IMG/VR virus record: IMGVR_UViG_2930556935_000001 | Span: 7,108 to 71,107 of that record | DNA length: 64,000 nucleotides | Source: a virus | Taxonomy: Duplodnaviria; Caudoviricetes | Strand: one strand, 5' to 3' | Shown: one piece after another, positions 1 through 64,000 of the stretch | Layout of the letters: every line of letters begins with the position of its first letter | Numbering within the stretch: position 1 is the stretch's first letter | Position numbers and translations under genes: made by a program | The notes under the pieces: generated by a model | What the model saw: only the letters and a program-made list of their open reading frames with translations | Database searches by the model: none | What the model was told of the DNA's origin: nothing

Positions 1-631
1 TCGTCAGGGTGTCGCCGGCCTTCACCGTGTACTCGGGCGCCGGCCGCAGGCGGATGCCGACGCGCTGCCGCATCCAGGACATCGAGAAGCCGCGGGGGTC
101 GACCTTCCCGGGCTGCCATTCGAGATGGCCGATGACGCTGCGCTCGCTCCATCCGTGGTGACGGCAGATCGCCGCCGACACCCGCTCGATGGCGTCCAGC
201 TGCACCGCCGGCCACGGATCCACGCCGTCCCCGAGGTTCTCGCACTCGAAGCCGTAGAAGTGCCGGTTGCCGTCGGTGTTCGCTTCGTTGTCCGCCGGAA
301 GCGCCGTCTCGTTGATGACCGCCGTCAGCACGTCGTCATCGCCCAGCCCTGCGTGATTGGCGCGGCCGTAGCCGACCAGGTGTACGCGGCCGTTCTTCGT
401 GATGACGCCGTGGCACAGCGGGCCCGGCAGATCCGAATGCCCGTCACGGCAGATCGCCACAGTCTTGGCGCTGCCCGACGTCACCGTGTGATGGATCATC
501 ACGCCGTTCATCGGGCCCCACGGCCCCTTGGCGTTCCGGTTGTGCTCACGCCAGTTGCCGACTTCGACGACGGTCAGACCTTCGGCTTTCAGGTCCGCCA
601 AGAACTGAGCGGCCGTCAGCGGTGCCGCCAT
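1..631 (-). CDS. endolysin, N-acetylmuramoyl-L-alanine amidase with LysM domain (C-terminus truncated by window edge)
   Basis: Not in ORF track; my translation from ATG at 631 gives MAAPLTAAQFLADLKAEG...GVMIHHTVT...YGRANHAG...YGFECEN...VIGHLEWQPGKVDPRG (amidase_2 Zn ligands) then EYTVKAGDTL (LysM start); TGATG overlap with upstream gene. Confidence 0.9.
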   Translation of the reverse strand, partial: MAAPLTAAQFLADLKAEGLTVVEVGNWREHNRNAKGPWGPMNGVMIHHTVTSGSAKTVAICRDGHSDLPGPLCHGVITKNGRVHLVGYGRANHAGLGDDDVLTAVINETALPADNEANTDGNRHFYGFECENLGDGVDPWPAVQLDAIERVSAAICRHHGWSERSVIGHLEWQPGKVDPRGFSMSWMRQRVGIRLRPAPEYTVKAGDTLT

Positions 632-831
632 CACTCACCGTCCAGCGCTGCGCGGACCATGCAGTCTTTGGCTTCCAGCAACTTGCGCAGGCCGGCCGTC
701 AGCTCCGGGCCGCTCAGCTTCTCCGCCAGGCTGTGTGCCAGCGCATGGAACGGCTGGCTGACTTCCTGGAGATCCGGCGGCAGGTGGCCATACTCGAAAT
801 AGCGGATAATGGATGCGATCGCGGGGTGCAT
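631..831 (-). CDS. small helical-hairpin phage protein, possible Acb2/Tad1-like fold
   Basis: 66 aa, RBS GAAGGG, coupled to endolysin; FxYxHLP...LA...ELTAGLRKLLEAKD pattern. Confidence 0.7.
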   Translation of the reverse strand: MHPAIASIIRYFEYGHLPPDLQEVSQPFHALAHSLAEKLSGPELTAGLRKLLEAKDCMVRAALDGE

Positions 832-834
832 GGG

Positions 835-1299
835 TTATCCCTTCGGATCTTCCGTGAACGGCGAACCGTCAATGAATTCGCTGCACTTGAGCGTCTTGTA
901 TCCGTCCTCGATGACCTCGAAGGAATGGTCATACGCTTCGGGATCGTCGGCGGCTTCCCGCGCCTTCGCTGACTTCGACTGCAAGAGCAGCTGATAGAGG
1001 GGGCAGAACGCGCCGCGCCGCGTGGCGGTCTGCGCGATGTCGAGCCGGGTCGTCAACTCAGTGATGCGATTCGCGTTGCTGTCGACTCGCACCAGTGCGA
1101 CACCGAACCCCACAGTCAGCGCGGCCGTCAGCGCGAAGCCCATGATCATGAGCCAGATCAGACGGCGGTTCGACTGGGACCGTTTCGCCAGAGAAACGAA
1201 GTGGTCTCCGCTGTCCTCGGCCAGTGCCTGCGTCTCCGCGAGCAGTTCAGTGGCCAGTTCTGCGAGCCGTGTCAGACGGTCCGGTTCCTGAGCAGTCAT
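835..1299 (-). CDS. single-TM lysis-cassette membrane protein
   Basis: One hydrophobic helix (LIWLMIMGFALTAALTVGFGVAL), coiled coil, two Cys; next to endolysin. Confidence 0.7.
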   Translation of the reverse strand: MTAQEPDRLTRLAELATELLAETQALAEDSGDHFVSLAKRSQSNRRLIWLMIMGFALTAALTVGFGVALVRVDSNANRITELTTRLDIAQTATRRGAFCPLYQLLLQSKSAKAREAADDPEAYDHSFEVIEDGYKTLKCSEFIDGSPFTEDPKG

Positions 1300-1444
1300 C
1301 GTTCTCCCCCGCCTCCCGCAGCGTCTGCACCTCTGCCATGAGGTCTTCCGAAAATGCCAACAGCCGGGCGGCGGTATTCAAGAGGTCGGCGCGGAGCTTC
1401 TTTGATTCGGCAATCAGTCGGTCGGCGCGGCTGTCCAGTGGCAT
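1247..1444 (-). CDS. small coiled-coil hypothetical protein
   Basis: MPLDSRADRLIAESKKLRADLL...; fills gap in operon but overlaps next gene by about 50 nt. Confidence 0.45.
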   Translation of the reverse strand: MPLDSRADRLIAESKKLRADLLNTAARLLAFSEDLMAEVQTLREAGENDDCSGTGPSDTARRTGH

Positions 1445-1448
1445 GGAA

Positions 1449-1718
1449 TCAACTCCGTCGGACAGCGGCCAAGGCGTCGGCAACCGCGCGATTCGCGTCG
1501 TTGATTGCCTGCGCTGAGTGAGTAATAGTGGAAACGTATTCACTTCTCACCGCTTCGTTCAGCTTGCGCAATTCCTCTTCGAGACGGTCCGCCCGTTCCG
1601 TCTCGCGATCGAGTGCAGCTGTCAGCCTGGTGAAGAGAACGCGCACTGCGGCGAGCGCCATCAATGCGACGACACCGACAGCGCCGTACTGAACAAGCAC
1701 TCCGGTGGCCGGATCCAT
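1449..1718 (-). CDS. putative holin-like membrane protein
   Basis: N-terminal TM (LVQYGAVGVVALMALAAVRVLF) plus coiled coil; first gene after the tail genes. Confidence 0.65.
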   Translation of the reverse strand: MDPATGVLVQYGAVGVVALMALAAVRVLFTRLTAALDRETERADRLEEELRKLNEAVRSEYVSTITHSAQAINDANRAVADALAAVRRS

Positions 1719-1726
1719 TCACACAC

Positions 1727-2797
1727 CTAATCCAGAAAGTATTCGAGGTTGAAGCTGAACCATGCGGGATCCGAGACGGTCACATCAAAGCTGTGATCGT
1801 GCGCTTCAGTGCCATCGGTACCGCCGTCGTTACCGGCAGTCGGATTTCCGTGTTTGTGCGTCGTGTTGCTGACGCTGTGCGCGTGGTCGTTGACCGAGGT
1901 GGTGCCGCCGGGCTCGCCGTCCGCCGCACTGCCGTGCTTGTGCGTCGTGGTCGGGATCCCGTGCACGTGGCTGCTCGCGCTGTTGGTCGTACCGCCGTGG
2001 TTGTGATCGTTGTTGGCGATGCCGTGCGTGTGGCTGCCCTCGGAGGAAACGCCCCCGCCGTGATCGTGATCGTTGTTGTCGATGCCGTGGCCGTGGCCCG
2101 ACTCGGCGTCGGTAGTGCCACCGGCCGGCGCCGTCGTGCCGCCGACCAGGGTCACGGTGCCGTCGGTCTCGAAGTCCAGCTTCACCGTGTTGCTGCCGCC
2201 GATCGCGGTACGGGCGACAATGATCGAGCGCTTCTCCACGGGGCGGTAGCCGGAGGCGAGCGGCGTCGACACGACGATCGTCCCGGAACTGCGCGTGGCC
2301 GCGCCCTTCCACTGCATCTTCGGTGAGCCGTTGTCCCACACCTTGCGGTAGCGGACGTTGCCGTTCGCATTCCCGTTGTGGCCGAAGCCGGCCCCCAACG
2401 TGACGACCGTCCACACGGACGCGGAGAAAGCCGCCGCGATCTGCCCGAGCGCCACCAGGTCCGTGCCCTGCTTGATGATCAGTGCGGTGTCCCCGACGAC
2501 CGGCGCGTAGCTGTCGATGTAGCGGACGCCGTCGATGGTCGTCGTCGTGTCACCCGAGATCTGCACACTGATCGTGGGCGGCGTCGCCGTGTCCGCTATC
2601 GCGACGACGACGCCCTTGCGGATCGTCGCGGGGTCGAAGTCCAGCACCGCTTGCTTCGCGATCTCCGCGGCGAGTTCGCGGATCGCGTCCGTCTGCGCCG
2701 CCTGCGCGGCGGCGGCTTCGGCGGCGGAGCCCTGTGCTGCCGCTTCCCCGGGGACGATCGGCGGTTCCTGCGGCACGGACTCGGAAGGAGAAGTCAT
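1727..2797 (-). CDS. minor tail / tail spike protein with His-x-His repeats
   Basis: Start MTSPSESV (ATGA overlap); OB-fold-like N-part (GVVVAI...YAPVVGD); C-terminal repeats with HxH motifs. Confidence 0.75.
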   Translation of the reverse strand: MTSPSESVPQEPPIVPGEAAAQGSAAEAAAAQAAQTDAIRELAAEIAKQAVLDFDPATIRKGVVVAIADTATPPTISVQISGDTTTTIDGVRYIDSYAPVVGDTALIIKQGTDLVALGQIAAAFSASVWTVVTLGAGFGHNGNANGNVRYRKVWDNGSPKMQWKGAATRSSGTIVVSTPLASGYRPVEKRSIIVARTAIGGSNTVKLDFETDGTVTLVGGTTAPAGGTTDAESGHGHGIDNNDHDHGGGVSSEGSHTHGIANNDHNHGGTTNSASSHVHGIPTTTHKHGSAADGEPGGTTSVNDHAHSVSNTTHKHGNPTAGNDGGTDGTEAHDHSFDVTVSDPAWFSFNLEYFLD

Positions 2798-3945
2798 CCG
2801 CCCCCCACCGTCCGCTTCTGCCGCAGCGTCAGGCCCTGCGTCCCCTTGGCGTCCAGCGGCACGTTGAAAGCGTCGACCGCGTACAGCCCCGCCACGTGGC
2901 TGCGAGCCCGCCTGACTTCGACGACCTGCCCCGCCTCGAACGCGGGGTTCACGACGCCCGATATGGAGAGCTGCGCGGAGAACCCGAGCAGGTTCCGCAG
3001 AAGCTGATCCGCCGTGGCCTGCGCCTCTTCGGCAGTCTTGATCAGCTGGTCCGTGATGAACTGCGGCACCTCGCCGTACGGACCGAGGTGGTACGTCGCC
3101 GACGTCGGCTCTTCGTCCCACGCCACCGCCCGCACCGGCGGCAGCTCATCCCCCGGCGACTCCCCCGTCAGAACGATCCCGTTGAACCCGGGCTCATCAG
3201 TGAAGACGCGAGAGAGGTCGATCATCGTGCAGCGCTGCCCCTCGATGTACGTGAAGTCCGGGGAAGGCAGCGCGTCGATGTCGGCCGGCGGGGCGATGAC
3301 CACGCCGCCTTCAACGTCGAAATAGATGTCGCAGCCCAGCGACATCGCGAGGTCGGTGACCGCGTCCCACGGGTCGTCGCCGACGTCGTACAACCGTGGC
3401 GCCGTCGTCGTCCTGGTCGTGCTGATCGAGTCGTACGCGAGGTCGGGAAAGGTGCGCGCCAAGATGTCTTTGATCGCGTCAATGATGTTGGCGCCAACCG
3501 GGATCACATACGGGGATGTGAACTTGTCGCGCGCCACCGTGCGGCTCAGGTCGAAGGCCTCAAGCTGGATGTCGGGGCTGCCGCCCGTCGTGTCCTGGAT
3601 GCTGACCTTCGCCAGCCGGAACACCCCCAGCGGCAAGACGTCTATCTCACCCTCGGGATGCTCCGGCGTCGCTGCGTAGCGCACGCCCCGGTACGGGCGC
3701 AGCTCCGTGCCGTACGGCGTCAGCAGCGATGACGTGTCGCTCGGGACCAGGGTCCCCAGAGGATCTACGCACACGGCCTTACAGGTCCGCCGAATCGCGG
3801 CGGTCCGGTCGACGCTGACCTCTCCGCCGGTGGCGGGCAGACGCACCCGCTCCTGCGTCGGAGAGATCACGTCCACGTACGAGTAGACCTCGTGACTCTG
3901 CCTGATCTCCGAAAGCAGGCGGGCCGATGCACGCTGAACTGTCAC
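2794..3945 (-). CDS. minor tail protein (baseplate hub / DUF5047-like)
   Basis: GTG start with GAGGGG RBS; GGEVSVDRTAAIRRT, LTPYGTEL, LPLGVFRL, YHLGPYGEVP motifs typical of actinophage minor tail proteins. Confidence 0.8.
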   Translation of the reverse strand: MTVQRASARLLSEIRQSHEVYSYVDVISPTQERVRLPATGGEVSVDRTAAIRRTCKAVCVDPLGTLVPSDTSSLLTPYGTELRPYRGVRYAATPEHPEGEIDVLPLGVFRLAKVSIQDTTGGSPDIQLEAFDLSRTVARDKFTSPYVIPVGANIIDAIKDILARTFPDLAYDSISTTRTTTAPRLYDVGDDPWDAVTDLAMSLGCDIYFDVEGGVVIAPPADIDALPSPDFTYIEGQRCTMIDLSRVFTDEPGFNGIVLTGESPGDELPPVRAVAWDEEPTSATYHLGPYGEVPQFITDQLIKTAEEAQATADQLLRNLLGFSAQLSISGVVNPAFEAGQVVEVRRARSHVAGLYAVDAFNVPLDAKGTQGLTLRQKRTVGGG

Positions 3946-3959
3946 CGGCCCGCCCCTCG

Positions 3960-6900
3960 TTACACAGGTGCCGCCACCTGTACGAACGTGATCTTCACGT
4001 TGCGGATCGGATCGACCTTGCGCTGACCCGTCGGCAGAATCTCCGCCTGGATATCGCCGATGGGCCGGACCCACCACGCGTGATCGACGTCGCTCTGAAG
4101 GAAGAGCGTCCGGCCGGAACGCAGCAGCTTCCGCAGCGGCGCGTATTCCTCGCGCCGCATTCGCAGCGTGAGTTCGAGGGCGTCGCCCTTGTAGCCCTCC
4201 GTGAGAACCAGCGGGAGAGCCTCGCCCAAGGGCTGGTACATGACGCTCGTACCGGTCGTGCCGACCTGGATCGTCTCCCACGCGACGCGCAGCGAGATGT
4301 TGCTGTCCGGGTCGGTGATGTCCTTCAACCACCAGTTCAGGGCGGACAGCGACACTTCGTCACTGGCCGGCCCGTAACCGGAAACGAACTGATCCCCGGC
4401 AAGGCCGTAAGAAATGGTCTGCGCCCGGTACCGCCGGTTCACCAGCGGGATGATGGTGTGATCCGTGTACGTGGCGACGCCGGACAGCGGATCGAAAACA
4501 GGGGGACTCGTATCGAGCCCAGACAACGTCTGCCAGTCCCCGTACCCGGTGCCGTCGTCGTCGGCGTACTGAATGACCGGCGAATGCCAGACGGCGTGCG
4601 TCGTGCGGCCGGTGCCGTTCCGCCACACCGGTGACAACCCGAGCATGATGCCGACCCGATCGAAATACACGAGGTCCGACACGGCGCGGTCCGTCACCGC
4701 AACTTCACCCTTGATGCGGGTCGTCCCCTCAGGAATGTCGAACACCCCGGAGGACTTGACCCACGTCGTCGTGCCGAACGACGACCCCTGAATCGTCTGA
4801 GAGCTGATGAGCTGATTCGCCCGGTAGAAAAGCAGCTTCAGATAGGGCGTGCCCGCCGCGCTGCCGAGGAACGCCGAAGTGAACGTGACCCTCTGCCCTG
4901 CGAGCCGAAGAATCGCCGGATCGATGCCCGACACCTCGATGGCGTCCGGCATGGCGGCGCTCGTTCTGCCCGACACCTGCGGGACAGCCGGCTTGATCAG
5001 CCCGACCCACGACGCCGCGGAGTTGAGATCCGTGCCCGAGCCCGGAGTGAACGCGCCCGTGACGCTGGTAGCGCCGATCGGCACGACGCCGTTCGAGTCG
5101 TACACCCCGGTCGTCAGCCACGGATCCGCGCTGCCGACCGTCGTGTCATTGCGCTCCGTCTCGTTGGCACCCGCGGCCGGCGCCGACGGCAGCGGCTTGA
5201 TGAGCCCGATCCACGACGCACCGCCGTAGAAGTTCCGGTTCAGAACGCCGGTGCGTGAATGCGAGCCGGTGCCCACCGGCCCGTTCGAGTCGGTCATCAT
5301 CAGCGTCGCCGTGCGATACGCGAACGTGCTGATCTGGTACTCAGCCGAAGCGTCCGAGCGTTCCGTGACCTCCGATGTAGAACCCCACGTCGTGTAGTAG
5401 TCGCCGGACGCACCAAACGCGCTGATACGCCAAGCCCGCGAATCGGTGTTCGTGACGCTCGCCGTCGTCACCGTGTTGCCGCTGCCGACCTGGCTCGTGT
5501 TCTCCGCGATGAACTGATTCGCCGCGGTGTCCGCGTTCCGGTACGCGCTGACCTGCGTCACAACCGGCTTCACCGTGGCGCTGAGTGCTCCCGACCAGCT
5601 GCTCGGCTCGGAGCCGCCCGCTGTCCGCTTCAGCACCGCGAAGCGGAGAGACGCTGTGCCGTCGACCTCCGTGATCTGCCGGACGACCGTCCAGCCCGAC
5701 GGAGCCGTCAACGTCGCCACGACCGTGTCACTGATCGCCACCGTGGCGACCATCAGGTCACCGGACACCACACCCGACGGGCGGTTGATCGTGTACGTGG
5801 TGGCGTTCGCCGTCGCCGTCCAGGCAGTGCCCTTGCCGACATAGCTGATGTCCGCGGACGTCGTCGGCGGCGCGATGTTCGCAACCAGCGAGCCGCCCGC
5901 CGTGCTGTCGCTCACCGCGAACGCACTCAGCCGCCACGCATTCGCATCACTGTTGTTGATCACAGCTGAGGTCAGGTACAGCGGCGTCCCCGTCGCCCTG
6001 GTGAGCACCCCCTCGGCAATGAACTGATCACTTGCGTCGGCGGCGCCCGAGTAGGCGACCACGACCGCGTACCGACGGGTCGACGTCGCGCTCAGGACGC
6101 CGTCCGTCCAGCTGCTCGGCTCCGAGCCACCTGCGGTCCGCTTCAGGATGAAGAGAGCCGTGTCCGTCGTCCCGTCGTCGACGGACGCGACGTTCACCGC
6201 AGTCCAGCCGACCGGCGGCGTGATGCCGCCGTGCTGATTCGAACTGACGAAGGCCACCATCAGGTCGCCGGTCGTCACGCCGGCCGGCTTGTTGAGCGTG
6301 AAGTCCGTGCCCGACGTCGGAGACGTGAAGGCGGTCCCGGTCGCCCGGAACGCGAGCGACGGGGTGATGCCCGTGTACGTGAGCCTCTTCGTCAGCGAGC
6401 CGTGCGAGCCGGTGCCCGTCACGGCGACGCGGGAGATCGAGGAACCTGTGCCCGCTATCCAGTTGTCGCCCACCGGGTCATCGCCCGTGGCGCTGAAGGC
6501 GGACAGGATGTTGCGGCTCGCATGCCCGCCGTCCGACCACGGAGCGTTCGCCCCGTACATCAGACCGACGTGGTCGACGTTGTGCACCTCCGCGTTCGCC
6601 GGGGACGCCACCTCGACTTCCACGCGGGCATGCACGGTCCCGGCCGGCGAGGTGCCGGTGCCTACTGCTTCCGTCCATGTCGACGTGGAGTCCGTGACCG
6701 TGCCGGTGACCGTGCCCCCCAGCGCGGTGAACGTCTCGTCATAGAACCTGATCCGGGCATTGCACGTCCGGGCGGTCACCGCGGACCGCAGCTGGGCCCG
6801 CACCGTCACCGGAGCGAGCGGCGACAGTTCGACGAACGGGCCCTGAACGGACATCGTCGCCGCGCTGCTCGCGGTGAGCTTCAGCGAAGCCACACCCGCG

Positions 6901-7922
6901 TAGTACGTCGAAGTGTCCTGCGCGGCGGTGCAGTTGGTCGTCGTGTATTCGGGGGCGTCCGTCAGCGTCTCGAAGTCCGCACTCTGCACGGAGAGCAGGT
7001 TCGAGCTGTCCCGCAGCGTGAGCGCCGCCGAAGAGTCGAAGGCGTCCGGGACGACGGAGACGACGCCGATACCCGGAGTGCCGGACACCGTGTTGTCGTC
7101 CCCGGGCACGCCGGGCGAGGGGCCCTGTACGGCGAACGCCCTGCCCACCCACGTGCTCTTCGCTCCGAAGGATGAGTAGACCCGCACGTACACGCTGTAC
7201 GCGTCGGCGTTGATCGACGTCGGCAGCGTCTCGCTGATGATGTCGCCGGTCACCGTGCGCGCGAACGCGGCCGGCGACCTGTCGGGATCGAACGTCGACT
7301 CCGCTACCTGGATCGCCGTGAACACCTTGTACTCGGCTTTCGCCTGCGGGTCGCCGTCCGCCTGCGCGTACGTCCAGCTGATAACCGGGGACGGGGTCAG
7401 CACGGTGCCGGTCGGCGCCTCTACGGTGACCGTCGGCCGGACGCGGTAGTTGATCTGCGCGTACACCTTGTACACGCGGATGCAGTCGAAGACCGCGCTC
7501 ACGCTGAAGCACTGGCAGAGCAGCTTGTTCAGCCGGTGGATGTCCCACGGGTGCCCGAGAGGGTCACGCGTGTACGTCGCCACCTCGTACGTCTGGATCG
7601 ACGTAATCGGGTAGATGGTGCGGCTCGTGAACTTCGAGGTGTCGTCCAGGCATGAGACGTTCACCGTGACCGACCGCGAGCCGAACCCCACCTTCGCGCA
7701 CCGGATGTAGATGGTCACCGACGTGATGACAGCGCCGTCCGGAACCGTGTTGATGTCGACGGGGAACCTGACGCAAGCCCTCCCCTTGTGGGGAGGGTTG
7801 CGGCAGTACTTCGTGTCGTCATCGTTGTTCCAGCAGTGGAAGAGTCGGGACACGGCCGTGCCCACCAATGACCAACCTTCATTCCTGAAATCGTCATTGC
7901 AGATGTGGGCAAGACCTGTCAT
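3960..7922 (-). CDS. large minor tail protein (distal tail / receptor binding, carbohydrate-binding-like domains)
   Basis: 1320 aa, Thr/Ser/Gly-rich, directly after tape measure; internally duplicated domain (NKPAGV..GDLMVA...LKRTAGGSEPSSW twice). Confidence 0.8.
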   Translation of the reverse strand: MTGLAHICNDDFRNEGWSLVGTAVSRLFHCWNNDDDTKYCRNPPHKGRACVRFPVDINTVPDGAVITSVTIYIRCAKVGFGSRSVTVNVSCLDDTSKFTSRTIYPITSIQTYEVATYTRDPLGHPWDIHRLNKLLCQCFSVSAVFDCIRVYKVYAQINYRVRPTVTVEAPTGTVLTPSPVISWTYAQADGDPQAKAEYKVFTAIQVAESTFDPDRSPAAFARTVTGDIISETLPTSINADAYSVYVRVYSSFGAKSTWVGRAFAVQGPSPGVPGDDNTVSGTPGIGVVSVVPDAFDSSAALTLRDSSNLLSVQSADFETLTDAPEYTTTNCTAAQDTSTYYAGVASLKLTASSAATMSVQGPFVELSPLAPVTVRAQLRSAVTARTCNARIRFYDETFTALGGTVTGTVTDSTSTWTEAVGTGTSPAGTVHARVEVEVASPANAEVHNVDHVGLMYGANAPWSDGGHASRNILSAFSATGDDPVGDNWIAGTGSSISRVAVTGTGSHGSLTKRLTYTGITPSLAFRATGTAFTSPTSGTDFTLNKPAGVTTGDLMVAFVSSNQHGGITPPVGWTAVNVASVDDGTTDTALFILKRTAGGSEPSSWTDGVLSATSTRRYAVVVAYSGAADASDQFIAEGVLTRATGTPLYLTSAVINNSDANAWRLSAFAVSDSTAGGSLVANIAPPTTSADISYVGKGTAWTATANATTYTINRPSGVVSGDLMVATVAISDTVVATLTAPSGWTVVRQITEVDGTASLRFAVLKRTAGGSEPSSWSGALSATVKPVVTQVSAYRNADTAANQFIAENTSQVGSGNTVTTASVTNTDSRAWRISAFGASGDYYTTWGSTSEVTERSDASAEYQISTFAYRTATLMMTDSNGPVGTGSHSRTGVLNRNFYGGASWIGLIKPLPSAPAAGANETERNDTTVGSADPWLTTGVYDSNGVVPIGATSVTGAFTPGSGTDLNSAASWVGLIKPAVPQVSGRTSAAMPDAIEVSGIDPAILRLAGQRVTFTSAFLGSAAGTPYLKLLFYRANQLISSQTIQGSSFGTTTWVKSSGVFDIPEGTTRIKGEVAVTDRAVSDLVYFDRVGIMLGLSPVWRNGTGRTTHAVWHSPVIQYADDDGTGYGDWQTLSGLDTSPPVFDPLSGVATYTDHTIIPLVNRRYRAQTISYGLAGDQFVSGYGPASDEVSLSALNWWLKDITDPDSNISLRVAWETIQVGTTGTSVMYQPLGEALPLVLTEGYKGDALELTLRMRREEYAPLRKLLRSGRTLFLQSDVDHAWWVRPIGDIQAEILPTGQRKVDPIRNVKITFVQVAAPV

Positions 7923-10900
7923 TACGGACGCCTCCCGACTCCCTGTTGGAGAGCCATCCGAAGTTTCGGAATGGTCTCTGATTCGAGGCGGTCGACAACG
8001 CCGTGATCCACGTTGCCGCTGATAGGAATGCTGATATCGAAGTGGTCGCCGCCGCCGCTGCCCTTACCGACAAGCTTCGACAGCGGGTCGACGCGCTCGC
8101 CGCCACGGAAATTGACTAGCTCCGGCTGCGTCTCACCGACCCACGCGGGGCCTGAATGGGCACCCGGCGTGCCGAGGCCGTACCAGTGCGGAGAGCGTGC
8201 CTGCCATTTCGAATAGGCCGACGTCGGAGATCCGTACACCGACTTGATGTAACCTTCGCCCCACTTGATTTGCGTGGTGGCGTTGGTCTTCCAGTCGCTT
8301 CCGGCTGACGCCATCTTCGAAGCAGGGAGTGCCTGCGGAATTCCGTATGCGCCGCTGCTGGGGTTCTTCGCGTTCCAGCGCCATCCGGACTCGCCCGCCC
8401 AGAGCTTCTGAAGAGCCGGCCACTGTCCGGAGTTCCAGCCGTACTTCGACAACATCGCTTTGGCCGTAGCCTGCGCGGCGCCGACCGTGCCGCCCGCACC
8501 GCCCGCCGACTTCGACGGCATGAATCCGTACCAGCTGTCGAAAAGCGAATTGTTGTATCCGCGAGCATTGGAACCGATGACTACGCCGGCGCCTCCGCGA
8601 GATTCCACGTTGACGCCATTCAGCGTTCCCGCCGTGTGACCGACGCCAGCATTTGTTACGCCGATCGTGAACGGCGCTTTCTCGTGATACTTCCATCCGC
8701 TCGGAGCGCTACCGCCGTTGAATGCGCCAGTAGCCCAGAGACGCCGGTACGTGCTATTGCCCATGATGACGTTCTGGATATCGCCCATGAAGCCTGAGCA
8801 GTCATAACCGCCAGGGCCCACACCGCCCCACAAGTAGGGCTTACCGGCCTGTGCCTTCGCCCACGTCAGAGCATCGGCCACCGAACCGCCCGCAACATCC
8901 GGAGCGACGTCGTTCGCCTTCACCCACGACTTCACCGCGGACGCGATCTTGTCGACCATGCCGACACCCATGGACTCAAGCGCGTTCCCGTCACCGGGAA
9001 CCGCGGTACGGACCGCGGCCTTGCCGACCTTCGCAACGCCGTCCACGGCCGCGCTGAACGGGCCCGAGATGGCGCCCAACGCCAAGTCCTTCAGCTTGCC
9101 CAGTGCACCGCTGATGGCGCCGCCGATGTCTCCGAGACTGGGACCGATACCCGTCCCCAGGAACCCGCCCCCGTCATCGAACGACGAACCACCGTACGTC
9201 CGGACCTTGGCGCCGCCCATCGCCTGACTGCGCAGAGCAGCAACGGCCTTGTGTCCGCCGGCCCCCTTCACTTCAGCGGCCGTCCACACGTGCTCGTTGG
9301 GGTGCAGCTTGGCGAGGAATCCGTCAGCCGATCCGGCGCCGGTGGGACCGCCGTCCTTGAATGCGGGAAGCGTGAAAGCCCCTAGCTCTTTGGCACCGAA
9401 AGCCCCTGCGACGATATTCCAGAGTTTCCGAATTCCGTTGTTATAGACCACGTTGACGATTGCCTGAATAGGCGCCCGCACCAGTTCCCGCAACTTGTCC
9501 CACGCTTTGCCGATGGCAGTGACGCCCGCAGTGAATGCGGCAGGGATCGTCTTCGTGAAGAAGTTGTTGACCGGATTCCAGAACGTCTCACGCAGCCACG
9601 TCGACCCGACAGAGAACGTCGTCCGCATCGCCGTCCAAAGGACGGTTGCAGCATTCGTTATGGAAGTCACCGCCGACTGGAAGAGAGTCCGGATTGTTGT
9701 CCAGGCCGTATTCCAGATCGCCTGTACAGCGGTAAGGAACGCCTGCACGCCGGTGCGAATTGTGTTCCACGTGGCGGTAGCAACGGCAATGACGGCCTGC
9801 ACGAACACCTGGAAAAGATTGCGTATCGCATTCCAGGCGGCCGTCCATACAGCCTTCACGCCGTCGAGGAACGCCTGAAAAACTCCCCGGAACGCCGCCC
9901 ATGCCGCCGCCGCAACGGACTGAACCGCTGCCCAGAAGGCCGACCAGGCGGCAGTGAGAACACCACTGAATGCCAGGAACACGGACCTTATGACGTTGAG
10001 GAATGACTGCCAAGCGGTATTTATCAGATTCCATATCGCTTGCCCAGCCGCCTGTATCGCCGTCCAGGCCTTACTCCAATTGCCGGTGAATATCGCAGTG
10101 AACGTCAGGAAAATCGCGGTGACGGTTTTCCACAAGACGTCCCAAGCCGCCTTGATGACGTCCCATATTCCGGTAGCCGTTGCGGCAACGATTTTCCAGG
10201 CGCCGGAGAATATCGCGGCGAATGTCGCGTAGAAGACGTTCCAGATTCCGGTGACCACTGCCCAGACGACCGACCAGGCGCCGGTAAGGACGGCCCACGC
10301 CACCTTCGCCGTGCTGGTGAGCAGCGCCCACGCGATCGACCAGGCTCCGGAGAGAACCGCCCACGCCACGTCGAAGGTGGACTTTATGACGGTCCATACG
10401 AGATTCCACGCGGAGGTCAACAGATCCCAGTAGGCCTTTACGGAATCGACCAGGCCCTGCCAGCTGGCCTTGATCGACGGGCCGAAAGTCCCCCAGAAGG
10501 CTGACCACACTATGGTCACCCCGGACCAGAGCACCGACCACGCCTCTTTGATATCGCCCCAGACCTGGTCGATTACCAACTTGAGTTCTGGCCACACCTG
10601 ATTCCAGGTCTGAATGAAAGGCTCGCTGAACGCGTGCCACGCGTCGAGCAAGCCGCCCCAAATGGAATTCCACGTGCTCGAAAGCCAGCCGGTGAAATCG
10701 GACCATCCGGACTTCAGCGCCGCCCAGACCGTAAGAGCGGAATCCCTGATCCATCCCCAGATCTCATCCCAGTGCTTCCAGACGAGGACGGCGAGACCGA
10801 GGGGGCCCATCAGGAGAAGCAGGAACTGCCCCCACCCGTGGGTGAGAAAATCCCACACCGTGAGCGCCGTCTTCTTAATGAATCCCCAGGTGGCATCCCA

Positions 10901-12175
10901 GACCTTCACCAGGAATCCGGAAACCTGGTCCCAGTACTTGACCAGGAAGTAGATGCCGACCGCGAGGGCAGCCAACGCGATGATGACGAGACCGATGGTC
11001 AGCGCCATCCCGAGAAGGATGATCCCCATGCCGCTCGCGGCAATAGAAAGAATCGCCGTCACCGCAGCCGCAATACCGGCGACCACGTTGTAGACAATCA
11101 GGGCAGCGTTCCATGCCAGCCATGCCCGAACCAGGTTCGCCAGTAGATCAGGAGGCAGCGAACTGAGCACCTGAAGCAGGACCATGAAGACGCTGAACGA
11201 ATTGCCGCTCAACTCGGCGGCTGCCTGCCCAATGTTCTTCAGCGACTCAATCAGCGTAAGTAGAAATTCCTTGACGTCGGGTGCCACGTCGTGGACCTTG
11301 TCGAGGAACCGCTGAAAGCCGCCGCCATCTGCCCAGCCCTTGAGCTTGTCGGCGCCCTCGGCGATGTTCGCGACGACCTCATTGCCGAAGGGCAGGAAGT
11401 CGCGGAAGCCTTTGCCGAGAACGCCGATGACATCCCGGCCTATCTTGATGAAACTGCCGAGGGCGGGAACGCCCTGCGTCTTTACGGTATTGATGAACCG
11501 GTCAAGACCCTTGCCGTCCATCCAGTCGGCGAAGTCCTGCGCGACTTCCGTCACGAGTGGACTCACGGCCTTGACGATCGGAATGAATTTCCCCATGTTC
11601 CGGGAAACGGCATTCATTGCGATGGAAGTCGGAGTGAGAGTGTCCTTCTCGGTGGCTGTGATGAAGCGCGCCCACGCCCCTGTCATGTCGCCCATGGAGT
11701 CGTAGAACGTGCGCTGCGCCGGAGACAGCATCTTCAGCGTCTCGGTAAGCGTCGTCTCTGCTTCGTGAACTTTCTTCAGCTGCTCGCTGTACGCCTTCGT
11801 CCCCGGCGTGAGAGTCGAAAGCGCCAGTTCCTGCTTCTTCAGGCCATCCTTTGCGGCCTTCGTAGCCTGGACGGTTTTCGTGATCGCGCCGAAGAGCGCA
11901 CCGCCGAAAACCCCCGCAGCCGCGCCGGCTGCCGCAGTCGAAGCCACGAGCCCGCCCGCGACGCCACCCGCGGCCACGGCGATAGGAACCAGCGCTGGCC
12001 CGAGCAGCAGCGCAGCGTTCGTCACCGAACCGAGCTGACCAGCGATGTTCGACGCTGCCTTGTTGATCCCGGTCAGGCCGTTATCGAAATCATCGAGGTC
12101 GCGCCGTGCACGCCGCAGACCAGCACCGCTGTAGGTGGACGTAATGGCAAACGAAAGTGACGTGATCGTGGCCAT
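7922..12175 (-). CDS. tape measure protein with C-terminal NlpC/P60 and lytic transglycosylase domains
   Basis: 1417 aa, periodic Trp/Phe helical repeats; GKPYLWGGVGPGGYDCSG...GHT (NlpC/P60); ESGWRWNAKNPSSGAYGIPQAL (SLT-like). Confidence 0.95.
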   Translation of the reverse strand: MATITSLSFAITSTYSGAGLRRARRDLDDFDNGLTGINKAASNIAGQLGSVTNAALLLGPALVPIAVAAGGVAGGLVASTAAAGAAAGVFGGALFGAITKTVQATKAAKDGLKKQELALSTLTPGTKAYSEQLKKVHEAETTLTETLKMLSPAQRTFYDSMGDMTGAWARFITATEKDTLTPTSIAMNAVSRNMGKFIPIVKAVSPLVTEVAQDFADWMDGKGLDRFINTVKTQGVPALGSFIKIGRDVIGVLGKGFRDFLPFGNEVVANIAEGADKLKGWADGGGFQRFLDKVHDVAPDVKEFLLTLIESLKNIGQAAAELSGNSFSVFMVLLQVLSSLPPDLLANLVRAWLAWNAALIVYNVVAGIAAAVTAILSIAASGMGIILLGMALTIGLVIIALAALAVGIYFLVKYWDQVSGFLVKVWDATWGFIKKTALTVWDFLTHGWGQFLLLLMGPLGLAVLVWKHWDEIWGWIRDSALTVWAALKSGWSDFTGWLSSTWNSIWGGLLDAWHAFSEPFIQTWNQVWPELKLVIDQVWGDIKEAWSVLWSGVTIVWSAFWGTFGPSIKASWQGLVDSVKAYWDLLTSAWNLVWTVIKSTFDVAWAVLSGAWSIAWALLTSTAKVAWAVLTGAWSVVWAVVTGIWNVFYATFAAIFSGAWKIVAATATGIWDVIKAAWDVLWKTVTAIFLTFTAIFTGNWSKAWTAIQAAGQAIWNLINTAWQSFLNVIRSVFLAFSGVLTAAWSAFWAAVQSVAAAAWAAFRGVFQAFLDGVKAVWTAAWNAIRNLFQVFVQAVIAVATATWNTIRTGVQAFLTAVQAIWNTAWTTIRTLFQSAVTSITNAATVLWTAMRTTFSVGSTWLRETFWNPVNNFFTKTIPAAFTAGVTAIGKAWDKLRELVRAPIQAIVNVVYNNGIRKLWNIVAGAFGAKELGAFTLPAFKDGGPTGAGSADGFLAKLHPNEHVWTAAEVKGAGGHKAVAALRSQAMGGAKVRTYGGSSFDDGGGFLGTGIGPSLGDIGGAISGALGKLKDLALGAISGPFSAAVDGVAKVGKAAVRTAVPGDGNALESMGVGMVDKIASAVKSWVKANDVAPDVAGGSVADALTWAKAQAGKPYLWGGVGPGGYDCSGFMGDIQNVIMGNSTYRRLWATGAFNGGSAPSGWKYHEKAPFTIGVTNAGVGHTAGTLNGVNVESRGGAGVVIGSNARGYNNSLFDSWYGFMPSKSAGGAGGTVGAAQATAKAMLSKYGWNSGQWPALQKLWAGESGWRWNAKNPSSGAYGIPQALPASKMASAGSDWKTNATTQIKWGEGYIKSVYGSPTSAYSKWQARSPHWYGLGTPGAHSGPAWVGETQPELVNFRGGERVDPLSKLVGKGSGGGDHFDISIPISGNVDHGVVDRLESETIPKLRMALQQGVGRRP

Positions 12176-12191
12176 TACGTCCGCCCCCTAT

Positions 12192-12520
12192 TTAGTTGTC
12201 GTCCTCCGTTTCGGAGGAAGGTCGGTACAGCTCATTCGGGCGGGGATAGTGCTCAGGCTCGGGAACCGGATTGTTCGGGTTCTTCTTGTCCGTGAAGTGC
12301 GCGGCACCGAGCAGCCGGTTCAGGTACTGAAGCTGCTCGTGGATCCCGGCGAGCGCCTCGCGGTCATAGGCCAGATCGACCGGGCCGGCGAACCGCTCGT
12401 ACGCCTGCCACTCCGCAAGCTCCCGGGACGTGTGCCGCGCGAGCACCTCACGCACCGGCATCCCCAGCGCGAGGGCTAGTCGGAAGTAGAGGCCCCTCCC
12501 GGGGCGTCCTCGAAACCCTC
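12192..12520 (-). CDS. tail assembly chaperone, frameshifted C-terminal extension (gpT-like)
   Basis: -1 frame relative to upstream chaperone reads ...GLYFRLALALGMPVREVLARHTSRELAEWQAYE. Confidence 0.8.
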
Positions 12521-12895
12521 GGTCAGTTCCTCAACATCCGCTTCGGTGAAACCGTTCAGCTTCTGGCAGGCGTCGAAGACGCGACCCAACGCCCTGGACG
12601 ACTTCTTCCCCAGGGCGGGGATGTCCGCGGCGTTGAACATCAGCTCGCCCGCCTCGTTGATGATGCAGAGAGCGACCAGCCGGGCGCGGAAGTTCGCGAG
12701 ATTCTGCTTCGTCTTCCCACCCTTCGTCTCCACCGTGGACGCCTCGAACTTGTCGCGGTCCACGCCCATCAGCATCCGCAGGCGAACCGCGTACTCGTCA
12801 GGGTTCTTCGCAGTCTTCGGCGCCCACTCGGGGACCGGGACATCCTCCGTCGCCAGGTCATCGGCGTTAAGGATCTCGTCACGGGAAAGCAGCAT
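12476..12895 (-). CDS. tail assembly chaperone (gpG-like)
   Basis: MLLSRDEILNADDLATEDVPVPEW...RARLVALCIINEAGELMF; RBS GAGAGG; upstream of tape measure. Confidence 0.9.
   Translation of the reverse strand: MLLSRDEILNADDLATEDVPVPEWAPKTAKNPDEYAVRLRMLMGVDRDKFEASTVETKGGKTKQNLANFRARLVALCIINEAGELMFNAADIPALGKKSSRALGRVFDACQKLNGFTEADVEELTEGFEDAPGGASTSD
12512..12518 (-). other. programmed -1 ribosomal frameshift slippery site G GGT TTC
   Basis: X XXY YYZ heptamer in frame near the chaperone 3' end; -1 slip joins the downstream ORF. Confidence 0.8.
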
Positions 12896-12967
12896 GAGGT
12901 ACCTCTCGATCACGGGTATTAGGAAACTCGGGGTAGACGCGCCGGAGAATTGCGATACGATCCGGCC

Positions 12968-13300
12968 ATGGCCCAAAAGATTCAGACCATCTACATCGAC
13001 GACTTCACCGGCAACGAGTCCGACGAGGTCAACACTCACGTCTTCTCGCTGGACGGAGTGAGCTACGAAATTGATCTCATTCCGGAGAATTACGACAAGC
13101 TCTTCGAGGCCCTTGAGCCGTTCATCGACAAGGGCCGGAAGCAGGGGCGGGTAAAGGGAGCACCGAAGGCGCGGAAGAGCGAGGCCGACGGCCCCAGTGC
13201 CGAAGAGGTCCGCGCATGGGCGAGGGTCCAGGGCATAGAGGTCAACGACCGTGGCCGCGTCCCCGCCAACGTTCGCGAGCAGTACGAAGCTGCGCACTGA
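12968..13300 (+). CDS. lsr2: Lsr2 family nucleoid-associated protein
   Basis: MAQKIQTIYIDD...FSLDGVSYEIDL dimerisation domain; VRAWARVQGIEVNDRGRVP AT-hook-like RGR motif. Confidence 0.95.
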   Translation: MAQKIQTIYIDDFTGNESDEVNTHVFSLDGVSYEIDLIPENYDKLFEALEPFIDKGRKQGRVKGAPKARKSEADGPSAEEVRAWARVQGIEVNDRGRVPANVREQYEAAH

Positions 13301-13309
13301 CCCACGCAA

Positions 13310-13338
13310 ACAGCCCCCGGCGCAATGCCGGGGGCTGT
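13310..13338. terminator. intrinsic terminator hairpin after lsr2, possibly bidirectional
   Basis: ACAGCCCCCGGC-gcaat-GCCGGGGGCTGT perfect 12-bp stem. Confidence 0.75.
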
Positions 13339-13389
13339 GCTGTGTGCGGGCCGCCCGAGGTACCCGCGGACCCCGGGCGGCCCGCTCGA

Positions 13390-13884
13390 TCACCCGCGAC
13401 TTGCCGCAGCGATCGTCTCGGCAGCGTCGTCCAATACCTGCTGAACGTCGCGTTCTATCTGCGGGCGGTGTTCGACCATCGTTTCGCGGAACCAGCTGCC
13501 GCCCGTAGTCTGGCGAACCCAGTTGTGCCGATTGCCGAACACGGGGTGACGCCAACCGGTCGAACTGTCCAGGTATCGCGGGAGATTGGCCTCATCCGGC
13601 TTGTCCATGAACGAGACGACTCGGAGTGCTGGAGCCTTCCCGACAGCCGCCTGAATCCTCACGCCTCGCGCCACACGGCGACGGAATCCCGAATGGCCGT
13701 GACCCTGCACGGGGAGGGCGCGCACGCGGTCCTTGGCCTCTTGCACGGCCGGCTTGACTGCCTTCTGGAGATCCTTGCGGAGCTTCTTCGGCAAGTCCCG
13801 GTCGACCTCGCGCAGAGCGATGGCCACCCGCTTGAACTCGTTCCCTAGAGAGACGTTGACCGAAGGCCCGCGGGCGCGCGCCAC
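13390..13884 (-). CDS. HK97 gp10-like neck/tail completion protein
   Basis: Basic protein with WRHPVFGNRHNWVRQ motif; position in tail cluster. Confidence 0.7.
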   Translation of the reverse strand: MARARGPSVNVSLGNEFKRVAIALREVDRDLPKKLRKDLQKAVKPAVQEAKDRVRALPVQGHGHSGFRRRVARGVRIQAAVGKAPALRVVSFMDKPDEANLPRYLDSSTGWRHPVFGNRHNWVRQTTGGSWFRETMVEHRPQIERDVQQVLDDAAETIAAASRG

Positions 13885-14300
13885 TAGACGGTCGCCCGCG
13901 CGATGCCCGTCCTCTGCGCCGGGAACGTCACCTGTGTCTCGGAGAGCGAGCCGACGTCACCGGAGAGGGGCTGGTATTCGAGCAGGATGCACGTCGCTGT
14001 GAACTTCGGGTTCGTCGCCGACACCGCCGAAGCGGTCGGCCGAACCTCCACGACGAACTCAGTCTCGTTGTTGTACAGGGGATACAGGGTCGCGTCGACC
14101 TGCGCCGCGGCGAAGTCCTGCTGAAAGTTGATGACGAAGTTGTCATCCTTCAGCCCCGCAACGCGCTCACGGCCGGAGCCGCTGAAGTTCGTTGTCTCGA
14201 CTTCGTCCTTCGACAGGTTCACTTCGACCGACGAAATGTGATCGGAGAAGTTCACCCCGTTGACGAGTATCGCGCAGTCGCGCAAAACGAGCTTGGCCAT
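13884..14300 (-). CDS. major tail (tube) protein
   Basis: 138 aa, ILVNGVNFSDHISSVEV...ETTNF...RERVAGLKD...NPKFTATC; position. Confidence 0.85.
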   Translation of the reverse strand: MAKLVLRDCAILVNGVNFSDHISSVEVNLSKDEVETTNFSGSGRERVAGLKDDNFVINFQQDFAAAQVDATLYPLYNNETEFVVEVRPTASAVSATNPKFTATCILLEYQPLSGDVGSLSETQVTFPAQRTGIARATV

Positions 14301-14303
14301 CGC

Positions 14304-14576
14304 TTAGCCTTCTTTCTTCTCGGCCACCGATGGCCGCGCGGATTCTGTGGCCGGCTCGACATGTCCGGCCTCGATGAGCGCCTGCTCTTGTGCATCCGTC
14401 AGGCACAAAGTGACCTGCTCGCCCTTGTTCGCTCCGCCGACTTCTCGGGGACCGACGACCACGAATTCGCGGTCGGTCGGCTCTTCCCGGGAACGCAAAG
14501 ACCGCCCGGACGGTGGATCTGCCGGGCGGTCTTGGATGGGAAGCGGATTGGGAGCAGGGCTGTTAGCCCTCGCCAT
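14304..14576 (-). CDS. hypothetical virion-cluster protein
   Basis: Operonic ORF with RBS. Confidence 0.6.
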   Translation of the reverse strand: MARANSPAPNPLPIQDRPADPPSGRSLRSREEPTDREFVVVGPREVGGANKGEQVTLCLTDAQEQALIEAGHVEPATESARPSVAEKKEG

Positions 14577-14580
14577 TACG

Positions 14581-14919
14581 TCATCGCCTCACAACGGCCA
14601 TGCTGATGTTGGCGTTCTGAACGGAAGTCGTGATCGTGGCGAGCCCCGTGACTGAGTCGCGGTAGCTCCGATAGAGCGGAATGCGCAGCTCGGTCGGAGT
14701 CACACTGCCGATACCGAGCGTGTACGCCTTGTCAGGCGCGGTGTCGCCGTTTTCTAGCACCTGCTTACCGAGAACAGTCACGGTGCAGGCCGCAGTGTGG
14801 GTACTGCGGTACTCCGCCCAGACGTAGTCACCGACTTCTGCAGTGTCCGACGCAGTCGCTGCGGTGAAGGTGGGAGCCGTGCCCGCAGGCACAATGATTT
14901 GAGTTGTCCTGAGGGACAT
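14581..14919 (-). CDS. hypothetical structural protein
   Basis: Start MSLRTTQ with GAGG RBS; beta-rich. Confidence 0.65.
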   Translation of the reverse strand: MSLRTTQIIVPAGTAPTFTAATASDTAEVGDYVWAEYRSTHTAACTVTVLGKQVLENGDTAPDKAYTLGIGSVTPTELRIPLYRSYRDSVTGLATITTSVQNANISMAVVRR

Positions 14920-14930
14920 CAGTTCCTCGC

Positions 14931-15374
14931 TTAGTTGCTGGGGGTCCGTACGGTGATTCGCAGGACAGCGCCCACGTGCGGAACGCCGGCCGACTCGAAG
15001 AATCCGCCGTAGAGGCGAATCCCTTCGGCGTGGGCGTCGGTGCCGTCGGTCAGCCCTAGGTCGGCGTTCTGGAAGAGCACTTCCCGAATGCTCTTCGAGC
15101 CCTTGCCCGTTACGTACTGATCGAGCTTCTGTTGCGCCAAGGCGCCCTCGGTGCGGCCTACCAATACGAAAAGGTCGAGCGTCCACTCATCCATGCCCCG
15201 GCCGAAGGCGCCATTGAAGTTGCAGGCGAGTCCCGACGTCGACGGAGCCGCAGGTATGACCACAACTGCGGGAACCTGCTGGACGTCGGAGACCTCGGAG
15301 TAGACGTTCAGGCCCGAGATAGCCGCCTTCAATGTTTCCTTCAGGGCGGATCGGACTTCTGCCAGCGACGCCAT
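14931..15374 (-). CDS. tail terminator protein
   Basis: MASLAEVRSAL...PAVVV...AQQKLDQYV; position after adaptor. Confidence 0.75.
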   Translation of the reverse strand: MASLAEVRSALKETLKAAISGLNVYSEVSDVQQVPAVVVIPAAPSTSGLACNFNGAFGRGMDEWTLDLFVLVGRTEGALAQQKLDQYVTGKGSKSIREVLFQNADLGLTDGTDAHAEGIRLYGGFFESAGVPHVGAVLRITVRTPSN

Positions 15375-15375
15375 G

Positions 15376-15999
15376 TCACCTCACAAGAATTGGGTCCCTG
15401 ACATAGGGCGCCAACTTCGAGGCAGCCATACGGTTGTCACGGACGCGGATGACACCGAATTGATCCATGCCTGCAACGCCGAAAGGCGCGTCTTTGAGCT
15501 GGAAGGTTTCCGCCGCCAGAATCAGGCAGGCTTGTTTCACGGGCGCTGGGACGGCCGTCCAGCCCCACTTGGCGGTAACCGTCACGTCTGAGAGCCCGTC
15601 AAACCGCAACGCGCCCGCGGCCTGAATTTCCCAGTAAGGCCAACCGGGCTGGCCGCTCACAATCCCGTTGCGTGGATACAGCCTGTAATCCGACAGAGTC
15701 CACGCAGTGCCGCCCGCCAGGACGGCCAGGCCGGCCGTATCGCAGAAGTCATCTACAGCGAGCCAGTGCAATGCCCCGGAAGAGTCAGTGATCGTAAAGA
15801 CATTTTCAGACCCGTAGCTGCGGGCACTCACGGAATCCGCCGTATTGAACTGTCGATCGCAATGCGTCTCGATCTCACGACTCACCGACGCAAGGGCGTC
15901 CGTCAGGACGGTGTCGTACATCGTGACGTCGTCCTCGATGCTGCCCCGCATGTACGCCTTGAGCTGCGGGAGCGTCGCATAGCTGTCGCCAAGGGCCAC
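15376..15999 (-). CDS. head-to-tail adaptor
   Basis: YATLPQLKAYM...SREIETHCDRQF...WGWTAVPAPVKQACLI. Confidence 0.85.
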   Translation of the reverse strand: MALGDSYATLPQLKAYMRGSIEDDVTMYDTVLTDALASVSREIETHCDRQFNTADSVSARSYGSENVFTITDSSGALHWLAVDDFCDTAGLAVLAGGTAWTLSDYRLYPRNGIVSGQPGWPYWEIQAAGALRFDGLSDVTVTAKWGWTAVPAPVKQACLILAAETFQLKDAPFGVAGMDQFGVIRVRDNRMAASKLAPYVRDPILVR

Positions 16000-16001
16000 G
16001 A

Positions 16002-16277
16002 TCAGACCCCCGTCCGCAACACCTTCGCGCTCTCGGTAGCGGCGGCGACGATCCCGTACAGCGCCTCACCGACCCCGAGCGCGACCGCCCACGGCAGGCT
16101 TGCGCCAGCGGCAACCGGATAGCCCGTAGCCGTGGTCACGCCGGAGCCACCGAGGAAGATCGGATTCGCTCCGGCGTTCGTCACGTAGATCGACTGGCCC
16201 GCTACGTTGTCGCCGTCCGCGCCGCTGAGCAGCGTCGCCGTAGTCGCTACAGACACGGCCGCGCCCACGACCGCCAT
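16002..16277 (-). CDS. small structural protein (possible head decoration)
   Basis: Beta-rich, after capsid; IFLGGSGVTTATGYPV. Confidence 0.6.
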   Translation of the reverse strand: MAVVGAAVSVATTATLLSGADGDNVAGQSIYVTNAGANPIFLGGSGVTTATGYPVAAGASLPWAVALGVGEALYGIVAAATESAKVLRTGV

Positions 16278-16280
16278 GAC

Positions 16281-16535
16281 CTACCGCCCCTTGTTCTGCG
16301 AGGGGCGCGTCATCTTGTTCGCGGGCGCCGCAGCCTTCTTGGGCTCCGGGGCCGGCTCCGGCTTCGCCGCAGGCTCAAGCGCTCCGAGGCGCTCAGCTTC
16401 TTCGCGCGAGACCAGCATGCCGGGCGTCCAGTGCAGCCACCGCGCCTCAGGGTCGGTCTCCAGAACGACCCGGTCACCGGCCTCCGTCAGACACCAGTGG
16501 TCCTTGATCGTCACCCATGTGTCGTCGTCGCTCAC
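16281..16535 (-). CDS. hypothetical capsid-cluster protein
   Basis: Operonic; KKAAAPANKM tail typical of genes following HK97 capsids. Confidence 0.6.
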   Translation of the reverse strand: MSDDDTWVTIKDHWCLTEAGDRVVLETDPEARWLHWTPGMLVSREEAERLGALEPAAKPEPAPEPKKAAAPANKMTRPSQNKGR

Positions 16536-16957
16536 GCCAGCTCCACGTAGGTGAGGACCGCAGAGAACTTGCCCGCGGTCACCGTGGCCGTGGCGATCAC
16601 GGCGAGCAAGGAGCGGGCGGCGGTCGTCTTGATCGGGGCAGTCGTCGAAGTGAAGTCGGCGCGCTTCGCCCCGGTCGTCGACCAGGGAGCGCCAGAGACG
16701 GCGTCGACCGCGTTCACGTCGGCGGCGCTCTCCAACTGAAGAGCAACCGTCGCGGCACCGCCGGATGTCAGCGCAGTGTCCACGTGGATCAGCGCGTCGA
16801 TGACGATCGCGCCGGACGGGATGGCGTCACCCGTCATCGTGATGCTGCTGATCGCGCCGCCCTGCGTCGCGAAGTCGTAGTAGAAACGTGCGTACTTGGC
16901 TCGCCCCTCGAAAGAGGTCGAACCAATCTTGTTCGTGCCGGGCTGAACAGTGCCCAT
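16532..16957 (-). CDS. capsid decoration / head-associated protein
   Basis: Jelly-roll-like beta-rich protein right after the capsid gene; RBS AAGGA. Confidence 0.6.
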   Translation of the reverse strand: MGTVQPGTNKIGSTSFEGRAKYARFYYDFATQGGAISSITMTGDAIPSGAIVIDALIHVDTALTSGGAATVALQLESAADVNAVDAVSGAPWSTTGAKRADFTSTTAPIKTTAARSLLAVIATATVTAGKFSAVLTYVELA

Positions 16958-17023
16958 TGCAGATTCCTTTCGAAAGGGCAACGCTGGGGAATCAGCGCGA
17001 ACCAATTCCCCAGCTATCCAGAC

Positions 17024-18319
17024 CTAGAGGCCGGTGACCGAACCGAACGCCTTCGGGCGGTAGTGGATCGCCGCGGCGCGCATGTCGGCGCGGATGGCGA
17101 GCTTGCCCTTCACGAAGTAGTCGCTGTGCGAGTTCGACACCTGGACGTCGATACCGCGGCGCATCGCGAGTTCCGAGAAGTTCGCGTAGTCCCCGAGAAT
17201 CGCCTTCGTCGAAGTGACCGCGGTCGTCTCGACAACCGGGATTCCCCAGATGGTGAACGGGCCGACCATCGACGGGTGTCCCCAGATGTACTGACCGTCC
17301 GCCGTCTTCAGCAGCCGGACGTTTTCCCACTTCGCCGGCGCGATGAAGAGAACCGACGGCTCCGCGAACCCGTTGTCACGGATCTTCCGGGCGCACTTGT
17401 ACACGGCGTCCGGGATCGAGTCCGTGCCCAGCGCCTGCGTCTGGATGCCGGAGACGTTCTCGGTGCCGCGCAGGTTCGGGGCGGTGCCGTTGCCGACCAG
17501 CAGCTGCGAGTCGAGACGCTGCTGAATCATGAACGGCAGGCGGTTGTTGACGTAGCCCTGCGCGCGCGGCTCGTCCTCGAACTGCTCGTCAGTGACGGGC
17601 AGGAACGTCGCGATCTTGCGCACCGGCTCCTGACGCTCGGTCAGCGCGAGCGCCGACTCTGCGTAGGAACCCTGGTTGTCCGCCTGGTTCGCCTCCGCCG
17701 TCTCCGCCGCGTTGTTCGTGAACGTGGTCTCTTCCATGTAGACCACGGCGGACATGCCCGTCGTGGTGTGCGGGAAGTACGCGGCGACGTGCACCGAAGG
17801 CCGCGTGGCCATCAGTTCGACACGGCCGGTCCGCAGGTCCTCCGAGTCCCAGCCCACCGGGGTTTCCATCAGCGTCTTCAGGCTGATGTCCAGGTGCGCG
17901 GAGGGGCCCACGCCCGAACCGGGCTTGTAGCCCTTGAAGGCGGTCGACTCGGCGAACTCGGCGCCCAGGTCGACGAACCCGCGCCCGCCCTTGCGCTCCG
18001 GCTCCCGGCCGCTCTTGGAGCCGCGGGTGCCGTCGCCGCCTTCCTTGCCCTCGTCGCCCTGCTGCGCCGCAGCCGCCGCGCGGGCGACGATGAGCAGCTC
18101 GTCGACCTTCGACTTGCAGCCGATGATCTCTTCGTTCATCTTGCGGATCTCGTCGACCTTGGCCGTGGTGTCGCCCGCGATCGACTTGACCTTGCTCATG
18201 TCGTAGTCGGGGCCGGCCTCCGTGAAGACCGCCGCGAGTCCCTTGCGCTTCTCGTCGAGCTTTTCCTGTGCCTGCTTCAGCGCAGGGAATTCGACGATCC
18301 GGTCAGAATCGTTGTACAT
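17024..18319 (-). CDS. major capsid protein (HK97 fold) with N-terminal delta domain
   Basis: VRKIATFLPVTDE, LLVGNGTAPNLRG, LKTADGQYIW, IWGIPVVET, YFVKGKLAIRA. Confidence 0.95.
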   Translation of the reverse strand: MYNDSDRIVEFPALKQAQEKLDEKRKGLAAVFTEAGPDYDMSKVKSIAGDTTAKVDEIRKMNEEIIGCKSKVDELLIVARAAAAAQQGDEGKEGGDGTRGSKSGREPERKGGRGFVDLGAEFAESTAFKGYKPGSGVGPSAHLDISLKTLMETPVGWDSEDLRTGRVELMATRPSVHVAAYFPHTTTGMSAVVYMEETTFTNNAAETAEANQADNQGSYAESALALTERQEPVRKIATFLPVTDEQFEDEPRAQGYVNNRLPFMIQQRLDSQLLVGNGTAPNLRGTENVSGIQTQALGTDSIPDAVYKCARKIRDNGFAEPSVLFIAPAKWENVRLLKTADGQYIWGHPSMVGPFTIWGIPVVETTAVTSTKAILGDYANFSELAMRRGIDVQVSNSHSDYFVKGKLAIRADMRAAAIHYRPKAFGSVTGL

Positions 18320-18333
18320 GGCTCTCCGTTTTT

Positions 18334-18367
18334 GGGCATGAAAAAAGCCCCCGGGTCACGGAGGCTT
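18334..18367 (-). terminator. terminator hairpin between protease and capsid genes
   Basis: AAGCCTCCG...CGGGGGCTTTTTT on minus strand. Confidence 0.65.
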
Positions 18368-18382
18368 GACGGAACGTTTCTC

Positions 18383-19525
18383 TTAGAAGTCGTTCATGAG
18401 CGCGAGCGACTGAACGAACAGCGAGGCCTTTTCATCGGCGCTCGGCTCGGACGGCTCGGCGTCATCAACGGGAATAGACAGCAGGGTTTCCAGCCGCTTC
18501 ACTTCATCCCTGATCCAAGACAGGAACTCGGCGGAGCCGGCCGACATGCCCTTGCCCTTCTGCGCACGGAGAGCCATGACTTCCGCAGCACGGTCATTCA
18601 GGCTCGACAGATTGGCCAGCACGTCAGTGGCCTCATCCGCGAACCGCTTCCTGCCCTTCTGGTCGCCGTCAGCTGTACGCAGCTGAGGCGGTTCCCGGTC
18701 GGCGTCCGTCAGGTGCGCCGCCAGGTGCTTGTAGACGGCCTCGCGGTCCTTCTCGGGTACGCCCGAGTCGCCGTTCGCGCCGTTCAGTTGAGCGATGCCC
18801 TGAAGGCACGCCCGGATGTTCGCCGGCCCGTCCACGCCGTGGTGATGGGCGAACAGGTACGACGACTTCAGCTCCGGGTCTCCCTCGGGGTCGACCCACG
18901 CGAAGACCGTCCGCAGCTGCGAAGGCCGCGCGTCCGCCGGAAGATCGCCGATCGTCTTGGTTCCGTCCCACGCGCCGGCGAGCGTCGCCGTCTCCCGGGC
19001 CGGGATCGGGCCGCGTACGGCACCGGAGGACTTCGCGGTAGGCCTGTCGTCCATCTGGCGCCCCTTCGTGGCGAGAGTGCGGGTACCGATACCGGCGCCC
19101 CTCAGGACGGGCGAGACCTCATGCACCGTCACCTCTTCGAGGTAGCGAACCGACTGATCCTTCTCTTCACCGAAGGAGTACTTATTGATGTCGAAGCCGT
19201 ACGACCACTCGCCCAAGCCGGCCGCTGCAAGCTCTTTGACGGTCTCGAAGGTGTCCTTGCCGTGAACCGTGTTCATGAAGAACTGGCCATCCAATACGGC
19301 CTTCTTGCCCTTCACGCGGATCACGCCCTTGCCTACGGGCAGCAATCCCTCCCACGACTTGTGGCCGTAGGCGCTGATGACGACGGCCGCCCCATCGGTG
19401 AACGCATCCTCGCGGGTGTAATCCCCGTCGTGATCCCGTACACCCATCGTCGAGAAGACAGCCGAGACAATTCCCTTTTCCGCGTCCTTGATTTCCAGAC
19501 CGCCGGACAGGCTCTTACGCTCCAT
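18383..19525 (-). CDS. HK97 prohead protease with extended C-terminus
   Basis: DHDGD, YGH, EWSYGF, HEVSPVLRGAG motifs. Confidence 0.9.
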   Translation of the reverse strand: MERKSLSGGLEIKDAEKGIVSAVFSTMGVRDHDGDYTREDAFTDGAAVVISAYGHKSWEGLLPVGKGVIRVKGKKAVLDGQFFMNTVHGKDTFETVKELAAAGLGEWSYGFDINKYSFGEEKDQSVRYLEEVTVHEVSPVLRGAGIGTRTLATKGRQMDDRPTAKSSGAVRGPIPARETATLAGAWDGTKTIGDLPADARPSQLRTVFAWVDPEGDPELKSSYLFAHHHGVDGPANIRACLQGIAQLNGANGDSGVPEKDREAVYKHLAAHLTDADREPPQLRTADGDQKGRKRFADEATDVLANLSSLNDRAAEVMALRAQKGKGMSAGSAEFLSWIRDEVKRLETLLSIPVDDAEPSEPSADEKASLFVQSLALMNDF

Positions 19526-20936
19526 TGTTTTCGCCTCCCGGCGCGCCGGTTGCTTCTAGTTGCGGTGGTGCGGGTGGCGCAGCAGTCAAAGCAGGCTGCG
19601 CAGGAAGAGGCGGCTGCATCTGCACGGACACGAGGCCCGTGTGATGACCGACCAGTAGTCCGATGTCCTCGGCCAAGAGCGCCTGTACGGCTGCATCCGG
19701 CTCGAATCCCGCCTTGATCAGGGCGTCAAGGGTGTTCGCCTGAACGCGCAGAATCTCGGCTCGGTCCTTCGAGTCCTCGCGAAGGAATGCAACGTCCCGC
19801 GTGTCGAACCAAAGAGACGCACCAGCAGGGACAGCGACCAGGTTCTGAAGGCTCGCGGCGGCGGTCCTCCACAGGTAGCGGATCGTCCCGTCGGCGAAAC
19901 GGCGGCGCGACGCTGCGAAGTTGTTCGTGTTGAGCGCGGAGCCTTGCAGTCCCTCGGAGAATCCGACCCATGACGGCGGAACTCCGGCCGCTGACGCTAT
20001 GCGCGCCTCGCCCTTGCCGACGGTCGCCGTGAAGTCCATCTGTCGGAAGTCGTGCGTCAGCGGTGTGACGTCGGCGCCGCCCTGAAGGAAGAGCGTCTTG
20101 TAGCTGTTCCACGCGCCTTCATGTCCGGCCTTGAACTGGCGCACGAAGGAGTCGAACTGCTCTTTCTGTACTTCCTTGTCGAAGCGCACCACCATGTTCG
20201 GCACGGCAGCGTGATCGAAGAAGGTTTTCTTGTGAAGGGTCGACGCGGTATCGGCCTCAATCTCCCGCAACACGGGAGTCAGCCACGACATGCCCCGGAA
20301 GCGGGCTGTCGGATCGGGGATCGGTGAATAGTGCGCGACCTCTTCCGGCAGCAACAGAACAGAACCGGCGAGGGGCGTGCCCGTCGCCATGATGCCGAAC
20401 ATCCGCGGCTCGTACAGAAAGCCAATGACCTTCGCATCCGCCGCGTAGTAGTCGCCACTGTGGGAGCCGATAATCATCGATACCCAGTCGGGACGTAGTC
20501 GGGCGAGACGCAGACCCGGACCGCTCGCAGAATTCCCGTAACGGCCCTGGTCGTCTACCTTCGTCCAGAAGCTGTTCCCGGCAAGCGAAGCGTCCTGCTC
20601 CATTCGTGAGAGCAGTTCACCGGTTGTCCCCGAAGGCCACGGGTTTTCCAGCAGCGCGAGTTCTCCCGTGCCGAAGAGATCCCCCGGGCGGCCCTTCGTG
20701 AACTGCCGGAACTGGAAGCGCGCTTCCGAGAAAACCATCTGGCGTGCAACCACGCAGCTGAAGATCGGGCCGTTCCGCTTGAAGGCTCCCTCTACGTAGC
20801 CTTCAAAGTCGGTCTCGATCCGCTCTTTGTCCGCCGTACTGCCCATCGCGAAGGGCGCAGCATCGAGACTCCAAAAGTCCGGCTGCGTAAAACCCTTCTG
20901 CCGCCCCCAGGGGATGAGCTTCTTCCACCACGCCAT
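19515..20936 (-). CDS. portal protein (HK97 family)
   Basis: LAGNSF, LRPDWV, RGMSWL, IASAAGVPPSWVG; between terminase and protease. Confidence 0.95.
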   Translation of the reverse strand: MAWWKKLIPWGRQKGFTQPDFWSLDAAPFAMGSTADKERIETDFEGYVEGAFKRNGPIFSCVVARQMVFSEARFQFRQFTKGRPGDLFGTGELALLENPWPSGTTGELLSRMEQDASLAGNSFWTKVDDQGRYGNSASGPGLRLARLRPDWVSMIIGSHSGDYYAADAKVIGFLYEPRMFGIMATGTPLAGSVLLLPEEVAHYSPIPDPTARFRGMSWLTPVLREIEADTASTLHKKTFFDHAAVPNMVVRFDKEVQKEQFDSFVRQFKAGHEGAWNSYKTLFLQGGADVTPLTHDFRQMDFTATVGKGEARIASAAGVPPSWVGFSEGLQGSALNTNNFAASRRRFADGTIRYLWRTAAASLQNLVAVPAGASLWFDTRDVAFLREDSKDRAEILRVQANTLDALIKAGFEPDAAVQALLAEDIGLLVGHHTGLVSVQMQPPLPAQPALTAAPPAPPQLEATGAPGGENNGA

Positions 20937-20938
20937 CG

Positions 20939-22513
20939 TTACCCCCATGCGCATCCGGCTTCGATGACTGGCTTATTGGCTTTCTGCTGAAGTCCCCACA
21001 TAGCCAACGTGGCAGCCTGAAGCGGTGTGATGTCGACAGCTGCCCCCGGCTGGTCCCACGCCCACAGGCCGGCGGCTACGCGCTTGTCGGCGCCTGCTAC
21101 GGCCGTCGTCAACGGAACCTGATCGAGGTGCACGAGAGTCGGATGGTTGCCCCGGATCGGAACGACCGCGCTCCCAAACGTCCCGCACGCCTGCGCGTAC
21201 TCGCGCACCGTGGGCGAGACGACTTCGAGCCCCTTGTTTTCGAGAGCCGCGATCAGTGCGCCGGCTTGGCTCGCCTTGTTGATGACGATCGCCTTCGGCT
21301 TCCACCGTTCGGCCAGCTCCGCCACGCGAGAGACGATCCATCGGTCACCGGGACGGTGATCGAGGACGTCGGACGACGTGATCTCTACATGCGTCAGACC
21401 GTCCGGGTTCAGCCCGGCGACGACGATGCAACCCATCTTGCGATCCGGCGACAGGTCGATGCCGAACGACAACTCGCCGACAGGTGACGACAGTTCGTCG
21501 ACGCAGGCCTTCCAGTACGACTCACCGATGACGCGCCACGTCTCGCCCTCGACAGGCCAGTCACCGACACCGAGCCGCTCCCGGCTGAACTCTTCCGCCG
21601 ACATCGAGCGGCGCTCCGCCTCGATGTGCTCGACAGAGCGTTCTGGGGACCTGGTCCCACCGATGCGGATCCCAAAGCCGGGGTTCGCCTTCGGGTAGCT
21701 CGCGTACAGGCGCGACAGTTGGCGGTCGTGCTCTGCCTGGTCCCACCGAGGATCGGCCTTGAAGTCCTGCGCGCCGTGGTCCTCGCAGTCCGGCGGGCAG
21801 AACTGGCCGCACGGATCTATGGACCATTCCAGGTAGCACAAGCGAGGGTCGTTGCCTTTGAGCCCGCGGGCCCGCACTCGTCCGAGCGCCGTTGACTCCT
21901 TGTTGCCGGACGATCCCGTGTACCAGACCTGCGGGTCTGGAACAGCGGAAAGGGTCGGCAGGATCGAGCCGACCGCCCGATCGGTGAGGATCATCGCTTC
22001 GTCCAAGACAAGGCGGTCACAGGTGAAGCCACGACCGCCGCCCGCCGTACGCGAGCGGAACCGCAGCCGGCGCAGCGCCCCGTCCCGGAACACCTCGATG
22101 CCCTCTTCGCCATGCGAGCGGGACACCCGCTTCACCATGCGATCCAGGTCCGGGGTGTTCTCGATCAGGCCCAAGATTCGTTTGAACGCTTCGAGGGACG
22201 TGTCGAAGAGGTGCGCGCTGTGAATGCACAGCTCTTCGTCGAAGAGGAACAGGGAGCCCAGCTCGACAGCTTCGAGGACGGCGCCCTTGCCGTTCTGACG
22301 CCCGACGATCAGGCCCACCTCGAAGGCGGACCATGTCCCGTCAGCGCGCTGCCCGAGCGCGTTCTCAAGCACCAGCCGCTGCCAGGGATCGAGAGGAAGC
22401 CCCGCTATCTCCGACAGTTCGGCAACATCTGCCCCCGCGCTCGACACGCGCGGAGGCGCACTGAGTATCCGGGGGGCCTGGTCGCCGCGCCCCGGTACGA
22501 CAACACCGCTCAT
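20939..22513 (-). CDS. terL: terminase large subunit
   Basis: LDPWQ, Walker A VGRQNGKG, Walker B LVLDEA, nuclease GIDLSPDR. Confidence 0.95.
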   Translation of the reverse strand: MSGVVVPGRGDQAPRILSAPPRVSSAGADVAELSEIAGLPLDPWQRLVLENALGQRADGTWSAFEVGLIVGRQNGKGAVLEAVELGSLFLFDEELCIHSAHLFDTSLEAFKRILGLIENTPDLDRMVKRVSRSHGEEGIEVFRDGALRRLRFRSRTAGGGRGFTCDRLVLDEAMILTDRAVGSILPTLSAVPDPQVWYTGSSGNKESTALGRVRARGLKGNDPRLCYLEWSIDPCGQFCPPDCEDHGAQDFKADPRWDQAEHDRQLSRLYASYPKANPGFGIRIGGTRSPERSVEHIEAERRSMSAEEFSRERLGVGDWPVEGETWRVIGESYWKACVDELSSPVGELSFGIDLSPDRKMGCIVVAGLNPDGLTHVEITSSDVLDHRPGDRWIVSRVAELAERWKPKAIVINKASQAGALIAALENKGLEVVSPTVREYAQACGTFGSAVVPIRGNHPTLVHLDQVPLTTAVAGADKRVAAGLWAWDQPGAAVDITPLQAATLAMWGLQQKANKPVIEAGCAWG

Positions 22514-22821
22514 GCCCCGGTGCCCCTACGCCTGCCGCCCTGACGGCGGGCAGCGCTCGGAGCCCCGCCGGTGCGGCGCGCCATCAGTTCGTCGACCCGT
22601 GACACAGCCGTCGTCTCGGGGATCGACTCCAGCAATTCGAGAACCTTGACCAGGCGCAGCGTCAGCGCTGCCGTCTCGGAGCCGGAAGAGCGGCGCGGCT
22701 TGCCGCACTCGCAGCACTCGTCATCGCCGGCCATCTCCGTTGCGAGCCGGTCCCGGATCGCTTCCAGCTGCGTGCGCTTGTCGCCGTCGGAGATGGCTTC
22801 GGTGAACGGGGTTTCGCTCAT
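22510..22821 (-). CDS. terS: terminase small subunit
   Basis: Helical 103 aa coupled to terL; LEAIRDRLA...VDELMARR, with CxC/CxxC insert. Confidence 0.75.
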   Translation of the reverse strand: MSETPFTEAISDGDKRTQLEAIRDRLATEMAGDDECCECGKPRRSSGSETAALTLRLVKVLELLESIPETTAVSRVDELMARRTGGAPSAARRQGGRRRGTGA

Positions 22822-24068
22822 CCGGAGTCACCTGCCAATACGAGAGCGCGAGGGTCCGCGGGAATCGGGAAGGCGCGGTCTTCGGATGGGACCCGCAACG
22901 TGCGCGGATCCGCCGCTACGTGAACCGTGCGGTCCTCGGCGGCGACGCGGAGCGTGCGCGTCTCTCTGTCGACGACGGTGACGCGAGGGCCGACAGGGCG
23001 GCCCTGACCGAACGCGGTGACGGTCACGGACGGCGCGGTGACGAGCAGCTGCCCGGAGAACGAAACGGCGCCCGTCGCAGCCACACGGGCGCTGGGGGCG
23101 ACGGTGTTCATCACGCCGGGCGCGCCGACGTTGCCGACGCCGGTGAAGTCGACGGAAGGGGCCTGCGCAGCGAGTGGGCCCTGAGCCACCGCCTGAGAGG
23201 CGACGGCAACCACGGGCACCGGGGCGAGAGCCGCAAGCGCGCCGGTGAACGACACGGCGCCCGTCGACGCGACCACCGGAACGGGGGCAGTCGTCGACAG
23301 GGTGCCGGGCGCAGCCAAGGCGCCGGCCAGTGAAGCGAGCGGCGCCGGAGCCACCGCGGCAGCCGCTCCGGCCACCACGACCGCGCCGGTCGCGGCGACC
23401 GTCACCGACGGAGCGGAAGTAGCCGCGGTACCTGAGGCTTTGGCGGAAGCCGTCAGAGAGGCCGTGGGAGCCGGGGCGGAGGCGTCCAGCGATGCATCCA
23501 CGGACACGTCACCCGACATGGTGACGACGGGCGACGGGGCGTCGATGCTGAGTTGATCGGTGAGTGCGCCGACCAGGAACAGCACGGGCGACGGTGCGAT
23601 GGCGTCCAGCCCGTACGGCAGCCGGCCGACCACAGCGACCACCGGCACGGGCGCCGCGGTGGACAGCGAGCCCGTCACACCCAACGTGCCGTCAGTGGCC
23701 ACCAGGACGGAAGGCGCCGTGACGGCGAGAGCTGCGAGCGCGGCCACCGTGCCGGAGGCGCTGAAGGTGACGGAGGGTGCCGAAGCCGCGAGACTGCCCG
23801 CCGCGACCGCCTCGGCACTGAGAGCCACTGTCGGCACCGGAGCGGTAGCCGCAAGCCCTCCGGTAGCCGACGCTGAGCCGGAGGCGCTGAACGTGACCGA
23901 GGGCGCCGTGACAGCCAACGCAGCGTCGACGCTGACCGAGCCCGCCGCGTTGAACGTCACCGACGGGGCGGTAGCCGACAGATCGCCGACGGCGGGAGTC
24001 GCCGTGACCGGCTGAGCGTTGACCGTTACGTACGCGCCTGCCGGGAAGCCGCGACCGAGACGGGCCAT
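22818..24068 (-). CDS. repeat-rich fibre-like virion protein
   Basis: Many tandem units of about 26 aa (G.LA.TAPSVT...G.V); C-terminal RTLRV..E.R repeats. Confidence 0.7.
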   Translation of the reverse strand: MARLGRGFPAGAYVTVNAQPVTATPAVGDLSATAPSVTFNAAGSVSVDAALAVTAPSVTFSASGSASATGGLAATAPVPTVALSAEAVAAGSLAASAPSVTFSASGTVAALAALAVTAPSVLVATDGTLGVTGSLSTAAPVPVVAVVGRLPYGLDAIAPSPVLFLVGALTDQLSIDAPSPVVTMSGDVSVDASLDASAPAPTASLTASAKASGTAATSAPSVTVAATGAVVVAGAAAAVAPAPLASLAGALAAPGTLSTTAPVPVVASTGAVSFTGALAALAPVPVVAVASQAVAQGPLAAQAPSVDFTGVGNVGAPGVMNTVAPSARVAATGAVSFSGQLLVTAPSVTVTAFGQGRPVGPRVTVVDRETRTLRVAAEDRTVHVAADPRTLRVPSEDRAFPIPADPRALVLAGDSG

Positions 24069-24085
24069 GGGTCACCGCCTCCGGG

Positions 24086-24586
24086 TCAGCACTCCTCGAA
24101 GACGATGTATGCGATAGCCGTGAGCGCCGCCGCGGTGTTGATGCGCAGCTGAAGGAACTTCGACGGCAACACCACGTAGTCGCGACCGAGCGGGAATTGC
24201 TTCTCGTACTGCGACGTCGGGCCCACCAGGGCCGCCGCAAACTGACGCTCGGTCGTGTTCGTCGTGATCGCTCCGGAACCGAAGCCCGACCCGGTGGTAC
24301 TCATCGTCAGGCTGGACGCCTTCGCGTTGTCGCCGACCGGCATGATCGTGCTCGTGCTGTGCGCGGTCGTCGTCGTTGACGCTGCGCTCGCCTGCGCGAG
24401 CGTGCACACGGCCGGCGTTCCGGCCGCGCTGCCGTTGAAGGACACGCCCCACTCGATGATGCGGATGCTCGTACCCGAGGGCGGCGCGAGCTGAATAGCC
24501 ACCTTGGCGCCTGCGGAATAGCTGGTGCCTGCCATGACGCCTGTCGTCGCGTCTATCGCACAGTTATACGCAATGTACTGAGCCAT
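24086..24586 (-). CDS. hypothetical virion protein
   Basis: Operonic, beta-rich, RBS AGGGG. Confidence 0.65.
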   Translation of the reverse strand: MAQYIAYNCAIDATTGVMAGTSYSAGAKVAIQLAPPSGTSIRIIEWGVSFNGSAAGTPAVCTLAQASAASTTTTAHSTSTIMPVGDNAKASSLTMSTTGSGFGSGAITTNTTERQFAAALVGPTSQYEKQFPLGRDYVVLPSKFLQLRINTAAALTAIAYIVFEEC

Positions 24587-24594
24587 GCGACCCC

Positions 24595-25191
24595 CTATCG
24601 GGTTGACGCACGATTGACTGACTGCGGCATGACGAGACGCCCCGCAGGAACCAGCAATCGCCCGACGAATACGTTGTCAATAAAGACGACGTCCCCGGTC
24701 GTGAGACCGGAGACCATCTGGACATTGAGACGTGCAAACGTGGTCGTTGCGGGCGGCGTCACCGTTTGCGCCGGATAGGTCGACCAGAACTGATTGTCGT
24801 ACGGAGGGGTGTTCACGCCCTGAACAGCCGCCGCAGTGCCCGTGACCGTGCTGCTTACGTACGTTGTTCCCGTGCCCCCAGCGTACCAGTCGATGTTGAT
24901 GTTGTACGTGACTGACGCTTTGAGCGTATAGAGCTGGAAGGTGACGACGTACGGAATCGAAGCCGTAACCGGGATATCCGTATTCCCGTTCACGGCCAGA
25001 GCGCCGGGCGTATTCGCGTTCTTCGTCACCTTCAGCGAGAACGCGCCGCTGCTCGCCGGGTCCGTTGTCCCGTTGCTCTGCACCGCGGCGGACGCCTGGT
25101 TGCCGACCGACCACGACGACCCGGCCTCGAAGTCGGAAGCGTTGGCCACAACGACGTTCGGCCCCCACAGGGACCGGTCACTCTGCGGCAT
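24595..25191 (-). CDS. carbohydrate-binding-module-like virion protein
   Basis: NASDFEAGSSW...FSLKV...VFIDNVFV resembles a CBM4/9 jelly roll. Confidence 0.6.
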   Translation of the reverse strand: MPQSDRSLWGPNVVVANASDFEAGSSWSVGNQASAAVQSNGTTDPASSGAFSLKVTKNANTPGALAVNGNTDIPVTASIPYVVTFQLYTLKASVTYNINIDWYAGGTGTTYVSSTVTGTAAAVQGVNTPPYDNQFWSTYPAQTVTPPATTTFARLNVQMVSGLTTGDVVFIDNVFVGRLLVPAGRLVMPQSVNRASTR

Positions 25192-25463
25192 CAGGCCGGA
25201 CCGGCGGCGCCGTACACCAGCAGGTATGCGGCATCACGGTTCGCGCCTGCCGGGATGGTGACCGTCGTCGGCACGGTGACCGACGCAGACACCGCGGCGG
25301 CGACCGTCGTCCCCATGATGACCGCCCGCTTTACCACGGTGAATTCCTGCGCCACGTCGATCGTGTCACTGGCGGTGACATCGCGCAGCGCATAAAGCGC
25401 CACGCGGTCAGACTCGCCGTTCGACCACATCAGAGGGAACCTCGTAGAGGCAAGTACAGCCAT
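25191..25463 (-). CDS. hypothetical protein
   Basis: Operonic, RBS GGAGG. Confidence 0.6.
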   Translation of the reverse strand: MAVLASTRFPLMWSNGESDRVALYALRDVTASDTIDVAQEFTVVKRAVIMGTTVAAAVSASVTVPTTVTIPAGANRDAAYLLVYGAAGPA

Positions 25464-25478
25464 CGCGCAACCTCCGAA

Positions 25479-25895
25479 TTACGAAGCGGGCATGGTGAAG
25501 AAACCGGAGGTGATCTGAACTGTCACGCCGACGGAAATCGTGGTCGTGTTCAGGTTCAGTTGCGCACCCGACGTCGACACCGAGCCGTCGAAGACCGTGC
25601 CTGCGCCGCCTGTGCCACCCGAGGCGCACCGGAAGTGCGTGGCCGTACCGGCTGCCACTCCAGTCGTTGAAATCGGCGTAGCGGCCAGCGTGAGGACGCC
25701 GGCCGATGCGGCGCCGAAGGCGGGATTGTCGAGAGTGAAAGTCGCGAGCAGCGTCCCAGTGATCGCGGTGTTCGCGTTCACAGGCTGCGTACCCGAGTAG
25801 ACCTTGACCGTCCCGGCAGCGCTGCCACCGTTGATCAGGTCGTCGACCTTGTCCGCCATTGCGTTGACTGTCGCCGTAGCAAGCTGAACGGCCAT
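25479..25895 (-). CDS. fibre-associated structural protein
   Basis: KVYSGTQP...LLATFTL...GTATHFR...DGSV...LNLNTTTI motif seen in phage fibre clusters. Confidence 0.65.
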   Translation of the reverse strand: MAVQLATATVNAMADKVDDLINGGSAAGTVKVYSGTQPVNANTAITGTLLATFTLDNPAFGAASAGVLTLAATPISTTGVAAGTATHFRCASGGTGGAGTVFDGSVSTSGAQLNLNTTTISVGVTVQITSGFFTMPAS

Positions 25896-25917
25896 ATGCA
25901 TTCCCTCCGAAGCGCCG

Positions 25918-26397
25918 TCACCACTGACGGGAACTTGGCCGGCCAGTCGCGGCCGTAGATGTCGGTTGCTCAGTGCTCTGTATCCGCGCCGGGCGAGGCT
26001 TCAGCCCGGACGCGTACCAACGCTTCACGCCGTCCATGTAGTTCGCCGGGCGCTCCGCGCGGCAGCGTTCCTCCGCGACCTCGCGCCCCGGGTCGACCAC
26101 TACGACTTCGGCGCCCGCCTTGCGGTACTTCTCCATCTGCGCAGGCTTCGGCACCGAATGAATGATGTAGACGTCGTGCGTCGCGACATGGCGCAGCGCC
26201 TCGCCTATCGCCGCCTCGCGGGCACGGAAAGCGACCGACGCGAGGGGCCGTTTGTGGCCGTGCGCGTCGGCGCTCAGTGCGGTGAGTGCACGCGCTATGC
26301 GGTCGTAGTCAATGACGATGTCCCCGGGCGCCGCCCGGTCGTTGACCCACGTGCTCTTGCCGCCCGCAGGCGGTCCGATGACGACGAAGAGCGTCAA
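25918..26397 (-). CDS. P-loop AAA/kinase-like protein
   Basis: Walker A GPPAGGKST, IVIDYDRIA; family often found next to phage HNH genes. Confidence 0.8.
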   Translation of the reverse strand: MTLFVVIGPPAGGKSTWVNDRAAPGDIVIDYDRIARALTALSADAHGHKRPLASVAFRAREAAIGEALRHVATHDVYIIHSVPKPAQMEKYRKAGAEVVVVDPGREVAEERCRAERPANYMDGVKRWYASGLKPRPARIQSTEQPTSTAATGRPSSRQW

Positions 26398-26678
26398 CGG
26401 TTCTGCACGCGGATCGTGATGGACCGGTCATCGGCACGGCCCGCCGAAGTCACGATGTGGTTCGTCACCTGATACGGCGTGCCCGCGGTGCCGCCCGAAA
26501 GCCAAGCCGTCGCAGACGACAGGGTGTTACTGCTGCTGTCCAGGGCGAGACCCGCGGAGACGGTGAAGGTGGACGTCGTGATGGTCTCGCCGGGCTTGAG
26601 CCAGTCCGACCAGTCGAAGGGGTAATCGAGGACCGCTTCAGGATCTTTGACATAGGTCGGAAATGATGTTCCGGCCAT
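26394..26678 (-). CDS. phage fibre-tail adaptor-like protein
   Basis: KDPEAVLDYPFDWSDWL...WLSGGTAG..Y.VTN...TSAGR.DDRSI. Confidence 0.75.
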   Translation of the reverse strand: MAGTSFPTYVKDPEAVLDYPFDWSDWLKPGETITTSTFTVSAGLALDSSSNTLSSATAWLSGGTAGTPYQVTNHIVTSAGRADDRSITIRVQNR

Positions 26679-26679
26679 G

Positions 26680-27051
26680 AATACCCCCTAGTGATCTACG
26701 GCGTGGATATTCATGCGGGCCGCATAAACGATCACATTTCTATGCGCCACTAAATCTCTGAAGTTCGTTCGGCCGAATTAATGCAGCCACTGCATAAAGG
26801 ATCAAGGCCCTGACCTGGGACTATGCAGAGATTTCCGGTAGAGGGTTAATCGGGACATAAGGGCGTTTGGGTCACCGGGGGAAGGTCATCGGGATCTACC
26901 CCCACCCCCTACCCTTGATCACTGATCAGCCCTCTGACCTGCGGTGATCCGATCCCCCTGCTGGTGATCACGTCGCCCCCTAGATCCACTATTCTGCATA
27001 GTTGATGTATGGGTATGCATGAATAACGATCTTGCATGAGTATGCATTCGA
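26680..27051. other. probable cos / packaging-initiation region
   Basis: Non-coding, lower GC, immediately downstream of HNH; purine-skewed core CCCCCACCCCCTACCC near 26899-26914; iterated GCAT/ATGC and GATC sites. Confidence 0.6.
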
Positions 27052-27348
27052 TCACCACCGCTTCGACGCAACCACAGGCGTCGGTGACTTCTTGTTGCCC
27101 GCGACGATGTTGCACCGACGGTGAGCCGGCCGCAGCCACTGCACGTCATCGGGATCATCGCCGCGTGCGACCAGCACCGGCAACGGCGGGACGTGGTCGG
27201 CCTGCCATGCCTGCGGGTGCAGGTAGTGCAGCGACTGGTCGATGGCCTCGCCGCAGTAGTGGCAGATCAGCGGTGCCTCGCGCTTGAGCTGCGCAACCGC
27301 AGCACGCCAACGCGCACCACTGCGACCGGCTGACTTGGCTGTCGGCAC
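27052..27348 (-). CDS. HNH endonuclease (terminase-associated)
   Basis: CHYCG...ADHVPP...LRPAHRRCN. Confidence 0.9.
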   Translation of the reverse strand: MPTAKSAGRSGARWRAAVAQLKREAPLICHYCGEAIDQSLHYLHPQAWQADHVPPLPVLVARGDDPDDVQWLRPAHRRCNIVAGNKKSPTPVVASKRW

Positions 27349-27426
27349 GCTGCACCTCCGGGCATGGGGGCACAGCGTGCCGACTCAGGTAGCACAAGCG
27401 AGAGATGAGCGGCGGATCCGGCTGGA

Positions 27427-28712
<1,286 letters not shown>

Positions 28713-28781
28713 AGAGTCCGTCAGGCTGCCTGATGGGCACGCCTGGTACGCCTCGATAGTGCACTACGTCCCGCTACATCG

Positions 28782-28982
28782 TCAATCACCCCCTTTCTGG
28801 CGTATCGGTGGCGGCGCCGGAAGCGGCTTCCCGGGGACGCACGGCTGCATGGCGTCCAGGTCCCAGAGGCGGGCCGTGCGAGTCCCGTAGCGGTGTACGC
28901 GGCCTTCGCGGGCCCACCGGTAGAGGACTTCACGCGGCCGGCCCGTGTACAGACAGGTGGCTTCGGTGTCGGCGAGCCTCAT
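28782..28982 (-). CDS. small HTH DNA-binding protein, possible late regulator
   Basis: LADTEATCLYTGRPREVLYRWAREGRV, MerR/Xis-like HTH. Confidence 0.65.
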   Translation of the reverse strand: MRLADTEATCLYTGRPREVLYRWAREGRVHRYGTRTARLWDLDAMQPCVPGKPLPAPPPIRQKGGD

Positions 28983-29359
28983 GGGCGCCACACCGCGCGG
29001 TAGTCGGGGTGACCGTCGTAGGCCACCACGAACAACCGCAGCGCCTGCTCCATGGCAGCACCGAAGCCGCTCGTGAAAGTCGGCGCGAAGTCGTGAGCAC
29101 GCTCGGCGAGGCGAATCACCTCCCGCTGCGCCTCGATGCGCTTCAGCGTGCGAGCCGGGTCCTGGCGGGCGATGTGCTCTCCGCGCCATGAGAGCGTGCA
29201 CGCGGTGACACGCTCGATCGAGTAATCCACGTCCACCCGACGTGTGCCGGTCTGCTCGTTCTCCTCGAAGGCGGTCCACGTCTCTGGCGCTTCGATCGCT
29301 GCCGCCTCTTCATCGAGCCGCTCCCGGTAGAACGCGATCATGTCGCCGGTGTCGCTCAC
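28979..29359 (-). CDS. DUF6221-like protein
   Basis: MIAFYRERLDEE...HIARQDPARTL...YDGHPDYRAVWRP. Confidence 0.75.
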   Translation of the reverse strand: MSDTGDMIAFYRERLDEEAAAIEAPETWTAFEENEQTGTRRVDVDYSIERVTACTLSWRGEHIARQDPARTLKRIEAQREVIRLAERAHDFAPTFTSGFGAAMEQALRLFVVAYDGHPDYRAVWRP

Positions 29360-29520
29360 AGCCATGGCTCCCAGGTCATCCACGCGAGTCCGGCCAGCAT
29401 CCCGATGCCGCTCACGATCCACACCGTGATCATGAACGCCTGGAAGAGTCCGTAGCCGATGCCGTACCAGCGCCAGTAGTTGATCCATCCGTCCCAGAGA
29501 TCACGCATGATCACCTTCAC
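29356..29520 (-). CDS. small membrane protein
   Basis: Hydrophobic Trp-rich 54 aa, coupled overlaps on both sides. Confidence 0.5.
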   Translation of the reverse strand: MKVIMRDLWDGWINYWRWYGIGYGLFQAFMITVWIVSGIGMLAGLAWMTWEPWL

Positions 29521-30221
29521 GCGCCCTCGCCTTCGAGTAGGTCGATCCACTGCCACCGGTAGTACCTGGTACCGCAGGGCGCCGTGTCGGGGCTGCCGAT
29601 GCAGCGGACGTCTGTCGACGCGTCGTCCGCGACGATCAGGGCGCCGCCGCAGACTCCGCACACGGTGTCGGCCAGCATGTGTTGGCGGGTGTCGTAGCCG
29701 AGGACGATGCGCGCCGTGCGGACGTGCTTGCGCAGCGCCTCTTTGACGTTGCCGGCCACCTCGCTGCCGCCGGCCATGGCGCACCAGTCGGGCAGTGTCC
29801 GCAGCGCGGTGACGGTGTTCACGCCGCGTCGCGGATATTCGGGAAAGAGCAGCTGGTGCAATTCGCTGTAGCAGCGCGCCGCGTCCGCCTTTATCGCCAT
29901 GAGCAGATCGAGGGCTTCCTGATTGCCGGGCGGATTCGAATGCGGCTTGTCGCCTGACGCTCCGTCACCTCCGGTCATGGATACGGGCTCTGCAATGGCT
30001 TCCTGCAACTGATCGATAAGGGATGTGAGTTGTACGGTCCGTGCACGCGCCTCAACACCTTCGGGGCACGTGCATTCGTAGTGCTTTCGCCGCGCCGGAG
30101 ACATTGCCGACCGCCACATCTGACAGAGCGTCACGTGTCTGCGGATGGTCACCTGATATTCGATGCGCTCCTCCCATCCGTCGGCGAGCTGCGCCGCCAG
30201 GGAAGCGATGTCATTTTGCAT
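29517..30221 (-). CDS. Zn-ribbon protein, putative late transcription regulator
   Basis: SLIDQLQEAI...KPHSNPP...ARIVLGYD...CGVCGG...C...CG..Y; position just before the late leader. Confidence 0.6.
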   Translation of the reverse strand: MQNDIASLAAQLADGWEERIEYQVTIRRHVTLCQMWRSAMSPARRKHYECTCPEGVEARARTVQLTSLIDQLQEAIAEPVSMTGGDGASGDKPHSNPPGNQEALDLLMAIKADAARCYSELHQLLFPEYPRRGVNTVTALRTLPDWCAMAGGSEVAGNVKEALRKHVRTARIVLGYDTRQHMLADTVCGVCGGALIVADDASTDVRCIGSPDTAPCGTRYYRWQWIDLLEGEGA

Positions 30222-30405
30222 TGGCGCTTGCGCCCGCATTGACCGCATAAGGCGTCCCGCGGTGCTGGCAGAAGCACTGAGAACCACCGGGACAGGTCGC
30301 ATGGCCTTTGCGGGCGAGGACGCGGGGACGCGGCAGGCTCTTGCGCCGTCCCTCCCGCACCCGTTTGCGTAGTGCGGCTTCCCAGAGGCAGTCGGCGCAG
30401 ATCAT
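30211..30405 (-). CDS. small Cys-rich protein
   Basis: MICADC...HATCPGGSQCFCQHR; RBS GGAG. Confidence 0.55.
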   Translation of the reverse strand: MICADCLWEAALRKRVREGRRKSLPRPRVLARKGHATCPGGSQCFCQHRGTPYAVNAGASANAK

Positions 30406-30512
30406 GGTTGCTCCAAGGGGCTGAGCGCGGCTGTGAGCGCCGCGCAGGGGTTCCGACGTCCCCGGAGTCCGGGGAGGGGCCGTGAGGGCCGGAGAAGCGC
30501 ACGGAGCCGCGC

Positions 30513-31049
30513 TCACGGGCAGTCGTCGTGCTGTGCCCAGCGCTGCAAATCGTGGTCGATGGCCCAGAACGGCTCACCGTCCTTGATCAGTTGACGGCAG
30601 AGCGTGCAGCGGTGCGCCCGCTCGCTGACGTCAGAACGGCGCTGGATCGCAGCGTTCACAGGAGCGGGGCGCTTCGGTGGGCCCGTCTGAGGGCGAGCGA
30701 AGACAGAGGGCGGGTCCTGGCGCCCAGTAGCGCTCACACGGGCTCGGGGAGGGCACTCGGGCACCTCCGTGATGGCCATGGCGTCACGGCCGGCCGCTCC
30801 GCACGGGTGCGCAGCGACGATCTCGTAGTTGGACCGCGTCACGGAAGCGGTGCGCGTGCGGAGCTTCCAGGGCCGCCCAGCTTGTGTGATCACGTCGTAC
30901 GTCACGCGGCCGGCGATGAGCGCGGCCCGGTAGCCGTCGACGTCCAGCGGTTCGGGGTCTGCCGCTGTCGCGAGTCCGGAGACGGATGCGGCCAGTACGA
31001 CGGCTCGGCAGCGGTTGCACGTCGCGATCTTTATCGGCGTATCAAGCAA
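30513..31049 (-). CDS. hypothetical Zn-finger protein
   Basis: CNRC, CTLC...HDDC; start uncertain. Confidence 0.55.
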   Translation of the reverse strand: MLDTPIKIATCNRCRAVVLAASVSGLATAADPEPLDVDGYRAALIAGRVTYDVITQAGRPWKLRTRTASVTRSNYEIVAAHPCGAAGRDAMAITEVPECPPRARVSATGRQDPPSVFARPQTGPPKRPAPVNAAIQRRSDVSERAHRCTLCRQLIKDGEPFWAIDHDLQRWAQHDDCP

Positions 31050-31079
31050 GTGATCGTTTATTTCTTCTTCCTTCCCCGG

Positions 31080-31495
31080 GGCTCAAGGCTGCTGGCTTCA
31101 GCTCACCCCTCTAAAGGGGGTGAGCCTTGAGCCTCAGCTGGGGCTCAGTGGGGCTCAGAGGGTGAGCCGGAGTGAGCCTCAGAAGACATAACCCCTGGTC
31201 GTAGAGGCTCACGGTGGGGCTCAGCGTGAGCCGGAGTGAGCCTCAGTGATCGCTAAGGCCCCGAAAATCGCTGATCGTCTTGACCTGCGAAAAAGAGGCG
31301 TGAGCCCCAAGCCAAAATCCGCTGACCTGCGGAAACGAGATACGTGTATATACCTCCGGCTCACGAAGTTGATCGATGAGCCCCAACGTGAGCCCCATGG
31401 TGCATACACGGGGATCAGGGGGTGAGCCTCAGAAGATAAACGTGCTGGTCAGAAGGGGCTCAGTGGGGCTCATCGCTTGAGCCGGAGTGAGCCGG
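31080..31495. repeat. iteron array, probable replication origin
   Basis: 20 copies of TGAGCC/GGCTCA counted by eye in both orientations, often 10 bp apart, with an AT-richer spacer near 31340-31353; directly downstream of the helicase/Rep gene. Confidence 0.8.
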
Positions 31496-32800
31496 AGCGT
31501 CATCGAGGGTCTGTGAGGGTCTGAAATAGGCGATGTCGTGCCCTGAACCGGTCTTGGTAATGATCTTCTGTTCGGCGAGTGTGCGGAGGTGTCGCTTCAC
31601 GCTCGCGTCGCTCACGCCGGTGAGATCGACGATGTTCTGCTTCGTCACGACCTTGTCCGTCTCAAGATCCATCACCATGAGCCGGACCTTCTCGAAGCTG
31701 GTCGTCTGAGCGCTGATCACGTCAGCCCAGTGCGCCGCGTTGATCACAAGTGAGCTGCATTCGCGGCCGTCGTGGTCGATGCCGGGAGGTAGCCCGCAGA
31801 AGTGCTGAAGCCTGAGCCCGACGTTCCAGAACAGCGAGTCGTCGTCGTCCTTCTGCTTCTTGATCATGATCTTCGCGTACCGCTCGTCCGCCGCCGTCCG
31901 CGACATGAACAGCACGGTGTCCGCCGCCCCGTACAGCGAGCCGTGCCCGCGCAGCGTCTCCGTGCCTTTCGTGGTGTGGTGCAGCGTCATGACGCACGCC
32001 TGAGTCGCCTGCCGGATCTGGTCGACCGCGGCGACGTACAGCCCCATCACGGAGCCGTTCTCGTCCAGCCCCGGCGTCACCCGGGACTGCGTGTCGATGA
32101 TGACGAGACCGGGCCGTACCTGAGCGCAGACGTCCAGCACCGCGTTGAGGTACGGCTCTTCCACGATGTTCGGCGCCATCGTCAGGTACGTGATGCGGTC
32201 CCCGAGCTGCTTGCCCGTCATCGCCTCCCATGCACGCACCCGCTTGCGGATGCCTCCCGACCCTTCCGCGGCGATGTACAGGACGGGCACGGCGACGGTC
32301 GGGATGCCCGCCCACTGGATGCCGCACCCGAGAGCGACGCACGCCGCGATGTCGAGCGCGGCGAACGACTTGTAGCAGCCGGGGTCTCCGTACAGCCACG
32401 CGAGAGAATCCTTCGCGAGAAGTGACGGTGCGAGATATTCGACGGGCGGGATCTCGTCGAGCTGCGCGGCGGTGTAAAGGCTCTCCCGAATGCGGGTGGC
32501 CACGTCGCCGGCCGCTTCCGCTTCGAGGATCTGCTGTGCGGCTATGGCCGCTTTGCGGCGCACCAATTCGCCCTGAGTGGTGCGCTGTAGATGATCCCGG
32601 CTGCGGTTGATCTCCTGTATCGCGGCGACCTGTTCGACGCCGACGAAAGGCAGTCCGGAATCCTCGCCGCCCAATAGCTTCCAGACCAGTTCCCGTAGCT
32701 CAGGGTCGGCCCCGAGATAGGCGGTCGCGAGTGCGGGCGTCAGCGTCCCCAGAACGGCCTCCGTCCCTTTGTCGCCGCTCTGGTCTGCTGTCTCCGTCAC
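31460..32800 (-). CDS. RepA/AAA_25-type replicative helicase with C-terminal winged helix
   Basis: Walker A GDPGCYKS, VLYIAAEG, Walker B LVIIDT, LHHTTK, RGHGSL; C-terminal HTH (IVDLTGVSDASVKRHLRTL). Confidence 0.9.
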   Translation of the reverse strand: MTETADQSGDKGTEAVLGTLTPALATAYLGADPELRELVWKLLGGEDSGLPFVGVEQVAAIQEINRSRDHLQRTTQGELVRRKAAIAAQQILEAEAAGDVATRIRESLYTAAQLDEIPPVEYLAPSLLAKDSLAWLYGDPGCYKSFAALDIAACVALGCGIQWAGIPTVAVPVLYIAAEGSGGIRKRVRAWEAMTGKQLGDRITYLTMAPNIVEEPYLNAVLDVCAQVRPGLVIIDTQSRVTPGLDENGSVMGLYVAAVDQIRQATQACVMTLHHTTKGTETLRGHGSLYGAADTVLFMSRTAADERYAKIMIKKQKDDDDSLFWNVGLRLQHFCGLPPGIDHDGRECSSLVINAAHWADVISAQTTSFEKVRLMVMDLETDKVVTKQNIVDLTGVSDASVKRHLRTLAEQKIITKTGSGHDIAYFRPSQTLDDAPAHSGSSDEPH

Positions 32801-32868
32801 GGCTGCATGCCTTTCGCTCTGCTGTTGTTGTCATCGGGCTTCACAACAGGCGGGTCGATCTCGCATCG

Positions 32869-33459
32869 CTACCTCTTCGTTTTGGCGAACAGCGGGTACA
32901 GGTCCCGCTTCGTCAGCGTCTGCGACGCCCACAGGATGCTCACGGCGTGCGGTTCGCTCCATGCGTACAGCGCGTCCAGAAGCCGCCGCCGCTGGACGTC
33001 CTTCGCCGACATCGGCTTGCGCCGCCCCTGCACGAGGGCGAGCACGGACGCGGCGTACGGGGCGTTCTCCACCGTCTTGCGCGGCAGCGGCCCGTTCCTG
33101 TCCGGCTCGATCAGTTCGTACGCGAGGCACATCGCCACGGCCGCGCTGAGCGTGGGGGTGACGCGCAGCTTACGGCGGGCGCGGAAGATCCCCTGTCGTA
33201 CTGCGTCGACGCCGATGCCGTCCCGCTCCGCTATCTCTTCGTCGCTGAGTCCGTCGGCCCGCGCCTGGATCAGCAGCAGTTGCCGTTCCGACGGCAGCGC
33301 CGTGACGAGCGGCAGCGGCACCTCCCGGCGCCGCGCCGCCTCGCACGGCTGGCAGAAGCGCCGCCCGACCCCGGCGGGAGTCGTCTTGATGCCGATGTTC
33401 CGTGGGTCGTCGAGGCGGTGCAGCCCGCGCCCGCAGACCTTCTGCTGTGGCCTGCTCAC
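32869..33459 (-). CDS. LuxR-type HTH transcriptional regulator with N-terminal Zn motif
   Basis: CGRGLH...CQPC; ADGLSDEEIAERDGIGVDAVRQGIFRARRKL. Confidence 0.75.
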   Translation of the reverse strand: MSRPQQKVCGRGLHRLDDPRNIGIKTTPAGVGRRFCQPCEAARRREVPLPLVTALPSERQLLLIQARADGLSDEEIAERDGIGVDAVRQGIFRARRKLRVTPTLSAAVAMCLAYELIEPDRNGPLPRKTVENAPYAASVLALVQGRRKPMSAKDVQRRRLLDALYAWSEPHAVSILWASQTLTKRDLYPLFAKTKR

Positions 33460-34286
33460 CTCTCACGCTCCATGGATGTCGTCGGCGTGACCGGGTCGCG
33501 CCAGAGCAGCCCGCAGATGCCGCAGCGGTGTTGGTGCGGCTCCCTGTCGGGGTGGTTGCACTCGCAGGGGAAGAGGCCCCGCGTCGCGTTGCAGCGCGCG
33601 AGGCGTGCGCGCAGCAGCGTCCGCATGGTCTCGCCGGCTTGCCGTCCGGCTGCTTCGGCGAAGCCGGGCAGGTCCGGCGCGTTGCCGTGGATGGGGATGC
33701 TGACGTGCAGTCCGTACGGCTGGAAGACGAAGTCCATGACCCGCATGTCCCACACGAAGTCGGGCGTGGACAGCGTCACGTTGGCGTCGTCCGGCGGTGC
33801 GCCGGTCACGTCGATCCATGCCTGCCGCAGCTCCGTCAGCACGGTGCCCATGAAATCCGGTACGGGCGGCACGTCGACCGCGGCAACGGCCGCGGCGAAG
33901 TCGATGTCGGGCAGCAGTACACCGGCCGGTTCCGGCTGCTCTTCCGCGATCTCCGTCGTGACGGCGCGGATCGCCTCCCCCAGCGACAGCCCTCCGTTCT
34001 CGAACGGGGGGAGCGGCTGACCGACCGCTGCGACGGCAGTGACCGTGTCCCCGTCTACCTGGCGCATGGCCGTAGGCTCCGCCACCCACCCCCAGTCTTC
34101 GGAGTCGTCCAGCGTGGCCGGCTCGCCCGCGGAGCCGGTGCACTCGATGACGCCGTGCCCGCTGTAGTACAGGTCAGCGACGACGACGTGATGCGTCCGC
34201 AGAACGAAAGACCCCCCGCGCGTTGGCACGAGGGGTACGGACTTGCGGCAATCAGGGCATGCGCCCTCTTCAGGTTCCTTGGGCAT
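33456..34286 (-). CDS. hypothetical protein with terminal Cys/His clusters
   Basis: Operonic ATGA overlap; CPDC...H...C; CNHP...HRCGIC. Confidence 0.55.
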   Translation of the reverse strand: MPKEPEEGACPDCRKSVPLVPTRGGSFVLRTHHVVVADLYYSGHGVIECTGSAGEPATLDDSEDWGWVAEPTAMRQVDGDTVTAVAAVGQPLPPFENGGLSLGEAIRAVTTEIAEEQPEPAGVLLPDIDFAAAVAAVDVPPVPDFMGTVLTELRQAWIDVTGAPPDDANVTLSTPDFVWDMRVMDFVFQPYGLHVSIPIHGNAPDLPGFAEAAGRQAGETMRTLLRARLARCNATRGLFPCECNHPDREPHQHRCGICGLLWRDPVTPTTSMERER

Positions 34287-34500
34287 CACCGCCCCCTTCC
34301 GTGCGAGTGATTGTGATCTCAACGTTGCGCCGGTACGCAGCGGCCACGCTCCGGCTGTGGGCGACGACCAGGACCGTTTCATCGGTCTTCGCGGCGGCTT
34401 CTTCGGCCAACATGTCGGCCTGGTCTTTGGGCCAGTGGCCACCGCATCCCGACGCGGTCCCGCCGGACTGAAGTTCGACCGTGTACCACTGGTCAGTCAT
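34270..34500 (-). CDS. hypothetical protein
   Basis: RBS GGAGG, operonic. Confidence 0.55.
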   Translation of the reverse strand: MTDQWYTVELQSGGTASGCGGHWPKDQADMLAEEAAAKTDETVLVVAHSRSVAAAYRRNVEITITRTEGGGDAQGT

Positions 34501-34939
34501 CGCTCACCTCCTTGATCTTCTTCTCGGTCTCGCGCAGCCACTTGGCGTAGTCGTTGATGACTTCGCTGCGCGGGTACTTCACTTCCCAGCCTTGGAGTTC
34601 GCCGCCTTCGGCAAGCGCGGCGATACGCGTCCGGTACCGGTCGCAGCGCGTCCGCCAGTCCGTCAGGTTGCTTTCGATCTGCGTCGGCTGCGGGCTGTGC
34701 GGCAGCACGTCGACGACGACCAGGCGGTCAGCGGCGACGTGCACCCGCTGTTCCGTGCCGCTGCCGTACGACCGGCGGACGACTTGCACCCAGAGGCGGC
34801 CCGACGGTGTCAGCGACACCTCGCCGTCCCTCTCTTCGACGACGCCTTCCGCCATGGCGACGGAGCGCCCGACGCCGAAGCCGTAGATCACGGTGGCGCC
34901 CGGCTTGACGTCGACTCCCCGCGCATCGGTGATCGTCAC
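34493..34939 (-). CDS. hypothetical protein
   Basis: GTG start with GTGA overlap; DARGVDVKPGATVIY. Confidence 0.55.
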   Translation of the reverse strand: MTITDARGVDVKPGATVIYGFGVGRSVAMAEGVVEERDGEVSLTPSGRLWVQVVRRSYGSGTEQRVHVAADRLVVVDVLPHSPQPTQIESNLTDWRTRCDRYRTRIAALAEGGELQGWEVKYPRSEVINDYAKWLRETEKKIKEVSDD

Positions 34940-35397
34940 GACACCACCTCTACGTACTGGTCGGTCGCCGGTCCGCCGTCGCCGGGGATGACGATCTGGA
35001 CGTTGCCGCAGCCGACGGCGAGGTGCCAGCCGCGTGCGGTGAGCGAGGTCGCGAACTGCTGCCAGATCTCGCGGGCCTTCGCGCTCCGGCCGTCCACGCG
35101 GAAGAGGATCGACACCCCGTTGTGGAAGTCGATGCGCGTCGCTCCGTACGCGTGCGAGATCCGCTGCACGTCGCGGTCGCCTTCGTATGCCTGGACGAAG
35201 AGGGTGAACGTTCTGCGCAGCTCTTCGTAGGCCTCGAAGCGCAGGACGCGATCCCCTATATGCAGCGACCGGTCTTCGTTGCATCTGGCTTCTACGAGCA
35301 GCTCCGGATCGTCGGCGAGGATCGATGCGGTCACGGAGTCCGCTGAGTAGCCGTCCTTGAGCAGCGGGGCGGCCCTGGTGACAAACGCTTCATCCAT
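34936..35397 (-). CDS. hypothetical protein
   Basis: TGATG coupling, RBS GGAG. Confidence 0.55.
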   Translation of the reverse strand: MDEAFVTRAAPLLKDGYSADSVTASILADDPELLVEARCNEDRSLHIGDRVLRFEAYEELRRTFTLFVQAYEGDRDVQRISHAYGATRIDFHNGVSILFRVDGRSAKAREIWQQFATSLTARGWHLAVGCGNVQIVIPGDGGPATDQYVEVVS

Positions 35398-35507
35398 CAC
35401 GACCACTCCGCGTTGCACTTGAGGCAGATCAGGACGGGTTTCTGACTGCCGTCTCCGAGCTGCCGGGAGACGGTCACCGTGTCGTGCGGCTTGCCGTCGG
35501 TGCACAT
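35397..35507 (-). CDS. Zn-ribbon microprotein
   Basis: MCTDGKPHD...ICLKCNAEWS; TGATG coupling on both sides. Confidence 0.5.
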   Translation of the reverse strand: MCTDGKPHDTVTVSRQLGDGSQKPVLICLKCNAEWS

Positions 35508-35815
35508 CAGCCGCTCCCGTCCGGGAAGCGCTCGTTCAGCTCGGTCTCGGTCAGGTGCCGGTGTGCTTCGTCGTAGAAGTTGCACGTCTGGACGTCCTGG
35601 ACGGCCCGGTGCGCGTCGGGCCGCACGATCGCCGTCATCGGGTCTTGCAGGATCTTGACGGCGAGGTCGACCCAGTGATCCCACGGGCCTTCGGCGTTGC
35701 TGTTGCTGTTGCGCGGCGACCAGGATGTGAAGAAGTCGTCCATCCATGGCGCCCACTGGACGCCGCACCGCTTGCCCGCCGTGATCGCGGGCACCTCTTC
35801 GTATTCACCGCGCAC
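35507..35815 (-). CDS. hypothetical protein
   Basis: Operonic, RBS AAGGA. Confidence 0.55.
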   Translation of the reverse strand: MRGEYEEVPAITAGKRCGVQWAPWMDDFFTSWSPRNSNSNAEGPWDHWVDLAVKILQDPMTAIVRPDAHRAVQDVQTCNFYDEAHRHLTETELNERFPDGSG

Positions 35816-35928
35816 AGCACACTTCCTTCTCGTCCTTGATCCATGTGGCGCGCGCCAGGGTCAGCCGGCCGTCCGCCGTCCGGTCCCACCAGTACGCCTT
35901 ACCGAACAGCCGCACGACGCGCAGGCGG

Positions 35929-36531
35929 TCACCCATCGCTCTTCTCCTCGTGCCGCGCGGCGAGGGCGTTGTACGCGTCGCGCTCCTGCGTGTACTTGGC
36001 GACGTACTCGGCGTTCTCGTGCTCAGTCCAGAAGGTGACCTGTTCGGCTGCCTGCGCTGCGCGCTGCCGGGCGGCTTCCGCGACGGCGGCACGCGTCGCC
36101 CACTCACTGTCGGTGACTACCTCGCGGCTGTCGTAGGTGCACTCGCTCACGTAGCCGCTGACGGCGGTCAGCGACATGAAGGCGTCGCGGTCGTAGAAGG
36201 CCGCTTTGTAGAAGATCGAGACCCGACGGCGCCCCTGCGCGTCGGTGATGTACGACCACATCGCGTGGTCCGAGCCTTCCCGCTTCCAGCCGTCGGGCAG
36301 CGTCGCCGGGGCGAACAGCGAGTCGCCCGCGTCCGCCTCGCCGAAGGTGAAGCCGAGGTCTTCGAACTCCGCGCGGTCGCCCTGGATCCTGGTGGGCAGG
36401 CGGTCGGAGTGCACGAGCTGCGCCTGTCCGGCCCGCTCCTGCGCTTCGACGACGGCGGTCGCGTCTCCTGTGGCGAGGGCGAGCAGCCCGGTCAGTTCCA
36501 TGCTGCTCTGGCTCTGCGTGTTCTCGATCAT
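35929..36531 (-). CDS. conserved hypothetical phage protein
   Basis: VEAQERAGQAQLV...LGFTFG...ATLPDGW...SDHAMWSYI.D..GRRRVSIFYKAAFYDRDA; RBS GAGGAG. Confidence 0.7.
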   Translation of the reverse strand: MIENTQSQSSMELTGLLALATGDATAVVEAQERAGQAQLVHSDRLPTRIQGDRAEFEDLGFTFGEADAGDSLFAPATLPDGWKREGSDHAMWSYITDAQGRRRVSIFYKAAFYDRDAFMSLTAVSGYVSECTYDSREVVTDSEWATRAAVAEAARQRAAQAAEQVTFWTEHENAEYVAKYTQERDAYNALAARHEEKSDG

Positions 36532-36685
36532 GTCTCCTCTTCCGGGCATACGAAAGCCCGCCCCCTTCTCAGGAGCGGGCGAGGGTCAGAAACTCTGAGG
36601 CGCCTTCCGGTTGCGTCGAAGGCCCTGCGGCTGTCAGCGGCGGGCACTAGGCTGCCGGGCCTTAACGTGAGCAGGGGGACGAGCG

Positions 36686-37600
36686 ATGAGCACAACGGAT
36701 CTGAGCAACGAAGAGCCCAGCGAAAATGCCAACGTGATCTTCATCGACGACGCGAGCGATTTCGGGCGGATCAGCTGGAAAACCCGAATTCTCGTGAACG
36801 GGGCCTTGACCCTCGCTGCCGCAGCGGCGGCTCTAGGTATCGCGAGCCTTAGCGACCCGGACAAAAACGCGACAGGAAATCCGTTCGATACCGTCTGGGT
36901 CCCGTGGGTGGCTTTTGCGCTGGGTGTGCTGCTGATCGGCGCGCTGATCTTTTTTCTGATCACGCGTCAGCGCTACATGGCCAATGAGAACAAAGGCTTC
37001 GCGGCGAAGCTGAAGGCGCAGGCGCAGTACCACGAACAAGCTCTGGAGAAGCTCCGCAAGACGACGGAACTAGCCACGCTGATGGAGCTGAATCAGGATC
37101 AGGTAGGGCGCTATCACCGCATCGTCACGGATCAGGCGGACAAGGCCTTCAAGTCCTCCCGCACCGCGATGGGGGTCGGACTGTTCCTTCTCGTCTGCGC
37201 AGCCGCGGGAGGGGCCTATGTGCCCGTCGAAGAGGTGCGCTGGTTCATCGGGGCCCTTGCGGCGTTCAGCACGCTACTGTCCGGCTACCTCAGCCAGACG
37301 TACACGGATCTCTATCGCAGGTCAATCAGTCAACTGAACCGCTACTTCGATCAGCCGGTGCTCAACAGCTACTTCCTAACCGCTGAGCGGCTGACCGCCG
37401 GGCTCGATGTTTCGCATGCTCAAGCTGTTCGCCAGCAGATCATCAACGAGGTTCTGGCGTCCAGCTCGCGCCTGACCGAGAAGCCTCCGGCGGAGGCGCC
37501 GGCCGTCGACGACGCGAAGCCGAAGAAGCGGAAGCCGAAGAAGCGCATCCCCAAGCAGGCGCAGGGCTCTGGGAGCGGTCAGTCACCGTCCGGGACTTGA
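36686..37600 (+). CDS. multi-TM moron protein, TRADD-N-associated / SLATT-like membrane domain
   Basis: Two N-terminal TMs, coiled coil, YH..V..QA..AF..S + two TMs + Y......QLN.YF; own -10-like TAGGCT and RBS; opposite strand to neighbours. Confidence 0.7.
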   Translation: MSTTDLSNEEPSENANVIFIDDASDFGRISWKTRILVNGALTLAAAAAALGIASLSDPDKNATGNPFDTVWVPWVAFALGVLLIGALIFFLITRQRYMANENKGFAAKLKAQAQYHEQALEKLRKTTELATLMELNQDQVGRYHRIVTDQADKAFKSSRTAMGVGLFLLVCAAAGGAYVPVEEVRWFIGALAAFSTLLSGYLSQTYTDLYRRSISQLNRYFDQPVLNSYFLTAERLTAGLDVSHAQAVRQQIINEVLASSSRLTEKPPAEAPAVDDAKPKKRKPKKRIPKQAQGSGSGQSPSGT

Positions 37601-37648
37601 TCGAGCAGCCCCGCGTCGTCCAGGGCGGCGAACTCGCGCGGCGTCTTA

Positions 37649-37921
37649 TCAGGCATCGTTTTCCTCTCCTGTGTAGCGGGCGTACAGCCGCAGCTCGCCG
37701 TCGACGGTGCGGGACAGCGCGTCGAACGAGCCGGGCGGACGGTAGGCGAGGGGGTGCCCCGCCTTGATCCGGGATGCCGCCGTGGCGGCGGCGAACTTCG
37801 ACGGGAAGCCGGTACGGATCACCGCCCATTCGCCGGGCCGTTCCTTCAGCCCCGCGGCGACCGCCCGGTGATCGACCTTCGAGCGGGCGTCGTACCTGCC
37901 GGGCGGGTCTTCGAACTGCAT
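37649..37921 (-). CDS. small DNA-binding-like phage protein
   Basis: AAGLKERPGEWAVI...FDALSRTVDGELRLYARY. Confidence 0.6.
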   Translation of the reverse strand: MQFEDPPGRYDARSKVDHRAVAAGLKERPGEWAVIRTGFPSKFAAATAASRIKAGHPLAYRPPGSFDALSRTVDGELRLYARYTGEENDA

Positions 37922-38334
37922 CACGCTGTCTCCCCGAAGATCAGAGCCAGTTCGGCGTCCATGTCGATGCCGTCCATCTCGTGCGTGAACGGGACTGCCA
38001 GGTACGTGCGGATCAGGAACGCGTCGACCTGCTCGGCTTCTCCGTGCAGCTCTGCGCGGCCGTCGGGGCTGTCCAGCACGATGTGCAGGTCGTCGGGGCC
38101 GCACCGCCAGATGGTGACGTCTCCGCGCAGCTCCGGCGGGCTCTGGCGGGCGAGGCCTTCGGCGAGCAGGCTGCGGCCCATGGTCCATACGACTTCGGAT
38201 CCGTGGGAGTCGTCGCGGACGGTCAGTGTGACGGCGTACGGATCTTTCGGGTTGTAGGCCAACTCGCAGTTGTCGAGCGGCAGGGAGGCCCCGCCTGGAA
38301 GGACGATTTCGAGGTAGATCGGTAGGGTTATCAC
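37921..38334 (-). CDS. ssgA: SsgA-like sporulation/cell-division protein (SALP)
   Basis: L.Y...DPYAV.L...V.WT.GR.LL.EGL...GDV.IW...L.SPDG.A...FL.RTY..VP. Confidence 0.9.
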   Translation of the reverse strand: MITLPIYLEIVLPGGASLPLDNCELAYNPKDPYAVTLTVRDDSHGSEVVWTMGRSLLAEGLARQSPPELRGDVTIWRCGPDDLHIVLDSPDGRAELHGEAEQVDAFLIRTYLAVPFTHEMDGIDMDAELALIFGETA

Positions 38335-38343
38335 TGCTCCCCC

Positions 38344-38580
38344 TCAGGAGTGATCGGCGCCCCTGCCGGGCTTGGGGATCTTTTCGGTAGGGGCGCCGCT
38401 GTCGTCGAGGTCAAGTCCCTTCAGCGGGACGTCGGTCGGGGTGTAGGGGTCGACGCGGGGGCCGCGCCGCCGGTGCTCGCCGCGATGCCGCTTGGGGCGG
38501 CGGTGCAGCAGCTGTGAGAAGAGGGCGCCGCACGCCCCCGCGCCGACACTCGCGACGGCGATTTCGATCGCCGCGTTCAT
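38344..38580 (-). CDS. small membrane-anchored protein
   Basis: N-terminal hydrophobic helix, basic tail, ATGA overlap. Confidence 0.5.
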   Translation of the reverse strand: MNAAIEIAVASVGAGACGALFSQLLHRRPKRHRGEHRRRGPRVDPYTPTDVPLKGLDLDDSGAPTEKIPKPGRGADHS

Positions 38581-38774
38581 GAGTGCTCGGCTTCGAGCCG
38601 GTCGGCGCAGGGGTCGCAGACGATGCCGTCGTTCAGCAGTCCGTACAGCTCGCCGTCCTTGACGGCGCCGGTGCACTCGGTGCAGCGGAAGGCGTCGGCT
38701 GTGCCCGCGAGCTTGTACCGCAGGATGATCAGCGGTCCGAACACGATGGTGTCCACTGCTACGCGCAGACGCAT
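38577..38774 (-). CDS. small Zn-finger protein
   Basis: CTEC...CDPC. Confidence 0.5.
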   Translation of the reverse strand: MRLRVAVDTIVFGPLIILRYKLAGTADAFRCTECTGAVKDGELYGLLNDGIVCDPCADRLEAEHS

Positions 38775-38829
38775 TTCACGCGCCCGCAGTACGTGCAGAC
38801 GGGGACGTTGAGGATCAGGAAGAGAACGA

Positions 38830-39024
38830 TCACTGTTGCTCCGCTTCGTCGCAGCAGTCCGGGCAGGACGCCTGGTCGTCGTCGTCGATGTAGCCGGCGT
38901 CATCGCCGGGGCCGATCTCGTTGCCGCACTCGCAGTCGCTGTCATACGCGGCGATGAAACGGCGGACGCCCCCGGTCACCGGCGGCGACTCGGGGGCGTC
39001 AGGACGCTTGAAGGGTGAGTTCAT
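38830..39024 (-). CDS. small Zn-finger protein
   Basis: FIAAYDSDCECGNEIGPGD...CPDC. Confidence 0.6.
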   Translation of the reverse strand: MNSPFKRPDAPESPPVTGGVRRFIAAYDSDCECGNEIGPGDDAGYIDDDDQASCPDCCDEAEQQ

Positions 39025-39100
39025 ACGGGGAAGTCCTTCCCGCAGCCGCAGGGGCACGGCGCCGTCTCGGGGTCGGGTAGGGGCTCGGGGACGTCGTCAC

Positions 39101-39409
39101 TCACGCGATCGCCTCGAATCGGTCGATGGCCAGTTCCGCGCGGCAGTCGTCGCACAGGATCGGATCGGTGTTGAACCAGGCCCGCCAGAACGGCTGCGTG
39201 CTCCGTTCCATCGCCTGCCGGTGCTCCGGGCACACCGGGAACGGCGGCTGCCCGCCGCAGTCGTCCACCGACAGGTGCCGGAAGTGGACGACCCACACGG
39301 CGGCGTTCGGGCACGGCGGCTCCATCAGCTGGAAGAAGCACGGCACGTTGTCCTTGAACATCTCCAGCGCCAGGACGCGGGTGTCATCCGTGGCGATGGG
39401 CTCCGTCAT
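39101..39409 (-). CDS. Cys-rich hypothetical protein
   Basis: C..CPNAAVW..H...CPEH...CDDC. Confidence 0.55.
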   Translation of the reverse strand: MTEPIATDDTRVLALEMFKDNVPCFFQLMEPPCPNAAVWVVHFRHLSVDDCGGQPPFPVCPEHRQAMERSTQPFWRAWFNTDPILCDDCRAELAIDRFEAIA

Positions 39410-39612
39410 GTCGCACCGTCCCCTTCGGTCTCGTCCAGCGGTACGACGGCGTCCACGGCATCGAGCCGCAGGTACAGCGGCTTGCCGGATACGGCGTCCG
39501 TCCAGCTCAGTGACGTCAGCTCGTTCGAGATGCGATCCCGGCGCGTGGTGAAGTCCTGTGCCGTCACGTCGAAGTGCGATCCGCCGCGCAGAAAGATGCG
39601 GACCGTCGTCAC
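39406..39612 (-). CDS. hypothetical protein
   Basis: Operonic overlaps. Confidence 0.55.
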   Translation of the reverse strand: MTTVRIFLRGGSHFDVTAQDFTTRRDRISNELTSLSWTDAVSGKPLYLRLDAVDAVVPLDETEGDGAT

Positions 39613-40121
39613 GTCTCACCCCCCGGCTGCCGCTCGGCGAGGCGGGTGAGGTCGCCGGGGGTGACGTCACCGACCCACCGGCGGTCGTCGAACAGATGCC
39701 AGCCGCCCCGGTCCGCGGCGCGGTCGGCGAGCTGCGCGCACATCAGGTGGCCGCTCGCTTCGATGTACCGCTCAAGGTGCGGCGCCGGGATGCGCAGGCG
39801 GTGCGCTGCGATGGCCGCGTAGTCCGCCCACGAGTAGGGCGTGCCGCGCAGCGCGAGGGCGGCAGCCGCCACCGCGTCGCGGTGCTCGTCGGGGCACCGG
39901 AGGTAGATCGTGCGCTCAGGGTCGTGCCAGTTGGGGACGTGCTTCGCCCCGCCCGGCATCGCTTCTACGATCATGTCTGTGTACTCGCCGACCCAGACGA
40001 ACGCGTGCTCGTAGTCCCGGAAGCCGTCGCCGGCCAGCCACTGCGCGAGGCGGATGGCCTTGCCGCCGACGCCGCTCATCTGTGTGAGTCCGATGTCACC
40101 GGGCCGCGGGGTGTAGGTCAT
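39609..40121 (-). CDS. permuted papain-like NlpC/P60 enzyme
   Basis: PRPGDIGL, EHAFVWVG (His), VEAMPGG, GTPYS, MCAQL (Cys), VTPGDL. Confidence 0.8.
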   Translation of the reverse strand: MTYTPRPGDIGLTQMSGVGGKAIRLAQWLAGDGFRDYEHAFVWVGEYTDMIVEAMPGGAKHVPNWHDPERTIYLRCPDEHRDAVAAAALALRGTPYSWADYAAIAAHRLRIPAPHLERYIEASGHLMCAQLADRAADRGGWHLFDDRRWVGDVTPGDLTRLAERQPGGET

Positions 40122-40675
40122 GAGCCTCCGCCTTCGGCCGGCTCAAGCGCAGCCAGGAACGCCGCGTTATCGGGCAGAGCGGTCAGCGGCCAGGACGCCA
40201 CCAGCTTCACCGGGTAGTAGCCGTCGGGGTTCGCCTTGTCCGCAGCGAAGCGCCCCACCGTGTGCGGCTCCTCCTGGAAACCCTCGTACACCTCGAACGT
40301 CCGTGCATCGAAGTCGACGACGTAGCCCCACTCGGCGAAGAGCGAGTCGGCAGGGAAGTACGACGCGTCCTCGATCACTCCTGCCGCGAGGATCGCAGCG
40401 GGGTCGCCCTGTGTTTCGCGCAGGAGCTGGTACCAGGTAGGCCGCTCCGACCGACCGCCAACGCTGGCGTTGTAGAACGGCCTGAGCCGGTCGAAGTCCT
40501 CGTCTGTCGGCTCGCTGCCGTCGGCGACTACGCGCAGCGCGCGAGCAGCCGTGGCGGCAGCCCCCATGTCCGCAGTACGCGCCCACGCCAGGACTCCCGA
40601 GCCGGGCTCATGGTGGCAGTACGCCGTCTTCGTCTCGCCGGCCACGGCGAAGGAAACGAATCCTCGGGTACTCAT
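40118..40675 (-). CDS. conserved hypothetical phage protein
   Basis: MSTRG...SLFAEWGYVVDFDARTFEVY. Confidence 0.65.
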   Translation of the reverse strand: MSTRGFVSFAVAGETKTAYCHHEPGSGVLAWARTADMGAAATAARALRVVADGSEPTDEDFDRLRPFYNASVGGRSERPTWYQLLRETQGDPAAILAAGVIEDASYFPADSLFAEWGYVVDFDARTFEVYEGFQEEPHTVGRFAADKANPDGYYPVKLVASWPLTALPDNAAFLAALEPAEGGGS

Positions 40676-40677
40676 GG

Positions 40678-41568
40678 TCACTTCACCGCCGTGTAGCAGG
40701 TCGCCCACGTGACTTCGAGCGTCGCCTTCGCGCCCGGCTTGGCGTAGCCGCGGTTCGACAGCTTGTTGTTGCCGATGATCCGGCTCTCGTTCTGCCACAC
40801 CCACGACGACGTGGTCAAAGCGGTGCCGCCGGACTTCAGCTTCACCCCGTCCAGGTAGACGGTCACGGTCCCGCCGCGCCGCTCCCACGTGTAGGTGTGG
40901 GCGTCCGTCATGTGCGCGGACGTCTGCACCTGCCACTCGCCGCCGCCGTGGTTGAACATCGCCACGTTGCTGTCGGTGTAGTCGTCGACCTCCGGGTAGT
41001 CGACTTCGGCCCCGCCGCGCTCGTAGCGCAGCCACGCCGACTTGAAGCCGGGCACGGCCTGCGTCACGCGGACGCGCGCGCTGTACCGCCCGTCCCGCAG
41101 GTTCATGCACTTCTTGGGGACGACCGCGGCGACGACGTTGTTGCCGCCGCCCGCCGGCCGGTACATGGCCACCCTCAGGGCGCCGCCGCCGATGCTCACG
41201 GTCTTCTGCGGCTCGTACGTGCCACCGTACGGGGCACCGCCGTTGCCGTCGGCTCCGCTGTTCGCGGTGTCTTCCCAGCCGGACGGGTACGCCCACAGGG
41301 TGTCGCGCCACTTCCCCTTCAGGCCCGAGCAGTAGGCGGACGGCCGGTCGGCGTTGTTGTTGCAGCCGCTGAACGAGCCGACCGGCACCGCCGTGTCGTT
41401 GAAGTTCTCCGCCCACACCTGGTGCCACCCGGGCAGATCGCCCTTCGGCAGCGAGTTCGGAACGGTCGCCGCGTTCGATGTCGGGGCAAAAGAAAGGACC
41501 GTCGCGAGGACGGTCCCGATAGCCGCGAGGATCAGCGGTCGACGTTTTGGTTTGGCGTGCTTAGGCAT
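40678..41568 (-). CDS. secreted glycoside hydrolase family 16-like protein
   Basis: Signal peptide; W..VWAENFND; GRYSARVR; catalytic ExDxxE (EVDYPE); HTYTWE...YLDG. Confidence 0.8.
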   Translation of the reverse strand: MPKHAKPKRRPLILAAIGTVLATVLSFAPTSNAATVPNSLPKGDLPGWHQVWAENFNDTAVPVGSFSGCNNNADRPSAYCSGLKGKWRDTLWAYPSGWEDTANSGADGNGGAPYGGTYEPQKTVSIGGGALRVAMYRPAGGGNNVVAAVVPKKCMNLRDGRYSARVRVTQAVPGFKSAWLRYERGGAEVDYPEVDDYTDSNVAMFNHGGGEWQVQTSAHMTDAHTYTWERRGGTVTVYLDGVKLKSGGTALTTSSWVWQNESRIIGNNKLSNRGYAKPGAKATLEVTWATCYTAVK

Positions 41569-41598
41569 TGTCGTCCTTCACTGTCATGTGGAATTCTA

Positions 41599-41901
41599 TT
41601 ACCGCTGCGCGTCCTCTTCGAATGCGTCCGCCGCAGAACTCACGACGTGCGCCACGAAGGCGGCGGGACCGTGAACGGATATTGCCCACGGCTGCCCGCC
41701 CTCGAAAGCGAAGGACACGTCGGCCGTGTACCGCGGCAGCGGATCGGCCGGCCCGGGAGCTTCCTCGTTGATGACGTCGTGCATCGTCACCTCTCTCTGG
41801 CCCACGCGTTTGACCTCTTCCGATATGGGCCCCTCCGGGCGGCACGCTTCATGCACGCATCCCGTGCCGGAGGGCGGCACCTTCTTGCACGCGTAGGTCA
41901 C
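41599..41901 (-). CDS. hypothetical protein
   Basis: GTGA overlap. Confidence 0.45.
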   Translation of the reverse strand: MTYACKKVPPSGTGCVHEACRPEGPISEEVKRVGQREVTMHDVINEEAPGPADPLPRYTADVSFAFEGGQPWAISVHGPAAFVAHVVSSAADAFEEDAQR

Positions 41902-42200
41902 GGCGCCCTGTCTTTCACTAGGTCGATTTCGCCGCCGGGGCATGTGCCACGGCTCAGCGATTCGCCGGACTGGTAATCGTTCTGGCGGTCCGACCACGGC
42001 CCCGGGGTATACAGGTAATGGCTTCGCACCGCGCTGCGATATACGCCGTCATTGCCTTCGACTTCCCACACGCCGTGCTCGGGACGGACCTGACCGCAGC
42101 ACGGGCAGTAGTAGCGGGGCGCCGTCACTTCCGGGCGGGGAGCCTCCGGCGGCGTGCTGGGGATACGGCGCCTGCGCCGCCGCGTCTGAGCGGGTGTCAC
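41898..42200 (-). CDS. Zn-finger hypothetical protein
   Basis: CPCC...H...CPG. Confidence 0.5.
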   Translation of the reverse strand: MTPAQTRRRRRRIPSTPPEAPRPEVTAPRYYCPCCGQVRPEHGVWEVEGNDGVYRSAVRSHYLYTPGPWSDRQNDYQSGESLSRGTCPGGEIDLVKDRAP

Positions 42201-42523
42201 TGCTCGATCAGGCGGTCAAGGCGCCTCAGGGCGTCGTCCCTGCCCATATAGAAGATGTTCGACTGATCAAAGGTCAGACCGAGTGCGTCTCTGGCGTAGT
42301 CCTCGATCGACCGGGCACCGCCGTTCACGGTATCGGCGCTCCACGCGCCGTCCAACTCCCGTTCCCAGTCGATGACGGCTCCGCTCAGGAAGGCGGCCCA
42401 ACCGGCGATGCAGTGCGTCGTACCGCACTCCGTCTTGAGCCCCCAGTTCCCTTGATCGTGCTTTTCAGGATGGCGCCTTATCGTCTCGCGCACTTTCCGT
42501 AGCAGTTCAGTGTTGACCGGCAT
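42197..42523 (-). CDS. conserved actinophage hypothetical protein
   Basis: NTELLRKV..I..HPE.HDQ..W...CGTTHCIAGWA. Confidence 0.7.
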   Translation of the reverse strand: MPVNTELLRKVRETIRRHPEKHDQGNWGLKTECGTTHCIAGWAAFLSGAVIDWERELDGAWSADTVNGGARSIEDYARDALGLTFDQSNIFYMGRDDALRRLDRLIEQ

Positions 42524-42532
42524 TGCTCTCCC

Positions 42533-42763
42533 TCACGATGAATAGCCGGGTACATAGGGCTGAGGCGGTTTGTCCGGATGGACGACGCACCGCCCGTCGT
42601 CGTCGATGTGCTTCGCGAGACCCGGGGGCTTTCGCAGCACACCGCACCGGCAGGTAGGCCTCAGGCTCTCCGCGGAATTCCAGCTCTCGCGCCGCTGCGC
42701 GTCCGCCCGGATTTCCGCCAGCCTCTCTGCGCTGATGACGGCTGCGTTCTTCGCCTTAGCCAC
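42533..42763 (-). CDS. hypothetical protein
   Basis: Operonic. Confidence 0.45.
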   Translation of the reverse strand: MAKAKNAAVISAERLAEIRADAQRRESWNSAESLRPTCRCGVLRKPPGLAKHIDDDGRCVVHPDKPPQPYVPGYSS

Positions 42764-43208
42764 CGCGCAAGACCTGGTCGGTGACGGCGCCGTTCGTCCA
42801 GGTGCGGCCGTCCAAGTCCTCGTACATCACAGCGAGTTCGACGGGGCCCGCGAGGCGGACGCGGTGGCGGTCGGTCGCCATCGTGAAGTCCTCGGCTTCC
42901 CGCGACCAGTTGAGCGTCAGGTTCCCCATGCGCCCGTGCTTGCCGAGATCCGTCATCCCGCGGAAGATCCCGTTGCGGAGGATGTTCGAGTCCTCGCGGA
43001 CGGTCTTCTCAGCTTCACGAAGCCGGCTGTCGAGACGCGACGTGTGCTCGCGCGCCGCCTTCAGCCCCGCTTCGAGTTCCGCGATGCGATAGTCCTTCGA
43101 CTTCGTCCAGCGCCGCCACGTCTTGCACGGCCACGGCTTGCCGTCCTCAACGCAGTGCAGAGGCTCGTATTCGTTGGTGCTCGCCTCGTGGTCGGTCGGC
43201 TCTCTCAC
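42756..43208 (-). CDS. coiled-coil hypothetical protein
   Basis: CVEDGKPWPCKT motif plus coiled coil. Confidence 0.6.
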   Translation of the reverse strand: MREPTDHEASTNEYEPLHCVEDGKPWPCKTWRRWTKSKDYRIAELEAGLKAAREHTSRLDSRLREAEKTVREDSNILRNGIFRGMTDLGKHGRMGNLTLNWSREAEDFTMATDRHRVRLAGPVELAVMYEDLDGRTWTNGAVTDQVLRGG

Positions 43209-43492
43209 GTCAGCCGCTCCCGCTCCTCGTTGTAGCGGTCGATGGCGAGGCGGACGTCAGCCTTGAAGGCTTCAGCAATCACCGTCCGTCCCCGCCACCG
43301 GTCGACCTCTTTGATCAGCTCTTCGACGCGCGCCTTCAGTTCGGCGTCCGCGACGCGGCGCCGCGCGCCTTCGATCTCGAACGCGGCCTGAGAGGACAGC
43401 CCGCAGTACGGACACGGCTTGTTCTGCTGGAAGGCGTTCAGGACGCCGGAGGTGTGCGAGCGGCAGCCGGGGCAGCTCATCCGGTCACCCAT
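43205..43492 (-). CDS. Zn-finger coiled-coil protein
   Basis: CPGC...CPYC. Confidence 0.6.
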   Translation of the reverse strand: MGDRMSCPGCRSHTSGVLNAFQQNKPCPYCGLSSQAAFEIEGARRRVADAELKARVEELIKEVDRWRGRTVIAEAFKADVRLAIDRYNEERERLT

Positions 43493-43688
43493 CGCGGTCC
43501 CCCTCGGCGAGTTCGACCAGGCGCCGGTAGCTGTCGGCCATAGCCTGCGTCCGGTTGCGGCTGCGGTGGCGGCGGGACGCGGTGCCCATCGGCTCGCCCG
43601 GATAGGTGGCGTCCATTTCGAGGCAGCGGAGATCCATCTGCGCGGCGCGTATCTTCAGCTCGGCGATGACCAGCGGGTGAATGGCCAT
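43485..43688 (-). CDS. hypothetical protein
   Basis: MAIHPLVIAELK, TGATG coupling. Confidence 0.5.
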   Translation of the reverse strand: MAIHPLVIAELKIRAAQMDLRCLEMDATYPGEPMGTASRRHRSRNRTQAMADSYRRLVELAEGDRDG

Positions 43689-43810
43689 CAGCTGTAGTGC
43701 CCTGAGCGGTGGATTTCCATTTCGACGTACGTGTCGAACACGGCGCCGCAGCCGGGATAGACGCACCCCCAACTGCACAGCGCGGCAATCCTGTTCAGCC
43801 ATTTACGCAT
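43688..43810 (-). CDS. 40-aa C2H2 zinc-finger microprotein
   Basis: Not in ORF track; MRKWLNRIAALCSWGCVYPGCGAVFDTYVEMEIHRSGHYS, RBS AAAGGAAG, TGATG coupling. Confidence 0.65.
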   Translation of the reverse strand: MRKWLNRIAALCSWGCVYPGCGAVFDTYVEMEIHRSGHYS

Positions 43811-43897
43811 CGGTGCACTTCCTTTCATGCAGAAAGCCCCCGACCGGATGGCCAGGGGCTTGACGTTGCAGCGCGCAACGGGGGTGTTGAGGGGCGG

Positions 43898-44206
43898 TCA
43901 GTTGCGGGACTTGCGCCACACGTCGCGGAGGATGACGACGCAGATCGTCAGGGCCACCGCGGCGAGCGCGAGGCACACCGCAACGACCGCGAGGCCGATC
44001 ATGAAGGCGATGGCGACGGCACCGAGGACGGCGACCGCGAACACGGCGCCGCAGCCGCCCGCGACGTACATCCCCCACGGGCGCGCAACGATCGGCTGTT
44101 GCGGTGCAACGGCGGGCTGTTGCGGCCACGCGTAGATGGGCCGCCCGTCGCTGTCGATACCGACCTGCGGGAGGGGCGGTGCAACGGGGGGCGTGCGGCG
44201 TGGCAT
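43898..44206 (-). CDS. SpdD-like small membrane spread protein
   Basis: Pro/Gln-rich N-terminus, long hydrophobic C-terminus; in transfer cluster. Confidence 0.6.
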   Translation of the reverse strand: MPRRTPPVAPPLPQVGIDSDGRPIYAWPQQPAVAPQQPIVARPWGMYVAGGCGAVFAVAVLGAVAIAFMIGLAVVAVCLALAAVALTICVVILRDVWRKSRN

Positions 44207-44207
44207 C

Positions 44208-44531
44208 TCAGACCCGGTAGCCGGCGCTGCGCGCGGCCCGCTCGACACGGCGCACGTCTCGGTCGACCTCGCGCTGCTGGTCCCTCGCGGCGCGCTTCTC
44301 GGCTCCGCCCCGAGCGGTGCGCACCGCAGCCTTCGCGGCGGCGGCGTCGACCCGGGCGCGGTTCAGAACGCTGCGCATGGCGGCTTCGTCGGCTTGCCTG
44401 CGGTCGTCCTTGCGGTCCTTCATGCGGTCAAGCTCCGCGTCGATGCGCGGGTCGACTCCGGCGGACGCCTGCCTGCCGCCCTTCAGCAGCAGCATGGCGC
44501 GGCGGATGTTCTCTCCGGTTGTGTAGGGCAT
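44208..44531 (-). CDS. plasmid/AICE transfer-cluster protein
   Basis: TTGENIRRAMLL...VDPRIDAELDR...; basic helical protein downstream of traB. Confidence 0.55.
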   Translation of the reverse strand: MPYTTGENIRRAMLLLKGGRQASAGVDPRIDAELDRMKDRKDDRRQADEAAMRSVLNRARVDAAAAKAAVRTARGGAEKRAARDQQREVDRDVRRVERAARSAGYRV

Positions 44532-44545
44532 GCGGGGTTTCTCCT

Positions 44546-44797
44546 TCAGCGGGTGCCTTCACGGTGCACTGCGCGGGCGTGGTTGTGGATGCGGCGACCG
44601 ATGCGGAGCCGCTTGCCGGTCGTCTTGCAGCGGCGGCACGGTCTGCCGCGCTTGAGCCGTCCATCGCGGCCGGACTTCATTCGGTGTCCCCAGCCGTCGC
44701 ACCGGCGGCAGCGCCCGAAAGGGCTGACCCAGCAGAGCAGTGGATATCCGGTGAGCAGCGCGAGAACGAGCGCCGTAGTGAGCAGCGCAGAAACCAT
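44546..44797 (-). CDS. membrane-anchored Zn-finger protein typical downstream of AICE traB
   Basis: TM helix then PFGRCRRCDG.G...CRRCKTTGKRLRIGRR. Confidence 0.7.
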   Translation of the reverse strand: MVSALLTTALVLALLTGYPLLCWVSPFGRCRRCDGWGHRMKSGRDGRLKRGRPCRRCKTTGKRLRIGRRIHNHARAVHREGTR

Positions 44798-44841
44798 GAC
44801 TTCCGCCTCCCGGGCGGATTCGGGGGTGTCGCGGGGTGGTG

Positions 44842-44919
44842 GTGCTACGTGCTGCACCGCAGGCCAAGACCGCAGAAGGTGCTAGCGGAGGTGCTACACG
44901 TAGCAGTGGCCCGTGCTAC
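44842..44919. repeat. GTGCTA(C/G)-type short repeats, candidate cis-acting transfer locus
   Basis: GTGCTAC at 44842, 44891, 44913; GTGCTGC 44849; GTGCTAG 44879; inverted variant at 44900. Confidence 0.55.
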
Positions 44920-47012
44920 CCGCTCTGATCGAGAGAGGCACGTTCGATGCCCCGTCGCGTGGTGCGCTTGCCGTCGTCGGTGTAGCCCGCGATGTCCTTC
45001 GTTTCGATGCCGTGCGGCTTCAGGTTCGCGGTGACGGTCTCGCCCTTCCACCCGTCGTAAATGTCGGGGCGCAGCGCGGCGAGGCGTGAAGCGATGCGCT
45101 CGTTCCAGATGCTCTTCTCGTCAGCCGCGACAACGCGGCGGACGTCCGCCACGAGGTCGAATGTCGGCTCGCCGGACTCGGGCATCTGCCCGACGGCGTG
45201 CCCGGTGACGTTGCCGTATTCCTCGCGCACCTTCCGGGCCCGCGCGGTGACCAGGTCCGCCGCGGGGCCGTCGACGAACGCCGACGCCGCGATCACGGGG
45301 TCGTCGCCTTCGCCAGCCATGAAGCAGATGCCACGGTCGGAGCGGCTGAACATCGTCGCCCGGATCCCTGCCTTGTACGCGCCGGTGCCAAGCACCATGT
45401 CGTTCGCAGTGTGGCCCATCACTTTGAGGCAGAAGCGCAGGATCGCGTTCGCGCTGATGCCGGGCGGGAGGCTCTTCGCGTCGGGCCGCTGCGTCGCGAA
45501 CATGCCGACGATGCCGAGGGCCGGTCCGCGCTTGCCGAGGTCGATGCAGATCGATTCGATTTCCGCGCCGTGCTTTTCGTGCTCGAACGCGATCTGGCAT
45601 TCGTCCAGTCCGACGACGATGGGGTGCAACCCGTACCGCTTGTCGCTCGCGAGCTGCGGCGTCACCTTGTTCTCGGGACAGATCGAGCGGGGCAACGCCT
45701 TGATCACCTTCGCGCGGCGCCGCAGCTCTTCCTTCAGCTCCCGCAACGCGTGCAGGACGTACAGGATGTCTTCGTCCTCTTCGCCCGACCGGTAGCGGTG
45801 GCATACCGGTTCCAGCGGACCGAGGTCGCCGGTGCCCTTGAAGTCGAACGCGTAGATCATCGAGCGCGGATCGAGTGCGAAGATCAGCAGAAGCAGCCTG
45901 AGCAGGAACGTCTTGCCCATGCGGGGAACCGACCCGATGACGATCGACGCGAACATCAGGGTGACGTGGACGTCCCGCATCCGCTGGTCGTTGCCGAACA
46001 CGACGGGCTTGAAGAGATCCACCATGCCGGACTTCAGTAGCGGCCACGGCGGCTTCGTCGTCTCGTTCATCGGGCGGTCGCCCACCCACAGGATGAGGCG
46101 CCCCTCGTGCTCCTCGGGGTCCGCCGCAGGCCACACGCAGCCCAGCTTGCGGCGGAGGCCGGAGGCCAGTGAGCTGCGCTCTTCCATGATGTCTTCCGGC
46201 GTGACGCCGTACGGCAAGTCGATGTCGGCGCGGTAGCCGGGGCCATCGCGGCAGATCTCGGACGTGAACTTCATCCCGTCCATGTCGCCGCCCTTCTTGA
46301 TGGCGGCACTGATCTTCGCGTTGCCGATGGCTCCGAGCGCCCTCATCACGATCGAGAACGTCAGCTTCTGCACTTCGGTCTTCAGCACGGCCGGCCCGAT
46401 GACGGGGGCGTCCAGGCGCTGACCTGCGTAACCGAGCCCCATCACACCGACCGCGGCGAACACGTACAGCCATGCGGGCGCCATCACGCACAGCGTGAGC
46501 GCGACCCCGAGACCGAACACCGCCGCAATCACGGTGGCGAAGCCCCGCAGCCGCACCCGTCCGGCCCGCAGCCGGGCCAGGGCCATGTACTCGCTCGCGT
46601 CTTCCTGCCGCACCGCGTAGTCCCGCAGCGGGGCCGCCTCCACGTCCCACAGCCACGCGTTCGCGGCCACCGCGAGGCGGACAGCCCCGGCGGGTGCGCG
46701 AGCGGCGAGGCGGGCCGGGTAGACGCCGCCGACGGTCCGGACGCCGTGGTACAGCGAGGCGTACGCGACGTGAGCGCCGACGTGCCGGGCGGTGGCGAGG
46801 AAGTCGCGCCGGTTGGTCAGCCATCCCGCGACGATCGGACGCCGCTTCTCGGTGACGATGCCGGGCGCGGGCAGGTTCGGGTTGTCGACGGGCACGGGCG
46901 CCGCGTCCGGTTCCAGGCTGTACGTCTCGGTGTCGGGGTCGGCGTCGTCGACCTTCGTCAGCGTCACGGGCCGGCTGTCGAGCGTGCCGCGTGTGCCGTC
47001 GGCGATGCTCAC
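44916..47012 (-). CDS. traB: TraB-like FtsK/SpoIIIE conjugative DNA translocase
   Basis: N-terminal TM pair, Walker A GSVPRMGKT, DFKGTGDL, Walker B IVVGLDECQ, ATQRPD, C-terminal wHTH-like domain. Confidence 0.9.
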   Translation of the reverse strand: MSIADGTRGTLDSRPVTLTKVDDADPDTETYSLEPDAAPVPVDNPNLPAPGIVTEKRRPIVAGWLTNRRDFLATARHVGAHVAYASLYHGVRTVGGVYPARLAARAPAGAVRLAVAANAWLWDVEAAPLRDYAVRQEDASEYMALARLRAGRVRLRGFATVIAAVFGLGVALTLCVMAPAWLYVFAAVGVMGLGYAGQRLDAPVIGPAVLKTEVQKLTFSIVMRALGAIGNAKISAAIKKGGDMDGMKFTSEICRDGPGYRADIDLPYGVTPEDIMEERSSLASGLRRKLGCVWPAADPEEHEGRLILWVGDRPMNETTKPPWPLLKSGMVDLFKPVVFGNDQRMRDVHVTLMFASIVIGSVPRMGKTFLLRLLLLIFALDPRSMIYAFDFKGTGDLGPLEPVCHRYRSGEEDEDILYVLHALRELKEELRRRAKVIKALPRSICPENKVTPQLASDKRYGLHPIVVGLDECQIAFEHEKHGAEIESICIDLGKRGPALGIVGMFATQRPDAKSLPPGISANAILRFCLKVMGHTANDMVLGTGAYKAGIRATMFSRSDRGICFMAGEGDDPVIAASAFVDGPAADLVTARARKVREEYGNVTGHAVGQMPESGEPTFDLVADVRRVVAADEKSIWNERIASRLAALRPDIYDGWKGETVTANLKPHGIETKDIAGYTDDGKRTTRRGIERASLDQSG

Positions 47013-47884
47013 GGCTGGAACGCCGCAACATCAGCAGCGTCGAAGACGTGTGACCCGCCATCGGCGCCCGCCGCAACGGGGGTGAGCCGGCCGCGATGCA
47101 CCCACGACCGGACGGTCTCCGGCTTCACCTTCTTCAGCGCCGCGACTTGAGCGGTCGTCAGCGTCTCGCCACGGTGGGCGGCGGGTGCCGTGGCGCGGCG
47201 CGCGATCGGCAGCAGAACGGCGCCCGCCGGAACGACGTCCGCCATCGGCGAGCTGCGCCGTGCAACGGGAGGCGCGACAACCACCGGCGGGGCCGTGGCG
47301 GCGGACACCAGGGGCAGCAGTACAGCGCCCGCCGGAGCGGTCACCGGCCACAGGACCGCAGCGCCCCCGCCACGCACTGCAACGCGGGGTGTTGCAGTGC
47401 CACGCCATGCCGTTGCAACGCGTCCCCAGGTGAGTGCGGCGAGGTGCGTGCCGAGTCCGATACAGACGACCGGCGCCGCCGACGCGAGGATGACGTGCCC
47501 CCATGTCGGCACATCGCTGGACGCAGTAATTCCAGCGGCTGCCGATCCGTGCGCGACATTCAGCGTGAGCGAAATTGCGGTAAGGCCGATAACCGTTCCG
47601 ATTGCCCACCGATATCCGGCACCGCCGTAAAGGACGATCGATGCGACGGCGGCGAGCCCGGCGAGCAGGTCGACGGCGAGCGGATAGAACTGCCGGACTT
47701 CGTGAAGGCCGATGGTGTCGGCGGTATCGCGGAGCGGCACCCACGAGACGCGCATACCGACGACGGCAACGAGCGCGAGAGCGGTGAGGATCAGGGCGAA
47801 CCCGGCGACGCTCATCGTCAGGTTCACGCTGTCGCGACTCTTGATCACCGCAGGGGGTGGCGGACTAGTCTTCTTCCGGGCCAT
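47009..47884 (-). CDS. DUF2637/Spd-like multi-TM protein with C-terminal HTH
   Basis: SW..LRD.A...YPLAVD...SLTLNVAH, four TMs; LTTAQVAALKKVKPETVRSWVHRGRL HTH; coupled to traB. Confidence 0.8.
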   Translation of the reverse strand: MARKKTSPPPPAVIKSRDSVNLTMSVAGFALILTALALVAVVGMRVSWVPLRDTADTIGLHEVRQFYPLAVDLLAGLAAVASIVLYGGAGYRWAIGTVIGLTAISLTLNVAHGSAAAGITASSDVPTWGHVILASAAPVVCIGLGTHLAALTWGRVATAWRGTATPRVAVRGGGAAVLWPVTAPAGAVLLPLVSAATAPPVVVAPPVARRSSPMADVVPAGAVLLPIARRATAPAAHRGETLTTAQVAALKKVKPETVRSWVHRGRLTPVAAGADGGSHVFDAADVAAFQP

Positions 47885-48061
47885 GGAGGTCAGTTCTCCT
47901 GGTCAAGGGTCCCGGTGTCGGTGGCAGCCTTCGCCGGGGCCCGCTGGTTGAGCCCCGCGAGCGCAGGGCCACTTATCGCTATACGCCGCAACGGCCGTGC
48001 GCCGCAATGGCGTTCGAGGATTCGCCACCGCGCGACACCCCCACAGGGGCGGGTGAGGCGG

Positions 48062-48295
48062 CTAGGCGTTGGCCACCTGTCCGCGCACCCACAGGTCGTA
48101 GGCGGCGAGGCGCCGGGCCACGGTGCCGTCGTCGTACCAGACGACCTGCGCCATTACGCAGTCATCGCAGCCGCCGCACGGCGGCCCTTCCATCGTCTGG
48201 CCGGCGCACCGCGAGTAGGCGGGACAGTCCTCGTTGGCGCAGATGTCGGGCCCGATGAGTTCGAACCACTGATCAGGGCATGTGCATTTGGTCAA
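48062..48295 (-). CDS. Cys-rich small protein
   Basis: CTC, C...C...C, CGGCDDC. Confidence 0.5.
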   Translation of the reverse strand: MTKCTCPDQWFELIGPDICANEDCPAYSRCAGQTMEGPPCGGCDDCVMAQVVWYDDGTVARRLAAYDLWVRGQVANA

Positions 48296-48462
48296 GGCGT
48301 CGCCTTCCAGTGCTTGCTACTCCATGAGCGGTGCTTGACCGAAACGGACACGAGGTGTTCCCGTCTCCAGCACCACGGGCAGGGGCGGTCATCGGACTTC
48401 AGCCGGTATCCGGCCCATCCGCATTCGCAGCAGAGGCGCCAGCAGTGGGCGCACTCACTCAT
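48292..48462 (-). CDS. Cys-rich small protein
   Basis: CAHC..CCEC...CPWC. Confidence 0.45.
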   Translation of the reverse strand: MSECAHCWRLCCECGWAGYRLKSDDRPCPWCWRREHLVSVSVKHRSWSSKHWKATP

Positions 48463-48691
48463 GCATCTCGCCGCGCACGTAGTGCCAGATGAAGTGCGGG
48501 TCTTCCATGTCGACGCAGACGACGCAGCGTTCCGCGGCGGTCGCGTCCGGGCCGTCGACCTTGAAGAGGTGGCCGCATACCGCGAACGTGCCGCCTTCGA
48601 TCCACGCCGGGAAGCAGACCAGGCAGCGCAGGTGCGCGATGTCGTCACCCGCTGTCCGGTCGGTGGTGGCCGGCTCGGCTTGCGTCGTCAC
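48455..48691 (-). CDS. small Zn-finger protein
   Basis: IAHLRCLVCF...AVCGH...CVVC. Confidence 0.6.
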   Translation of the reverse strand: MTTQAEPATTDRTAGDDIAHLRCLVCFPAWIEGGTFAVCGHLFKVDGPDATAAERCVVCVDMEDPHFIWHYVRGEMHE

Positions 48692-48933
48692 AGCCCCTCC
48701 CGGTGGATGCGCGCCGCCTCGCGGCGGACGATGAAGCGGGCGGCGGCGAACACCTGCGCGGCGGCTGTACAGCGCCGCTGCCGGGCTTCGTGGCGTTCCT
48801 CCGCCGTCGGCTCCCGGCCGTTCGCCACCGCGTCCAGGTAGCCCGCGTACAGCTGGTCCTTACGGGCGTAGTAGGCGGGCTCGTTCCGCGAGATGTACGA
48901 GGGATGGAACGGCCCCTCTGCTCGGGGGATCAT
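48688..48933 (-). CDS. hypothetical protein
   Basis: Operonic overlaps. Confidence 0.5.
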   Translation of the reverse strand: MIPRAEGPFHPSYISRNEPAYYARKDQLYAGYLDAVANGREPTAEERHEARQRRCTAAAQVFAAARFIVRREAARIHREGL

Positions 48934-49172
48934 GACCCGCCTCGTTCCGGCCCAAGACCGTGGACGGCGCGGTGCGCGTTGACCAAGCCCTCGCACACGG
49001 CGCAGTTCTGGTACGAGCCGAGCGGCGCCCGCTTCCCTATGCAGATGTGGCCGCAGAGCGCTATGTCCCCCCGCCTCACGCGGCCGGTGAAGCAGATCGG
49101 ACAGACGACGTGCGCGATGGGCGGCGCGCTGAACGACGCGGTAGCCTCCCTCGATTCAGCGACGGTTGTCAC
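48930..49172 (-). CDS. small Zn-finger protein, paralogue of 48455-48691
   Basis: IAHVVCPICF...ALCGH...CAVC; RBS GGAGGG. Confidence 0.6.
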   Translation of the reverse strand: MTTVAESREATASFSAPPIAHVVCPICFTGRVRRGDIALCGHICIGKRAPLGSYQNCAVCEGLVNAHRAVHGLGPERGGS

Positions 49173-50095
49173 AGTCCCTCCTTCCGTTGCTGGTTCCTGT
49201 AGCCGGAGCGCACCGACGATTCCGCCTGCCGGTATCCGCCTTTGCCGTGCGCGGTGACGTACGCCGCGCCCAACTGGTCGATGGCCGTGTCGATGTCGAT
49301 GCCGTCCGAACACGCTGCGCGGGCAGCCCAGAAGAGAGCGTTCGACAGGTTGCCGTCCGGCGCCGTCAGCACCGTGTCGACCAGGCCGGAGATGCCGCCC
49401 GTCTTCCGCGGCTGCGCGAACAGCGGCTTCGGCGGCGGAGCCGGCTCGCGGCACAGTTCGACCAGCCACCGCGGCGCGTCCCGGACCGGCGTCGCGTTCT
49501 CCGCGATGTAGGAACCCTTCGAGGTGATCGAGCCTGCCCCGAGGACGTAGCCGCCACGCTCCCCGCCGTTGCACCGGATGTCGAGCACGCCCTTCACGAG
49601 CGACGCCTGAGACGCCTTCACACCCTCCGGCCACCGGTAGTACAGGTGCAGCCCCATCGACCCGGTGCACACGCGGTACGTGTCGTTCAGCTCTGCCCAG
49701 TCGCCGCCGTGCAGCTCGCACACCGCCTTGAGCACGTCGTGCCCGTCGACCATCGGCCCGAGTGACTCGTGAAGCTGCGCGAACTGCGTGCCCTTCAACT
49801 GACCGGGCAGCTTGGCTATGTCGCAGTCGATGACGAGCAGCCCCGACGGCTTGCACGCAACGCCGATGTTCGCGGCCGGCGACCACGACCAGACCTCGAT
49901 GACCCGGTCAAGGTCGTTCGTCGCCTCTTCGCCCCACCGGATCTTGTACGGCTTGACCGGGGTCAGCAAGTGCGGTTGCTTGTCGATGACGTCACCGGAC
50001 TGCGGGCACCGGGTCCCCGCCTCGTTGCACGGGAAGATATGGAAGCCCTGCTGTACGGCGGTCACCGCGTAGCTGATCAGGTTCATACGGAACAC
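49169..50095 (-). CDS. bifunctional DNA primase/polymerase (Prim-Pol)
   Basis: GFHIFPC, ATND, ANIGVAC, LLVIDCD, TGSMGLHLYY, LDIR..GGYVL, N.LFWAA. Confidence 0.92.
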   Translation of the reverse strand: MFRMNLISYAVTAVQQGFHIFPCNEAGTRCPQSGDVIDKQPHLLTPVKPYKIRWGEEATNDLDRVIEVWSWSPAANIGVACKPSGLLVIDCDIAKLPGQLKGTQFAQLHESLGPMVDGHDVLKAVCELHGGDWAELNDTYRVCTGSMGLHLYYRWPEGVKASQASLVKGVLDIRCNGGERGGYVLGAGSITSKGSYIAENATPVRDAPRWLVELCREPAPPPKPLFAQPRKTGGISGLVDTVLTAPDGNLSNALFWAARAACSDGIDIDTAIDQLGAAYVTAHGKGGYRQAESSVRSGYRNQQRKEGL

Positions 50096-50162
50096 TCCTC
50101 ATCAACGCGAACTCCGGGACAGAGGTGAACGGATGAGGTATCTCTGTCGAGTGACTAGCCTT

Positions 50163-52094
50163 ATGCCGTCCACGCAGGCGCCGGACTGGCCGCACTGCGG
50201 TGAGAACGCACATCCCGTCAACGATCCAGTCGGTTGTCGAGGCATCCGGCTCCCTCGGCTGACCACGTGTATGGCGCACGCCGCGCCTGCCGATCGAATT
50301 CAATACCTCGCAGAGCTGGGGCAGGGCTCAAACGTCGACCACCGCGGAACCGAATTCACTCAGGAGTTGCTGAACGATCTATGCAGTGCAGTTAAACATC
50401 CGCTTGGCGGACCACCTAGATTTGGGGTAGGCGACTTCCGAGAAGCAACCTTCTCCGAGTACGCAACTTTCGGAAGCGCAAGTTTCCAGGGTGGAGCACT
50501 CTTCTCAGAGGCAATCTTCTCGGATGAGTGTCAGTTTTGGGATTCGACGTTTAAGGAAATCGCAGATTTCAGCGGAACCACATTTACAGGGTTCGCGCGA
50601 TTCGGCGATGTCCATTTTGCACCCTCGACCACATTCGCCGGAGCCAAGTTCGAATCCGGCACGCACTTCAACGGCGCAAATTTTCCCTCGGACGTCAGTT
50701 TCCGAGATGCCCAGTTCTGCGGCGCCACTAATTTCCAAGAAGTCACTTACGGCGGGAAGTCGGACTACAGTAAAGCCCATTTTTCCAGCGCGGCAAATTT
50801 CATGGATGCCGATTTCAACAAGTCAAGCTGGTTCGACCAATGCATATTTAACGGTTCGGCACACTTTGACGCAGCACATTTTCGCGGCGACGCGCGCTTC
50901 GTGCGCACTTCATTTAAAGGGGGTGTCACCTTCACCGGCACCGACCTGTCTTCAGCCGGACTATTTGTCGGCGCAGAGTTTGACGAGAAGGTCGCCATCG
51001 GACCACTCACCTGCACAGGGCGGCTCAGCTTCGACAATGCGGTATTCAGGCAGTGGGTTACCATCCACGCTTCAGCCAGCCATGTCTCCTGCTGTCGCTC
51101 CCGGTTCGAGGAACCTGTAACTTTTGCCTTGAGAGAAGCCTCCGTAGACCTTACGGACGTCCTCCTGCTTCACTCCTGCACGGTCAAGATCGGACACAAT
51201 GCCGACGGCAACCGTCATCGCGTTTCCATAGCGGCAGGAATGTCTCCCCGTGACCCGACTCCCGCGATAGTGTCTCTCAGCGGCGCAGACGCAGCCTTGA
51301 TCCTATTGTCAGATGTCGATCTTACAGCCTGCTCGTTTGAAGGCACACATCATTTGGACCAACTGCGTCTCGAAGGGAGCTGGCAACTACACACAACTCC
51401 TCAAGGATGGCGCAGAGGTTATTTCATCCCTATGAGATGGGCTAAACGGCAAATCATTGAGGAGGAAAGGAAGTGGCGAGCACTTAGGTACCTCCCCAGA
51501 TATCACCGTCTTGACTGGGGCCTCCCGCCGGACAGACCCGAGTACGTGCCAAGCCTTCCCGCACTGGCCGCTATTTACCGCCAGCTCCGTAAGGCACGCG
51601 AGGACGCGAAGGACGAACCGGGCGCCGCGGACTTCTACTACGGCGAGATGGAGATGCGCCGCTTCAGCAAGGGATGGAAGTCGGCAGAGCGCTGGCTACT
51701 TCAGCTGTACTGGCTGCTGTCCGGGTACGGGCTGCGTGCCTCGCGCGCGCTGGGCTGGCTCGCCCTCGCGATGATGACGACGATCCTGCTGATGATGGGC
51801 TTCGGCCTGCCTCAGGATTCCCCCAAGCAGGAGGCGACTGGCGTCGTGCCGCCCGGCGGCGGCAAGGTCACCTTCGAGATCGACAAGGAAGACCCACGCA
51901 ACCCAACCGGGGACCACTTCACGGGCGAGCGGTTCGACAAGGCGCTGAGCGTCACCCTCAACTCGGTCGTCTTCCGGTCCAGCGGTGAGGACTTGACGAC
52001 GGCCGGCGGGTACATCGAGATGGCATCACGCTTCTCCGAACCTGTCCTTCTCGGTCTCGCAGCCCTCGCGATCCGGGGGCGGGTCAAGCGGTGA
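50163..52094 (+). CDS. pentapeptide-repeat protein with C-terminal membrane domain (moron)
   Basis: A.F..A.F repeats; YRQLRKA.ED.KDEPGAADFYYGEMEMRR; YWLLSGYGLRASRA plus TM/pore-like segment; start uncertain (50133 or 50163). Confidence 0.9.
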   Translation: MPSTQAPDWPHCGENAHPVNDPVGCRGIRLPRLTTCMAHAAPADRIQYLAELGQGSNVDHRGTEFTQELLNDLCSAVKHPLGGPPRFGVGDFREATFSEYATFGSASFQGGALFSEAIFSDECQFWDSTFKEIADFSGTTFTGFARFGDVHFAPSTTFAGAKFESGTHFNGANFPSDVSFRDAQFCGATNFQEVTYGGKSDYSKAHFSSAANFMDADFNKSSWFDQCIFNGSAHFDAAHFRGDARFVRTSFKGGVTFTGTDLSSAGLFVGAEFDEKVAIGPLTCTGRLSFDNAVFRQWVTIHASASHVSCCRSRFEEPVTFALREASVDLTDVLLLHSCTVKIGHNADGNRHRVSIAAGMSPRDPTPAIVSLSGADAALILLSDVDLTACSFEGTHHLDQLRLEGSWQLHTTPQGWRRGYFIPMRWAKRQIIEEERKWRALRYLPRYHRLDWGLPPDRPEYVPSLPALAAIYRQLRKAREDAKDEPGAADFYYGEMEMRRFSKGWKSAERWLLQLYWLLSGYGLRASRALGWLALAMMTTILLMMGFGLPQDSPKQEATGVVPPGGGKVTFEIDKEDPRNPTGDHFTGERFDKALSVTLNSVVFRSSGEDLTTAGGYIEMASRFSEPVLLGLAALAIRGRVKR

Positions 52095-52120
52095 GGCGCC
52101 AATCTCGATCAACCCGCTGA

Positions 52121-52148
52121 GGGGGGCCCGCGTCAGGACGGGCCCCCC
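52121..52148. terminator. hairpin between convergent genes
   Basis: GGGGGGCCCG...CGGGCCCCCC. Confidence 0.7.
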
Positions 52149-52152
52149 GGGA

Positions 52153-52494
52153 TCACTCGCCGTTCAGCGCGGCGTGTGCCTCTTCGAACGCGGCGCGTGC
52201 GGCGTCGAGCACCTCGCCCGCCTCTTCGAGAGCCGGCCCGATGTGGGCCCCCTCGCTCTTCACGGCCTCGTACTTCAGGTGGGCCGCTTTGAGCCGCGAC
52301 GCATGGGTGTCGAACGCCTTCTGCGCCTTGTCGAACTTCACCGTGGCGCGCTCGAAGTCACCGGCGACCTTCGCGAAGGTCAGCGGCTTCCGGCCGCGCT
52401 TCTTCGGCTCCGGCTCCGCTTCGGGAGCCGCACCGTCAACGGTGCCGTCCCAGTCCTCATCGTCCTCGTACGGCTCTGCAACAACCTCGCTCAT
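52153..52494 (-). CDS. coiled-coil hypothetical protein
   Basis: Acidic N-terminus, KKRGRKP AT-hook-like motif, helical C-terminus. Confidence 0.6.
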   Translation of the reverse strand: MSEVVAEPYEDDEDWDGTVDGAAPEAEPEPKKRGRKPLTFAKVAGDFERATVKFDKAQKAFDTHASRLKAAHLKYEAVKSEGAHIGPALEEAGEVLDAARAAFEEAHAALNGE

Positions 52495-52574
52495 GCGCGG
52501 GTCTCTCTTCCTGCGTCGGGGCATCAAAAAAGGACGCGCCCGTTCGGGTCGCGTCCGTCTGTGGGGCGGGGCGG

Positions 52575-53438
52575 TTACGGCTGGAACGTCGCCGCGATCA
52601 TGCGTGCTTGACCGTCCGACATGGACTCCACGTTGGGCACGCCCTTCGACTGAAGGAACGCGACCAACTGCGGGTCAAGGGCGGAAGGAGCAGGCTGCGG
52701 GGCAGCCGGGGCCGGGCTCGCAGCCTGGGGTGCACCCTGCGGCGCCGCGCCCCACTGCTGCGCAGAGGGAGAGGCGGGGGGCGTCTGGGCAGGGGCTCCC
52801 GGCGCTGTACCGGCAGGCTGCCCCCACTGCCCCGCCGGAGGGCCCTGCGGCGCCTGAGCGGGCGCCTGCCACTGCCCCGGCGGAGGACCGGCCGGAGCCT
52901 GCTGCGGAGCCGCCTGCGTGCCCTGCCACGGGTCGTACGGCAGCTGCTGCGACGCGTACTGAGGCTGCGCTCCGTACGGGGCCTGAGCGGGCGCCTGTCC
53001 GTACTGCGGCGCCGCCTGCGCCTGCGGCTGCGCGAACTGCTGCCGCGGATGCGTCTGGATGTACATCTGCGCACTCGCCGCGTCCTGGTCGGAGAAGTCC
53101 GTCAGGTGGTAGGCACCCGACTTCTGTCCCTGCGCGGGAGTCTGCGCGAGACGCCCGAGGACCATCGCCCCGAGCTGCGTCTTCAGCTGCGGCACGAGAG
53201 CCTTGCCGCCGATGGTCGTTCCGGCGAGGACCGTCGGCTGCCCGGTCTGCGGGTCCACCAGGTCGATGATGACCACGTCGGCTTCCACCATGTCCACCGG
53301 ACCTTCGTCCGCCTGGAACGTCTTGGTGACGACGCGGTCCGGATAGATCAGGAACAGCCGACCGAGCCAGTCGGCGTGATCCCGCGGCGAGAAGAACCCC
53401 GAGTTCTTCGCCGGCTGATTGAACGGGCTTGTTGTCAC
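52575..53438 (-). CDS. putative single-stranded DNA-binding protein with Gln/Pro/Ala-rich tail
   Basis: Beta-rich N-domain (GRLFLIYP...VEADVVIID...VLGRL), long low-complexity tail; in recombination cluster. Confidence 0.6.
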   Translation of the reverse strand: MTTSPFNQPAKNSGFFSPRDHADWLGRLFLIYPDRVVTKTFQADEGPVDMVEADVVIIDLVDPQTGQPTVLAGTTIGGKALVPQLKTQLGAMVLGRLAQTPAQGQKSGAYHLTDFSDQDAASAQMYIQTHPRQQFAQPQAQAAPQYGQAPAQAPYGAQPQYASQQLPYDPWQGTQAAPQQAPAGPPPGQWQAPAQAPQGPPAGQWGQPAGTAPGAPAQTPPASPSAQQWGAAPQGAPQAASPAPAAPQPAPSALDPQLVAFLQSKGVPNVESMSDGQARMIAATFQP

Positions 53439-53454
53439 TGTGCCTCTTCCTTGA

Positions 53455-53700
53455 TCAGCGCTCGGTGCAGCGCGGGTAACTGGAGTTGCGGTAACAGTCG
53501 TCGTAGTCGCTGAGAGAGACCCTGAACTCGTGCTCGCGGCCCGCCTTGTCGCGGGTCGTGAGCTTGTACGTCCACTGCTTCGTGGCCGACCAGTACGTAC
53601 GGTCCTTGTCCACGACCGTTCCGGCCGGACCCTGTGGCGGGCCGCAGGCGGCGAGGGCGAGCGCAGCAGCGGCCATGACCGCCACGAGTAAGCGCCGCAT
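53455..53700 (-). CDS. small lipoprotein
   Basis: Lipobox LAAC after signal peptide. Confidence 0.7.
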   Translation of the reverse strand: MRRLLVAVMAAAALALAACGPPQGPAGTVVDKDRTYWSATKQWTYKLTTRDKAGREHEFRVSLSDYDDCYRNSSYPRCTER

Positions 53701-53924
53701 CGTGTGTGCTCCTCTACTTGCAGGGATGCGAGGGGTAGTGGCCGAACACCACGACCGCGATGACGGCCGCAGTGATGGCGGCCATCGTCAGAAGCCGCCG
53801 CGTCACGGCATCTCCGATCGTTTGGCGCCGCAGCCGCTGCACGTCCAGCGCAGCGGGCCGCGAGTCATCTCCGTCCAGCGGTGAAGGGCCGGGAACGCGC
53901 CGTGCAGCAGGGCGAGCAGCAGCA

Positions 53925-54113
53925 TCACGCGATCCGCTCCGACCGGGAGTCTTCGAGCAGCGCGCGCACTTCGTCTTCCACGTAGCGGCGCATACCGCCC
54001 ACCGTCCGGACGGTGGTCAGCTTCCCGGCCTTCGCCCACCGGGTCACGGTGCGCGGGTCGACGCGGAACAGCGTCGCCACCTCAGCCGGCGTCAGAAGGG
54101 ATTCGGTTTCCAT
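53925..54113 (-). CDS. bldC: BldC-family MerR-like HTH regulator
   Basis: LLTPAEVATLFRVDPRTVTRWAKAGKLTTVRTVGGMRRY..EVRALL closely matches Streptomyces BldC as I recall it; RBS AAGGAGG. Confidence 0.85.
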   Translation of the reverse strand: METESLLTPAEVATLFRVDPRTVTRWAKAGKLTTVRTVGGMRRYVEDEVRALLEDSRSERIA

Positions 54114-54133
54114 TGGGTCCACCTCCTTCGATG

Positions 54134-56074
54134 TCATGAGCGGCCGTTGCAGCCGCGCGTCATGCCCGGATCGCCGGGCGCGAAGAACGGGCAGAAGCGG
54201 CAGTCGTCAGCAACGGGGAACTGCCGGGCGATGCCCAGGCTCTGAGCGTTGATGTCCAGGCTCTGAGCGTTGATGTCCAGGCCCGCCCACGTGGCGCGCT
54301 CCGTCTCGTACGCCTTCACCTCGCCTGCGATCCGGTCGACCCGCGCGAAGGCATCGCGTGCCACCTGCGGGTCGTACGGCTCGATGACGGCGTACATGTC
54401 GGCGAGGCTGGACGCTTCGCGCGGCCACGAGATCAGCGCGACGAAGTCGACGACCTCGCCCTTGAGGCGCTGCCCATATCCGTACGTGTGCAGCTGCACG
54501 CGGTAGCCGGGCGGGATGCCCTGCGTCTTCAGCTTGTCCAGCGACCAACGGCCCTGCGCCTTGTGGTCATCGACCATGCACAGCGTGCGGTCAAGCAGGT
54601 CCGCCGTCCCCTTCGGCACGTGCTCGTTCGGGAACGTCAGCCGCTGCTCGACAGCGAAGCGGCCCGTACCGGCGTCCGCCCACATGAACATCTCGGCGAG
54701 CCCGGCATGGATGCAGGTGCCGACGAACGCCGCCCACCCGTCGCCGCCCGGGTTCACTGCCGGGATGCCCAGCAGGGACATCGCTAGGCGGCGGTCGCAC
54801 GGCGTGCCGTACTCGGAGGGACCGAGCGTCACCTGAGCCGACCGGTTGTCTTCGGTGTTGCGGTTGTCGTAGGCGTAGAACAGTTCCTTCATCCGCGCGA
54901 CGACCCGTTCCGCGAGGACCGTCATCGGGATCGGATCCGTCACAGCCGCAGGCAGCTTGGCCGGCTGACTGAACGGACTGCCGGGCTGCGAGAACGGCGA
55001 CTCACTCGAAGGCGGCGCATCCGCTCGGGTCGTCGGGGTCGCAGCCGTCGAAAGCTCCGCATCCGGTGTCGGCGTGAGGGCAGCGCCCACCGCCGGGGCA
55101 GCCGCAGGTTCCGGGGCTGCACTGTCCGTGCTGGTGCTCGCCGGGGTGCGGGCACTGTTCGGGAAGAGCTTCGCCAGCGCCTCGATGTCCGGCGGCACCG
55201 CAACCTCCGTTGCAGGCTGCGGGGTCGGGGCAGCATCCGTCCCAGTCCCGCTGCTCTTCGTCGGTGAAGCCGGGGCCGCGATTGCATCCGTTGACGGGGC
55301 AGCTTCCGGACTTCCATCCGTGATCGCACTCGTCGGGCTTGACTCCCCGGCACCAGCACCAGCCGCAGAGCCCGCACCAGTTCGGTTCGTTGCAGGTGTC
55401 GAGGGGCTCGAAGGCGGCGCCGCGGGTGCGTCGGGTCGCGGCGGCAAGGCCGGCTGCATAGGCGTCGACTCCGGGGATGGATCCATCTCCGGCAGCTTCC
55501 GGTCCTCGATCTCCCGCACCTTCATCGCCCACCTGCTGACCATCTGCTCGGCTTCCGTCGGCTCCGGCTCCGTACGTGCCGCAGTCGCAGGCGCTGCCTC
55601 CGCAGGCGTCCCCAGCGGGGCAGCCGTAGCGGGCGCTGCCTTCGGGGATAGGGGCTCGCTCGGAGGGTCCGATGCATCGTCGGGTGACGTCGCAGGTGAA
55701 GGGTGACGGGCAGTTTCCGGTACAGAGCATTCCTCCCCCTCCGGGGTGTAGGGCCGGCCGGACATGGGGCAGTTGACGCGGTCCGCGCTCGGCACGTTGG
55801 GGACCCTGACGTGCAGCGTGAACTTGCCGTCGTCGTCCAGCAGCGGGGACCGCTTGCAGTCCGGGCACGGCGCGTAGTCCCGCCCGAGGGCGGGGCGGTC
55901 GTCCTCTTCGGTCTCCGGTCCGCGCCGCACCATCCAGCCCGGAATGATGGTGCGCGAGTTCTCGCATTCCACGCCCGGCATTCCGTCGTGTTTGCGGTAG
56001 CGCAGCGGGCTCGGGGACGCCCCCGTTGCCGTCACGTTCTTATGGCACTTGCGGCAGTTGTACTTGTCAGCCAC
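54134..56074 (-). CDS. Cas4/RecB-like PD-(D/E)XK exonuclease with N-terminal Zn fingers and long Pro/Ala/Thr/Ser linker
   Basis: GPSEYGTPCDRR, GTCIH, GTADL..VDDHK, QLHTYG, CRFCPF...C (Fe-S ligands). Confidence 0.88.
   Translation of the reverse strand: MADKYNCRKCHKNVTATGASPSPLRYRKHDGMPGVECENSRTIIPGWMVRRGPETEEDDRPALGRDYAPCPDCKRSPLLDDDGKFTLHVRVPNVPSADRVNCPMSGRPYTPEGEECSVPETARHPSPATSPDDASDPPSEPLSPKAAPATAAPLGTPAEAAPATAARTEPEPTEAEQMVSRWAMKVREIEDRKLPEMDPSPESTPMQPALPPRPDAPAAPPSSPSTPATNRTGAGSAAGAGAGESSPTSAITDGSPEAAPSTDAIAAPASPTKSSGTGTDAAPTPQPATEVAVPPDIEALAKLFPNSARTPASTSTDSAAPEPAAAPAVGAALTPTPDAELSTAATPTTRADAPPSSESPFSQPGSPFSQPAKLPAAVTDPIPMTVLAERVVARMKELFYAYDNRNTEDNRSAQVTLGPSEYGTPCDRRLAMSLLGIPAVNPGGDGWAAFVGTCIHAGLAEMFMWADAGTGRFAVEQRLTFPNEHVPKGTADLLDRTLCMVDDHKAQGRWSLDKLKTQGIPPGYRVQLHTYGYGQRLKGEVVDFVALISWPREASSLADMYAVIEPYDPQVARDAFARVDRIAGEVKAYETERATWAGLDINAQSLDINAQSLGIARQFPVADDCRFCPFFAPGDPGMTRGCNGRS
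54235..54281. repeat. 21-bp in-frame tandem duplication
   Basis: CCAGGCTCTGAGCGTTGATGT twice plus CCAGG; encodes LDINAQS twice. Confidence 0.9.
55002..55730 (-). CDS. putative overprinted Cys-rich protein nested in the exonuclease linker
   Basis: ATG preceded by GGAGGGGGAGGA; 242 aa with 28 Cys in clusters; alternate frame of same strand. Confidence 0.55.
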   Translation of the reverse strand: MLCTGNCPSPFTCDVTRRCIGPSERAPIPEGSARYGCPAGDACGGSACDCGTYGAGADGSRADGQQVGDEGAGDRGPEAAGDGSIPGVDAYAAGLAAATRRTRGAAFEPLDTCNEPNWCGLCGWCWCRGVKPDECDHGWKSGSCPVNGCNRGPGFTDEEQRDWDGCCPDPAACNGGCGAAGHRGAGEALPEQCPHPGEHQHGQCSPGTCGCPGGGRCPHADTGCGAFDGCDPDDPSGCAAFE

Positions 56075-56095
56075 CGCCGCCCCCTGTCGGTGTGT

Positions 56096-56488
56096 TCACG
56101 GGTCGTCCAATCGTCGGGCGGGCGGAAACTTCAGATAGCGGTACGCCCGCTTGAAGAATTCGAGTTCGTCACGGGCGTGACCGAGCAGCGTGTTACAGGG
56201 ACGGCATAGAAGTCCGCGCACATCCCCCGTTGCGTGATCGTGATCAATGGAAAGGCGCCGCGTCTTTCCGGTTGCTCTCAGGCAGATAGGGCAGCGTCCG
56301 CCTTGCAGCGCGTACAAGCGGTCGTAGTCGCCGGGCCCAAGCCCGTACGTCTTCTGCGCCCGCGTCTCGTGCGCCGCCGCCTTACGCCGCTTCTTCTCTT
56401 CCCGGTGATGCGTTGCGCATCTCGGTCCGGGATTCGGAGCGGGTCTCTTGCTGCCCGGCGGGCAGTCCTTGCACGGCTTCTCCGGCAT
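56096..56488 (-). CDS. endonuclease VII (Holliday junction resolvase family)
   Basis: YGL...Y..L...QGGRCPIC...LSIDHDHATGDVRGLLCRPCN.LLG. Confidence 0.92.
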   Translation of the reverse strand: MPEKPCKDCPPGSKRPAPNPGPRCATHHREEKKRRKAAAHETRAQKTYGLGPGDYDRLYALQGGRCPICLRATGKTRRLSIDHDHATGDVRGLLCRPCNTLLGHARDELEFFKRAYRYLKFPPARRLDDP

Positions 56489-56654
56489 CGCCCTCCGCTT
56501 TCCACTTCTCGGCCTTCACGGCAGGGTCGACGTAGCCGGGGCGCGCGATGCCGCAAGCGCAACACCAGTCCGATTCCACGTTCATGGATGGAACGCCGAT
56601 CGCGGAGTTCCATAAGTGCTCGCCTTTGAGCAACTCCCGGTGACACATGGCCTG

Positions 56655-58031
56655 TTAGGTCGCCATGGATTCGAGGGCGCAGCCGACCAGGTCTCGCGCC
56701 ATGTTCACGGGCACGGCGTTACCGGCCATGCGGACGCGGTCGCGCTTGCTGATCACCTCGGCGAGCCAGTCGTACGACTCGGGGAAGTCCATGAACCGCG
56801 CGTACTCCGGCGGCGTGATCATGCGGAATCCGCAGTCGTTGATGTCCGGCTGCGGATCGGGCATGAGCGCGGCCCGGTCGACCGTCGTCACCGTCATGAA
56901 CGGCTCTTCGGTGGTCCGCGCCTTCGTCCGGCCGTAGTACGGGATGACCAGGCCGTGATGGTTCCCCGACGCGCACACCGTCGACAGCGGCTCGGACACG
57001 CGCCGGGCTTTGCTGCTGCCGCCGCGGAGTTCCGCGATGAACGGCGGGACCAGCAGCCCCGTCTCGTTGCGGGCGGTCACCGTACGCATCGGCGCGTCGA
57101 CGGAGAACGGACGCTTCCCGTCGCGGCCTTCGACCGGGACCAGGGCGCGGCCGTACTCCGTGAGCCCGTACTGGATCCGCGACATCGTCTTGTCCGCGAG
57201 CGGCACCAGGCGCTGCCCGATCAGCTGCGCGGGCAGTGACCAGTCGATGACGTCCCGCGCCGCCCTGACGTACGGACGGACCGGGCCGGCGCAGTTGCGG
57301 CACACGAACGTGTACTGCGTCCGGTACTTCCCCGCGTCGCGGCCCGGCTTCCACGTCTGCCGTCCCGTCGTCGGGCCGCAGTCGGCACACAGCGCGCGAG
57401 GCGCTATCCACCGGTCGATGTCCGGGCAGCGCGTCCCCTTCGGGTGCATGAGGCAGAACCAGCGGTCGCGCCACTGGTGCGCTGCGGGACCGAGCCGGCC
57501 CGCATGCGCAGCGTTCAGGTACACCTCGTGCAGGCACTTCCCGCCGTCCGACATGGCCATCTTCCATGCGCGGAAGCCGACCCACTTGCGCACTTCGACG
57601 ACGTTTTCGACGACCACGAAGCGGTAGCGGAAGTACTCGTCGAACCGCTGGACGTCCCACATCGTCGCCCGGCTGCGCTCGCCTTCCTGGTCGGCGAGCA
57701 GGACGCTTTCCTTGATCCCCTGCGCGATGCTGTGCTTCGTGCACGACGGGGAGAACCAGGCGCAGTCGGTGCGCGGATAGCGCCGCGGATCCACCTGCGA
57801 CATGTCCGCACAGTCGTGGTCCGTATCAGGGTTGTTGGCCTGATGGACGTCGACCGCCTTACGCCAGTGATTGATGGCGATACGCGTCCGCTGCCCGGGA
57901 AGCAGGTGAATGCCGCGGGTCGATCCGCCGCCACCGGCGAAGCCGTCCAGCCAGCTGAGATCACCGAGCCGCGCGAGCAGTTCGTACAGCGCCATGCGTT
58001 CTTCGATGGGCAAGGCTCCCCCTCCGGGCAT
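56655..58031 (-). CDS. DNA (cytosine-5)-methyltransferase
   Basis: Motif I FAGGGG, IV SPSC, VI VENV, VIII QWRDRWF, X GNAVP; start uncertain (57996-58049). Confidence 0.92.
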   Translation of the reverse strand: MPGGGALPIEERMALYELLARLGDLSWLDGFAGGGGSTRGIHLLPGQRTRIAINHWRKAVDVHQANNPDTDHDCADMSQVDPRRYPRTDCAWFSPSCTKHSIAQGIKESVLLADQEGERSRATMWDVQRFDEYFRYRFVVVENVVEVRKWVGFRAWKMAMSDGGKCLHEVYLNAAHAGRLGPAAHQWRDRWFCLMHPKGTRCPDIDRWIAPRALCADCGPTTGRQTWKPGRDAGKYRTQYTFVCRNCAGPVRPYVRAARDVIDWSLPAQLIGQRLVPLADKTMSRIQYGLTEYGRALVPVEGRDGKRPFSVDAPMRTVTARNETGLLVPPFIAELRGGSSKARRVSEPLSTVCASGNHHGLVIPYYGRTKARTTEEPFMTVTTVDRAALMPDPQPDINDCGFRMITPPEYARFMDFPESYDWLAEVISKRDRVRMAGNAVPVNMARDLVGCALESMAT

Positions 58032-58071
58032 GCGAAAGCCCCGCCGCACGAATCGCGACGGGGCAGGTTGA

Positions 58072-58395
58072 TCAGCTGTCGGCGGTGACGGGCCGGATCG
58101 TCTTGACGGCGGTCTTCGTCTCGCAGTCCGCGAACGCCGCCGGGTAGTGCGTCCTCAGCCGCTTCTTGTCGAAGCCGTCCCGGAACGTCACGTCGACCTT
58201 GAAGAGCGGGGCGCCGGCCGTGTCGGTCGCAACCTTCGGCACCGGCTTGTCGTCGTCCGGGTCGTAGCCCAGACGCGCCAGCAGATCCGCCTTCACCTTC
58301 TTCTCGTACGTCTCCCACTTGAGCCGCGCCGCGGAAGCCGCGCGCACCTCTTCGTACAGCTTCGCGATGTCGTCGCTGACTTCGACTGTGGCCAT
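58072..58395 (-). CDS. hypothetical protein (recombination-cluster coiled coil)
   Basis: FDKKRLRTHYP motif; RBS GAGGA. Confidence 0.6.
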   Translation of the reverse strand: MATVEVSDDIAKLYEEVRAASAARLKWETYEKKVKADLLARLGYDPDDDKPVPKVATDTAGAPLFKVDVTFRDGFDKKRLRTHYPAAFADCETKTAVKTIRPVTADS

Positions 58396-58406
58396 GCGTC
58401 CTCTTC

Positions 58407-58679
58407 CTACGTGTCGGGATGAACTTCGATCGAGGCGAAGACCCGCACCCGCCCGCCCGTACCTTCGGTCTCCTGCCAGTCCCACGACGCGAAGTCCGAC
58501 GGCCGCCGGTACCCGAGCTTCCTGAGCACCCTGTCCCGCTGAGCGGTCGTCGGGATCGCGCGCTGACTCGCCGGCCAGAAGTACTCAGGCCACTGCGACA
58601 CGCGCCCGGGGATGATGCAGACGTACAGGCACCAGACCTCCCGCCTGTCCTGCATGCGCTGCGCCATCTGCGCTTGCAT
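58407..58679 (-). CDS. hypothetical protein
   Basis: WPEYFW...PTTAQRDRVLRKLGY...WDWQE. Confidence 0.6.
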   Translation of the reverse strand: MQAQMAQRMQDRREVWCLYVCIIPGRVSQWPEYFWPASQRAIPTTAQRDRVLRKLGYRRPSDFASWDWQETEGTGGRVRVFASIEVHPDT

Positions 58680-58682
58680 CGC

Positions 58683-58847
58683 TCAGCGCCCCATCCTGGA
58701 CAGGAAGCGGCGGGCCGCCTCGGTGACGCCCTGCGCCCGCCTGGACGCCCGCTCGCCGCGCTCCCGGTCCGTCGCGTCGCCCTCGTTCTGCTGGCCCCGC
58801 TCGCGGCGCCGTACGGCTTTGGGCCGCTGGATCCGCTCCCGCGTCAC
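58683..58847 (-). CDS. small basic hypothetical protein
   Basis: GTGA overlap, operonic. Confidence 0.4.
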   Translation of the reverse strand: MTRERIQRPKAVRRRERGQQNEGDATDRERGERASRRAQGVTEAARRFLSRMGR

Positions 58848-59008
58848 CGCGTCGCCTGCTTCTTCGGAGCGGCAGGCACGTTCTGCGAGTTGAGGATGAC
58901 CAGGGCATCGAAGGCGAGGATGACCGGGTCCGTCTCGTCCAGCAGCGCGACCAGTTCGGCGGGGCTCATCGTGGCGGTGGCGTATGGCGGAGGGGTGGTG
59001 TCGGACAT
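58844..59008 (-). CDS. small hypothetical protein
   Basis: Not in ORF track; MSDTTPPPYATATMSPAELVALLDETDP..., RBS AAAGGGG. Confidence 0.45.
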   Translation of the reverse strand: MSDTTPPPYATATMSPAELVALLDETDPVILAFDALVILNSQNVPAAPKKQATR

Positions 59009-59195
59009 GGTGGGACGCCCCTTTCAAGGGCGGTGCTGCGGGTAGCAGTTCGGCGCCGTGCGCCGCGGGTCCCCCTGGGACGTTTCCGGCATTCAATGCA
59101 ATTCAGGCAATTATCGAACTCGCGTTCCCGGGCCATCGTCGCCAACTCCCGTAACGGGCAGCAGCGTTGTCAGTGCCCGGTGCCACACTCGTCGA

Positions 59196-59966
59196 ATGGA
59201 CAACTCAGCGGACTTTGAGAAGGAGCGGAAGGAGCGGAACGAACGCGTTCACGCTCTGACCACCATCGTGTTGCAGCAGCGCGGCCACAGTGACGCCGCC
59301 GGTCTGCTCGTGGATGCACCGTCCGTGACCCTCAAGTACATCGAGAGCGACTGGGGCGTCGAATACTTGGAATTGCTGGTCGACGTCGATCCCAGCCTTG
59401 TGGACCGGTTCACGGAAGAAGTCTCCGAGCGCATCCTGACCACCGCCAAGGAAGTCACGGAGCGCGATGAGGGATTCGAGATCTCGTCCTTGCGAGTACG
59501 ACCCATCCTCCCTGAGTTCACGTCCAACTGGCGGACGGAGCTGAAGACCGGCCTCAGTCCCAAGCAGTCCAACCACGCCCGCAGGGTCAGGTCCGAGCCG
59601 AATCACCCCACCGAGGGAAGGCTTCACTTCACCAACGAGTGGGAGTACAAGGTCTACGCCGTTCTCAGGGACCGTCAGGCGCAGCTCGAAGACAACGAGA
59701 CGATCGGCATAGTGCCGCTCTCCCTCTATAAGGTCGCGACCACCGTCCTGGAGCCCGATTTTCTTGTCACCTACCGTGGCTACGCGGGAGTCATCGAGGT
59801 CGACGGCCCTCACCACAAGGACAGGGCATCCAGCGACAAGGGGCGTGATCGACTCCTGCTCAACGCCGGAGTCAAGTTCGTTGAGCGCATCGACGTGCGA
59901 GACACGACCACGAAGGAAGAAGTCGAGAAGTTCATTACTGACTTCTTGAAGCGTCTGACGGCGTGA
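59196..59966 (+). CDS. moron protein with C-terminal DUF559/Vsr-like PD-(D/E)XK nuclease domain
   Basis: EPDFLV...VIEVDGPHH...D..RDRLL...G; opposite strand; followed by hairpin. Confidence 0.8.
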   Translation: MDNSADFEKERKERNERVHALTTIVLQQRGHSDAAGLLVDAPSVTLKYIESDWGVEYLELLVDVDPSLVDRFTEEVSERILTTAKEVTERDEGFEISSLRVRPILPEFTSNWRTELKTGLSPKQSNHARRVRSEPNHPTEGRLHFTNEWEYKVYAVLRDRQAQLEDNETIGIVPLSLYKVATTVLEPDFLVTYRGYAGVIEVDGPHHKDRASSDKGRDRLLLNAGVKFVERIDVRDTTTKEEVEKFITDFLKRLTA

Positions 59967-59967
59967 T

Positions 59968-60004
59968 GCAGGGGCGGATCCCGTGGACACGCGTCCGCCC
60001 CTGC
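59968..60004. terminator. hairpin between convergent units
   Basis: GCAGGGGCGGA...TCCGCCCCTGC. Confidence 0.7.
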
Positions 60005-60100
60005 TATTCAGTTGTGCCGCCGCAGGGACCGCAATGCGGCGGGTCGTACGCAACTCCCCAGTGCCCCGGGGTCGGTCCGGGCACGGACCGGCGGTGTCGG

Positions 60101-60173
60101 CTCTCTCGCCTGGACTTGAACCAGGAACACACGGATTAACAATCCGCTGCTCTGCCGATTGAGCAACGAGAGA
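60101..60173 (-). tRNA. tRNA-Asn (GTT), CCA not encoded
   Basis: Acceptor TCTCTCG/CGAGAGA, D arm GCTC/GAGC, anticodon arm GCGGA-TTGTTAA-TCCGT, T arm CCTGG-TTCAAGT-CCAGG, discriminator G. Confidence 0.95.
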
Positions 60174-60290
60174 TTGATGAACGCCCCGGGGTGGGAGCCA
60201 GCCCGCATCCCGCCCCGGGGCGTTCCTCCCCGCGCCGCCGGCGCGGAGTCCCTGCCATACCGGGCTGGCATTCACCGGTCGGCAGGGGAG

Positions 60291-60521
60291 CTACGGGGTG
60301 TCCTTCTCGTACACGTCGCGAGCCGCGTAATACAGGACGCCTTCCGCCTGGAACGCGGATTCCATGTAATTGGCCAAGTGCCACGCTTCGAGCGTTCCAG
60401 GCTCGGTCGCTATGAACTCATCCTCCGCTTGGCGCCGCTCGTACTCTGCGGCGCGGTACTCCAACACTTCCGGCTTGTCGTCGCAGTCGGCCGGAGGCAC
60501 GACGGACCAATGCAGCGTCAT
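60291..60521 (-). CDS. hypothetical protein
   Basis: RBS GAGGG. Confidence 0.5.
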   Translation of the reverse strand: MTLHWSVVPPADCDDKPEVLEYRAAEYERRQAEDEFIATEPGTLEAWHLANYMESAFQAEGVLYYAARDVYEKDTP

Positions 60522-60531
60522 GACGTTCCCC

Positions 60532-60711
60532 TCAGGAGTGGTCGGGACAGAAGTCGCCGTAGCCTTCGAGGTGCCGCCACCCGTTCTCGGCTGCCTCGCT
60601 GCGCAGTGCGTCCAGCGACGGCATGTCCGCGTCGCCGCCGTACTCCGCGTCGCACACCTCGCCGTCGTCGGTCTCGTCACACGTCAGAATGCGGATCACG
60701 AGACCGGTCAC
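60532..60711 (-). CDS. small Zn-binding protein
   Basis: LTCD...C...AAENGW...DFCPDH. Confidence 0.6.
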   Translation of the reverse strand: MTGLVIRILTCDETDDGEVCDAEYGGDADMPSLDALRSEAAENGWRHLEGYGDFCPDHS

Positions 60712-61484
60712 GGCGCGATCTCCCACTCGTCGACGGTCAGGTTGTCGCCGCCGTACGCGCGGCCCGGGGCGAGGAATGCCGTCAGGCGCTCAGCCGCCAT
60801 GAGTCGCGAGTCCGCGCGGGACACGACGCAGTGGTCATCCGGGTTGCCGTAGTCGCTCATGAGCGACCAGCCGAAGAACGGCGCATCCTCGATCCACTCC
60901 GCATAGCGGAGGTTCATCCAGTCGAACGAGAAGCGCAGCACGCGGGCGTTCGGGATGGCGTTGAACTCCGCCCGGGAGATCGGCCGCTTGTGGACGGTGA
61001 CCGCGCCGGGCTCCGGGTTCGCATGGATGATCTCGCGGATCTTCCTGACCGACGGGCCGTCGCGCCACTGCGGGTGGTCGGGAGTCTGCGCGAGACCCGC
61101 GCCGAACTTCTTGACCTTGCCCGGCTCGCAGCCGCGCGAGTGCCACGTCACCTTGAAGTGGAACGTGTCGCTGCGGTAGGCCTTCGCCTCTTGCTCCCCC
61201 AGCTTCCGCCCGACCTCTACGTCTACGGACGGCTCGCCACTGTAGTCCGGGGCCGTCCACTGCACGAGCGTCCGCCAGCCGTGCTCACGGGCGAACTCCA
61301 CAAGTCCCCTGGCGAGCGGCGGCAGCTCGTACCCGGCGGGCGGGATGGCCGCGATCTCGGCGAGGCGCCGCTGAATCTCGCGGTGCCGGTGCTTCTGCTC
61401 GGGGGTGGCGTCCCCCGCCTTTCGAGCCGCCGCCGCGATGGCGTGCTTCTCATCCAACAGACGGCACCACTCGGTCTCGGTCAT
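60708..61484 (-). CDS. hypothetical protein
   Basis: ATGA overlap, RBS GGAGG; shares A..HGW..L.QWT.P segment with 61780-62115. Confidence 0.6.
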   Translation of the reverse strand: MTETEWCRLLDEKHAIAAAARKAGDATPEQKHRHREIQRRLAEIAAIPPAGYELPPLARGLVEFAREHGWRTLVQWTAPDYSGEPSVDVEVGRKLGEQEAKAYRSDTFHFKVTWHSRGCEPGKVKKFGAGLAQTPDHPQWRDGPSVRKIREIIHANPEPGAVTVHKRPISRAEFNAIPNARVLRFSFDWMNLRYAEWIEDAPFFGWSLMSDYGNPDDHCVVSRADSRLMAAERLTAFLAPGRAYGGDNLTVDEWEIAP

Positions 61485-61783
61485 CGCGTGCCTCCGTACG
61501 AGGGGTCCAGGTTGTTCACGCTGCACTCGAAGGTCGCGCTGTCGGGAAAGCCGAGTTTGCGCAGCGTCAGCGTGTCCCCATCCCGGGCCAGCACCACGTA
61601 CGTAGGGCGGTAGCCCTCGCGGGGTGCCGACGCGGGGAGCAACAACTTCACCTGCGTGTTCGGCTGAGGATTGAAGCCAGCCAGGTTCCCGGCCGTGCAC
61701 TTCGGGCAGTGGTACGCCCCCGGCCTGTTGTCTGCCAGGAAGGATCCACCGCAACCCGCGCAGGACCGAAGGCAGTTGCTCAT
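61481..61783 (-). CDS. Zn-ribbon hypothetical protein
   Basis: CAGC...CPKC; RBS AGGAGG. Confidence 0.55.
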   Translation of the reverse strand: MSNCLRSCAGCGGSFLADNRPGAYHCPKCTAGNLAGFNPQPNTQVKLLLPASAPREGYRPTYVVLARDGDTLTLRKLGFPDSATFECSVNNLDPSYGGTR

Positions 61784-62115
61784 GAATCGCCCCTCCTGAC
61801 CGGCGGGAGGGTGATCGAGTTGGTCATGATGACGATGCGGATGGCGCCGACGACCGGAGCCTTGTGCCATGCCGGGTTGCGCGGGGTGCGCGCCCGCCAG
61901 TGCGCCCGGTCCGGCTTGCTACCGTCCGTGCGGAACTCCAGCCGGAACAGGAACTCCCCGCCCTCCGGCATCCGCCGCCCGATCAGCACGCGCAGGATCG
62001 GGGCGCCCTTGAAGCCGGGCGGCGTCCACTGCTCAAGCACCGTCCAGCCGTGCTTCTGTGCGTGCTCGATCAGGGCCGACGCCTGAGTCAGGGGCTTGCG
62101 GATTGCGGTGGTCAT
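61780..62115 (-). CDS. hypothetical protein
   Basis: RBS GAAGGGG. Confidence 0.6.
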   Translation of the reverse strand: MTTAIRKPLTQASALIEHAQKHGWTVLEQWTPPGFKGAPILRVLIGRRMPEGGEFLFRLEFRTDGSKPDRAHWRARTPRNPAWHKAPVVGAIRIVIMTNSITLPPVRRGDS

Positions 62116-62253
62116 GGTGCGCGCCCCTTCCAGGGGTACGAAGTGAAGCGGCGCCCCCGCCGCAGGGGGGGGAGTTGGCGGGGGCGCCTGTCTGAGACCC
62201 GCCCCGGAAAGCGAGTCGATGGTGTGGGTCGCGTATTCCGGGGCGGGAGCTGT

Positions 62254-62499
62254 TCAGTCCGTCGCGATCGAGCGGGTGAGGGATTTGCGGCGGACGTGCA
62301 CGGGGCCGATCTCCTCGGTCCACGGGTCGATCAGCGCGAACCGGACGTCGGCGATACCCAACCGGTCCATCCGCTCGCACACGGTGCAGGGGCACGGAAC
62401 CGCGACCCAAAGACCGTGCTCCGACGGGATGGAACCGTGGTAGATCACCAGGTCGAGCGGCCCGATCATGTCCAGTGTCCGGAGCAGTGAGTTCGTCAT
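62254..62499 (-). CDS. hypothetical protein
   Basis: VIYHGSI...CPCTVC...HVRRKSLT; RBS GGAGGGG. Confidence 0.65.
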   Translation of the reverse strand: MTNSLLRTLDMIGPLDLVIYHGSIPSEHGLWVAVPCPCTVCERMDRLGIADVRFALIDPWTEEIGPVHVRRKSLTRSIATD

Positions 62500-62519
62500 G
62501 CGGTCCCCTCCGATGCGAT

Positions 62520-62595
62520 TTCCTGTACTACAAATATCCCGCTGGGATCATGACCCGTCAAGGTCTCGCGTCATGATTCTTGTAGGACAGAAAAG
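62520..62595 (-). promoter_or_regulatory. probable sigma70-type early promoter with operator-like inverted repeat
   Basis: TTGACG-17 nt-GATATT on minus strand; ATCATGAC / GTCATGAT flanking the -35 box. Confidence 0.55.
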
Positions 62596-62608
62596 CGGAG
62601 AGGGTCAG

Positions 62609-62848
62609 TCAGCTGTCGAAGCCGGACCATGCCGTGACCGGCATGCCCAGCGTGATCAGGTCGGCGTCCTCGAAGTAGCCGGCGGGGTTGCCCTCTTCGA
62701 TGTCGGCGTCGAACCATGGCCGCGGGTCCCCGACGAACCGCGGGGCCCACACGACGTCACGGTCATCGCGGGTGCGGTGGATCACCACCTGGCGGCGGAT
62801 GCCGTCTTCGTCCGTCCACGTCCACGCGTACGGTTCGGGCGTCTCCAT
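62609..62848 (-). CDS. hypothetical protein
   Basis: TGATG coupling. Confidence 0.5.
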   Translation of the reverse strand: METPEPYAWTWTDEDGIRRQVVIHRTRDDRDVVWAPRFVGDPRPWFDADIEEGNPAGYFEDADLITLGMPVTAWSGFDS

Positions 62849-63117
62849 CACTGCCCACGCCAGTACTTCAGCGCGCCGGACACGACCTCGCCGTTGGTCT
62901 GCTTGTCGTTGCCGTCCTCGACGTACTCGTCGAACACGCCATCGAGCCAGTCGGCGAACGGTCCCGCGCTCTCCATCGGCAGATGGCCGGCTTCCACCAC
63001 GTACCGCCGGATCATGTCTTCGTCCACGGGCTGCACGCCGTCCCGGATGTCCGCCGGGTCCGCGCCCCGCTCCTCGTACCGTTCCGCCAGCGCGGCGGGG
63101 TTCAGCTTCTCCGTCAT
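62848..63117 (-). CDS. acidic hypothetical protein
   Basis: RBS GAAGGGGG. Confidence 0.6.
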   Translation of the reverse strand: MTEKLNPAALAERYEERGADPADIRDGVQPVDEDMIRRYVVEAGHLPMESAGPFADWLDGVFDEYVEDGNDKQTNGEVVSGALKYWRGQ

Positions 63118-63207
63118 GACATCCCCCTTCGTAGGGCGTGCGGTGCTTCGAGCGCCCCGTACGGGATTCGGTCCCGCGGCCTCGCGCCGCGTTCCGGGGC
63201 TGGTGGA

Positions 63208-63366
63208 TCAGATCGAGGGCTTCGGCGCCGGCTTGTGTCCGGTGACGTAGAACCGGCCGCTCGCGCGGACGTGCAGATACCCGCCGCCGCCTCGCCACGG
63301 GTACCAGCGGAGGATGCCGTCACAGGTCCCGCACACTCGGTCCTCCGGGTGCCGGTCGCTGCTCAT
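63208..63366 (-). CDS. small Cys/His protein
   Basis: CGTC...H...H; ATGA overlap. Confidence 0.45.
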   Translation of the reverse strand: MSSDRHPEDRVCGTCDGILRWYPWRGGGGYLHVRASGRFYVTGHKPAPKPSI

Positions 63367-63623
63367 GACGGCCCGTGCAGTCCGGGCAGTGCGACCCTCC
63401 ACGGCCGCGACGCGCAGTCGGTGCAGAGGTTGCCGCCCACGGGGTCGACCTCGCCGCGGCAGTCTCCGAACTCGCACTGCCCGGTGCCCTTGTGGAAGCC
63501 GCAGACGCACGCTCGCGCGTCGTAGCAGGGACCGGGGTAGACGAAGGCCGGTACCCACCTGCCGGTGACGAGCTGGATCCTGATCTGGCGCGGCTTCTCC
63601 TCGCGCCGGGTCCATGTCTTCAT
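63363..63623 (-). CDS. Cys-rich hypothetical protein
   Basis: C..CVCGFH...C...C...CTDC; RBS GGGGAG. Confidence 0.55.
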   Translation of the reverse strand: MKTWTRREEKPRQIRIQLVTGRWVPAFVYPGPCYDARACVCGFHKGTGQCEFGDCRGEVDPVGGNLCTDCASRPWRVALPGLHGPS

Positions 63624-63631
63624 GACTCCCC

Positions 63632-64000
63632 CTACGGGTGGTGCCTCGTGATCGGCTCGGAGCTGGGGACCCACCGCATCGCGTCGCCGCTCACGTACGC
63701 GTTCAGCTCCCGGTCGATACGGGCGAGAGTGCGGCGCGGAGACGAGCGGCGCGGCGCCGGAACGGCAGCCGGGTTGGTACGCGGGTAGCGGTCCCACGCA
63801 GTGGCCATGACGTGCACCTCGCTCGGGCGGTACGCCATGACGCGGCGGAAGCGGCCGTTGATGAGACGGAACGCCTTGCGGGGCTCGCGGCGGTATGCGG
63901 CGCGATAGATCTCAGCGGCGAGACGGCCGAAGGGAGAGGCGTACCGCCAGTCGGCAGGGAGGCCCCGCCGACTGAGGTACTCCGCGACGGTGAGCTTCAT
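63632..64000 (-). CDS. possible DNA-binding protein resembling the C-terminal domain of actinophage antirepressors
   Basis: LTVAEYL...ASPFGRLAAEIY...REP...INGRFRRVMAY; may extend beyond the window edge. Confidence 0.5.
   Translation of the reverse strand: MKLTVAEYLSRRGLPADWRYASPFGRLAAEIYRAAYRREPRKAFRLINGRFRRVMAYRPSEVHVMATAWDRYPRTNPAAVPAPRRSSPRRTLARIDRELNAYVSGDAMRWVPSSEPITRHHP

Follow-up and report, generated by a model that had tools for sequence, protein, structure and literature searches.

The window analysed here, a 64,000-nt stretch covering record positions 7,108 to 71,107 of IMGVR_UViG_2930556935_000001, makes up most of a 71-kb siphovirus-type Streptomyces prophage, which IMG/VR lists as a provirus with a CheckV completeness of 100%. 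Searches with PHROGs detected the large terminase (TerL), portal, protease, major capsid, head-tail adaptor, tail terminator and tape measure proteins of a phage (Table 1), and the GC content was 0.66 in the prophage and 0.73 in the host flank. The closest TerL from an isolated phage was a 47% match, and a close isolated relative was absent. Relatives of the element encode a large serine integrase (a serine recombinase, PF00239, in the left arm of G009, with look-alike ORFs of 507–516 aa in G006 and G010), and the window's record ends before reaching this gene. The best explanation is that the prophage is temperate and belongs to an uncultured lineage. Host-like regulators of the XRE (with DUF5753) and GntR types are encoded in the record's left 7 kb, and at the left end we noted, by eye rather than by HMM, a canonical amidase-LysM lysin whose small hydrophobic neighbour resembles a holin. 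The TGAGCC-type array next to the helicase gene is a probable replication origin.

Table 1. Genes and sequence features of the prophage discussed in the text, in window coordinates.
Feature	Position	Strand	Basis or context
Tape measure protein, C-terminal lytic region	7922..12175	-	PHROG tape-measure and transglycosylase families
Lsr2-like nucleoid-associated protein, 110 aa	12968-13300	+	PF11774, PF23359, phrog_1223
Perfect 12-bp inverted repeat, 5-nt loop	13310..13338	.	Repeat search; 10 nt past Lsr2 stop
Major capsid protein	17024-18319	-	PHROGs
Protease	18383-19525	-	PHROGs
Portal	19515-20954	-	PHROGs
Large terminase	20939-22513	-	PHROGs
Exported (predicted) peptidoglycan hydrolase (Rpf-type transglycosylase, NlpC/P60, LysM)	27427..28524	-	Pfam
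Terminator-like GC hairpin and T-run	28594..28613	-	Just upstream of hydrolase start
DUF6221 protein	28979..29488	-	Pfam; neighbour of hydrolase
TGAGCC-type repeat array, ~19 copies around AT-rich core	31128..31497	.	Next to AAA_25 helicase
AAA_25 helicase gene	31460-32800		Adjoins repeat array
SsgA-like protein, 137 aa	37921-38334	-	Pfam PF04686; last gene of minus-strand operon
Small ORF	44546..44857	-	Directly downstream of traB; 59% identity to 83-aa ORF after NZ_CP107792.1 FtsK gene
TraB-like FtsK/SpoIIIE-type translocase, 698 aa	44916-47012	-	phrog_1358 FtsK/SpoIIIE-like, E 1.7e-23
291-aa protein, C-terminal HTH_17/BldC-like domain	47009..47884	-	Pfam HTH_17
Primase-polymerase	49169..50095	-	PF09250
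BldC-family winged-HTH protein, 70 aa	53925-54137	-	NCBIfam NF033787, Pfam
646-aa protein, C-terminal Cas4-like exonuclease domain	54134..56074	-	phrog_1674, E 2.7e-45; upstream of BldC

Four genes of the element had been named in a preliminary description as encoding BldC, SsgA-like, Rpf and Lsr2 proteins, and family-level scores far above chance bore these names out. The BldC-family protein scored 92.7 bits against NF033787 (HTH_BldC; cut-off 77, E 8.6e-27) and also matched Pfam HTH_17 and MerR. Its gene had been correctly detected and placed at 53925, but the end given for it, 54113, falls at an internal ATG (codon 9) of an ORF that reaches 54137. Like host BldC (Schumacher, 2018, PMC5859096; Bush, 2019, PMC6428758), it belongs to the proteins of about 68–70 aa that consist of a winged HTH only, and its NCBIfam BldC score exceeds the cut-off; its identity to host BldC is 63–66%, above the at most 49% of BldC copies from isolated actinomycete phages. 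We judged its residues against the contacts given in the available text of PMC5859096. L11, E16, F21, R22, V23, T27, T29, R30, W31, K33, T42, G44, R47 and R48 are conserved, and the head-to-tail interface and major-groove residues are kept. Two things set the prophage copy apart from host BldC, namely a Met where host BldC has the minor-groove His46, and its location in a phage early operon, to which we assign it because its start and the stop of the exonuclease gene upstream share 4 nt. Three relatives have Met, Val or Thr at position 46, four retain His46, and so do 25 of the 26 other viral BldC copies. An H46E substitution is described as abolishing in vitro DNA binding by BldC (PMC5859096), and with His46 lost the prophage copy may be unable to read BldC sites. 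Translationally coupled to the early exonuclease, it probably covers direct repeats in the manner of BldC, with a target set that is probably altered and could comprise promoters of the phage, developmental promoters of the host, or both.

BldC-like proteins occurred in 181 of 50,697 phage records, none of them from Streptomyces, so that the query had no match among the Streptomyces phage records, that of phage Dagobah included. BldC-like genes were also present at 27 IMG/VR loci, some of them complete genomes with terminal repeats, and a second above-cut-off BldC copy was found in four of the five Streptomyces genomes carrying the prophage. Mycobacteriophage D29 Gp36 and phage Xis are small MerR-like or Xis-like proteins reported to bind direct repeats cooperatively and to regulate phage genes (PMC12266134), and available descriptions give BldC, Xis and Gp36 a common fold and mode of binding (PMC12266134; PMC5859096). 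We set Gp36 beside the window protein by published description rather than by sequence alignment; its likeness to BldC is that of a modelled structure (PMC12266134), whereas the window protein is a BldC family member by sequence.

The SsgA-like protein (SALP) matched PF04686 at E 9.8e-21 (74 bits vs a cut-off of 25), and a profile of prophage SALPs matched the SsgB structures 6slc and 3cm1 at E 1e-29. Equivalents of SsgB Y35, V37, R55, L57, L97, V115 and E120 are retained, and those of L96 and G118 are missing. In trees the prophage SALPs formed a single clade (support 99/97) separate from five host paralogue groups, and the top SALP match lay 17–19 kb from the prophage TerL in all five Streptomyces genomes. 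Values of dN/dS were 0.48–0.78 in deeper pairs, higher than in the closest pair, which would fit an arms race as well as relaxed constraint. We know of no function of SALPs beyond the control of division and the wall. As a fast-evolving, phage-only clade with an SsgB core, the protein probably targets the SsgB/FtsZ septation machinery in infected hyphae. Septation and fragmentation are described as being set by the level of ssgA (PMC2440963).

A SALP was found in only one of the 50,697 phage records, that of Streptomyces phage Dagobah, whose SsgA-family gene has been noted as a possible means to manipulate host development (Hardy et al., 2020, PMC7650747). As with the prophage SALP, the Dagobah gene lies in the early region, there beside the primase-polymerase. 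The Dagobah protein, however, is only 33.9% identical to the window SALP; in the tree it falls outside the prophage clade on a long branch, and is thus an independent acquisition. The available part of PMC7650747 lists ssgA for Dagobah and names Lsr2-like proteins only in Coruscant, Endor1 and Endor2.

The Rpf-type hydrolase is encoded by an ORF spanning 27427–28602 on the minus strand, with a likely true start at Met27 (28524) or Met32 (28509); the database protein has 360 aa. We identified an Rpf-type domain (PF06737, E 7.2e-35, residues 70–145), an NlpC/P60 domain (PF00877, E 1.1e-19, 190–289) and LysM (343–389), and scores fell under the NCBIfam Rpf equivalog cut-offs (132 vs 180 bits). 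C81/E82/S83, C145, D204/C205/S206 and H250 were invariant in 19 homologues, and E262 was at least 90% conserved. A single hydrophobic stretch (about residues 48–67, counted in the long ORF) and the AVADA/AS after it form a signal-peptide-like N-terminus, which suggests Sec-type export, and the terminator-like site upstream marks the gene as a separate transcription unit. The product would be an exported muralytic enzyme with two activities, cleaving glycan and peptide, that attacks the wall from outside. The mycobacterial RpfB-RipA pair acts synergistically. The phage protein resembles host Rpf and this pair in having an Rpf-type domain with an invariant Cys-Glu-Ser stretch and an NlpC/P60 endopeptidase domain, but both activities and LysM are fused in a single, predicted exported protein, whose architecture, unlike that of host Rpfs, is typical of Streptomyces (pro)phages and a linear phage-plasmid. 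That phage-plasmid, pS1D4-14.2, shares the DUF6221-hydrolase neighbourhood (annotation of NZ_CP041606.1), and in both elements the hydrolase lies just upstream of packaging genes. Rpf-domain proteins were present in 585 of the 50,697 phage records and the full Rpf, NlpC/P60 and LysM architecture in none; in isolated phages the Rpf and NlpC/P60 domains are adjacent separate genes or parts of tail proteins. Many further Streptomyces (pro)phages share this architecture yet lack BldC, SALP and Lsr2, which points to a general phage wall role rather than a developmental one.

Both Lsr2 domains were detected, the dimerisation domain (PF11774) at E 1.5e-21 and the DNA-binding domain (PF23359), with an RGR stretch in this C-terminal domain, at E 5.1e-15; phrog_1223 matched at E 5e-30. 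Identity was 50–56% to host Lsr2 paralogues and 61–72% to the prophage copies of G006, G009 and G010. The window protein is, like CgpS of Corynebacterium and other (pro)phage Lsr2-like proteins (surveyed by Sharma, 2021, PMC8612146), a two-domain Lsr2 in an actinobacterial prophage; unlike them, it is encoded antisense inside a tail operon, at a site conserved in relatives, and this orientation makes the gene moron-like. The inverted repeat separating the convergent Lsr2 and tail genes is a candidate bidirectional terminator. The gene, which has its own hairpin, is probably expressed in the lysogen, and its product probably binds the relatively AT-rich prophage DNA, which it would silence or on which it would mix with host Lsr2 filaments. 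Matches to Lsr2 occurred in 387 of the 50,697 phage records, and phage Lsr2 has been discussed, in the text available, as a silencing or lysogeny factor or as a counter to host Lsr2 (PMC7650747; PMC10276819).

The TraB-like translocase matched no Pfam family at E 1e-3. Its sequence shows a GKT and a VVGLDE motif, with hydrophobic segments around residues 153–200. It is 53.6% identical across 93% of its length to an FtsK protein encoded, along with PrimPol, an HTH gene and an integrase, on an 18-kb Streptomyces plasmid. The small ORF after the FtsK gene of this AICE-type plasmid (NZ_CP107792.1) has a counterpart in the prophage as well. The 291-aa HTH protein scored 27.7 bits against NF033787, under the cut-off; its gene overlaps the traB start by 4 nt, and homologues adjoin traB in G001, G002 and G005. 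As in actinomycete plasmid and AICE TraB, an FtsK-like ATPase is combined with N-terminal hydrophobic segments, but the window copy lies inside a complete phage genome. TraB-like proteins were found in none of the 50,697 isolated phage records, in 34 plasmid records and in seven further IMG/VR records, four of them with a large terminase. The same traB slot holds, in different relatives, two TraB types that are only 32–34% identical. A repeat search found no clt-type repeat array attributable to the window TraB.

Across 10 related records (nine distinct), tblastn recovered SALP in nine, Lsr2 in nine, Rpf in 10 and BldC in six; BldC was missing from G008 and TraB from G010. An HMM check of G001–G005 found SsgA in 4/5, BldC above cut-off in 3/5, Lsr2 in 4/5 and Rpf in 5/5. 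The four-gene set is syntenic in close relatives, including prophages of five Streptomyces species, SALP is retained in every near-complete relative, and the more distant G004 fragment holds the hydrolase alone of the four. In the closest pair (G001/G005), dN/dS was 0.26 for BldC, 0.25 for SALP, 0.36 for Rpf and 0.22 for Lsr2, by NG86, which is rough at the present codon bias and divergence. All four genes are under purifying selection, and being conserved and syntenic as well, they matter to the phage.

The preliminary description had also held that the genes are individually known from actinophages or plasmids, which agrees with our counts in the phage records and, for TraB, in the plasmid records. 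It had further proposed that the genes, together with TraB, may steer host development, and had suggested a survey of co-occurrence. SALP, Lsr2 and Rpf accompanied BldC in zero, two and one of 26 other BldC-bearing viral records; the 35 other hydrolase-bearing records had no SALP, Lsr2, above-cut-off BldC or TraB, and none of seven other TraB-bearing records had SALP. The genes do not travel together outside the lineage, so their combination is one inherited lineage trait, a single evolutionary instance rather than a recurring module, and the co-occurrence test gives a cooperating developmental toolkit no support. That actinophages bear developmental regulators (SsgA, WhiB, Lsr2, FtsK) is an already published idea; newer are a BldC copy this close to host BldC with His46 replaced, the phage-specific SALP clade and the plasmid/AICE-type TraB.

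With slightly better than even confidence, we read the element as a prophage lineage with four fixed genes that most likely act separately and not as one module: host-regulator-type accessory genes, each in a transcription context of its own. What the analysis shows directly are the identities of the genes, their conservation, their synteny, the selection on them and their residue states. Their expression timing, their targets, their effects on germination, septation and sporulation timing, and any coordinated steering of host development are what we infer.

It is possible, if rather unlikely, that the genes perform ordinary phage housekeeping only and host development is not targeted. The BldC-like protein would then be a directionality factor or, in the manner of D29 Gp36, an early or architectural regulator, Lsr2 a CgpS-like self-silencer keeping the prophage quiet, the hydrolase a Sec-exported second lysin, and SALP a fast-drifting moron of minor effect. 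Such phage-centred readings are available for three of the four genes (early regulator, prophage silencer, exported lysin), and are in keeping with the fold and cooperative binding shared by BldC, Xis and Gp36 (PMC12266134; PMC5859096), the BldC-like genes at IMG/VR loci that include complete genomes, the commonness of phage Lsr2 and its discussed lysogeny and host-Lsr2 roles (PMC7650747; PMC10276819), the hydrolase's place by the packaging genes, and the second lytic domain held by the tape measure. They fit less well with the lysin and holin-like-looking neighbour (by eye) already at the left end, with the relatives' integrase being a serine recombinase, and with a SALP that is retained and constrained in the closest pair and that has, to our knowledge, no role beyond division and the wall.

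More doubtful is a coordinated toolkit of five genes, TraB included, that together keep the mycelium phage-permissive and aid spread: BldC would delay sporulation, SALP redirect septation, a secreted Rpf enzyme wake spores, Lsr2 silence specialised-metabolite (chemical defence) clusters, and TraB move the genome between compartments. All five genes exist and are retained together in the lineage, and BldC is nearer host BldC than isolated actinomycete phage copies. The literature available to us describes phage infection as contained by host development, with mature mycelium less susceptible (PMC10117723), names parB, ftsK and ssgA as candidate manipulators in actinophages (PMC10117723; PMC7650747), and has host Rpfs hastening germination (PMC5693915) and ssgA level governing septation (PMC2440963). 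The single evolutionary origin argues against this reading, as do separate transcription units spread over 41 kb, a window BldC that has lost His46, and relatives that do without TraB (G010) or BldC (G008).

That the genes are host DNA wrongly taken into the provirus call, or recent decaying passengers, is highly improbable: IMG/VR provirus borders are predictions and the record's left 7 kb has host-like regulators, but this reading is contradicted by the position of the genes inside phage modules (Lsr2 flanked by the tape measure/chaperone genes on one side and further tail genes on the other, the hydrolase between replication and packaging genes, SALP and BldC in the early region), their synteny in prophages of five different species, their clades distinct from host copies, and purifying selection with dN/dS <0.4 in the closest pair.

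The provirus record that includes the window (its bases 7108-71107) is 71,107 bp long with a CheckV completeness of 100%, and nearly all genes of the window lie on the minus strand. The GC content of the window is 0.66, and that of the prophage is about 0.66–0.68, compared with 0.73 in the host flanks. In addition to the large terminase (TerL) and tape measure, PHROG profiles identified a portal, protease, major capsid protein, head-tail adaptor and tail terminator, while Pfam and PHROGs together identified a primase-polymerase, an AAA_25 helicase-like protein, a C5 cytosine methylase, a Cas4-like exonuclease and a sigma-70 region-4 protein. In Megablast searches with a 20-kb part of the window, no close DNA relative was found among 50,697 phage and 72,556 plasmid records, and the closest TerL from isolated phages was that of Rhodococcus phages, at 47% identity. 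The close relatives were six IMG/VR records (TerL 70–94% identical) and prophages in the genomes of five Streptomyces species (TerL 79–92%), and because these prophages reside in Streptomyces genomes, we assigned Streptomyces as the host genus. The head, tail and packaging modules found here, together with a 510-aa serine recombinase with a Resolvase domain in the left arm of one relative (G009), identify a temperate tailed phage; two further relatives, G006 and G010, have ORFs resembling this recombinase. The integrase lies outside the present record, which stops short of the corresponding left-end position. No att-like repeat of at least 14 nt matching the surroundings of the tRNA-Asn gene was found elsewhere in the record, and the GC content made tblastx dot-maps too noisy for fixing the prophage borders. 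Scans for sigma-70 promoters, which are uninformative for Streptomyces, gave no matches in the window, PADLOC matched only methyltransferase models (the C5-methylase) and left nine other accessory proteins without a match, and the record contained no WhiB-like gene.

Positions of the discussed features in the window
Feature	Position	Strand	Remarks
Tape measure	7922-12175	-	1417 aa; PHROG
Lsr2	12968-13300	+	
Large terminase (TerL)	20939-22513		PHROG profile
Hydrolase	27427-28524	-	Rpf + NlpC/P60 + LysM
TGAGCC repeat array	31128-31497		
Sigma-70 region-4 protein	32869-33459	-	196 aa
SsgA-like protein (SALP)	37921-38334	-	
traB with flanking small ORF and HTH gene	44546-47884		
traB	44916-47012	-	
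Pentapeptide-repeat protein	50133-52094	+	653 aa
BldC-family gene	53925-54137	-	
tRNA-Asn (GTT)	60099-60173	-	within prophage

Family-level profile matches bore out the presence of all four genes named in the preliminary description, namely those for BldC, an SsgA-like protein (SALP), Rpf and Lsr2. To compare them among relatives we assembled ten related stretches, nine of which are distinct, as the values for G003 and G007 were identical throughout and these are apparently one prophage. Using the window proteins in tblastn, we detected the hydrolase that carries the Rpf domain in 10/10 stretches, the SALP and Lsr2 in nine each, and BldC and TraB in six each; gene order relative to TerL was constant, and HMM searches agreed with these counts. 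The stretch with the hydrolase only, G004, is more distant (TerL 70%) and 77% complete. In G003/G007 the contig edge falls just beyond the SALP gene, and the same genome encodes, on another contig, a BldC-family gene nearly identical to the copies in G001 and G005. No second BldC was found anywhere in the genome of G008.

We also estimated selection by the Nei-Gojobori method, which is rough at this codon bias. In the closest pair (G001/G005), dN/dS was 0.26 for BldC, 0.25 for the SALP, 0.36 for the hydrolase and 0.22 for Lsr2, compared with 0.08 for TerL and 0.06 for the capsid, and in deeper pairs it reached 0.48–0.78 for the SALP and 0.15–0.38 for the other three. The four genes are clearly under no decay, and the SALP is the quickest-evolving of them.

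The hydrolase combines Rpf, NlpC/P60 and LysM domains. Its Rpf domain scored 119.9 bits against PF06737, marking it as an Rpf-type transglycosylase, and residues C81, E82, S83 and C145 of this domain were invariant across 19 homologues, as were the Cys and His of the NlpC/P60 domain; in Rpf domains the Glu of the Cys-Glu-Ser stretch has the catalytic role. Rpf proteins are secreted and promote spore germination or resuscitation. Scores fell short of the equivalog-level Rpf models (132 versus 180 bits for NF046106 and 96 versus 200 bits for RpfC). At the N-terminus of the window protein, visual inspection and hydropathy point to signal-peptide-like features (a basic stretch, a single hydrophobic segment and an AxA-like site, AVADA/AS), and a terminator-like hairpin lies just 5′ of the real start. 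The same architecture was present in 119 of the 120 best database matches, and it recurred in about 50 records of IMG/VR and in pS1D4-14.2, a linear phage-plasmid in which the gene again adjoins DUF6221, HNH and terminase genes; no isolated phage among the 585 matching records covered at least 80% of the protein. Linear elements of about 90–99 kb (NZ_CP041606.1, filed as a plasmid, and IMG/VR records of 88–99 kb) carry the same hydrolase along with portal, capsid, terminase and ParB genes, and look like linear Streptomyces phage-plasmids. The tape measure also has C-terminal lytic regions (PHROG transglycosylase and endolysin-type) and an NlpC/P60-like stretch resembling the separate hydrolase. 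Counting this lytic region, the hydrolase and an amidase-LysM lysin at the left end of the record, the phage thus encodes at least three wall-active proteins.

The SALP scored 74 bits against PF04686 (cut-off 25), and its profile matched the structures 6slc and 3cm1 with an E-value of 1e-29 over about 130 residues. Mutagenesis of SsgB (PMC8061694) has pointed to the importance of Y35, V37, R55, L57, L96, L97, V115, G118 and E120; the window protein keeps seven of these nine, including the R55-E120 pair and V115, and has L96 replaced by E and G118 by T. In our tree, where the host side consisted of five paralogue groups sampled from two genomes, nine prophage SALPs and two database proteins formed one clade (support 99/97) apart from all five groups, giving no orthology to a named paralogue (SsgA-G), and the NCBIfam SsgD model scored 66 bits (cut-off 185). 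In all five Streptomyces genomes, the protein matching the phage SALP best was the prophage copy, 17–19 kb from TerL. Identity to the host paralogues of the five genomes was 32–40%, with the same top host copy at 40% in each; this copy, which is identical in the G009 and G010 genomes, is presumably SsgB. Unlike the prophage proteins, the SALP of Streptomyces phage Dagobah sits on a long branch outside the clade, and SALPs have therefore been acquired by phages on at least two occasions. In IMG/VR, a scan by pattern with a single SALP gave no matches and the SALP alignment was too variable for a profile scan, and distribution there was assessed only indirectly, through records found with other genes.

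The BldC-family protein scored 92.7 bits against NF033787 (cut-off 77), and the prophage copies in G001, G002 and G005 scored 89–95 bits. It consists of the wHTH alone (70 aa, or 62 from Met9), lacking any coiled-coil or effector domain, and only HTH families matched it. Host BldC, which as a multimer binds direct repeats in AT-rich DNA and controls whi/bld genes, is nearly invariant across five Streptomyces genomes, and the window copy is 63–66% identical to it. Of the contacts listed in PMC5859096, the window copy has retained those of the head-to-tail interface (L11, E16, F21, R22, V23, T42 and G44), the phosphate and kink contacts (T27, T29, W31 and K33), and the major-groove Arg30 with wing arginines 47 and 48; K26R, I40V and L43V are conservative changes. 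His46 of BldC occupies a narrowed AT-rich minor groove, and H46E abolishes binding (Schumacher et al., 2018; PMC5859096). At this position the window copy and that of G009 have Met, that of G002 has Val and that of G010 has Thr; His is retained by host BldC, by four other copies of the lineage and by 25 of 26 other viral copies. Because the gene and the stop of the exonuclease gene upstream of it overlap by 4 nt, we assigned it to an early operon. We also considered a role as excisionase, which we rated less likely given the distance of this early-operon gene from the integrase end and the type of the integrase, a serine recombinase.

Both Lsr2 domains were present, the N-terminal dimerisation domain (PF11774, 76 bits) and the C-terminal DNA-binding domain (PF23359, 55 bits), the protein retaining the RGR stretch that serves as the minor-groove hook of Lsr2. 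Identity was 50–56% to one host paralogue class and 45% to another. The gene is antisense to the tail operon in which it lies, with the chaperone/tape-measure genes on one side and the upstream tail genes on the other, and is followed by a perfect 12-bp hairpin 3′ of its stop. AT-rich DNA is what Lsr2 proteins bind and silence, and the GC contrast here is 0.66 for the prophage to 0.73 for the host flank.

The TraB-like protein of the window matched phrog_1358 (E 1.7e-23) and was 25–54% identical to plasmid proteins annotated as FtsK/SpoIIIE, with no Pfam family at E 1e-3 and no PDB sequence match; visual inspection showed GKT and VVGLDE motifs. The proteins nearest to it were of FtsK type, encoded by AICE-like elements and small plasmids of actinomycetes, the best match (53.6% over 93% of its length) coming from an 18-kb plasmid with a PrimPol, an HTH gene and an integrase, which also has the small ORF next to traB. 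Together, traB, the downstream small ORF and the upstream HTH gene make up a plasmid/AICE-type cassette. Seven further IMG/VR records (L222-L228, 25–46 kb) encode a TraB 68–75% identical, and four of them, one a complete 38-kb genome that has terminal repeats, also encode a large terminase; a SALP was found in none of the seven, and no TraB-like protein in 50,697 records of isolated phages. Two types of TraB, 32–34% identical, fill the same slot in different relatives. The plasmid-type TraB, carried by at least two groups of uncultured phages and by none isolated, may be the newest element described here.

The cognate clt locus of Streptomyces TraB consists of 8-bp repeats, and the only strong repeat array in the window is composed of about 19 TGAGCC-type repeats with an AT-rich core, in the gap adjoining the AAA_25 helicase gene. 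Among relatives, equivalent arrays were seen only in those sharing this helicase (G006 and G009), others having different repeat words there. We rejected the array as a clt site because it tracks the AAA_25 module (G000, G006 and G009) and not the type of TraB; it is probably a replication origin.

The preliminary description had proposed that BldC, SsgA, Rpf and Lsr2, with TraB, jointly steer the mycelial life cycle, and had looked to co-occurrence as a check. A pattern scan of IMG/VR with the BldC protein gave 27 loci, and among the 26 records other than G002 (13 at least 90% complete) we found SsgA in none, Lsr2 in two and an Rpf domain in one. With a profile of the hydrolase, 80 loci were kept; of the 36 near-full-length matches among them on contigs of at least 30 kb, five members of the lineage being left out, we searched 35 (17/35 at least 90% complete), and these contained no SsgA, Lsr2, TraB-like protein or BldC above cut-off, one BldC copy scoring just under it at 72 bits. 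Outside the lineage, then, the five genes were not found together in the 26 BldC, 35 hydrolase or seven TraB records, and the expected co-occurrence did not hold. Independent origins of the combination number one so far. Since the five genes are joint in only one lineage, they represent a single inherited state, which alone is no argument for functional linkage.

We lean toward reading the four genes as separately acting, lineage-fixed accessory genes. Under such a reading, Lsr2 would serve as a nucleoid protein in the lysogeny phase, the BldC copy as an early DNA-coating regulator of changed specificity, the SALP as an early effector acting on the septation machinery, and the hydrolase as an exported enzyme acting on the wall, of a kind general among Streptomyces phages. 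Purely phage-internal roles, which would suit three of the four genes well but not the SALP, seem to us rather unlikely. More doubtful still is a coordinated developmental programme run by these genes, which is attractive in view of host biology but draws its support from co-residence in one lineage only. These assessments are not mutually exclusive, as the readings overlap. Finally, we regard as improbable the full proposal that virion spread and plasmid-style spread are combined in a phage that uses a borrowed conjugation motor in managing the life cycle of its multicellular host, in which the AICE-type TraB would pump replicating phage genomes through cross-walls into neighbouring compartments after induction, the BldC copy and phage SALP would keep the mycelium vegetative and weakly septated, and the Rpf/NlpC-P60 enzyme, once exported, would breach walls and rouse spores nearby so that they become susceptible.

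How phages handle or exploit the multicellular Streptomyces life cycle is an active question. Homologues of WhiB, SsgA, Lsr2, ParB and FtsK in some phages are already published, with largely putative roles. ssgA has been described in Dagobah and whiB and Lsr2 in other Streptomyces phages, with manipulation of development suggested (Hardy et al., 2020; PMC7650747); parB, ftsK and ssgA have been put forward as candidate manipulators, and development has been shown to limit infection (Luthe et al., 2023; PMC10117723); phage Lsr2 has been discussed (Kronheim et al., 2023; PMC10276819); and the phage regulator Gp36 of D29 has been likened to BldC by its modelled structure (PMC12266134). In the portions of the literature accessible to us, we found no account of a BldC-family gene in a Streptomyces phage or prophage, of the prophage SALP clade, of TraB within a prophage or of these genes in combination, although supplementary tables may list them. 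Here, one natural genome brings together a near-host BldC altered at a specificity residue, a SALP from a clade confined to phages, an Rpf/RipA-like fusion enzyme predicted to be exported, a moron-type Lsr2 and a plasmid-type TraB-like protein, and the nine natural variants, of which some reside in named strains of Streptomyces, make clean genetic tests possible. Should any of the genes alter septation, sporulation timing or germination, it would provide a defined viral handle on bacterial development; should none do so, the widely repeated developmental inference from such homologues would need toning down.

Several other genes of the prophage deserve mention. The left arm of the record (bases 1-7107) encodes a DUF6879 protein, an XRE regulator with DUF5753 and a GntR/UTRA regulator, and parts of this arm are common to G002, G003 and G005. 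XRE regulators with DUF5753 are of a type found beside BldB/WhiJ paralogues, and one ORF of G002 resembles a DUF397/BldB-like protein by eye; in view of these regulators and this ORF, the lineage may carry further development-type regulators. The sigma-70 protein, which has region 4 only, is conserved in most relatives (34–65% identity) and may act as a transcription factor of the phage. The pentapeptide-repeat protein, which had no PADLOC match, is encoded on the opposite strand in the stretch of lowest GC content in the window (0.59); among the relatives it was found in the window prophage only, and it is likely a recent moron.

Follow-up and report, generated by a model that had tools for sequence, protein, structure and literature searches.

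What is a cluster resembling the transfer genes of conjugative plasmids doing inside a tailed phage? The question arises from IMG/VR record IMGVR_UViG_2930556935_000001, of which we analysed positions 7,108 to 71,107 (64,000 nt, hereafter the window; coordinates refer to it unless stated otherwise). A first-pass annotation, made from the letters of the window, had read the cluster as a Streptomyces-type conjugation module. Our analysis gives the following answer a little better than an even chance: the cluster is a TraB/clt-type dsDNA transfer module of a temperate Streptomyces siphophage.

The gene cluster and the phage that carries it

All five co-oriented genes of the first-pass annotation are present on the minus strand with intact ORFs and lie, as it had claimed, between phage early genes, which keep 60-93% identity in a 69-kb relative (G002). 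The features are as follows.

20939..22513, minus strand: large terminase, marker of the virion module (phrog_9 at 6.5e-66)
43834..43861, minus strand: GC-rich hairpin closing the operon, 12-bp stem (fold of 43800-43900)
43898..44248, minus strand: Pro-rich small membrane protein (2-TM), with a single long hydrophobic stretch at residues 58-112
44208..44531, minus strand: basic 107-aa protein without TM, 27 K+R (composition; GC3 0.88)
44546..44797, minus strand: small membrane-anchored zinc-ribbon protein, 83 aa, 21 K+R (RBS + ATG, TM, CxxC pairs)
44798..44919, minus strand: putative clt-like repeats separating traB from the zinc-ribbon gene (sequence, cross-locus comparison)
44916..47012, minus strand: TraB-type FtsK-like dsDNA translocase, 698 aa (BLASTP, Walker motifs, AF2 model)
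47009..47884, minus strand: membrane protein with 4 TM and a C-terminal HTH_17 (excisionase/MerR-like), 291 aa (hydropathy, Pfam)
49169..50095, minus strand: Prim-Pol replication protein upstream of the transfer module (Pfam Prim-Pol at 2.9e-28)

The 291-aa protein had been described as a DUF2637-like 4-TM/HTH protein. Its four hydrophobic segments (hydropathy) and its HTH_17 domain (Pfam 1.4e-6, 28.9 bits against a cut-off of 27; phrog_16651 at 9.4e-6) bear out one half of that description; the DUF2637 half is withdrawn, with no Pfam match to PF10935 at E up to 0.1 and 0/62 homologues carrying it. A comparison with the upstream TM proteins of other loci by hhalign gave a probability of 1.4%. 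An SpdB2 identity was likewise rejected (BLASTP against pSVH1 SpdB2, E 13), only the four-TM topology being alike. The stop of this gene overlaps the traB start, and its dN/dS against the copy in locus L011 is 0.27.

The zinc-ribbon ORF, counted from its first start, spans 44546-44857; its true start is likely the ATG at 44797 behind a GGAGG, which gives 83 aa. An N-terminal TM helix and a CxxC...CxxC pattern agree with its earlier description as a membrane Zn-finger, and a homologue lies directly 3' of traB in 30 of 37 loci (tblastn). The basic gene, also described correctly (27 K+R among 107 aa), probably encodes a helical protein; it has no family match in Pfam, PHROGs or NCBIfam and no tblastn match in related loci. 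The Pro-rich membrane protein, a candidate spread-type accessory, has a 77% identical copy in L011 only and no family above cut-off in the same three collections; the earlier description of it as SpdD-like is not supported. Across the five module proteins NCBIfam returned nothing but weak HTH matches. As for the terminator hairpin said to close the cluster, the hairpin itself exists (-37.5 kcal/mol, z -2.17 for the 101 nt of 43800-43900 on the coding strand), but the consensus terminator scan did not flag it, because a T-run is absent.

The siphophage frame is indeed intact. The virion module extends from 2 to about 26400 and is structurally complete for a siphophage, PHROGs matches include endolysin, tape measure, major tail, tail terminator, adaptor, major head, protease, portal and large terminase, and CheckV rates the record 100% complete and classes it as a 71-kb provirus. 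The source contig continues for 11,258 nt beyond the right end of the record. The element is a provirus within a larger molecule and not a free circle, which settles a point that the first-pass annotation had left between circular and integrated. It had also allowed for parAB or an integrase beyond the window; neither was found anywhere in the 71-kb record, which contains no tyrosine or serine recombinase, integrase or resolvase, and no ParB_N or AAA_31 match and hence no ParB/ParA-type gene. No terminal direct or inverted repeats were found at the record ends. An SsgA-like septation gene lies at 37921-38334. In a run search (Logan contigs) one DNA run, probably that of the source sample, matched the element, and no RNA sequencing run carried it.

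The motor and the repeats behind its gene

The ATPase carries Walker A (SVPRMGKT) and Walker B (IVVGLDE) motifs in which, among 69 sequences, G366, K367 and E471 are invariant and D470 is kept in at least 90% of rows. PHROGs places it with phrog_1358 'FtsK/SpoIIIE-like' (1.7e-23), and its profile matches FtsK (E 7e-15), TcpA and EccC in the PDB. The AF2 model (pLDDT 88.3) finds FtsK motors as its top Foldseek matches (E about 1e-13, TM about 0.68). A hydrophobic hairpin at residues 153-194 (hydropathy) coincides with long helices at 139-196 in the model, which points to a predicted N-terminal membrane anchor. The earlier description as an FtsK-family ATPase with N-terminal TMs thus stands.

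Whether the protein belongs with TraB or with chromosomal FtsK is answered by its relatives. Its best tblastn matches fall on Streptomyces plasmid translocases (in 34 plasmid records, pSVH1 and pSG5 among them), it shares 27% identity with pSVH1 TraB over 375 aa (E 1e-29, BLASTP), and it groups with plasmid and AICE TraB proteins, as the first-pass annotation had supposed. A chromosomal FtsK/SpoIIIE identity was rejected for want of a strong match to Pfam FtsK_SpoIIIE (PF01580; 16.9 bits against a 24-bit cut-off); within one Streptomyces genome, this family gives 225 bits for the chromosomal FtsK and 28 for a member of the module's TraB clade. By sequence, the ATPase is a TraB-type translocase and not a chromosomal FtsK.

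Its C-terminal domain (residues about 620-697) gave confident models with the order H-b-H-H-b-b, which suggests a winged helix of DNA-binding type. Many winged-helix structures are among the Foldseek matches listed for this domain, but every one of these matches is weak (best E 0.03) and none is to the FtsK gamma domain.

Directly behind the traB stop, overlooked in the first-pass annotation, lies an array at 44798-44919 with four coding-strand copies of (C/G)TAGCAC, among them the palindrome GCTACGTGTAGC. Four of the seven GTGCTAS sites in the window fall within 78 bp on a single strand; the window total of 7 compares with 7.5 expected by chance, so that the clustering alone is informative. 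The array holds six pentamers, where the background averages 0.23 per 135 nt. At least five pentamers occur within 130 nt past the traB stop in 37 of 40 related loci (background about 0.2), and in pSVH1, used as a control, the repeats likewise cluster just behind the traB stop. The array escaped generic repeat and tandem-repeat finders, which did not report it as a family, and came to light only through 8-mer clustering across loci.

In 40/40 rows, which represent few independent lineages, the repeat variant varies together with two residues of the TraB wing: CTAGC goes with VW (35 rows), GTAGC with IA (3 rows from two distant lineages), CTAGA with VW (1 row) and ATAGC with V-gap (1 row). From these comparisons the array appears to be the module's own putative clt-like site, and wing plus array form a candidate recognition code that is directly testable. 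GCTAC arrays with the same GCAGGTCA box also occur near replication genes in two loci (L017 and L036), and for this reason the array might instead be used by a different DNA-binding protein. The palindromic 12-mers of the module are also unlike clt repeats, which are described as purely direct.

What the module may do

In the reading that we favour, circular replicating phage DNA would carry the repeat array after induction or infection. TraB, a membrane-anchored, hexameric-type, FtsK-like motor whose gene is translationally coupled to that of the 4-TM/HTH protein upstream, would use its wing and recognition helix to dock onto the array and would then pump the dsDNA, without processing it, across cross-walls or fused contacts between hyphae; the small membrane proteins would help to form the passage. 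The phage genome would thereby spread inside the mycelium without capsids, and perhaps into neighbouring mycelia, beside normal virion release. Hypha-to-hypha transfer and a bypass of receptor resistance, both proposed in the first-pass annotation, stand as inferences. The absence of integrase, resolvase and ParA/ParB-type genes from the record weighs against this reading, which calls for a free circular substrate, and so does the absence of a kil-kor regulator beside the module.

An unlikely, though the best surviving, alternative is that the pump serves the phage replicon within one mycelium, by segregating prophage or replicative DNA into spore compartments or by excluding related elements that come in, with the array as a KOPS-like orientation or loading site. 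The resemblance of TraB to the segregation pumps FtsK and SpoIIIE, noted in a passage of PMC4447253, would fit, as would the septation gene, the presence in this element (and absence from G002) of a NUDIX gene of the Pif-like exclusion type (discussed in part of PMC2440964), and the lack of a kil-kor pair: by Pfam, no TraR/KorA or GntR-type regulator adjoins the module, and the sole GntR/UTRA gene (contig 2668-3405, outside the window) and the NUDIX gene lie ~50 kb away in a block missing from G002. Against it, the nearest characterised relatives are conjugation proteins, the traB-clt-zinc-ribbon unit is the sole transfer gene set of many small AICE-like islands with an integrase and replication genes, and a segregation pump would be superfluous for an integrated provirus.

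More improbable is that the cluster is a separate small AICE which landed in or beside the prophage, the phage being a mere carrier. Most chromosomal relatives of the module's TraB do sit in AICE-like contexts, the phage versus non-phage label changes eight times on the TraB tree (at least six changes forced by well-supported branches), and the left end of the record holds the AICE-associated genes DUF6879, XRE-DUF5753, GntR and NUDIX. Against this, integrase and resolvase are absent from the 71 kb and from the relative, and no direct repeats were found flanking the cluster. Since G002 retains the module in synteny, flanks included, and the record has no recombinase, the module is, on this sequence comparison, part of the phage backbone and not a separate insert with att ends, a possibility against which the first-pass annotation had set its own reading. 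Many AICE-like islands also carry the unit, and at least nine other prophages have it next to their terminase genes: it lies 2-5 kb before TerL-portal-protease-capsid in at least five of these prophages (L009, L010, L012, L020, L033) and is flanked by phage genes in L005, L006, L007 and the plasmid pPaSha2. Neither the cluster nor TraB had a blastn or tblastn match in a collection of 50,697 phage records, from which close kin may be missing.

It is very improbable that the module is a dead leftover of earlier AICE recombination: a virion life cycle has no need of transfer genes and no regulator stands beside them, but every ORF is intact, the catalytic residues are invariant, dN/dS between two phage copies of the module genes is 0.23 to 0.33 (traB 0.23, zinc-ribbon gene 0.33), indicating purifying selection, and 10 of 11 phage-context loci still carry the non-coding array at the traB stop, that of pPaSha2 lying 270-345 nt downstream.

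If the transfer module acts on its own phage DNA, the phage would have another way to spread, independent of receptors and of lysis. This would alter the view of host range, resistance and lysogen spread in mycelial bacteria, one pool of modules would feed actinomycete conjugative elements and phages alike, and the module might become a tool for mobilising large DNA in Streptomyces. More tentatively, and at somewhat less than even odds, many temperate Streptomyces phages could be phage-AICE hybrids sharing a TraB/clt/zinc-ribbon backbone that was repeatedly swapped with integrative conjugative elements; it would give them a capsid-free route in which the wing reads the first base of (C/G/A)TAGC (Trp for C, Ala for G), making transfer element-specific.

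Comparison with known transfer systems

The TraB-clt-Spd locus of pSVH1 and pSG5 is alike in its FtsK-like membrane-anchored motor, in an array right after the traB stop and in small membrane proteins within the same operon; a CTGACCTGCG-type box behind the repeats is common to both plasmids, to many loci of the clade and to the module. The repeat word differs, being (C/G)TAGC(AC) and partly palindromic here versus GACCCGGA in pSVH1. In contrast to these plasmids, the module has no detectable SpdB2 homologue and no adjacent GntR regulator, and its replicon is a 71-kb tailed provirus instead of a 12-kb plasmid.

Closer relatives are AICE-like (the 18.4-kb plasmid NZ_CP107792.1 and the chromosomal islands among L013-L041), with 53-75% TraB identity, a clt-type array, a zinc-ribbon gene and Prim-Pol replication genes near traB; their GntR/NUDIX pair is also found on this record. 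Unlike our element they have an integrase and no virion genes, and upstream they carry DUF2637 and an RRQRL zinc protein in place of the 4-TM/HTH family. The element was not assigned to the AICE class: Tra and Prim-Pol are present, but a recombinase is absent from the 71 kb and virion genes are present.

The precedent named in the first-pass annotation, pZL12 (phage ZL12, GQ919031.1), is apt. It is a tailed-phage genome with an FtsK-like tra and neighbouring membrane genes, to which it adds a GntR regulator, and a passage of PMC3583192 reports its transfer function. The two Tra proteins show no similarity (BLASTP E 1.0), and pZL12, a circular plasmid-prophage of 90 kb, has ParA/ParB and an integrase, whereas this provirus has neither. 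With no parAB match and no autonomous circle, membership in the pZL12-type phage-plasmid class was rejected. SpdB2 homologues occur in the actinophages phiC31 and VWB, and plasmid spread proteins on phages are proposed to aid the spread of phage DNA in the mycelium, according to passages of Thoma et al. 2015 (PMC4447253). SpdB2 is all that is cited there for the two phages, whereas here SpdB2 is undetectable and a motor with a putative cis site is present.

In the search results and passages covered by our search for TraB/FtsK in Streptomyces prophages, no paper described such a module in integrated prophages; the clt-like (C/G)TAGC array directly after the traB stop and its tracking of the wing residues appear to be new here. 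A further parallel is pPaSha2 of Pseudonocardia alni (CP052773.1), whose circular record of 41.9 kb holds terminase, portal, protease, capsid and holin genes. It differs in genus, in being a free circular replicon and in the position of its array, beyond a small gene, but like our provirus it joins phage genes to a TraB-like gene (43% identity); it also has DUF2637, the IA wing motif and an array of GCTAC type.

The integrated record and its phage genes

The record, of which the window covers bases 7108-71107, is a single 71,107-bp provirus (IMG/VR class), 100% complete according to CheckV, with a G+C content of ~66% and nearly all genes on the minus strand. The first-pass annotation had described an apparently intact siphophage, and PHROGs indeed named the full siphophage set.

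Siphophage genes named by PHROGs (window coordinates where given)
2-634, endolysin
7922-12175, tape measure
13884-14300, major tail
Tail terminator and head-tail adaptor
17024-18319, major head
Protease
19515-20954, portal
20939-22513, large terminase

The early genes include an AAA_25 helicase, a Prim-Pol, an exonuclease, an endonuclease VII and a C5 methylase, and the capsid protein shares at most 42% identity with any phage in the searched collection. Direct repeats of 45-77 nt, spaced by ~280 bp (31134-31493), occupy the spacer upstream of the AAA_25 helicase gene and are a candidate replication origin. The phage also encodes an SsgA-like protein (37921-38334, minus strand; Pfam SsgA, 9.8e-21), a 58% identical copy of which is found in the relative L011; proteins of the SsgA family control septation during Streptomyces sporulation. 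The gene at 50133-52094 stands alone on the plus strand, in an island of low G+C (0.586 vs about 0.68). Its 653-aa product has pentapeptide repeats (Pfam Pentapeptide_3, 3.1e-22) and a hydrophobic C-terminus, and the gene may be a moron. A tRNA-Asn(GTT) gene (60099-60173, minus strand) lies in the early region and shares bases with the end of a plus-strand ORF that is itself doubtful.

Whether the element was circular or integrated, and whether an integrase or parAB lay beyond the window, had been posed as questions. The element is integrated, being of provirus class with DNA continuing past its right end. An identical TraB is present on a 769,691-bp contig and a contig from the probable source run extends 11,258 nt past position 64000; the record was thus cut out of a larger molecule. 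Six-frame searches found no tyrosine or serine recombinase, ParB or ParA-type gene in the window provirus or in its 69-kb sister provirus G002, and no integrase or parAB across the full record.

Outside the window, a GntR/UTRA regulator and a NUDIX protein (contig 2668-4050) lie in a 3.2-kb block absent from G002, and the pair resembles the KorSA/Pif pair of pSAM2 (PMC2440964). The block (contig 2573-5800) additionally carries a 356-aa protein and a small TM gene, and its GntR shares 53% identity with the GntR of the AICE-like plasmid NZ_CP107792.1. Both proviruses carry a DUF6879 and XRE-DUF5753 pair at their left end (contig 393-2592 in the record); one or both also occur near traB in the AICE-like loci L008, L025, L026, L034, L037 and L040, and both in L008, L034 and L040. 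A TraB with 79% identity and a 4-TM/HTH protein with 59% (P0004 and P0284) are each found on a 71,318-bp NCBI contig, near the record's size, a weak hint that a related element was assembled as a contig of its own.

A TraB gene cluster

The proposed cluster of five co-oriented genes with a closing hairpin was recovered at 43834-47884. Its first protein combines four hydrophobic segments with a C-terminal HTH_17 domain. The second (698 aa) shows a Walker A motif (SVPRMGKT), a Walker B motif (IVVGLDE) and a hydrophobic hairpin at residues 153-194, and the third, taking the start downstream of GGAGG, is an 83-aa membrane-anchored zinc ribbon. For the last two, one basic and one a Pro-rich membrane protein, no relatives were found beyond the sister phage.

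Judged from sequence and model, the 698-aa ATPase is a TraB. A conjugative rather than a chromosomal FtsK identity had been put up for checking, and plasmid matches, BLASTP against pSVH1 and a low PF01580-type score all place it with TraB. Searches by tblastn returned 34 plasmid records, nearly all from Streptomyces, with the best match (53.6% identity) on an 18.4-kb AICE-like plasmid and pSVH1 and pSG5 in the weaker part of the matches; against pSVH1 TraB, BLASTP gave E 1e-29 with 27% identity over 375 residues. On the Pfam FtsK model the ATPase scores only 16.9 bits, and in one complete Streptomyces genome the real FtsK reaches 225 bits vs 28 for this TraB clade. The family comprises 2363 clusters (50% identity) at E <=1e-3 and 604 at E <=1e-30, and alignment of 69 of its sequences shows the P-loop GK and the Walker B E without exception and the Walker B D in at least 90% of rows. 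The AlphaFold model (pLDDT 88.3) matches FtsK motor structures first, followed by the conjugation coupling protein TcpA, EccC and HerA. Residues 620-697 are modelled as a domain of helix-strand-helix-helix-hairpin order; modelled alone (pLDDT 85.6), it yields weak fold matches only, many of them winged-helix DNA binders.

The repeat array behind traB

When the 8-mers around traB were clustered over 38 loci, a shared pattern emerged directly 3' of the traB stop. The 118-nt spacer 44798-44915 of the window, edges included, carries four coding-strand (C/G)TAGCAC words, including the palindrome GCTACGTGTAGC; four of the seven such words in the 64-kb window fall inside 78 bp. At least five pentamers (CTAGC, GCTAG, GTAGC or GCTAC) occur in the 130 nt after the traB stop in 37 of 40 loci, against a background of ~0.2 per equal window. 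The exceptions are L001, where the word is ATAGC, L036, where it is CTAGA, and the circular Pseudonocardia alni record pPaSha2, in which the array is found 270-345 nt downstream. The repeat word of pSVH1 was counted on that plasmid as a control: four forward copies and one reversed copy fall in the 110 bp that follow its traB stop, and two more lie in other parts of the plasmid. A CTGACCTGCG-like box stands behind the repeats in pSVH1, pSG5 and many members of the TraB clade. As the predicted docking site of TraB the array has good support, though short of proof.

The identity of a residue pair in the first strand of the wing, in the TraB winged helix, goes with the repeat variant.

Repeat word, wing residues and loci
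CTAGC, Val-Trp, 35 loci
GTAGC, Ile-Ala, 3 loci (the window, its sister and the distant pPaSha2)
CTAGA, Val-Trp, 1 locus
ATAGC, Val-gap, 1 locus

This covariation, with few independent lineages behind it, fits a putative direct read-out.

Four further GCTAC words and a GCAGGTCA box form a second, smaller cluster at 37273-37368, within the plus-strand ORF 36686-37600, which has no family match. Large extra CCGCTAC arrays with the same box lie several kb off traB, near replication genes, in L017 (17968-18234) and L036 (14802-15076); they might be the clt of a second element or origin iterons.

Exchange with AICEs and known systems

The module belongs to an early region that is common gene for gene with G002 (54-93% identity, module included), and dN/dS between both proviruses is 0.23 (TraB), 0.27 (4-TM/HTH protein) and 0.33 (zinc ribbon). 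Phage hallmark genes were present in the examined flanks of 7 of 8 IMG/VR loci with this TraB. Among 29 loci from species-representative genomes, TerL, protease and capsid genes directly follow traB and the zinc-ribbon gene in two (L020 and L033, the latter with a portal too). The other 27 (14 classed by a Pfam scan restricted to ORFs of at least 230 aa outside traB, minus three long ORFs, and 13 by tblastn alone) are AICE-type or have host genes nearby, with no phage hallmark within 10 kb. A tree of 42 rows requires eight changes of the phage/non-phage label, at least six of these being forced by well-supported branches, and the labels cluster no more than shuffled ones; the traB-clt-zinc-ribbon unit has therefore moved repeatedly between AICE-like elements and prophages. 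CP052773.1, NZ_CP053567.1 and the L033 contig, all filed as plasmids, combine terminase or capsid genes with a TraB-like gene and are likely unrecognised actinomycete phage-plasmids.

The identity of the module parts is shown, at sequence level, by homology and comparison. In the plasmid system, TraB binds clt and pumps unprocessed double-stranded DNA, and spread is supported by Spd proteins (PMC4447253). By analogy, TraB docked on the array would move the phage genome between compartments or mycelia. The literature accessible to our search held no published description of a TraB/clt module in integrated prophages. The suggested precedent of pZL12 stands: it is a published plasmid-phage of Streptomyces whose tra locus works (PMC3583192, PMC7157519). 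The pZL12 record carries ParAB, an integrase, a GntR regulator and an FtsK-like gene. Its Tra protein has no similarity to the TraB of the window (E 1.0), and the window case is thus an independent union of phage and TraB, with an AICE-type unit in an integrated provirus.

Follow-up and report, generated by a model that had tools for sequence, protein, structure and literature searches.

Does the apparently disordered linker of a phage exonuclease conceal a second gene? The gene in question, from a Streptomyces phage, lies at 54134..56074 on the minus strand of the 64,000-nucleotide stretch of viral DNA analysed here (the window, part of IMG/VR record IMGVR_UViG_2930556935_000001), the strand on which all features described below are located unless stated otherwise. 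It encodes a 646-aa protein that comprises an N-terminal zinc finger-like domain, a linker dominated by P, A, T and S residues and a Cas4-family exonuclease domain. A sequence-only reading of this DNA had proposed that the linker is overprinted, an ATG behind a ribosome-binding site opening a second frame of 242 codons with 28 cysteines, and that this frame is more than the usual shadow ORF of a high-GC genome. The codon statistics, the 12 homologous loci and the substitution patterns presented here suggest that 55002..55730 is probably a real, separately translated gene, embedded in a region of mosaic dual coding.

The exonuclease gene

The 646-aa protein, read in what is termed here the main frame, has relatives along its full length that are 52-73% identical in BLASTP searches. 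Residues 400-636 match PHROG 1674 ('exonuclease') at an E-value of 2.7e-45, and the protein also matches PHROG 1990 ('Cas4-domain exonuclease') at 3e-4; it matched no Pfam model at an E-value of 0.01. When residues 372-645 were compared with actinophages by tblastn, 361 phage records were matched, with a Cas4 exonuclease annotation among the matches listed. In locus L004, the nuclease domain is found directly after an endonuclease VII gene.

The single-coded part of the gene, at 54137..54997, contains the PFSQPGSPFSQP motif followed by the exonuclease domain. C426, D492, D503, H504, K505, C625, C628 and C642 of this domain are invariant in alignment A1, in which the main proteins are 53-80% identical to that of the window and all 13 aligned proteins are continuous across the linker, and these columns are likewise invariant in alignment A4. 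We tentatively take C426, C625, C628 and C642 to be the four Fe-S cysteines, and D492..D503-H504-K505 to be the catalytic residues of a PD-(D/E)xK nuclease. Nucleotide changes in this single-coded domain follow the classical pattern, with 338/264/829 changes at main positions 1/2/3, a pattern that is back directly after the stop codon of the alternative frame. At the opposite end of the protein, the Cys/His domain (residues 1-116; 55727..56074) ends in PEGEEC and possesses eight residues that are invariant in A1 (C7, C10, H29, C37, C70, C73, C102 and C116). Its substitutions are also patterned as in the exonuclease frame, and neither Pfam nor NCBIfam provided a family for it. A main-frame Cys/His insert, CH..H.PH.WM..C.GK, showed 6/6/6 changes with just three sequences matched. 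No promoter or terminator was found in a scan of 53900-56700.

Start and stop of the embedded frame

The embedded ORF (55002..55730), in the +2 frame relative to the main one and referred to here as the alternative frame, consists of 242 codons plus a TGA. Its product contains 28 Cys, 6 His and 5 Trp residues, and all of the motifs quoted in the sequence-only reading are present in it. The frame starts with an ATG at 55730-55728, immediately 3' of the Shine-Dalgarno-like sequence GGAGGGGGAGGA (55731..55742), which the main frame reads as (P)EGEE; the proposed open frame and its start behind a ribosome-binding site were thus borne out. The main-frame N-terminal domain contributes the TG of this start through its final Cys codon, so that an xTG at this point is forced by the main frame. 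The alternative frame is also open farther upstream, from an ATG at 55967 (321 aa). RNA near the internal start folds less stably than shuffled sequences (z +1.53).

The internal start occupies one conserved site in all 12 homologous DNA loci of the comparative set, which includes the window and has alternative products of 103-242 aa; the codon is ATG in seven of them and GTG in five, and the homologues carry a purine-rich, SD-like stretch at the equivalent place. The main codons that create the start are GAA, CCA and TCA in the ATG loci and GGA, CCA and CGA in sister loci; among reference codons, CCA, TCA and GGA make up 1.9%, 5.1% and 6.2% of their synonymous sets. Where the start TG follows a main-frame Glu, the base before it is A or G only. 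In L014, a GGAGGA abuts the internal ATG, which is a poor spacing.

The TGA that closes the frame (55002..55004) spans the main-frame codons AGT-GAG and precedes the main motif PFSQPGSPFSQP by two codons. In every locus its T is the wobble base of a main codon ending in T (AGT in six, ACT in two, and TAT, ATT, CTT and GCT), these codons encoding S, Y, I, L, T and A, and the stop is located 0-2 codons ahead of FxQPxxPFxQP in 11 of the 12 loci and about 49 codons ahead in L025. The next alternative stop lies 28-136 codons downstream where one precedes the end of the gene, and L007 has none. The main-frame codons that build the alternative start and stop are rare in the window. As judged from these sequences, the alternative frame has its own putative initiation signal and its own stop, both of them conserved.

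Codon usage and conservation of the overlap

The first position of an alternative codon coincides with the third of an exonuclease codon and, therefore, each TGY Cys codon requires a T at an exonuclease third position, which the sequence-only reading took to be disfavoured in this genome. The codon counts agree: T3 is 0.189 and A3 0.115 over the 244 overlapped exonuclease codons, against 0.057 and 0.040 in the remaining 402 exonuclease codons and 0.068 and 0.045 in a reference set of 3621 window codons. Likewise, exonuclease-frame GC3 is 0.90 in EQMVSRWAMKVREIE, a stretch previously noted as protein-like in that frame, and falls to 0.47-0.73 in the Cys stretches. In 5000 resamplings of synonymous exonuclease codons, weighted by reference usage, the alternative frame contained 4.0 +/- 1.9 Cys with a maximum of 12, never reaching the 28 observed. 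When the synonymous codons of the region itself were permuted, the alternative frame held 9.7 stops on average, and at most one stop in 0 of 5000 trials. The openness of the alternative frame is by itself unremarkable in the window (P = 0.21 with reference usage, and 0.059).

Stop codons in the alternative frame of homologues, or absence of its start, had been named as findings that would count against a gene. Neither the alternative nor the main frame has a stop within the overlap in any of the 12 loci, all of which possess the start codon, and each of the four remaining frames is stopped in at least 10 of them. Each locus encodes 8-28 Cys residues in the alternative frame compared with 1.4-4.0 expected from 2000 synonymous resamplings (maximum 6-13), a 4- to 9-fold excess in all 12. 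An antisense ORF on the plus strand (55074-55706) was considered and rejected, as its wobble position coincides with that of the main frame and most homologues have stops in the minus-sense frames. When 374 Streptomyces genomes were searched in six frames with the alternative profile, only the four known exonuclease loci were matched, and a metagenome scan gave a single 1173-bp fragment, which was left out of the analysis.

Constraint on the alternative frame

A phylogeny-aware count over the 10 alternative motif blocks gave 111/110/185 changes at alternative positions 1/2/3, which departs from the expectation that only the main frame is constrained (chi2 229) and from the nuclease domain in a contingency test (p 3e-34); the blocks were picked from the alternative-frame alignment and conservation in that frame is therefore favoured in these comparisons. 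Changes fall mostly at the alternative wobble position in six of the 10 Cys/His motif blocks. The four blocks lacking this pattern are D1, D2, E2 and H2 (15/8/11, 7/9/11, 13/14/11 and 20/19/23). Identity in motifs C, G1, G2, H1, A and E1 is higher in the alternative frame (0.56-0.85) than in the main frame (0.41-0.71). In a frame-blind alignment of the window with L001, mismatches over gene nucleotides 900-990 are 0.03/0.37/0.03 at main positions 1/2/3, and directly after the alternative stop they become 0.13/0.27/0.47; L014 and L008 behave similarly when compared with each other.

These patterns bear directly on the possibility that no second protein exists, the alternative frame being a high-GC shadow frame whose motifs are due either to nucleotide-level constraint (from RNA structure, recombination or repeat modules) or to the odd codon usage of a fast-evolving linker. 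Long shadow ORFs are common in high-GC genomes, several being present in the window, and openness by chance is unremarkable in each of the loci (P 0.03-0.32). Mismatch over the whole overlap is flat (0.29/0.28/0.32, the average of five independent pairs), and neither an HMM search of 1.84 billion representative proteins nor a word-indexed search found a homologue of the alternative protein. Nevertheless, we consider a shadow frame highly improbable. It is opposed by the three-base periodicity of the six blocks, with the alternative wobble position the most variable, and by the conservation of Cys, His, Trp and Tyr alternative codons across loci whose main proteins are 53-80% identical to that of the window (A1). 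The Cys excess in all 12 loci, the avoidance of stops despite enrichment of T3 and A3, and a start and stop assembled from main codons seldom used in the window also argue against it, and constraints on RNA or DNA would predict none of these features. The open frames, the Cys excess and the changes at the alternative wobble position thus support the earlier proposal of an overprinted gene.

Constraint on the main frame

Does the exonuclease frame retain any meaning across the overlap? A main-frame island, EAEQMVSRWAMKVREIEDRKLP (main residues 174-195; 55490..55555), has a main-frame GC3 of 0.90 and is read in the alternative frame as a G/D/R-rich spacer. Its 17-codon core, EEMISKWA..IEDRxLP, shows Fitch changes of 13/5/21 at main positions 1/2/3, differing from the Cys motifs (p 1.3e-4) but not from the nuclease domain (p 0.32). 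On this pattern, the island evolves as ordinary coding sequence in the exonuclease frame. The composition of the alternative wobble position points the same way, with C at 0.46-0.61, G at 0.14-0.20 and A at 0.17-0.24 in all 12 loci, compared with 0.455, 0.43 and 0.045 in the reference; avoidance of G in every locus argues for selection on the main-frame reading, and the skew toward C and A would keep the linker hydrophilic. The earlier suggestion that both frames are constrained is consistent with the motif blocks, the island and this skew taken together.

It could be argued that the Cys-rich frame is the sole functional reading of the middle of the gene, and that the 646-aa read-through product is tolerated but meaningless, zinc-finger and nuclease genes having been joined across an intervening gene with a stop-free +1 frame. 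Given the alternative protein, chance alone would leave the main frame open with a per-locus P of 0.07-0.87, and a P/A/T/S composition is expected when the third position of a GC3-rich gene is read as the second. Main-frame GC3 in the motifs is just 0.47-0.73, and nuclease domains that stand alone in other actinophages, or directly follow the endonuclease VII gene as in L004, would also fit a joining of genes. We judge this scenario distinctly unlikely, however, as the main frame is open in all 12 DNA loci and the 13 proteins of A1 run unbroken across the linker; the per-locus values multiply to about 2e-6, a figure that is overstated because the loci are related. The main-patterned island and the scarcity of G at the alternative wobble position in all 12 loci also speak against it. 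Furthermore, no stop halts ribosomes once they have translated the N-terminal domain, and so a fusion of zinc finger and nuclease would be made regardless. The arrangement of two genes flanking an ordinary Cys-rich gene, which had been envisaged as a way in which the overprinting proposal could fail, was not seen, the exonuclease frame being open in every locus and constrained in the island.

Modules of the putative embedded protein

The alternative product begins with a Cys knuckle, MLCTGNCPSPFTCDVTRRC (residues 1-19; 55674..55730), which is absent from the other 11 loci; AF2 models residues 1-20 with pLDDT 75-84. This is followed by ERAPIPEGSARYGCPAGDACGGSACDC (residues 24-50; 55581..55661), the ERAPIPEG part of which is common to the window and L025. 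Module C, IPGVDAYAAGLAAATRR (residues 85-101; 55428..55478), lies beyond the main-frame island and is a predicted helix found in all 12 loci, modelled by AF2 over residues 88-102 with pLDDT 76-87. G87, D89, Y91 and R101 are invariant in this module, identity is 0.69 in the alternative frame versus 0.54 in the main frame, and changes number 13/11/30 at alternative positions 1/2/3.

Module D, CNEPNWCGLCGWCWCRG (residues 113-129; 55344..55394), read as ATNRTGAGSAAGAGAG in the main frame, is common to L005, L024 and L026, and its two sub-blocks (D1 and D2 above) give no clear alternative wobble pattern. Residues 135-177 (55200..55328), with CDHGWKSGSCPVNGC and CCPDPAACNGGC, contain Cys motifs that are absent from the other 11 loci and, having no counterpart there, this part alone receives no comparative support; together with residues 1-23 it brings the share of the window's alternative protein without a counterpart in other loci to approximately one third. 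Module G, AGHRGAGEALPEQCPHPGEHQHGQCSPGTCGCPG (residues 180-213; 55092..55193), corresponds to PPDIEALAKLFPNSARTPASTSTDSAAPEPAAAP in the main frame and retains C193, P196, C209 and C211 in all sequences, with identity of 0.77 in the alternative frame against 0.49-0.50 in the main frame and changes of 7/9/19 and 10/9/29. A second candidate main-frame island, PPDIEALAKLFP, was rejected: the alternative reading of module G is much better conserved than the main one, and the adjoining residues are likewise by eye. The C-terminus is formed by module H, RCPHADTGCGAFDGCDPDDPSGCAAFE (residues 216-242; 55005..55085), whose first half, common to seven of the 12 loci, has identity of 0.85 in the alternative frame versus 0.71 in the main frame and changes of 5/5/13, and whose second half (H2 above) has flat counts.

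A helix motif in two frames

The motif of module C, IPGVDxYAxGL, resembles LPGVxEYAxxL, which is located in the exonuclease frame of sister lineages. This second motif shares its frame with the nuclease in six of 10 shorter relatives examined (P0062, P0068, P0033, P0034, P0032 and P0050) and also in loci L035, L036 and L040; its comparison with alternative module C by hhalign gave an E-value of 1.3e-4 over 26 columns with a probability of just 53.7%. The alternative-frame helix of L037, a metagenome contig that may have indel errors, directly adjoins the main-frame continuation QQLDAYRPQFPFSQP. Cys-rich alternative ORFs that start at the equivalent junction, with an AGGAGG-like sequence before them, occur in the sister lineages L035, L036, L046, L044 and L049, and in L044 and L049 the alternative frame continues without a stop near the junction. 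The presence of the helix motif in the exonuclease frame of sister lineages would be simpler if only one polypeptide were made.

Such a polypeptide could arise by programmed frameshifting, the ribosome moving -1 after the zinc-finger domain into the Cys-rich frame and +1 back before the nuclease, in which case the Cys motifs and helix would be parts of the nuclease. The in-frame helix motif of the sister lineages, the abutting frames of L037 and the stop-free junctions of L044 and L049 can all be read in this way, yet it is very unlikely to be correct. The hhalign probability is low and the L037 contig is open to the indel errors mentioned above. Between the last upstream alternative stop and the first alternative motif, a canonical X XXY YYZ site is found in none of the 12 loci and a relaxed form only in L002, and the P-site codons at the alternative stops (GAG, GTA, GAT, CCT, GAC and GGC) cannot re-pair in +1. 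A conserved start with an SD-like sequence and a conserved stop are the needs of a separate gene, and the main-frame island between alternative motifs would require four shifts.

For a separately translated embedded gene, one mRNA would be read twice. Initiation at 56074 would produce the 646-aa protein, in which the overlapped part serves as a hydrophilic P/A/T/S spacer, whilst initiation at the internal SD-ATG (55742-55728) would produce the 242-aa Cys-rich protein, ending at the TGA (55004-55002) before FxQPxxPFxQP. The result would be a mosaic in which the folded mini-motifs of each protein constitute low-complexity spacer in the other. A broader proposal, which we regard as possible rather than probable, is that of interleaved dual coding by frame-hopping modules over 300-730 bp, in which the short motifs of one protein form the spacers of the other and motifs have been gained, lost and moved between frames, IPGVDxYAxGL belonging to the nuclease in sisters and to the embedded protein here. 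As this motif is like one in the nuclease polypeptide of sister lineages, our guess is that the embedded protein may act alongside the nuclease, either as a subunit in its own right or as a regulator.

Relatives and possible metal binding of the embedded product

None of the 12 alternative proteins matched Pfam at an E-value of 1, and searches of PHROGs, NCBIfam and the PDB with the alternative protein, of 1.84 billion representative proteins with its HMM and of 50,697 phage records by tblastn returned no match. The best ESM Atlas score was 0.79, under the lead threshold, and single-protein scans of viral contigs also gave no match. With no relative in any database searched, the reality of the protein rests on 12 related loci only. 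AF2 models of the alternative protein and of the compact sister protein P0034 have low pLDDT values (53.2 and 52.4, respectively) and are too weak for a fold search. A homing endonuclease of the HNH or another type in the alternative frame was rejected, given the lack of matches to Pfam (E 1, all 12 alternative proteins), PHROG, NCBIfam or PDB entries.

Metallothioneins are small proteins in which about a third of residues are Cys and few or none are aromatic. The alternative proteins contain 7.8-11.6% Cys and 4-13 F/W/Y residues in 103-242 aa, a composition on which the metallothionein-like identity suggested earlier does not hold. The CxxCxxCxxxC spacing characteristic of ferredoxin-type 4Fe-4S motifs is absent from the window's alternative protein and occurs once each in five of the 12 loci (L003, L007, L005, L006 and L025), within CGGCCxCxGGC. 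The product does resemble small Cys-rich metal-binding proteins in its clusters of 4-8 Cys/His residues with CxxC, CxC and CC spacings, and shares with zinc knuckles and ribbons and with metallothioneins a paucity of hydrophobic residues and a low predicted order in the metal-free state. However, neither sequence nor profile comparison matched it to a family of this kind. Its Cys/His motifs probably bind metal, with zinc knuckles the most likely form, and any tie between the product and the nuclease's own putative Fe-S cluster would be conjectural.

Implications

If the embedded gene is real, it represents an orphan protein family reported by no gene caller, and a hidden gene can leave as its by-product what seems to be a disordered P/A/T/S linker. 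The region would also offer a natural system in which the constrained frame alternates and a motif has seemingly switched frame between lineages, one open to direct tests in Streptomyces phages or prophages. Should the interleaved reading be correct, the Cys-rich protein would be a detachable, probably metal-binding subunit of a phage nuclease, and some P/A/T/S 'disordered linkers' of high-GC actinobacterial and actinophage proteins would be the footprints of hidden genes one base out of frame. The system has a bearing on the annotation of such linkers in actinobacterial genomes and on the origin of genes by overprinting.

Comparison with known systems

A literature search found no report of the embedded gene described here. 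Embedded out-of-frame genes are known in phages although, to our knowledge, very few are long and almost none have been documented in high-GC genomes, where they are easily dismissed as shadow ORFs. The present exonuclease resembles the Cas4 family in its match over residues 372-645 and, putatively, in the four Cys and D..DHK residues that are conserved among its relatives. Other actinophage genes of the family encode the nuclease domain alone, whereas the present family has two additions, a Cys/His domain at the N-terminus and a 100-250-codon linker holding the embedded gene.

Long overlapping genes have been described in Pseudomonas aeruginosa, where antisense chromosomal ORFs are reported to be under purifying selection and supported by evidence of translation (PMC8850804). 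The two cases share long alternative-frame ORFs in a high-GC genome whose reality is argued from signatures of selection; the present ORF differs in being on the same strand, in a phage, and predicted from sequence.

A likeness in setting is provided by the actinophage ShiLan, in which a stretch of a gene is stop-free in the host frame and holds, in another frame, a protein-coding sequence complete with start and stop codons, the host-frame reading being thought, there as here, to be a tolerated loop or linker. The embedded frame of ShiLan, however, encodes a recognisable HNH homing endonuclease with the behaviour of a sporadic mobile insertion, whilst the present ORF is found in all 12 loci of its family, gains and loses motifs and fills the whole inter-domain linker.

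The Rz1 protein of lambda, a short lipoprotein of the lysis complex in phages of Gram-negative hosts, is encoded out of frame inside Rz, the two being spanin genes. Both cases involve a complete same-strand gene, with its own start and stop, that is wholly contained in another frame of a phage gene. The Rz and Rz1 products cooperate; for the exonuclease and the alternative product, cooperation is a guess. The alternative product differs from Rz1 in being a Cys-rich, modular protein of 103-242 aa encoded in a DNA-metabolism gene of high-GC actinophages, and the exonuclease overlap differs from Rz/Rz1 in that the constrained frame alternates along its length.

The host gene and its surroundings

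The main gene is a 646-codon Cas4-family exonuclease reading frame (54134-56074, minus strand) located downstream of genes for a C5 DNA methylase and an endonuclease VII, in a virus record of 71 kb with a G+C content of 59-71%. The exonuclease itself occupies the last ~275 residues of the product (PHROG 1674 'exonuclease', E 2.7e-45). The protein matched 361 actinophage records by tblastn; among the matches listed, all lie within residues 372-645 and most carry the annotation exonuclease or Cas4 exonuclease. Residues 1-116 form a Cys/His-rich N-terminal domain, for which Pfam and NCBIfam returned no known family, and a P/A/T/S-rich linker sits between this domain and the exonuclease. Scoring of 8000 candidates gave 255 relatives with E <= 0.001, the full-length ones originating from Streptomyces genomes and other assemblies, and an alignment of 13 main-frame proteins is conserved in both terminal domains and in several linker stretches. 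The window's exonuclease also carries a tandem duplication of seven residues (DINAQSL DINAQSL, 21 nt twice; 54236-54277, minus strand), the second copy of which is absent from the other 12 aligned proteins.

Two neighbouring frames have features of their own. A gene encoding 287 aa (52575-53438, minus strand) is overlapped by several long open reading frames in other frames; the long C-terminal half of its product is rich in Q/P/A/G, and its PHROG matches, 870 and 1288, are both families of unknown function. A 653-aa frame on the opposite strand (50133-52094, plus strand) falls where the window's G+C is lowest (0.586). It has many short A/S-x-F type repeats, is hydrophobic in its C-terminal part, matched no PHROG family and looks like an acquired accessory gene.

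An open frame within the linker

The linker is open in the +2 frame of the main gene for 242 codons, running from the ATG at 55730 that follows GGAGGGGGAGGA to a TGA at 55004-55002 (minus strand). The sequence-only reading had placed a 28-cysteine product in this second frame at 55002..55730, and this is confirmed, with every motif that it listed present; the protein contains 28 Cys, 6 His and 5 Trp, includes the stretch ..IPGVDAYAAGLAAATR and terminates in ..CAAFE. Openness of the alternate frame is not significant alone (P 0.21 for the window under reference usage; 0.03-0.32 per locus). In 5000 synonymous resamplings of the main frame with reference usage, 4.0 +/- 1.9 alternate-frame Cys were expected, with a maximum of 12, versus the 28 observed. 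Synonymous permutation of the overlap's own codons produced a mean of 9.7 alternate-frame stops, and in none of 5000 runs was there one stop or fewer. Together, these results indicate that rare T and A are placed to make Cys codons and to avoid stops. The same reading had argued that each Cys codon requires a T at the third position of the exonuclease codon, which holds, as alternate position 1 is main position 3 and T is raised there: T and A make up 0.189 and 0.115 of third positions in the overlapped main codons, compared with 0.068 and 0.045 across 3621 reference codons and 0.057 and 0.040 elsewhere in the gene. The N-terminal domain has a main-frame GC3 of 0.83-1.00 and the nuclease one of 0.87-0.97; under the Cys motifs it is down to 0.47-0.73.

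Conservation across twelve loci

DNA of 11 full-length homologues was taken from genome and viral collections, giving 12 loci with that of the window, to which the main-frame proteins are 53-80% identical. Over the overlap, stops are absent from both frames in all 12 loci; they interrupt every one of the other four frames in at least 10. No homologue has lost the alternate start codon, which occupies the same site throughout. The embedded frames encode 8-28 Cys per locus, whereas 2000 resamplings predict 1.4-4.0 and reach at most 6-13; a minimal product of 103 aa is encoded in L014. Their products can be aligned and share motifs, the subset of which varies from locus to locus: IPGVD[DA]YAxGL occurs in all 12, CPHPGxHxxxxCSPxxCGCPG in 11, RCPxADTGCGTFDGC..C in seven (plus variants), a CGGCCxCxGGC block in five, and CxEPNWCGLCGWCWCRG and GVPYIGxEPDCAYCPPxxCxxCPxxCxxC in four each. 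About one third of the window's alternate protein lacks a counterpart in the other loci. A further exonuclease homologue (L015, G127:C1:616447-620337) has a short N-terminal part and no embedded frame; its matched region includes one TGA and one TAG, and the locus is perhaps a prophage copy that has decayed.

Comparison of these 12 related loci supports an overprinted gene, as first proposed, rather than a shadow reading frame, and the embedded protein is quite probably translated separately and maintained by selection.

Evidence for selection in two frames

Amino-acid identity is higher in the alternate than in the main frame for motif blocks C, G1, G2, H1, A and E1 of the embedded protein (0.56-0.85 versus 0.41-0.71), and nucleotide differences in these blocks cluster at the alternate wobble position. 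Over ten motif blocks, which were picked from the alternate-frame alignment and are biased to that extent, parsimony on a tree from the nuclease domain gave 111/110/185 changes at alternate positions 1/2/3, versus 338/264/829 at main positions 1/2/3 of the nuclease domain (contingency p 3e-34); in blocks D1, D2, E2 and H2 the counts are flat or contrary to the alternate pattern. A frame-blind nucleotide alignment of the window with one homologue (L001) gave mismatches of 0.03/0.37/0.03 at main positions 1/2/3 over gene nt 900-990 and of 0.13/0.27/0.47 directly past the alternate stop; the pairs window-L025 and L014-L008 show the same behaviour. Averaged over the whole overlap, mismatch is equal across positions (0.29/0.28/0.32; nuclease 0.15/0.12/0.40), as mixed constraints, or misalignment of motifs that are not shared, would give.

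The main frame is, on its own pattern of change, also selected within the overlap. The suggestion that EQMVSRWAMKVREIE is protein-like in the exonuclease frame is upheld by the return of GC3 to 0.90 there and by the main-frame island EEMISKWA plus IEDRxLP, located between alternate motifs, whose changes (13/5/21 at main positions 1/2/3) are indistinguishable from those of the nuclease domain (p 0.32) and differ from those of the Cys motifs (p 1.3e-4). In every one of the 12 loci the alternate wobble base is C at 0.46-0.61, G at 0.14-0.20 and A at 0.17-0.24, the reference third positions being 0.455, 0.43 and 0.045, respectively. As these wobble bases are main second positions, the main frame reads A/P/T/S and D/E/N/K/Q, not G/R/C/W, and so yields a soluble spacer. 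Given the alternate protein alone, the main frame would be open by chance with P 0.07-0.87 per locus, hence its openness is weak evidence alone.

Inside the overlap, five loci (L003, L007, L005, L024 and L026) and four relatives' proteins (P0011, P0015, P0018 and P0022) contain a Cys/His insert in the main frame, C[HY]I..DH.PH.W[MV]...R.A.C.GK. Its changes number 6/6/6, with just three sequences matched. Since the alternate frame reads it as low complexity, the roles may be swapped here, a main-frame motif acting as alternate-frame spacer.

Start and stop signals, and the case for frameshifting

The alternate start coincides exactly with the final Cys codon of the N-terminal domain (NNA/G-TGY) in all 12 loci, as ATG in seven and GTG in five, with purine-rich sequence upstream. 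The TG is forced by the main-frame Cys codon, and after Glu the preceding base can only be A or G; the starts in L008 (CCA-TGC) and L002 (TCA-TGT) use codons that make up 1.9% (CCA) and 5.1% (TCA) of their synonymous sets. Around the start, the RNA tends if anything to fold less than shuffled sequence does (z +1.53). The alternate stop falls 0-2 codons ahead of the main-frame motif FxQPxxPFxQP in 11 loci and ~49 codons ahead in L025, and it is built from T-ending main codons for six residues (AGT six times, ACT twice, and TAT, ATT, CTT and GCT). The following alternate stop, where present before the gene's end (L007 has none), lies 28-136 codons further on.

Sister zinc-finger-exonuclease genes place a similar helix in the other frame. 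Shorter nuclease relatives (proteins P0062, P0068, P0033, P0034, P0032 and P0050; loci L035, L036 and L040) carry, in the exonuclease frame, LPGVxEYAxxL followed by ..Q..AY[KR]..V...L[TS]PFSQP, at the same position, after the zinc finger and before the FSQP motif. By profile comparison, LPGVxEYAxxL aligns with the alternate helix module C, IPGVDxYAxGL (26 columns, E 1.3e-4, probability 53.7%). Judging from these sequences, some lineages seem to have the helix as part of the nuclease polypeptide, and the window's lineage as part of the embedded protein. This is also the main argument that the two frames are joined by frameshifting into a single polypeptide, an explanation that is spoken against by the alternate start, the alternate stop and the main-frame island, as well as by missing slippery sites: a -1 slippery heptamer is absent from all 12 loci, and +1 re-pairing is impossible for the codons preceding the alternate stops. 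The change of frame suggests, by the reasoning used for genes that are fused or split, that the embedded protein may work with the nuclease.

Sister loci with the in-frame helix keep a Cys-rich alternate frame as well, located upstream of that helix in a P/A/T/S stretch of their own. Six viral contigs of sister lineages (L035, L036, L040, L044, L046 and L049) have Cys-rich +2-frame reading frames in these stretches, starting at the zinc finger's last Cys codon (GGA-TGC, CCA-TGC or CGA-TGC among sister loci) with AGGAGG-like sequence upstream; the motif C..CD[YL][FY]D[AK]L is common to L035, L036 and L040. In L037, a metagenome-derived viral contig, the alternate-frame helix PIPGVDDYAEQLAEAA immediately adjoins the main-frame continuation KQQLDAYRPQFPFSQP, two halves that L035 and L036 encode contiguously in a single frame; the junction reflects a recent frame change or else an indel error close to a poly-Pro run. 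With the sister contigs included, the embedded gene may extend far beyond the window's family.

Nature of the probable embedded protein and comparison with known cases

None of the 12 alternate proteins matched Pfam. The window's has no relative in PHROGs, NCBIfam or the PDB, no match among 1.84 billion representative proteins or in a word-indexed search, and no useful neighbour in the ESM Atlas; in 374 Streptomyces genomes the alternate-frame profile matched the four exonuclease loci only. AF2 modelling reached only low confidence (pLDDT 53); the model contains one helix, at residues 88-102, and its N-terminal knuckle is confident. The proposed metallothionein-like character is ruled out by a Cys content of 7.8-11.6% and 4-13 aromatic residues; a ferredoxin-like CxxCxxCxxxC spacing is not found in the window's protein and is present in five relatives. 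The spacing of Cys and His suggests that the protein binds metal, most simply by zinc knuckles.

The literature searched contained no description of this embedded gene. One of the closest precedents is lambda Rz/Rz1, in which a gene equipped with a start and a stop of its own is nested inside a read-through host frame. Comparably close is ShiLan, for which an HNH endonuclease encoded in a different frame is reported inside actinophage methylase genes. In common with both, the present locus combines a read-through host frame with an embedded gene that has its own start and stop. Unlike either, its embedded product is an orphan, the reading frame occupies the entire inter-domain linker and is found in every family member examined, and the constrained frame alternates along the overlap.
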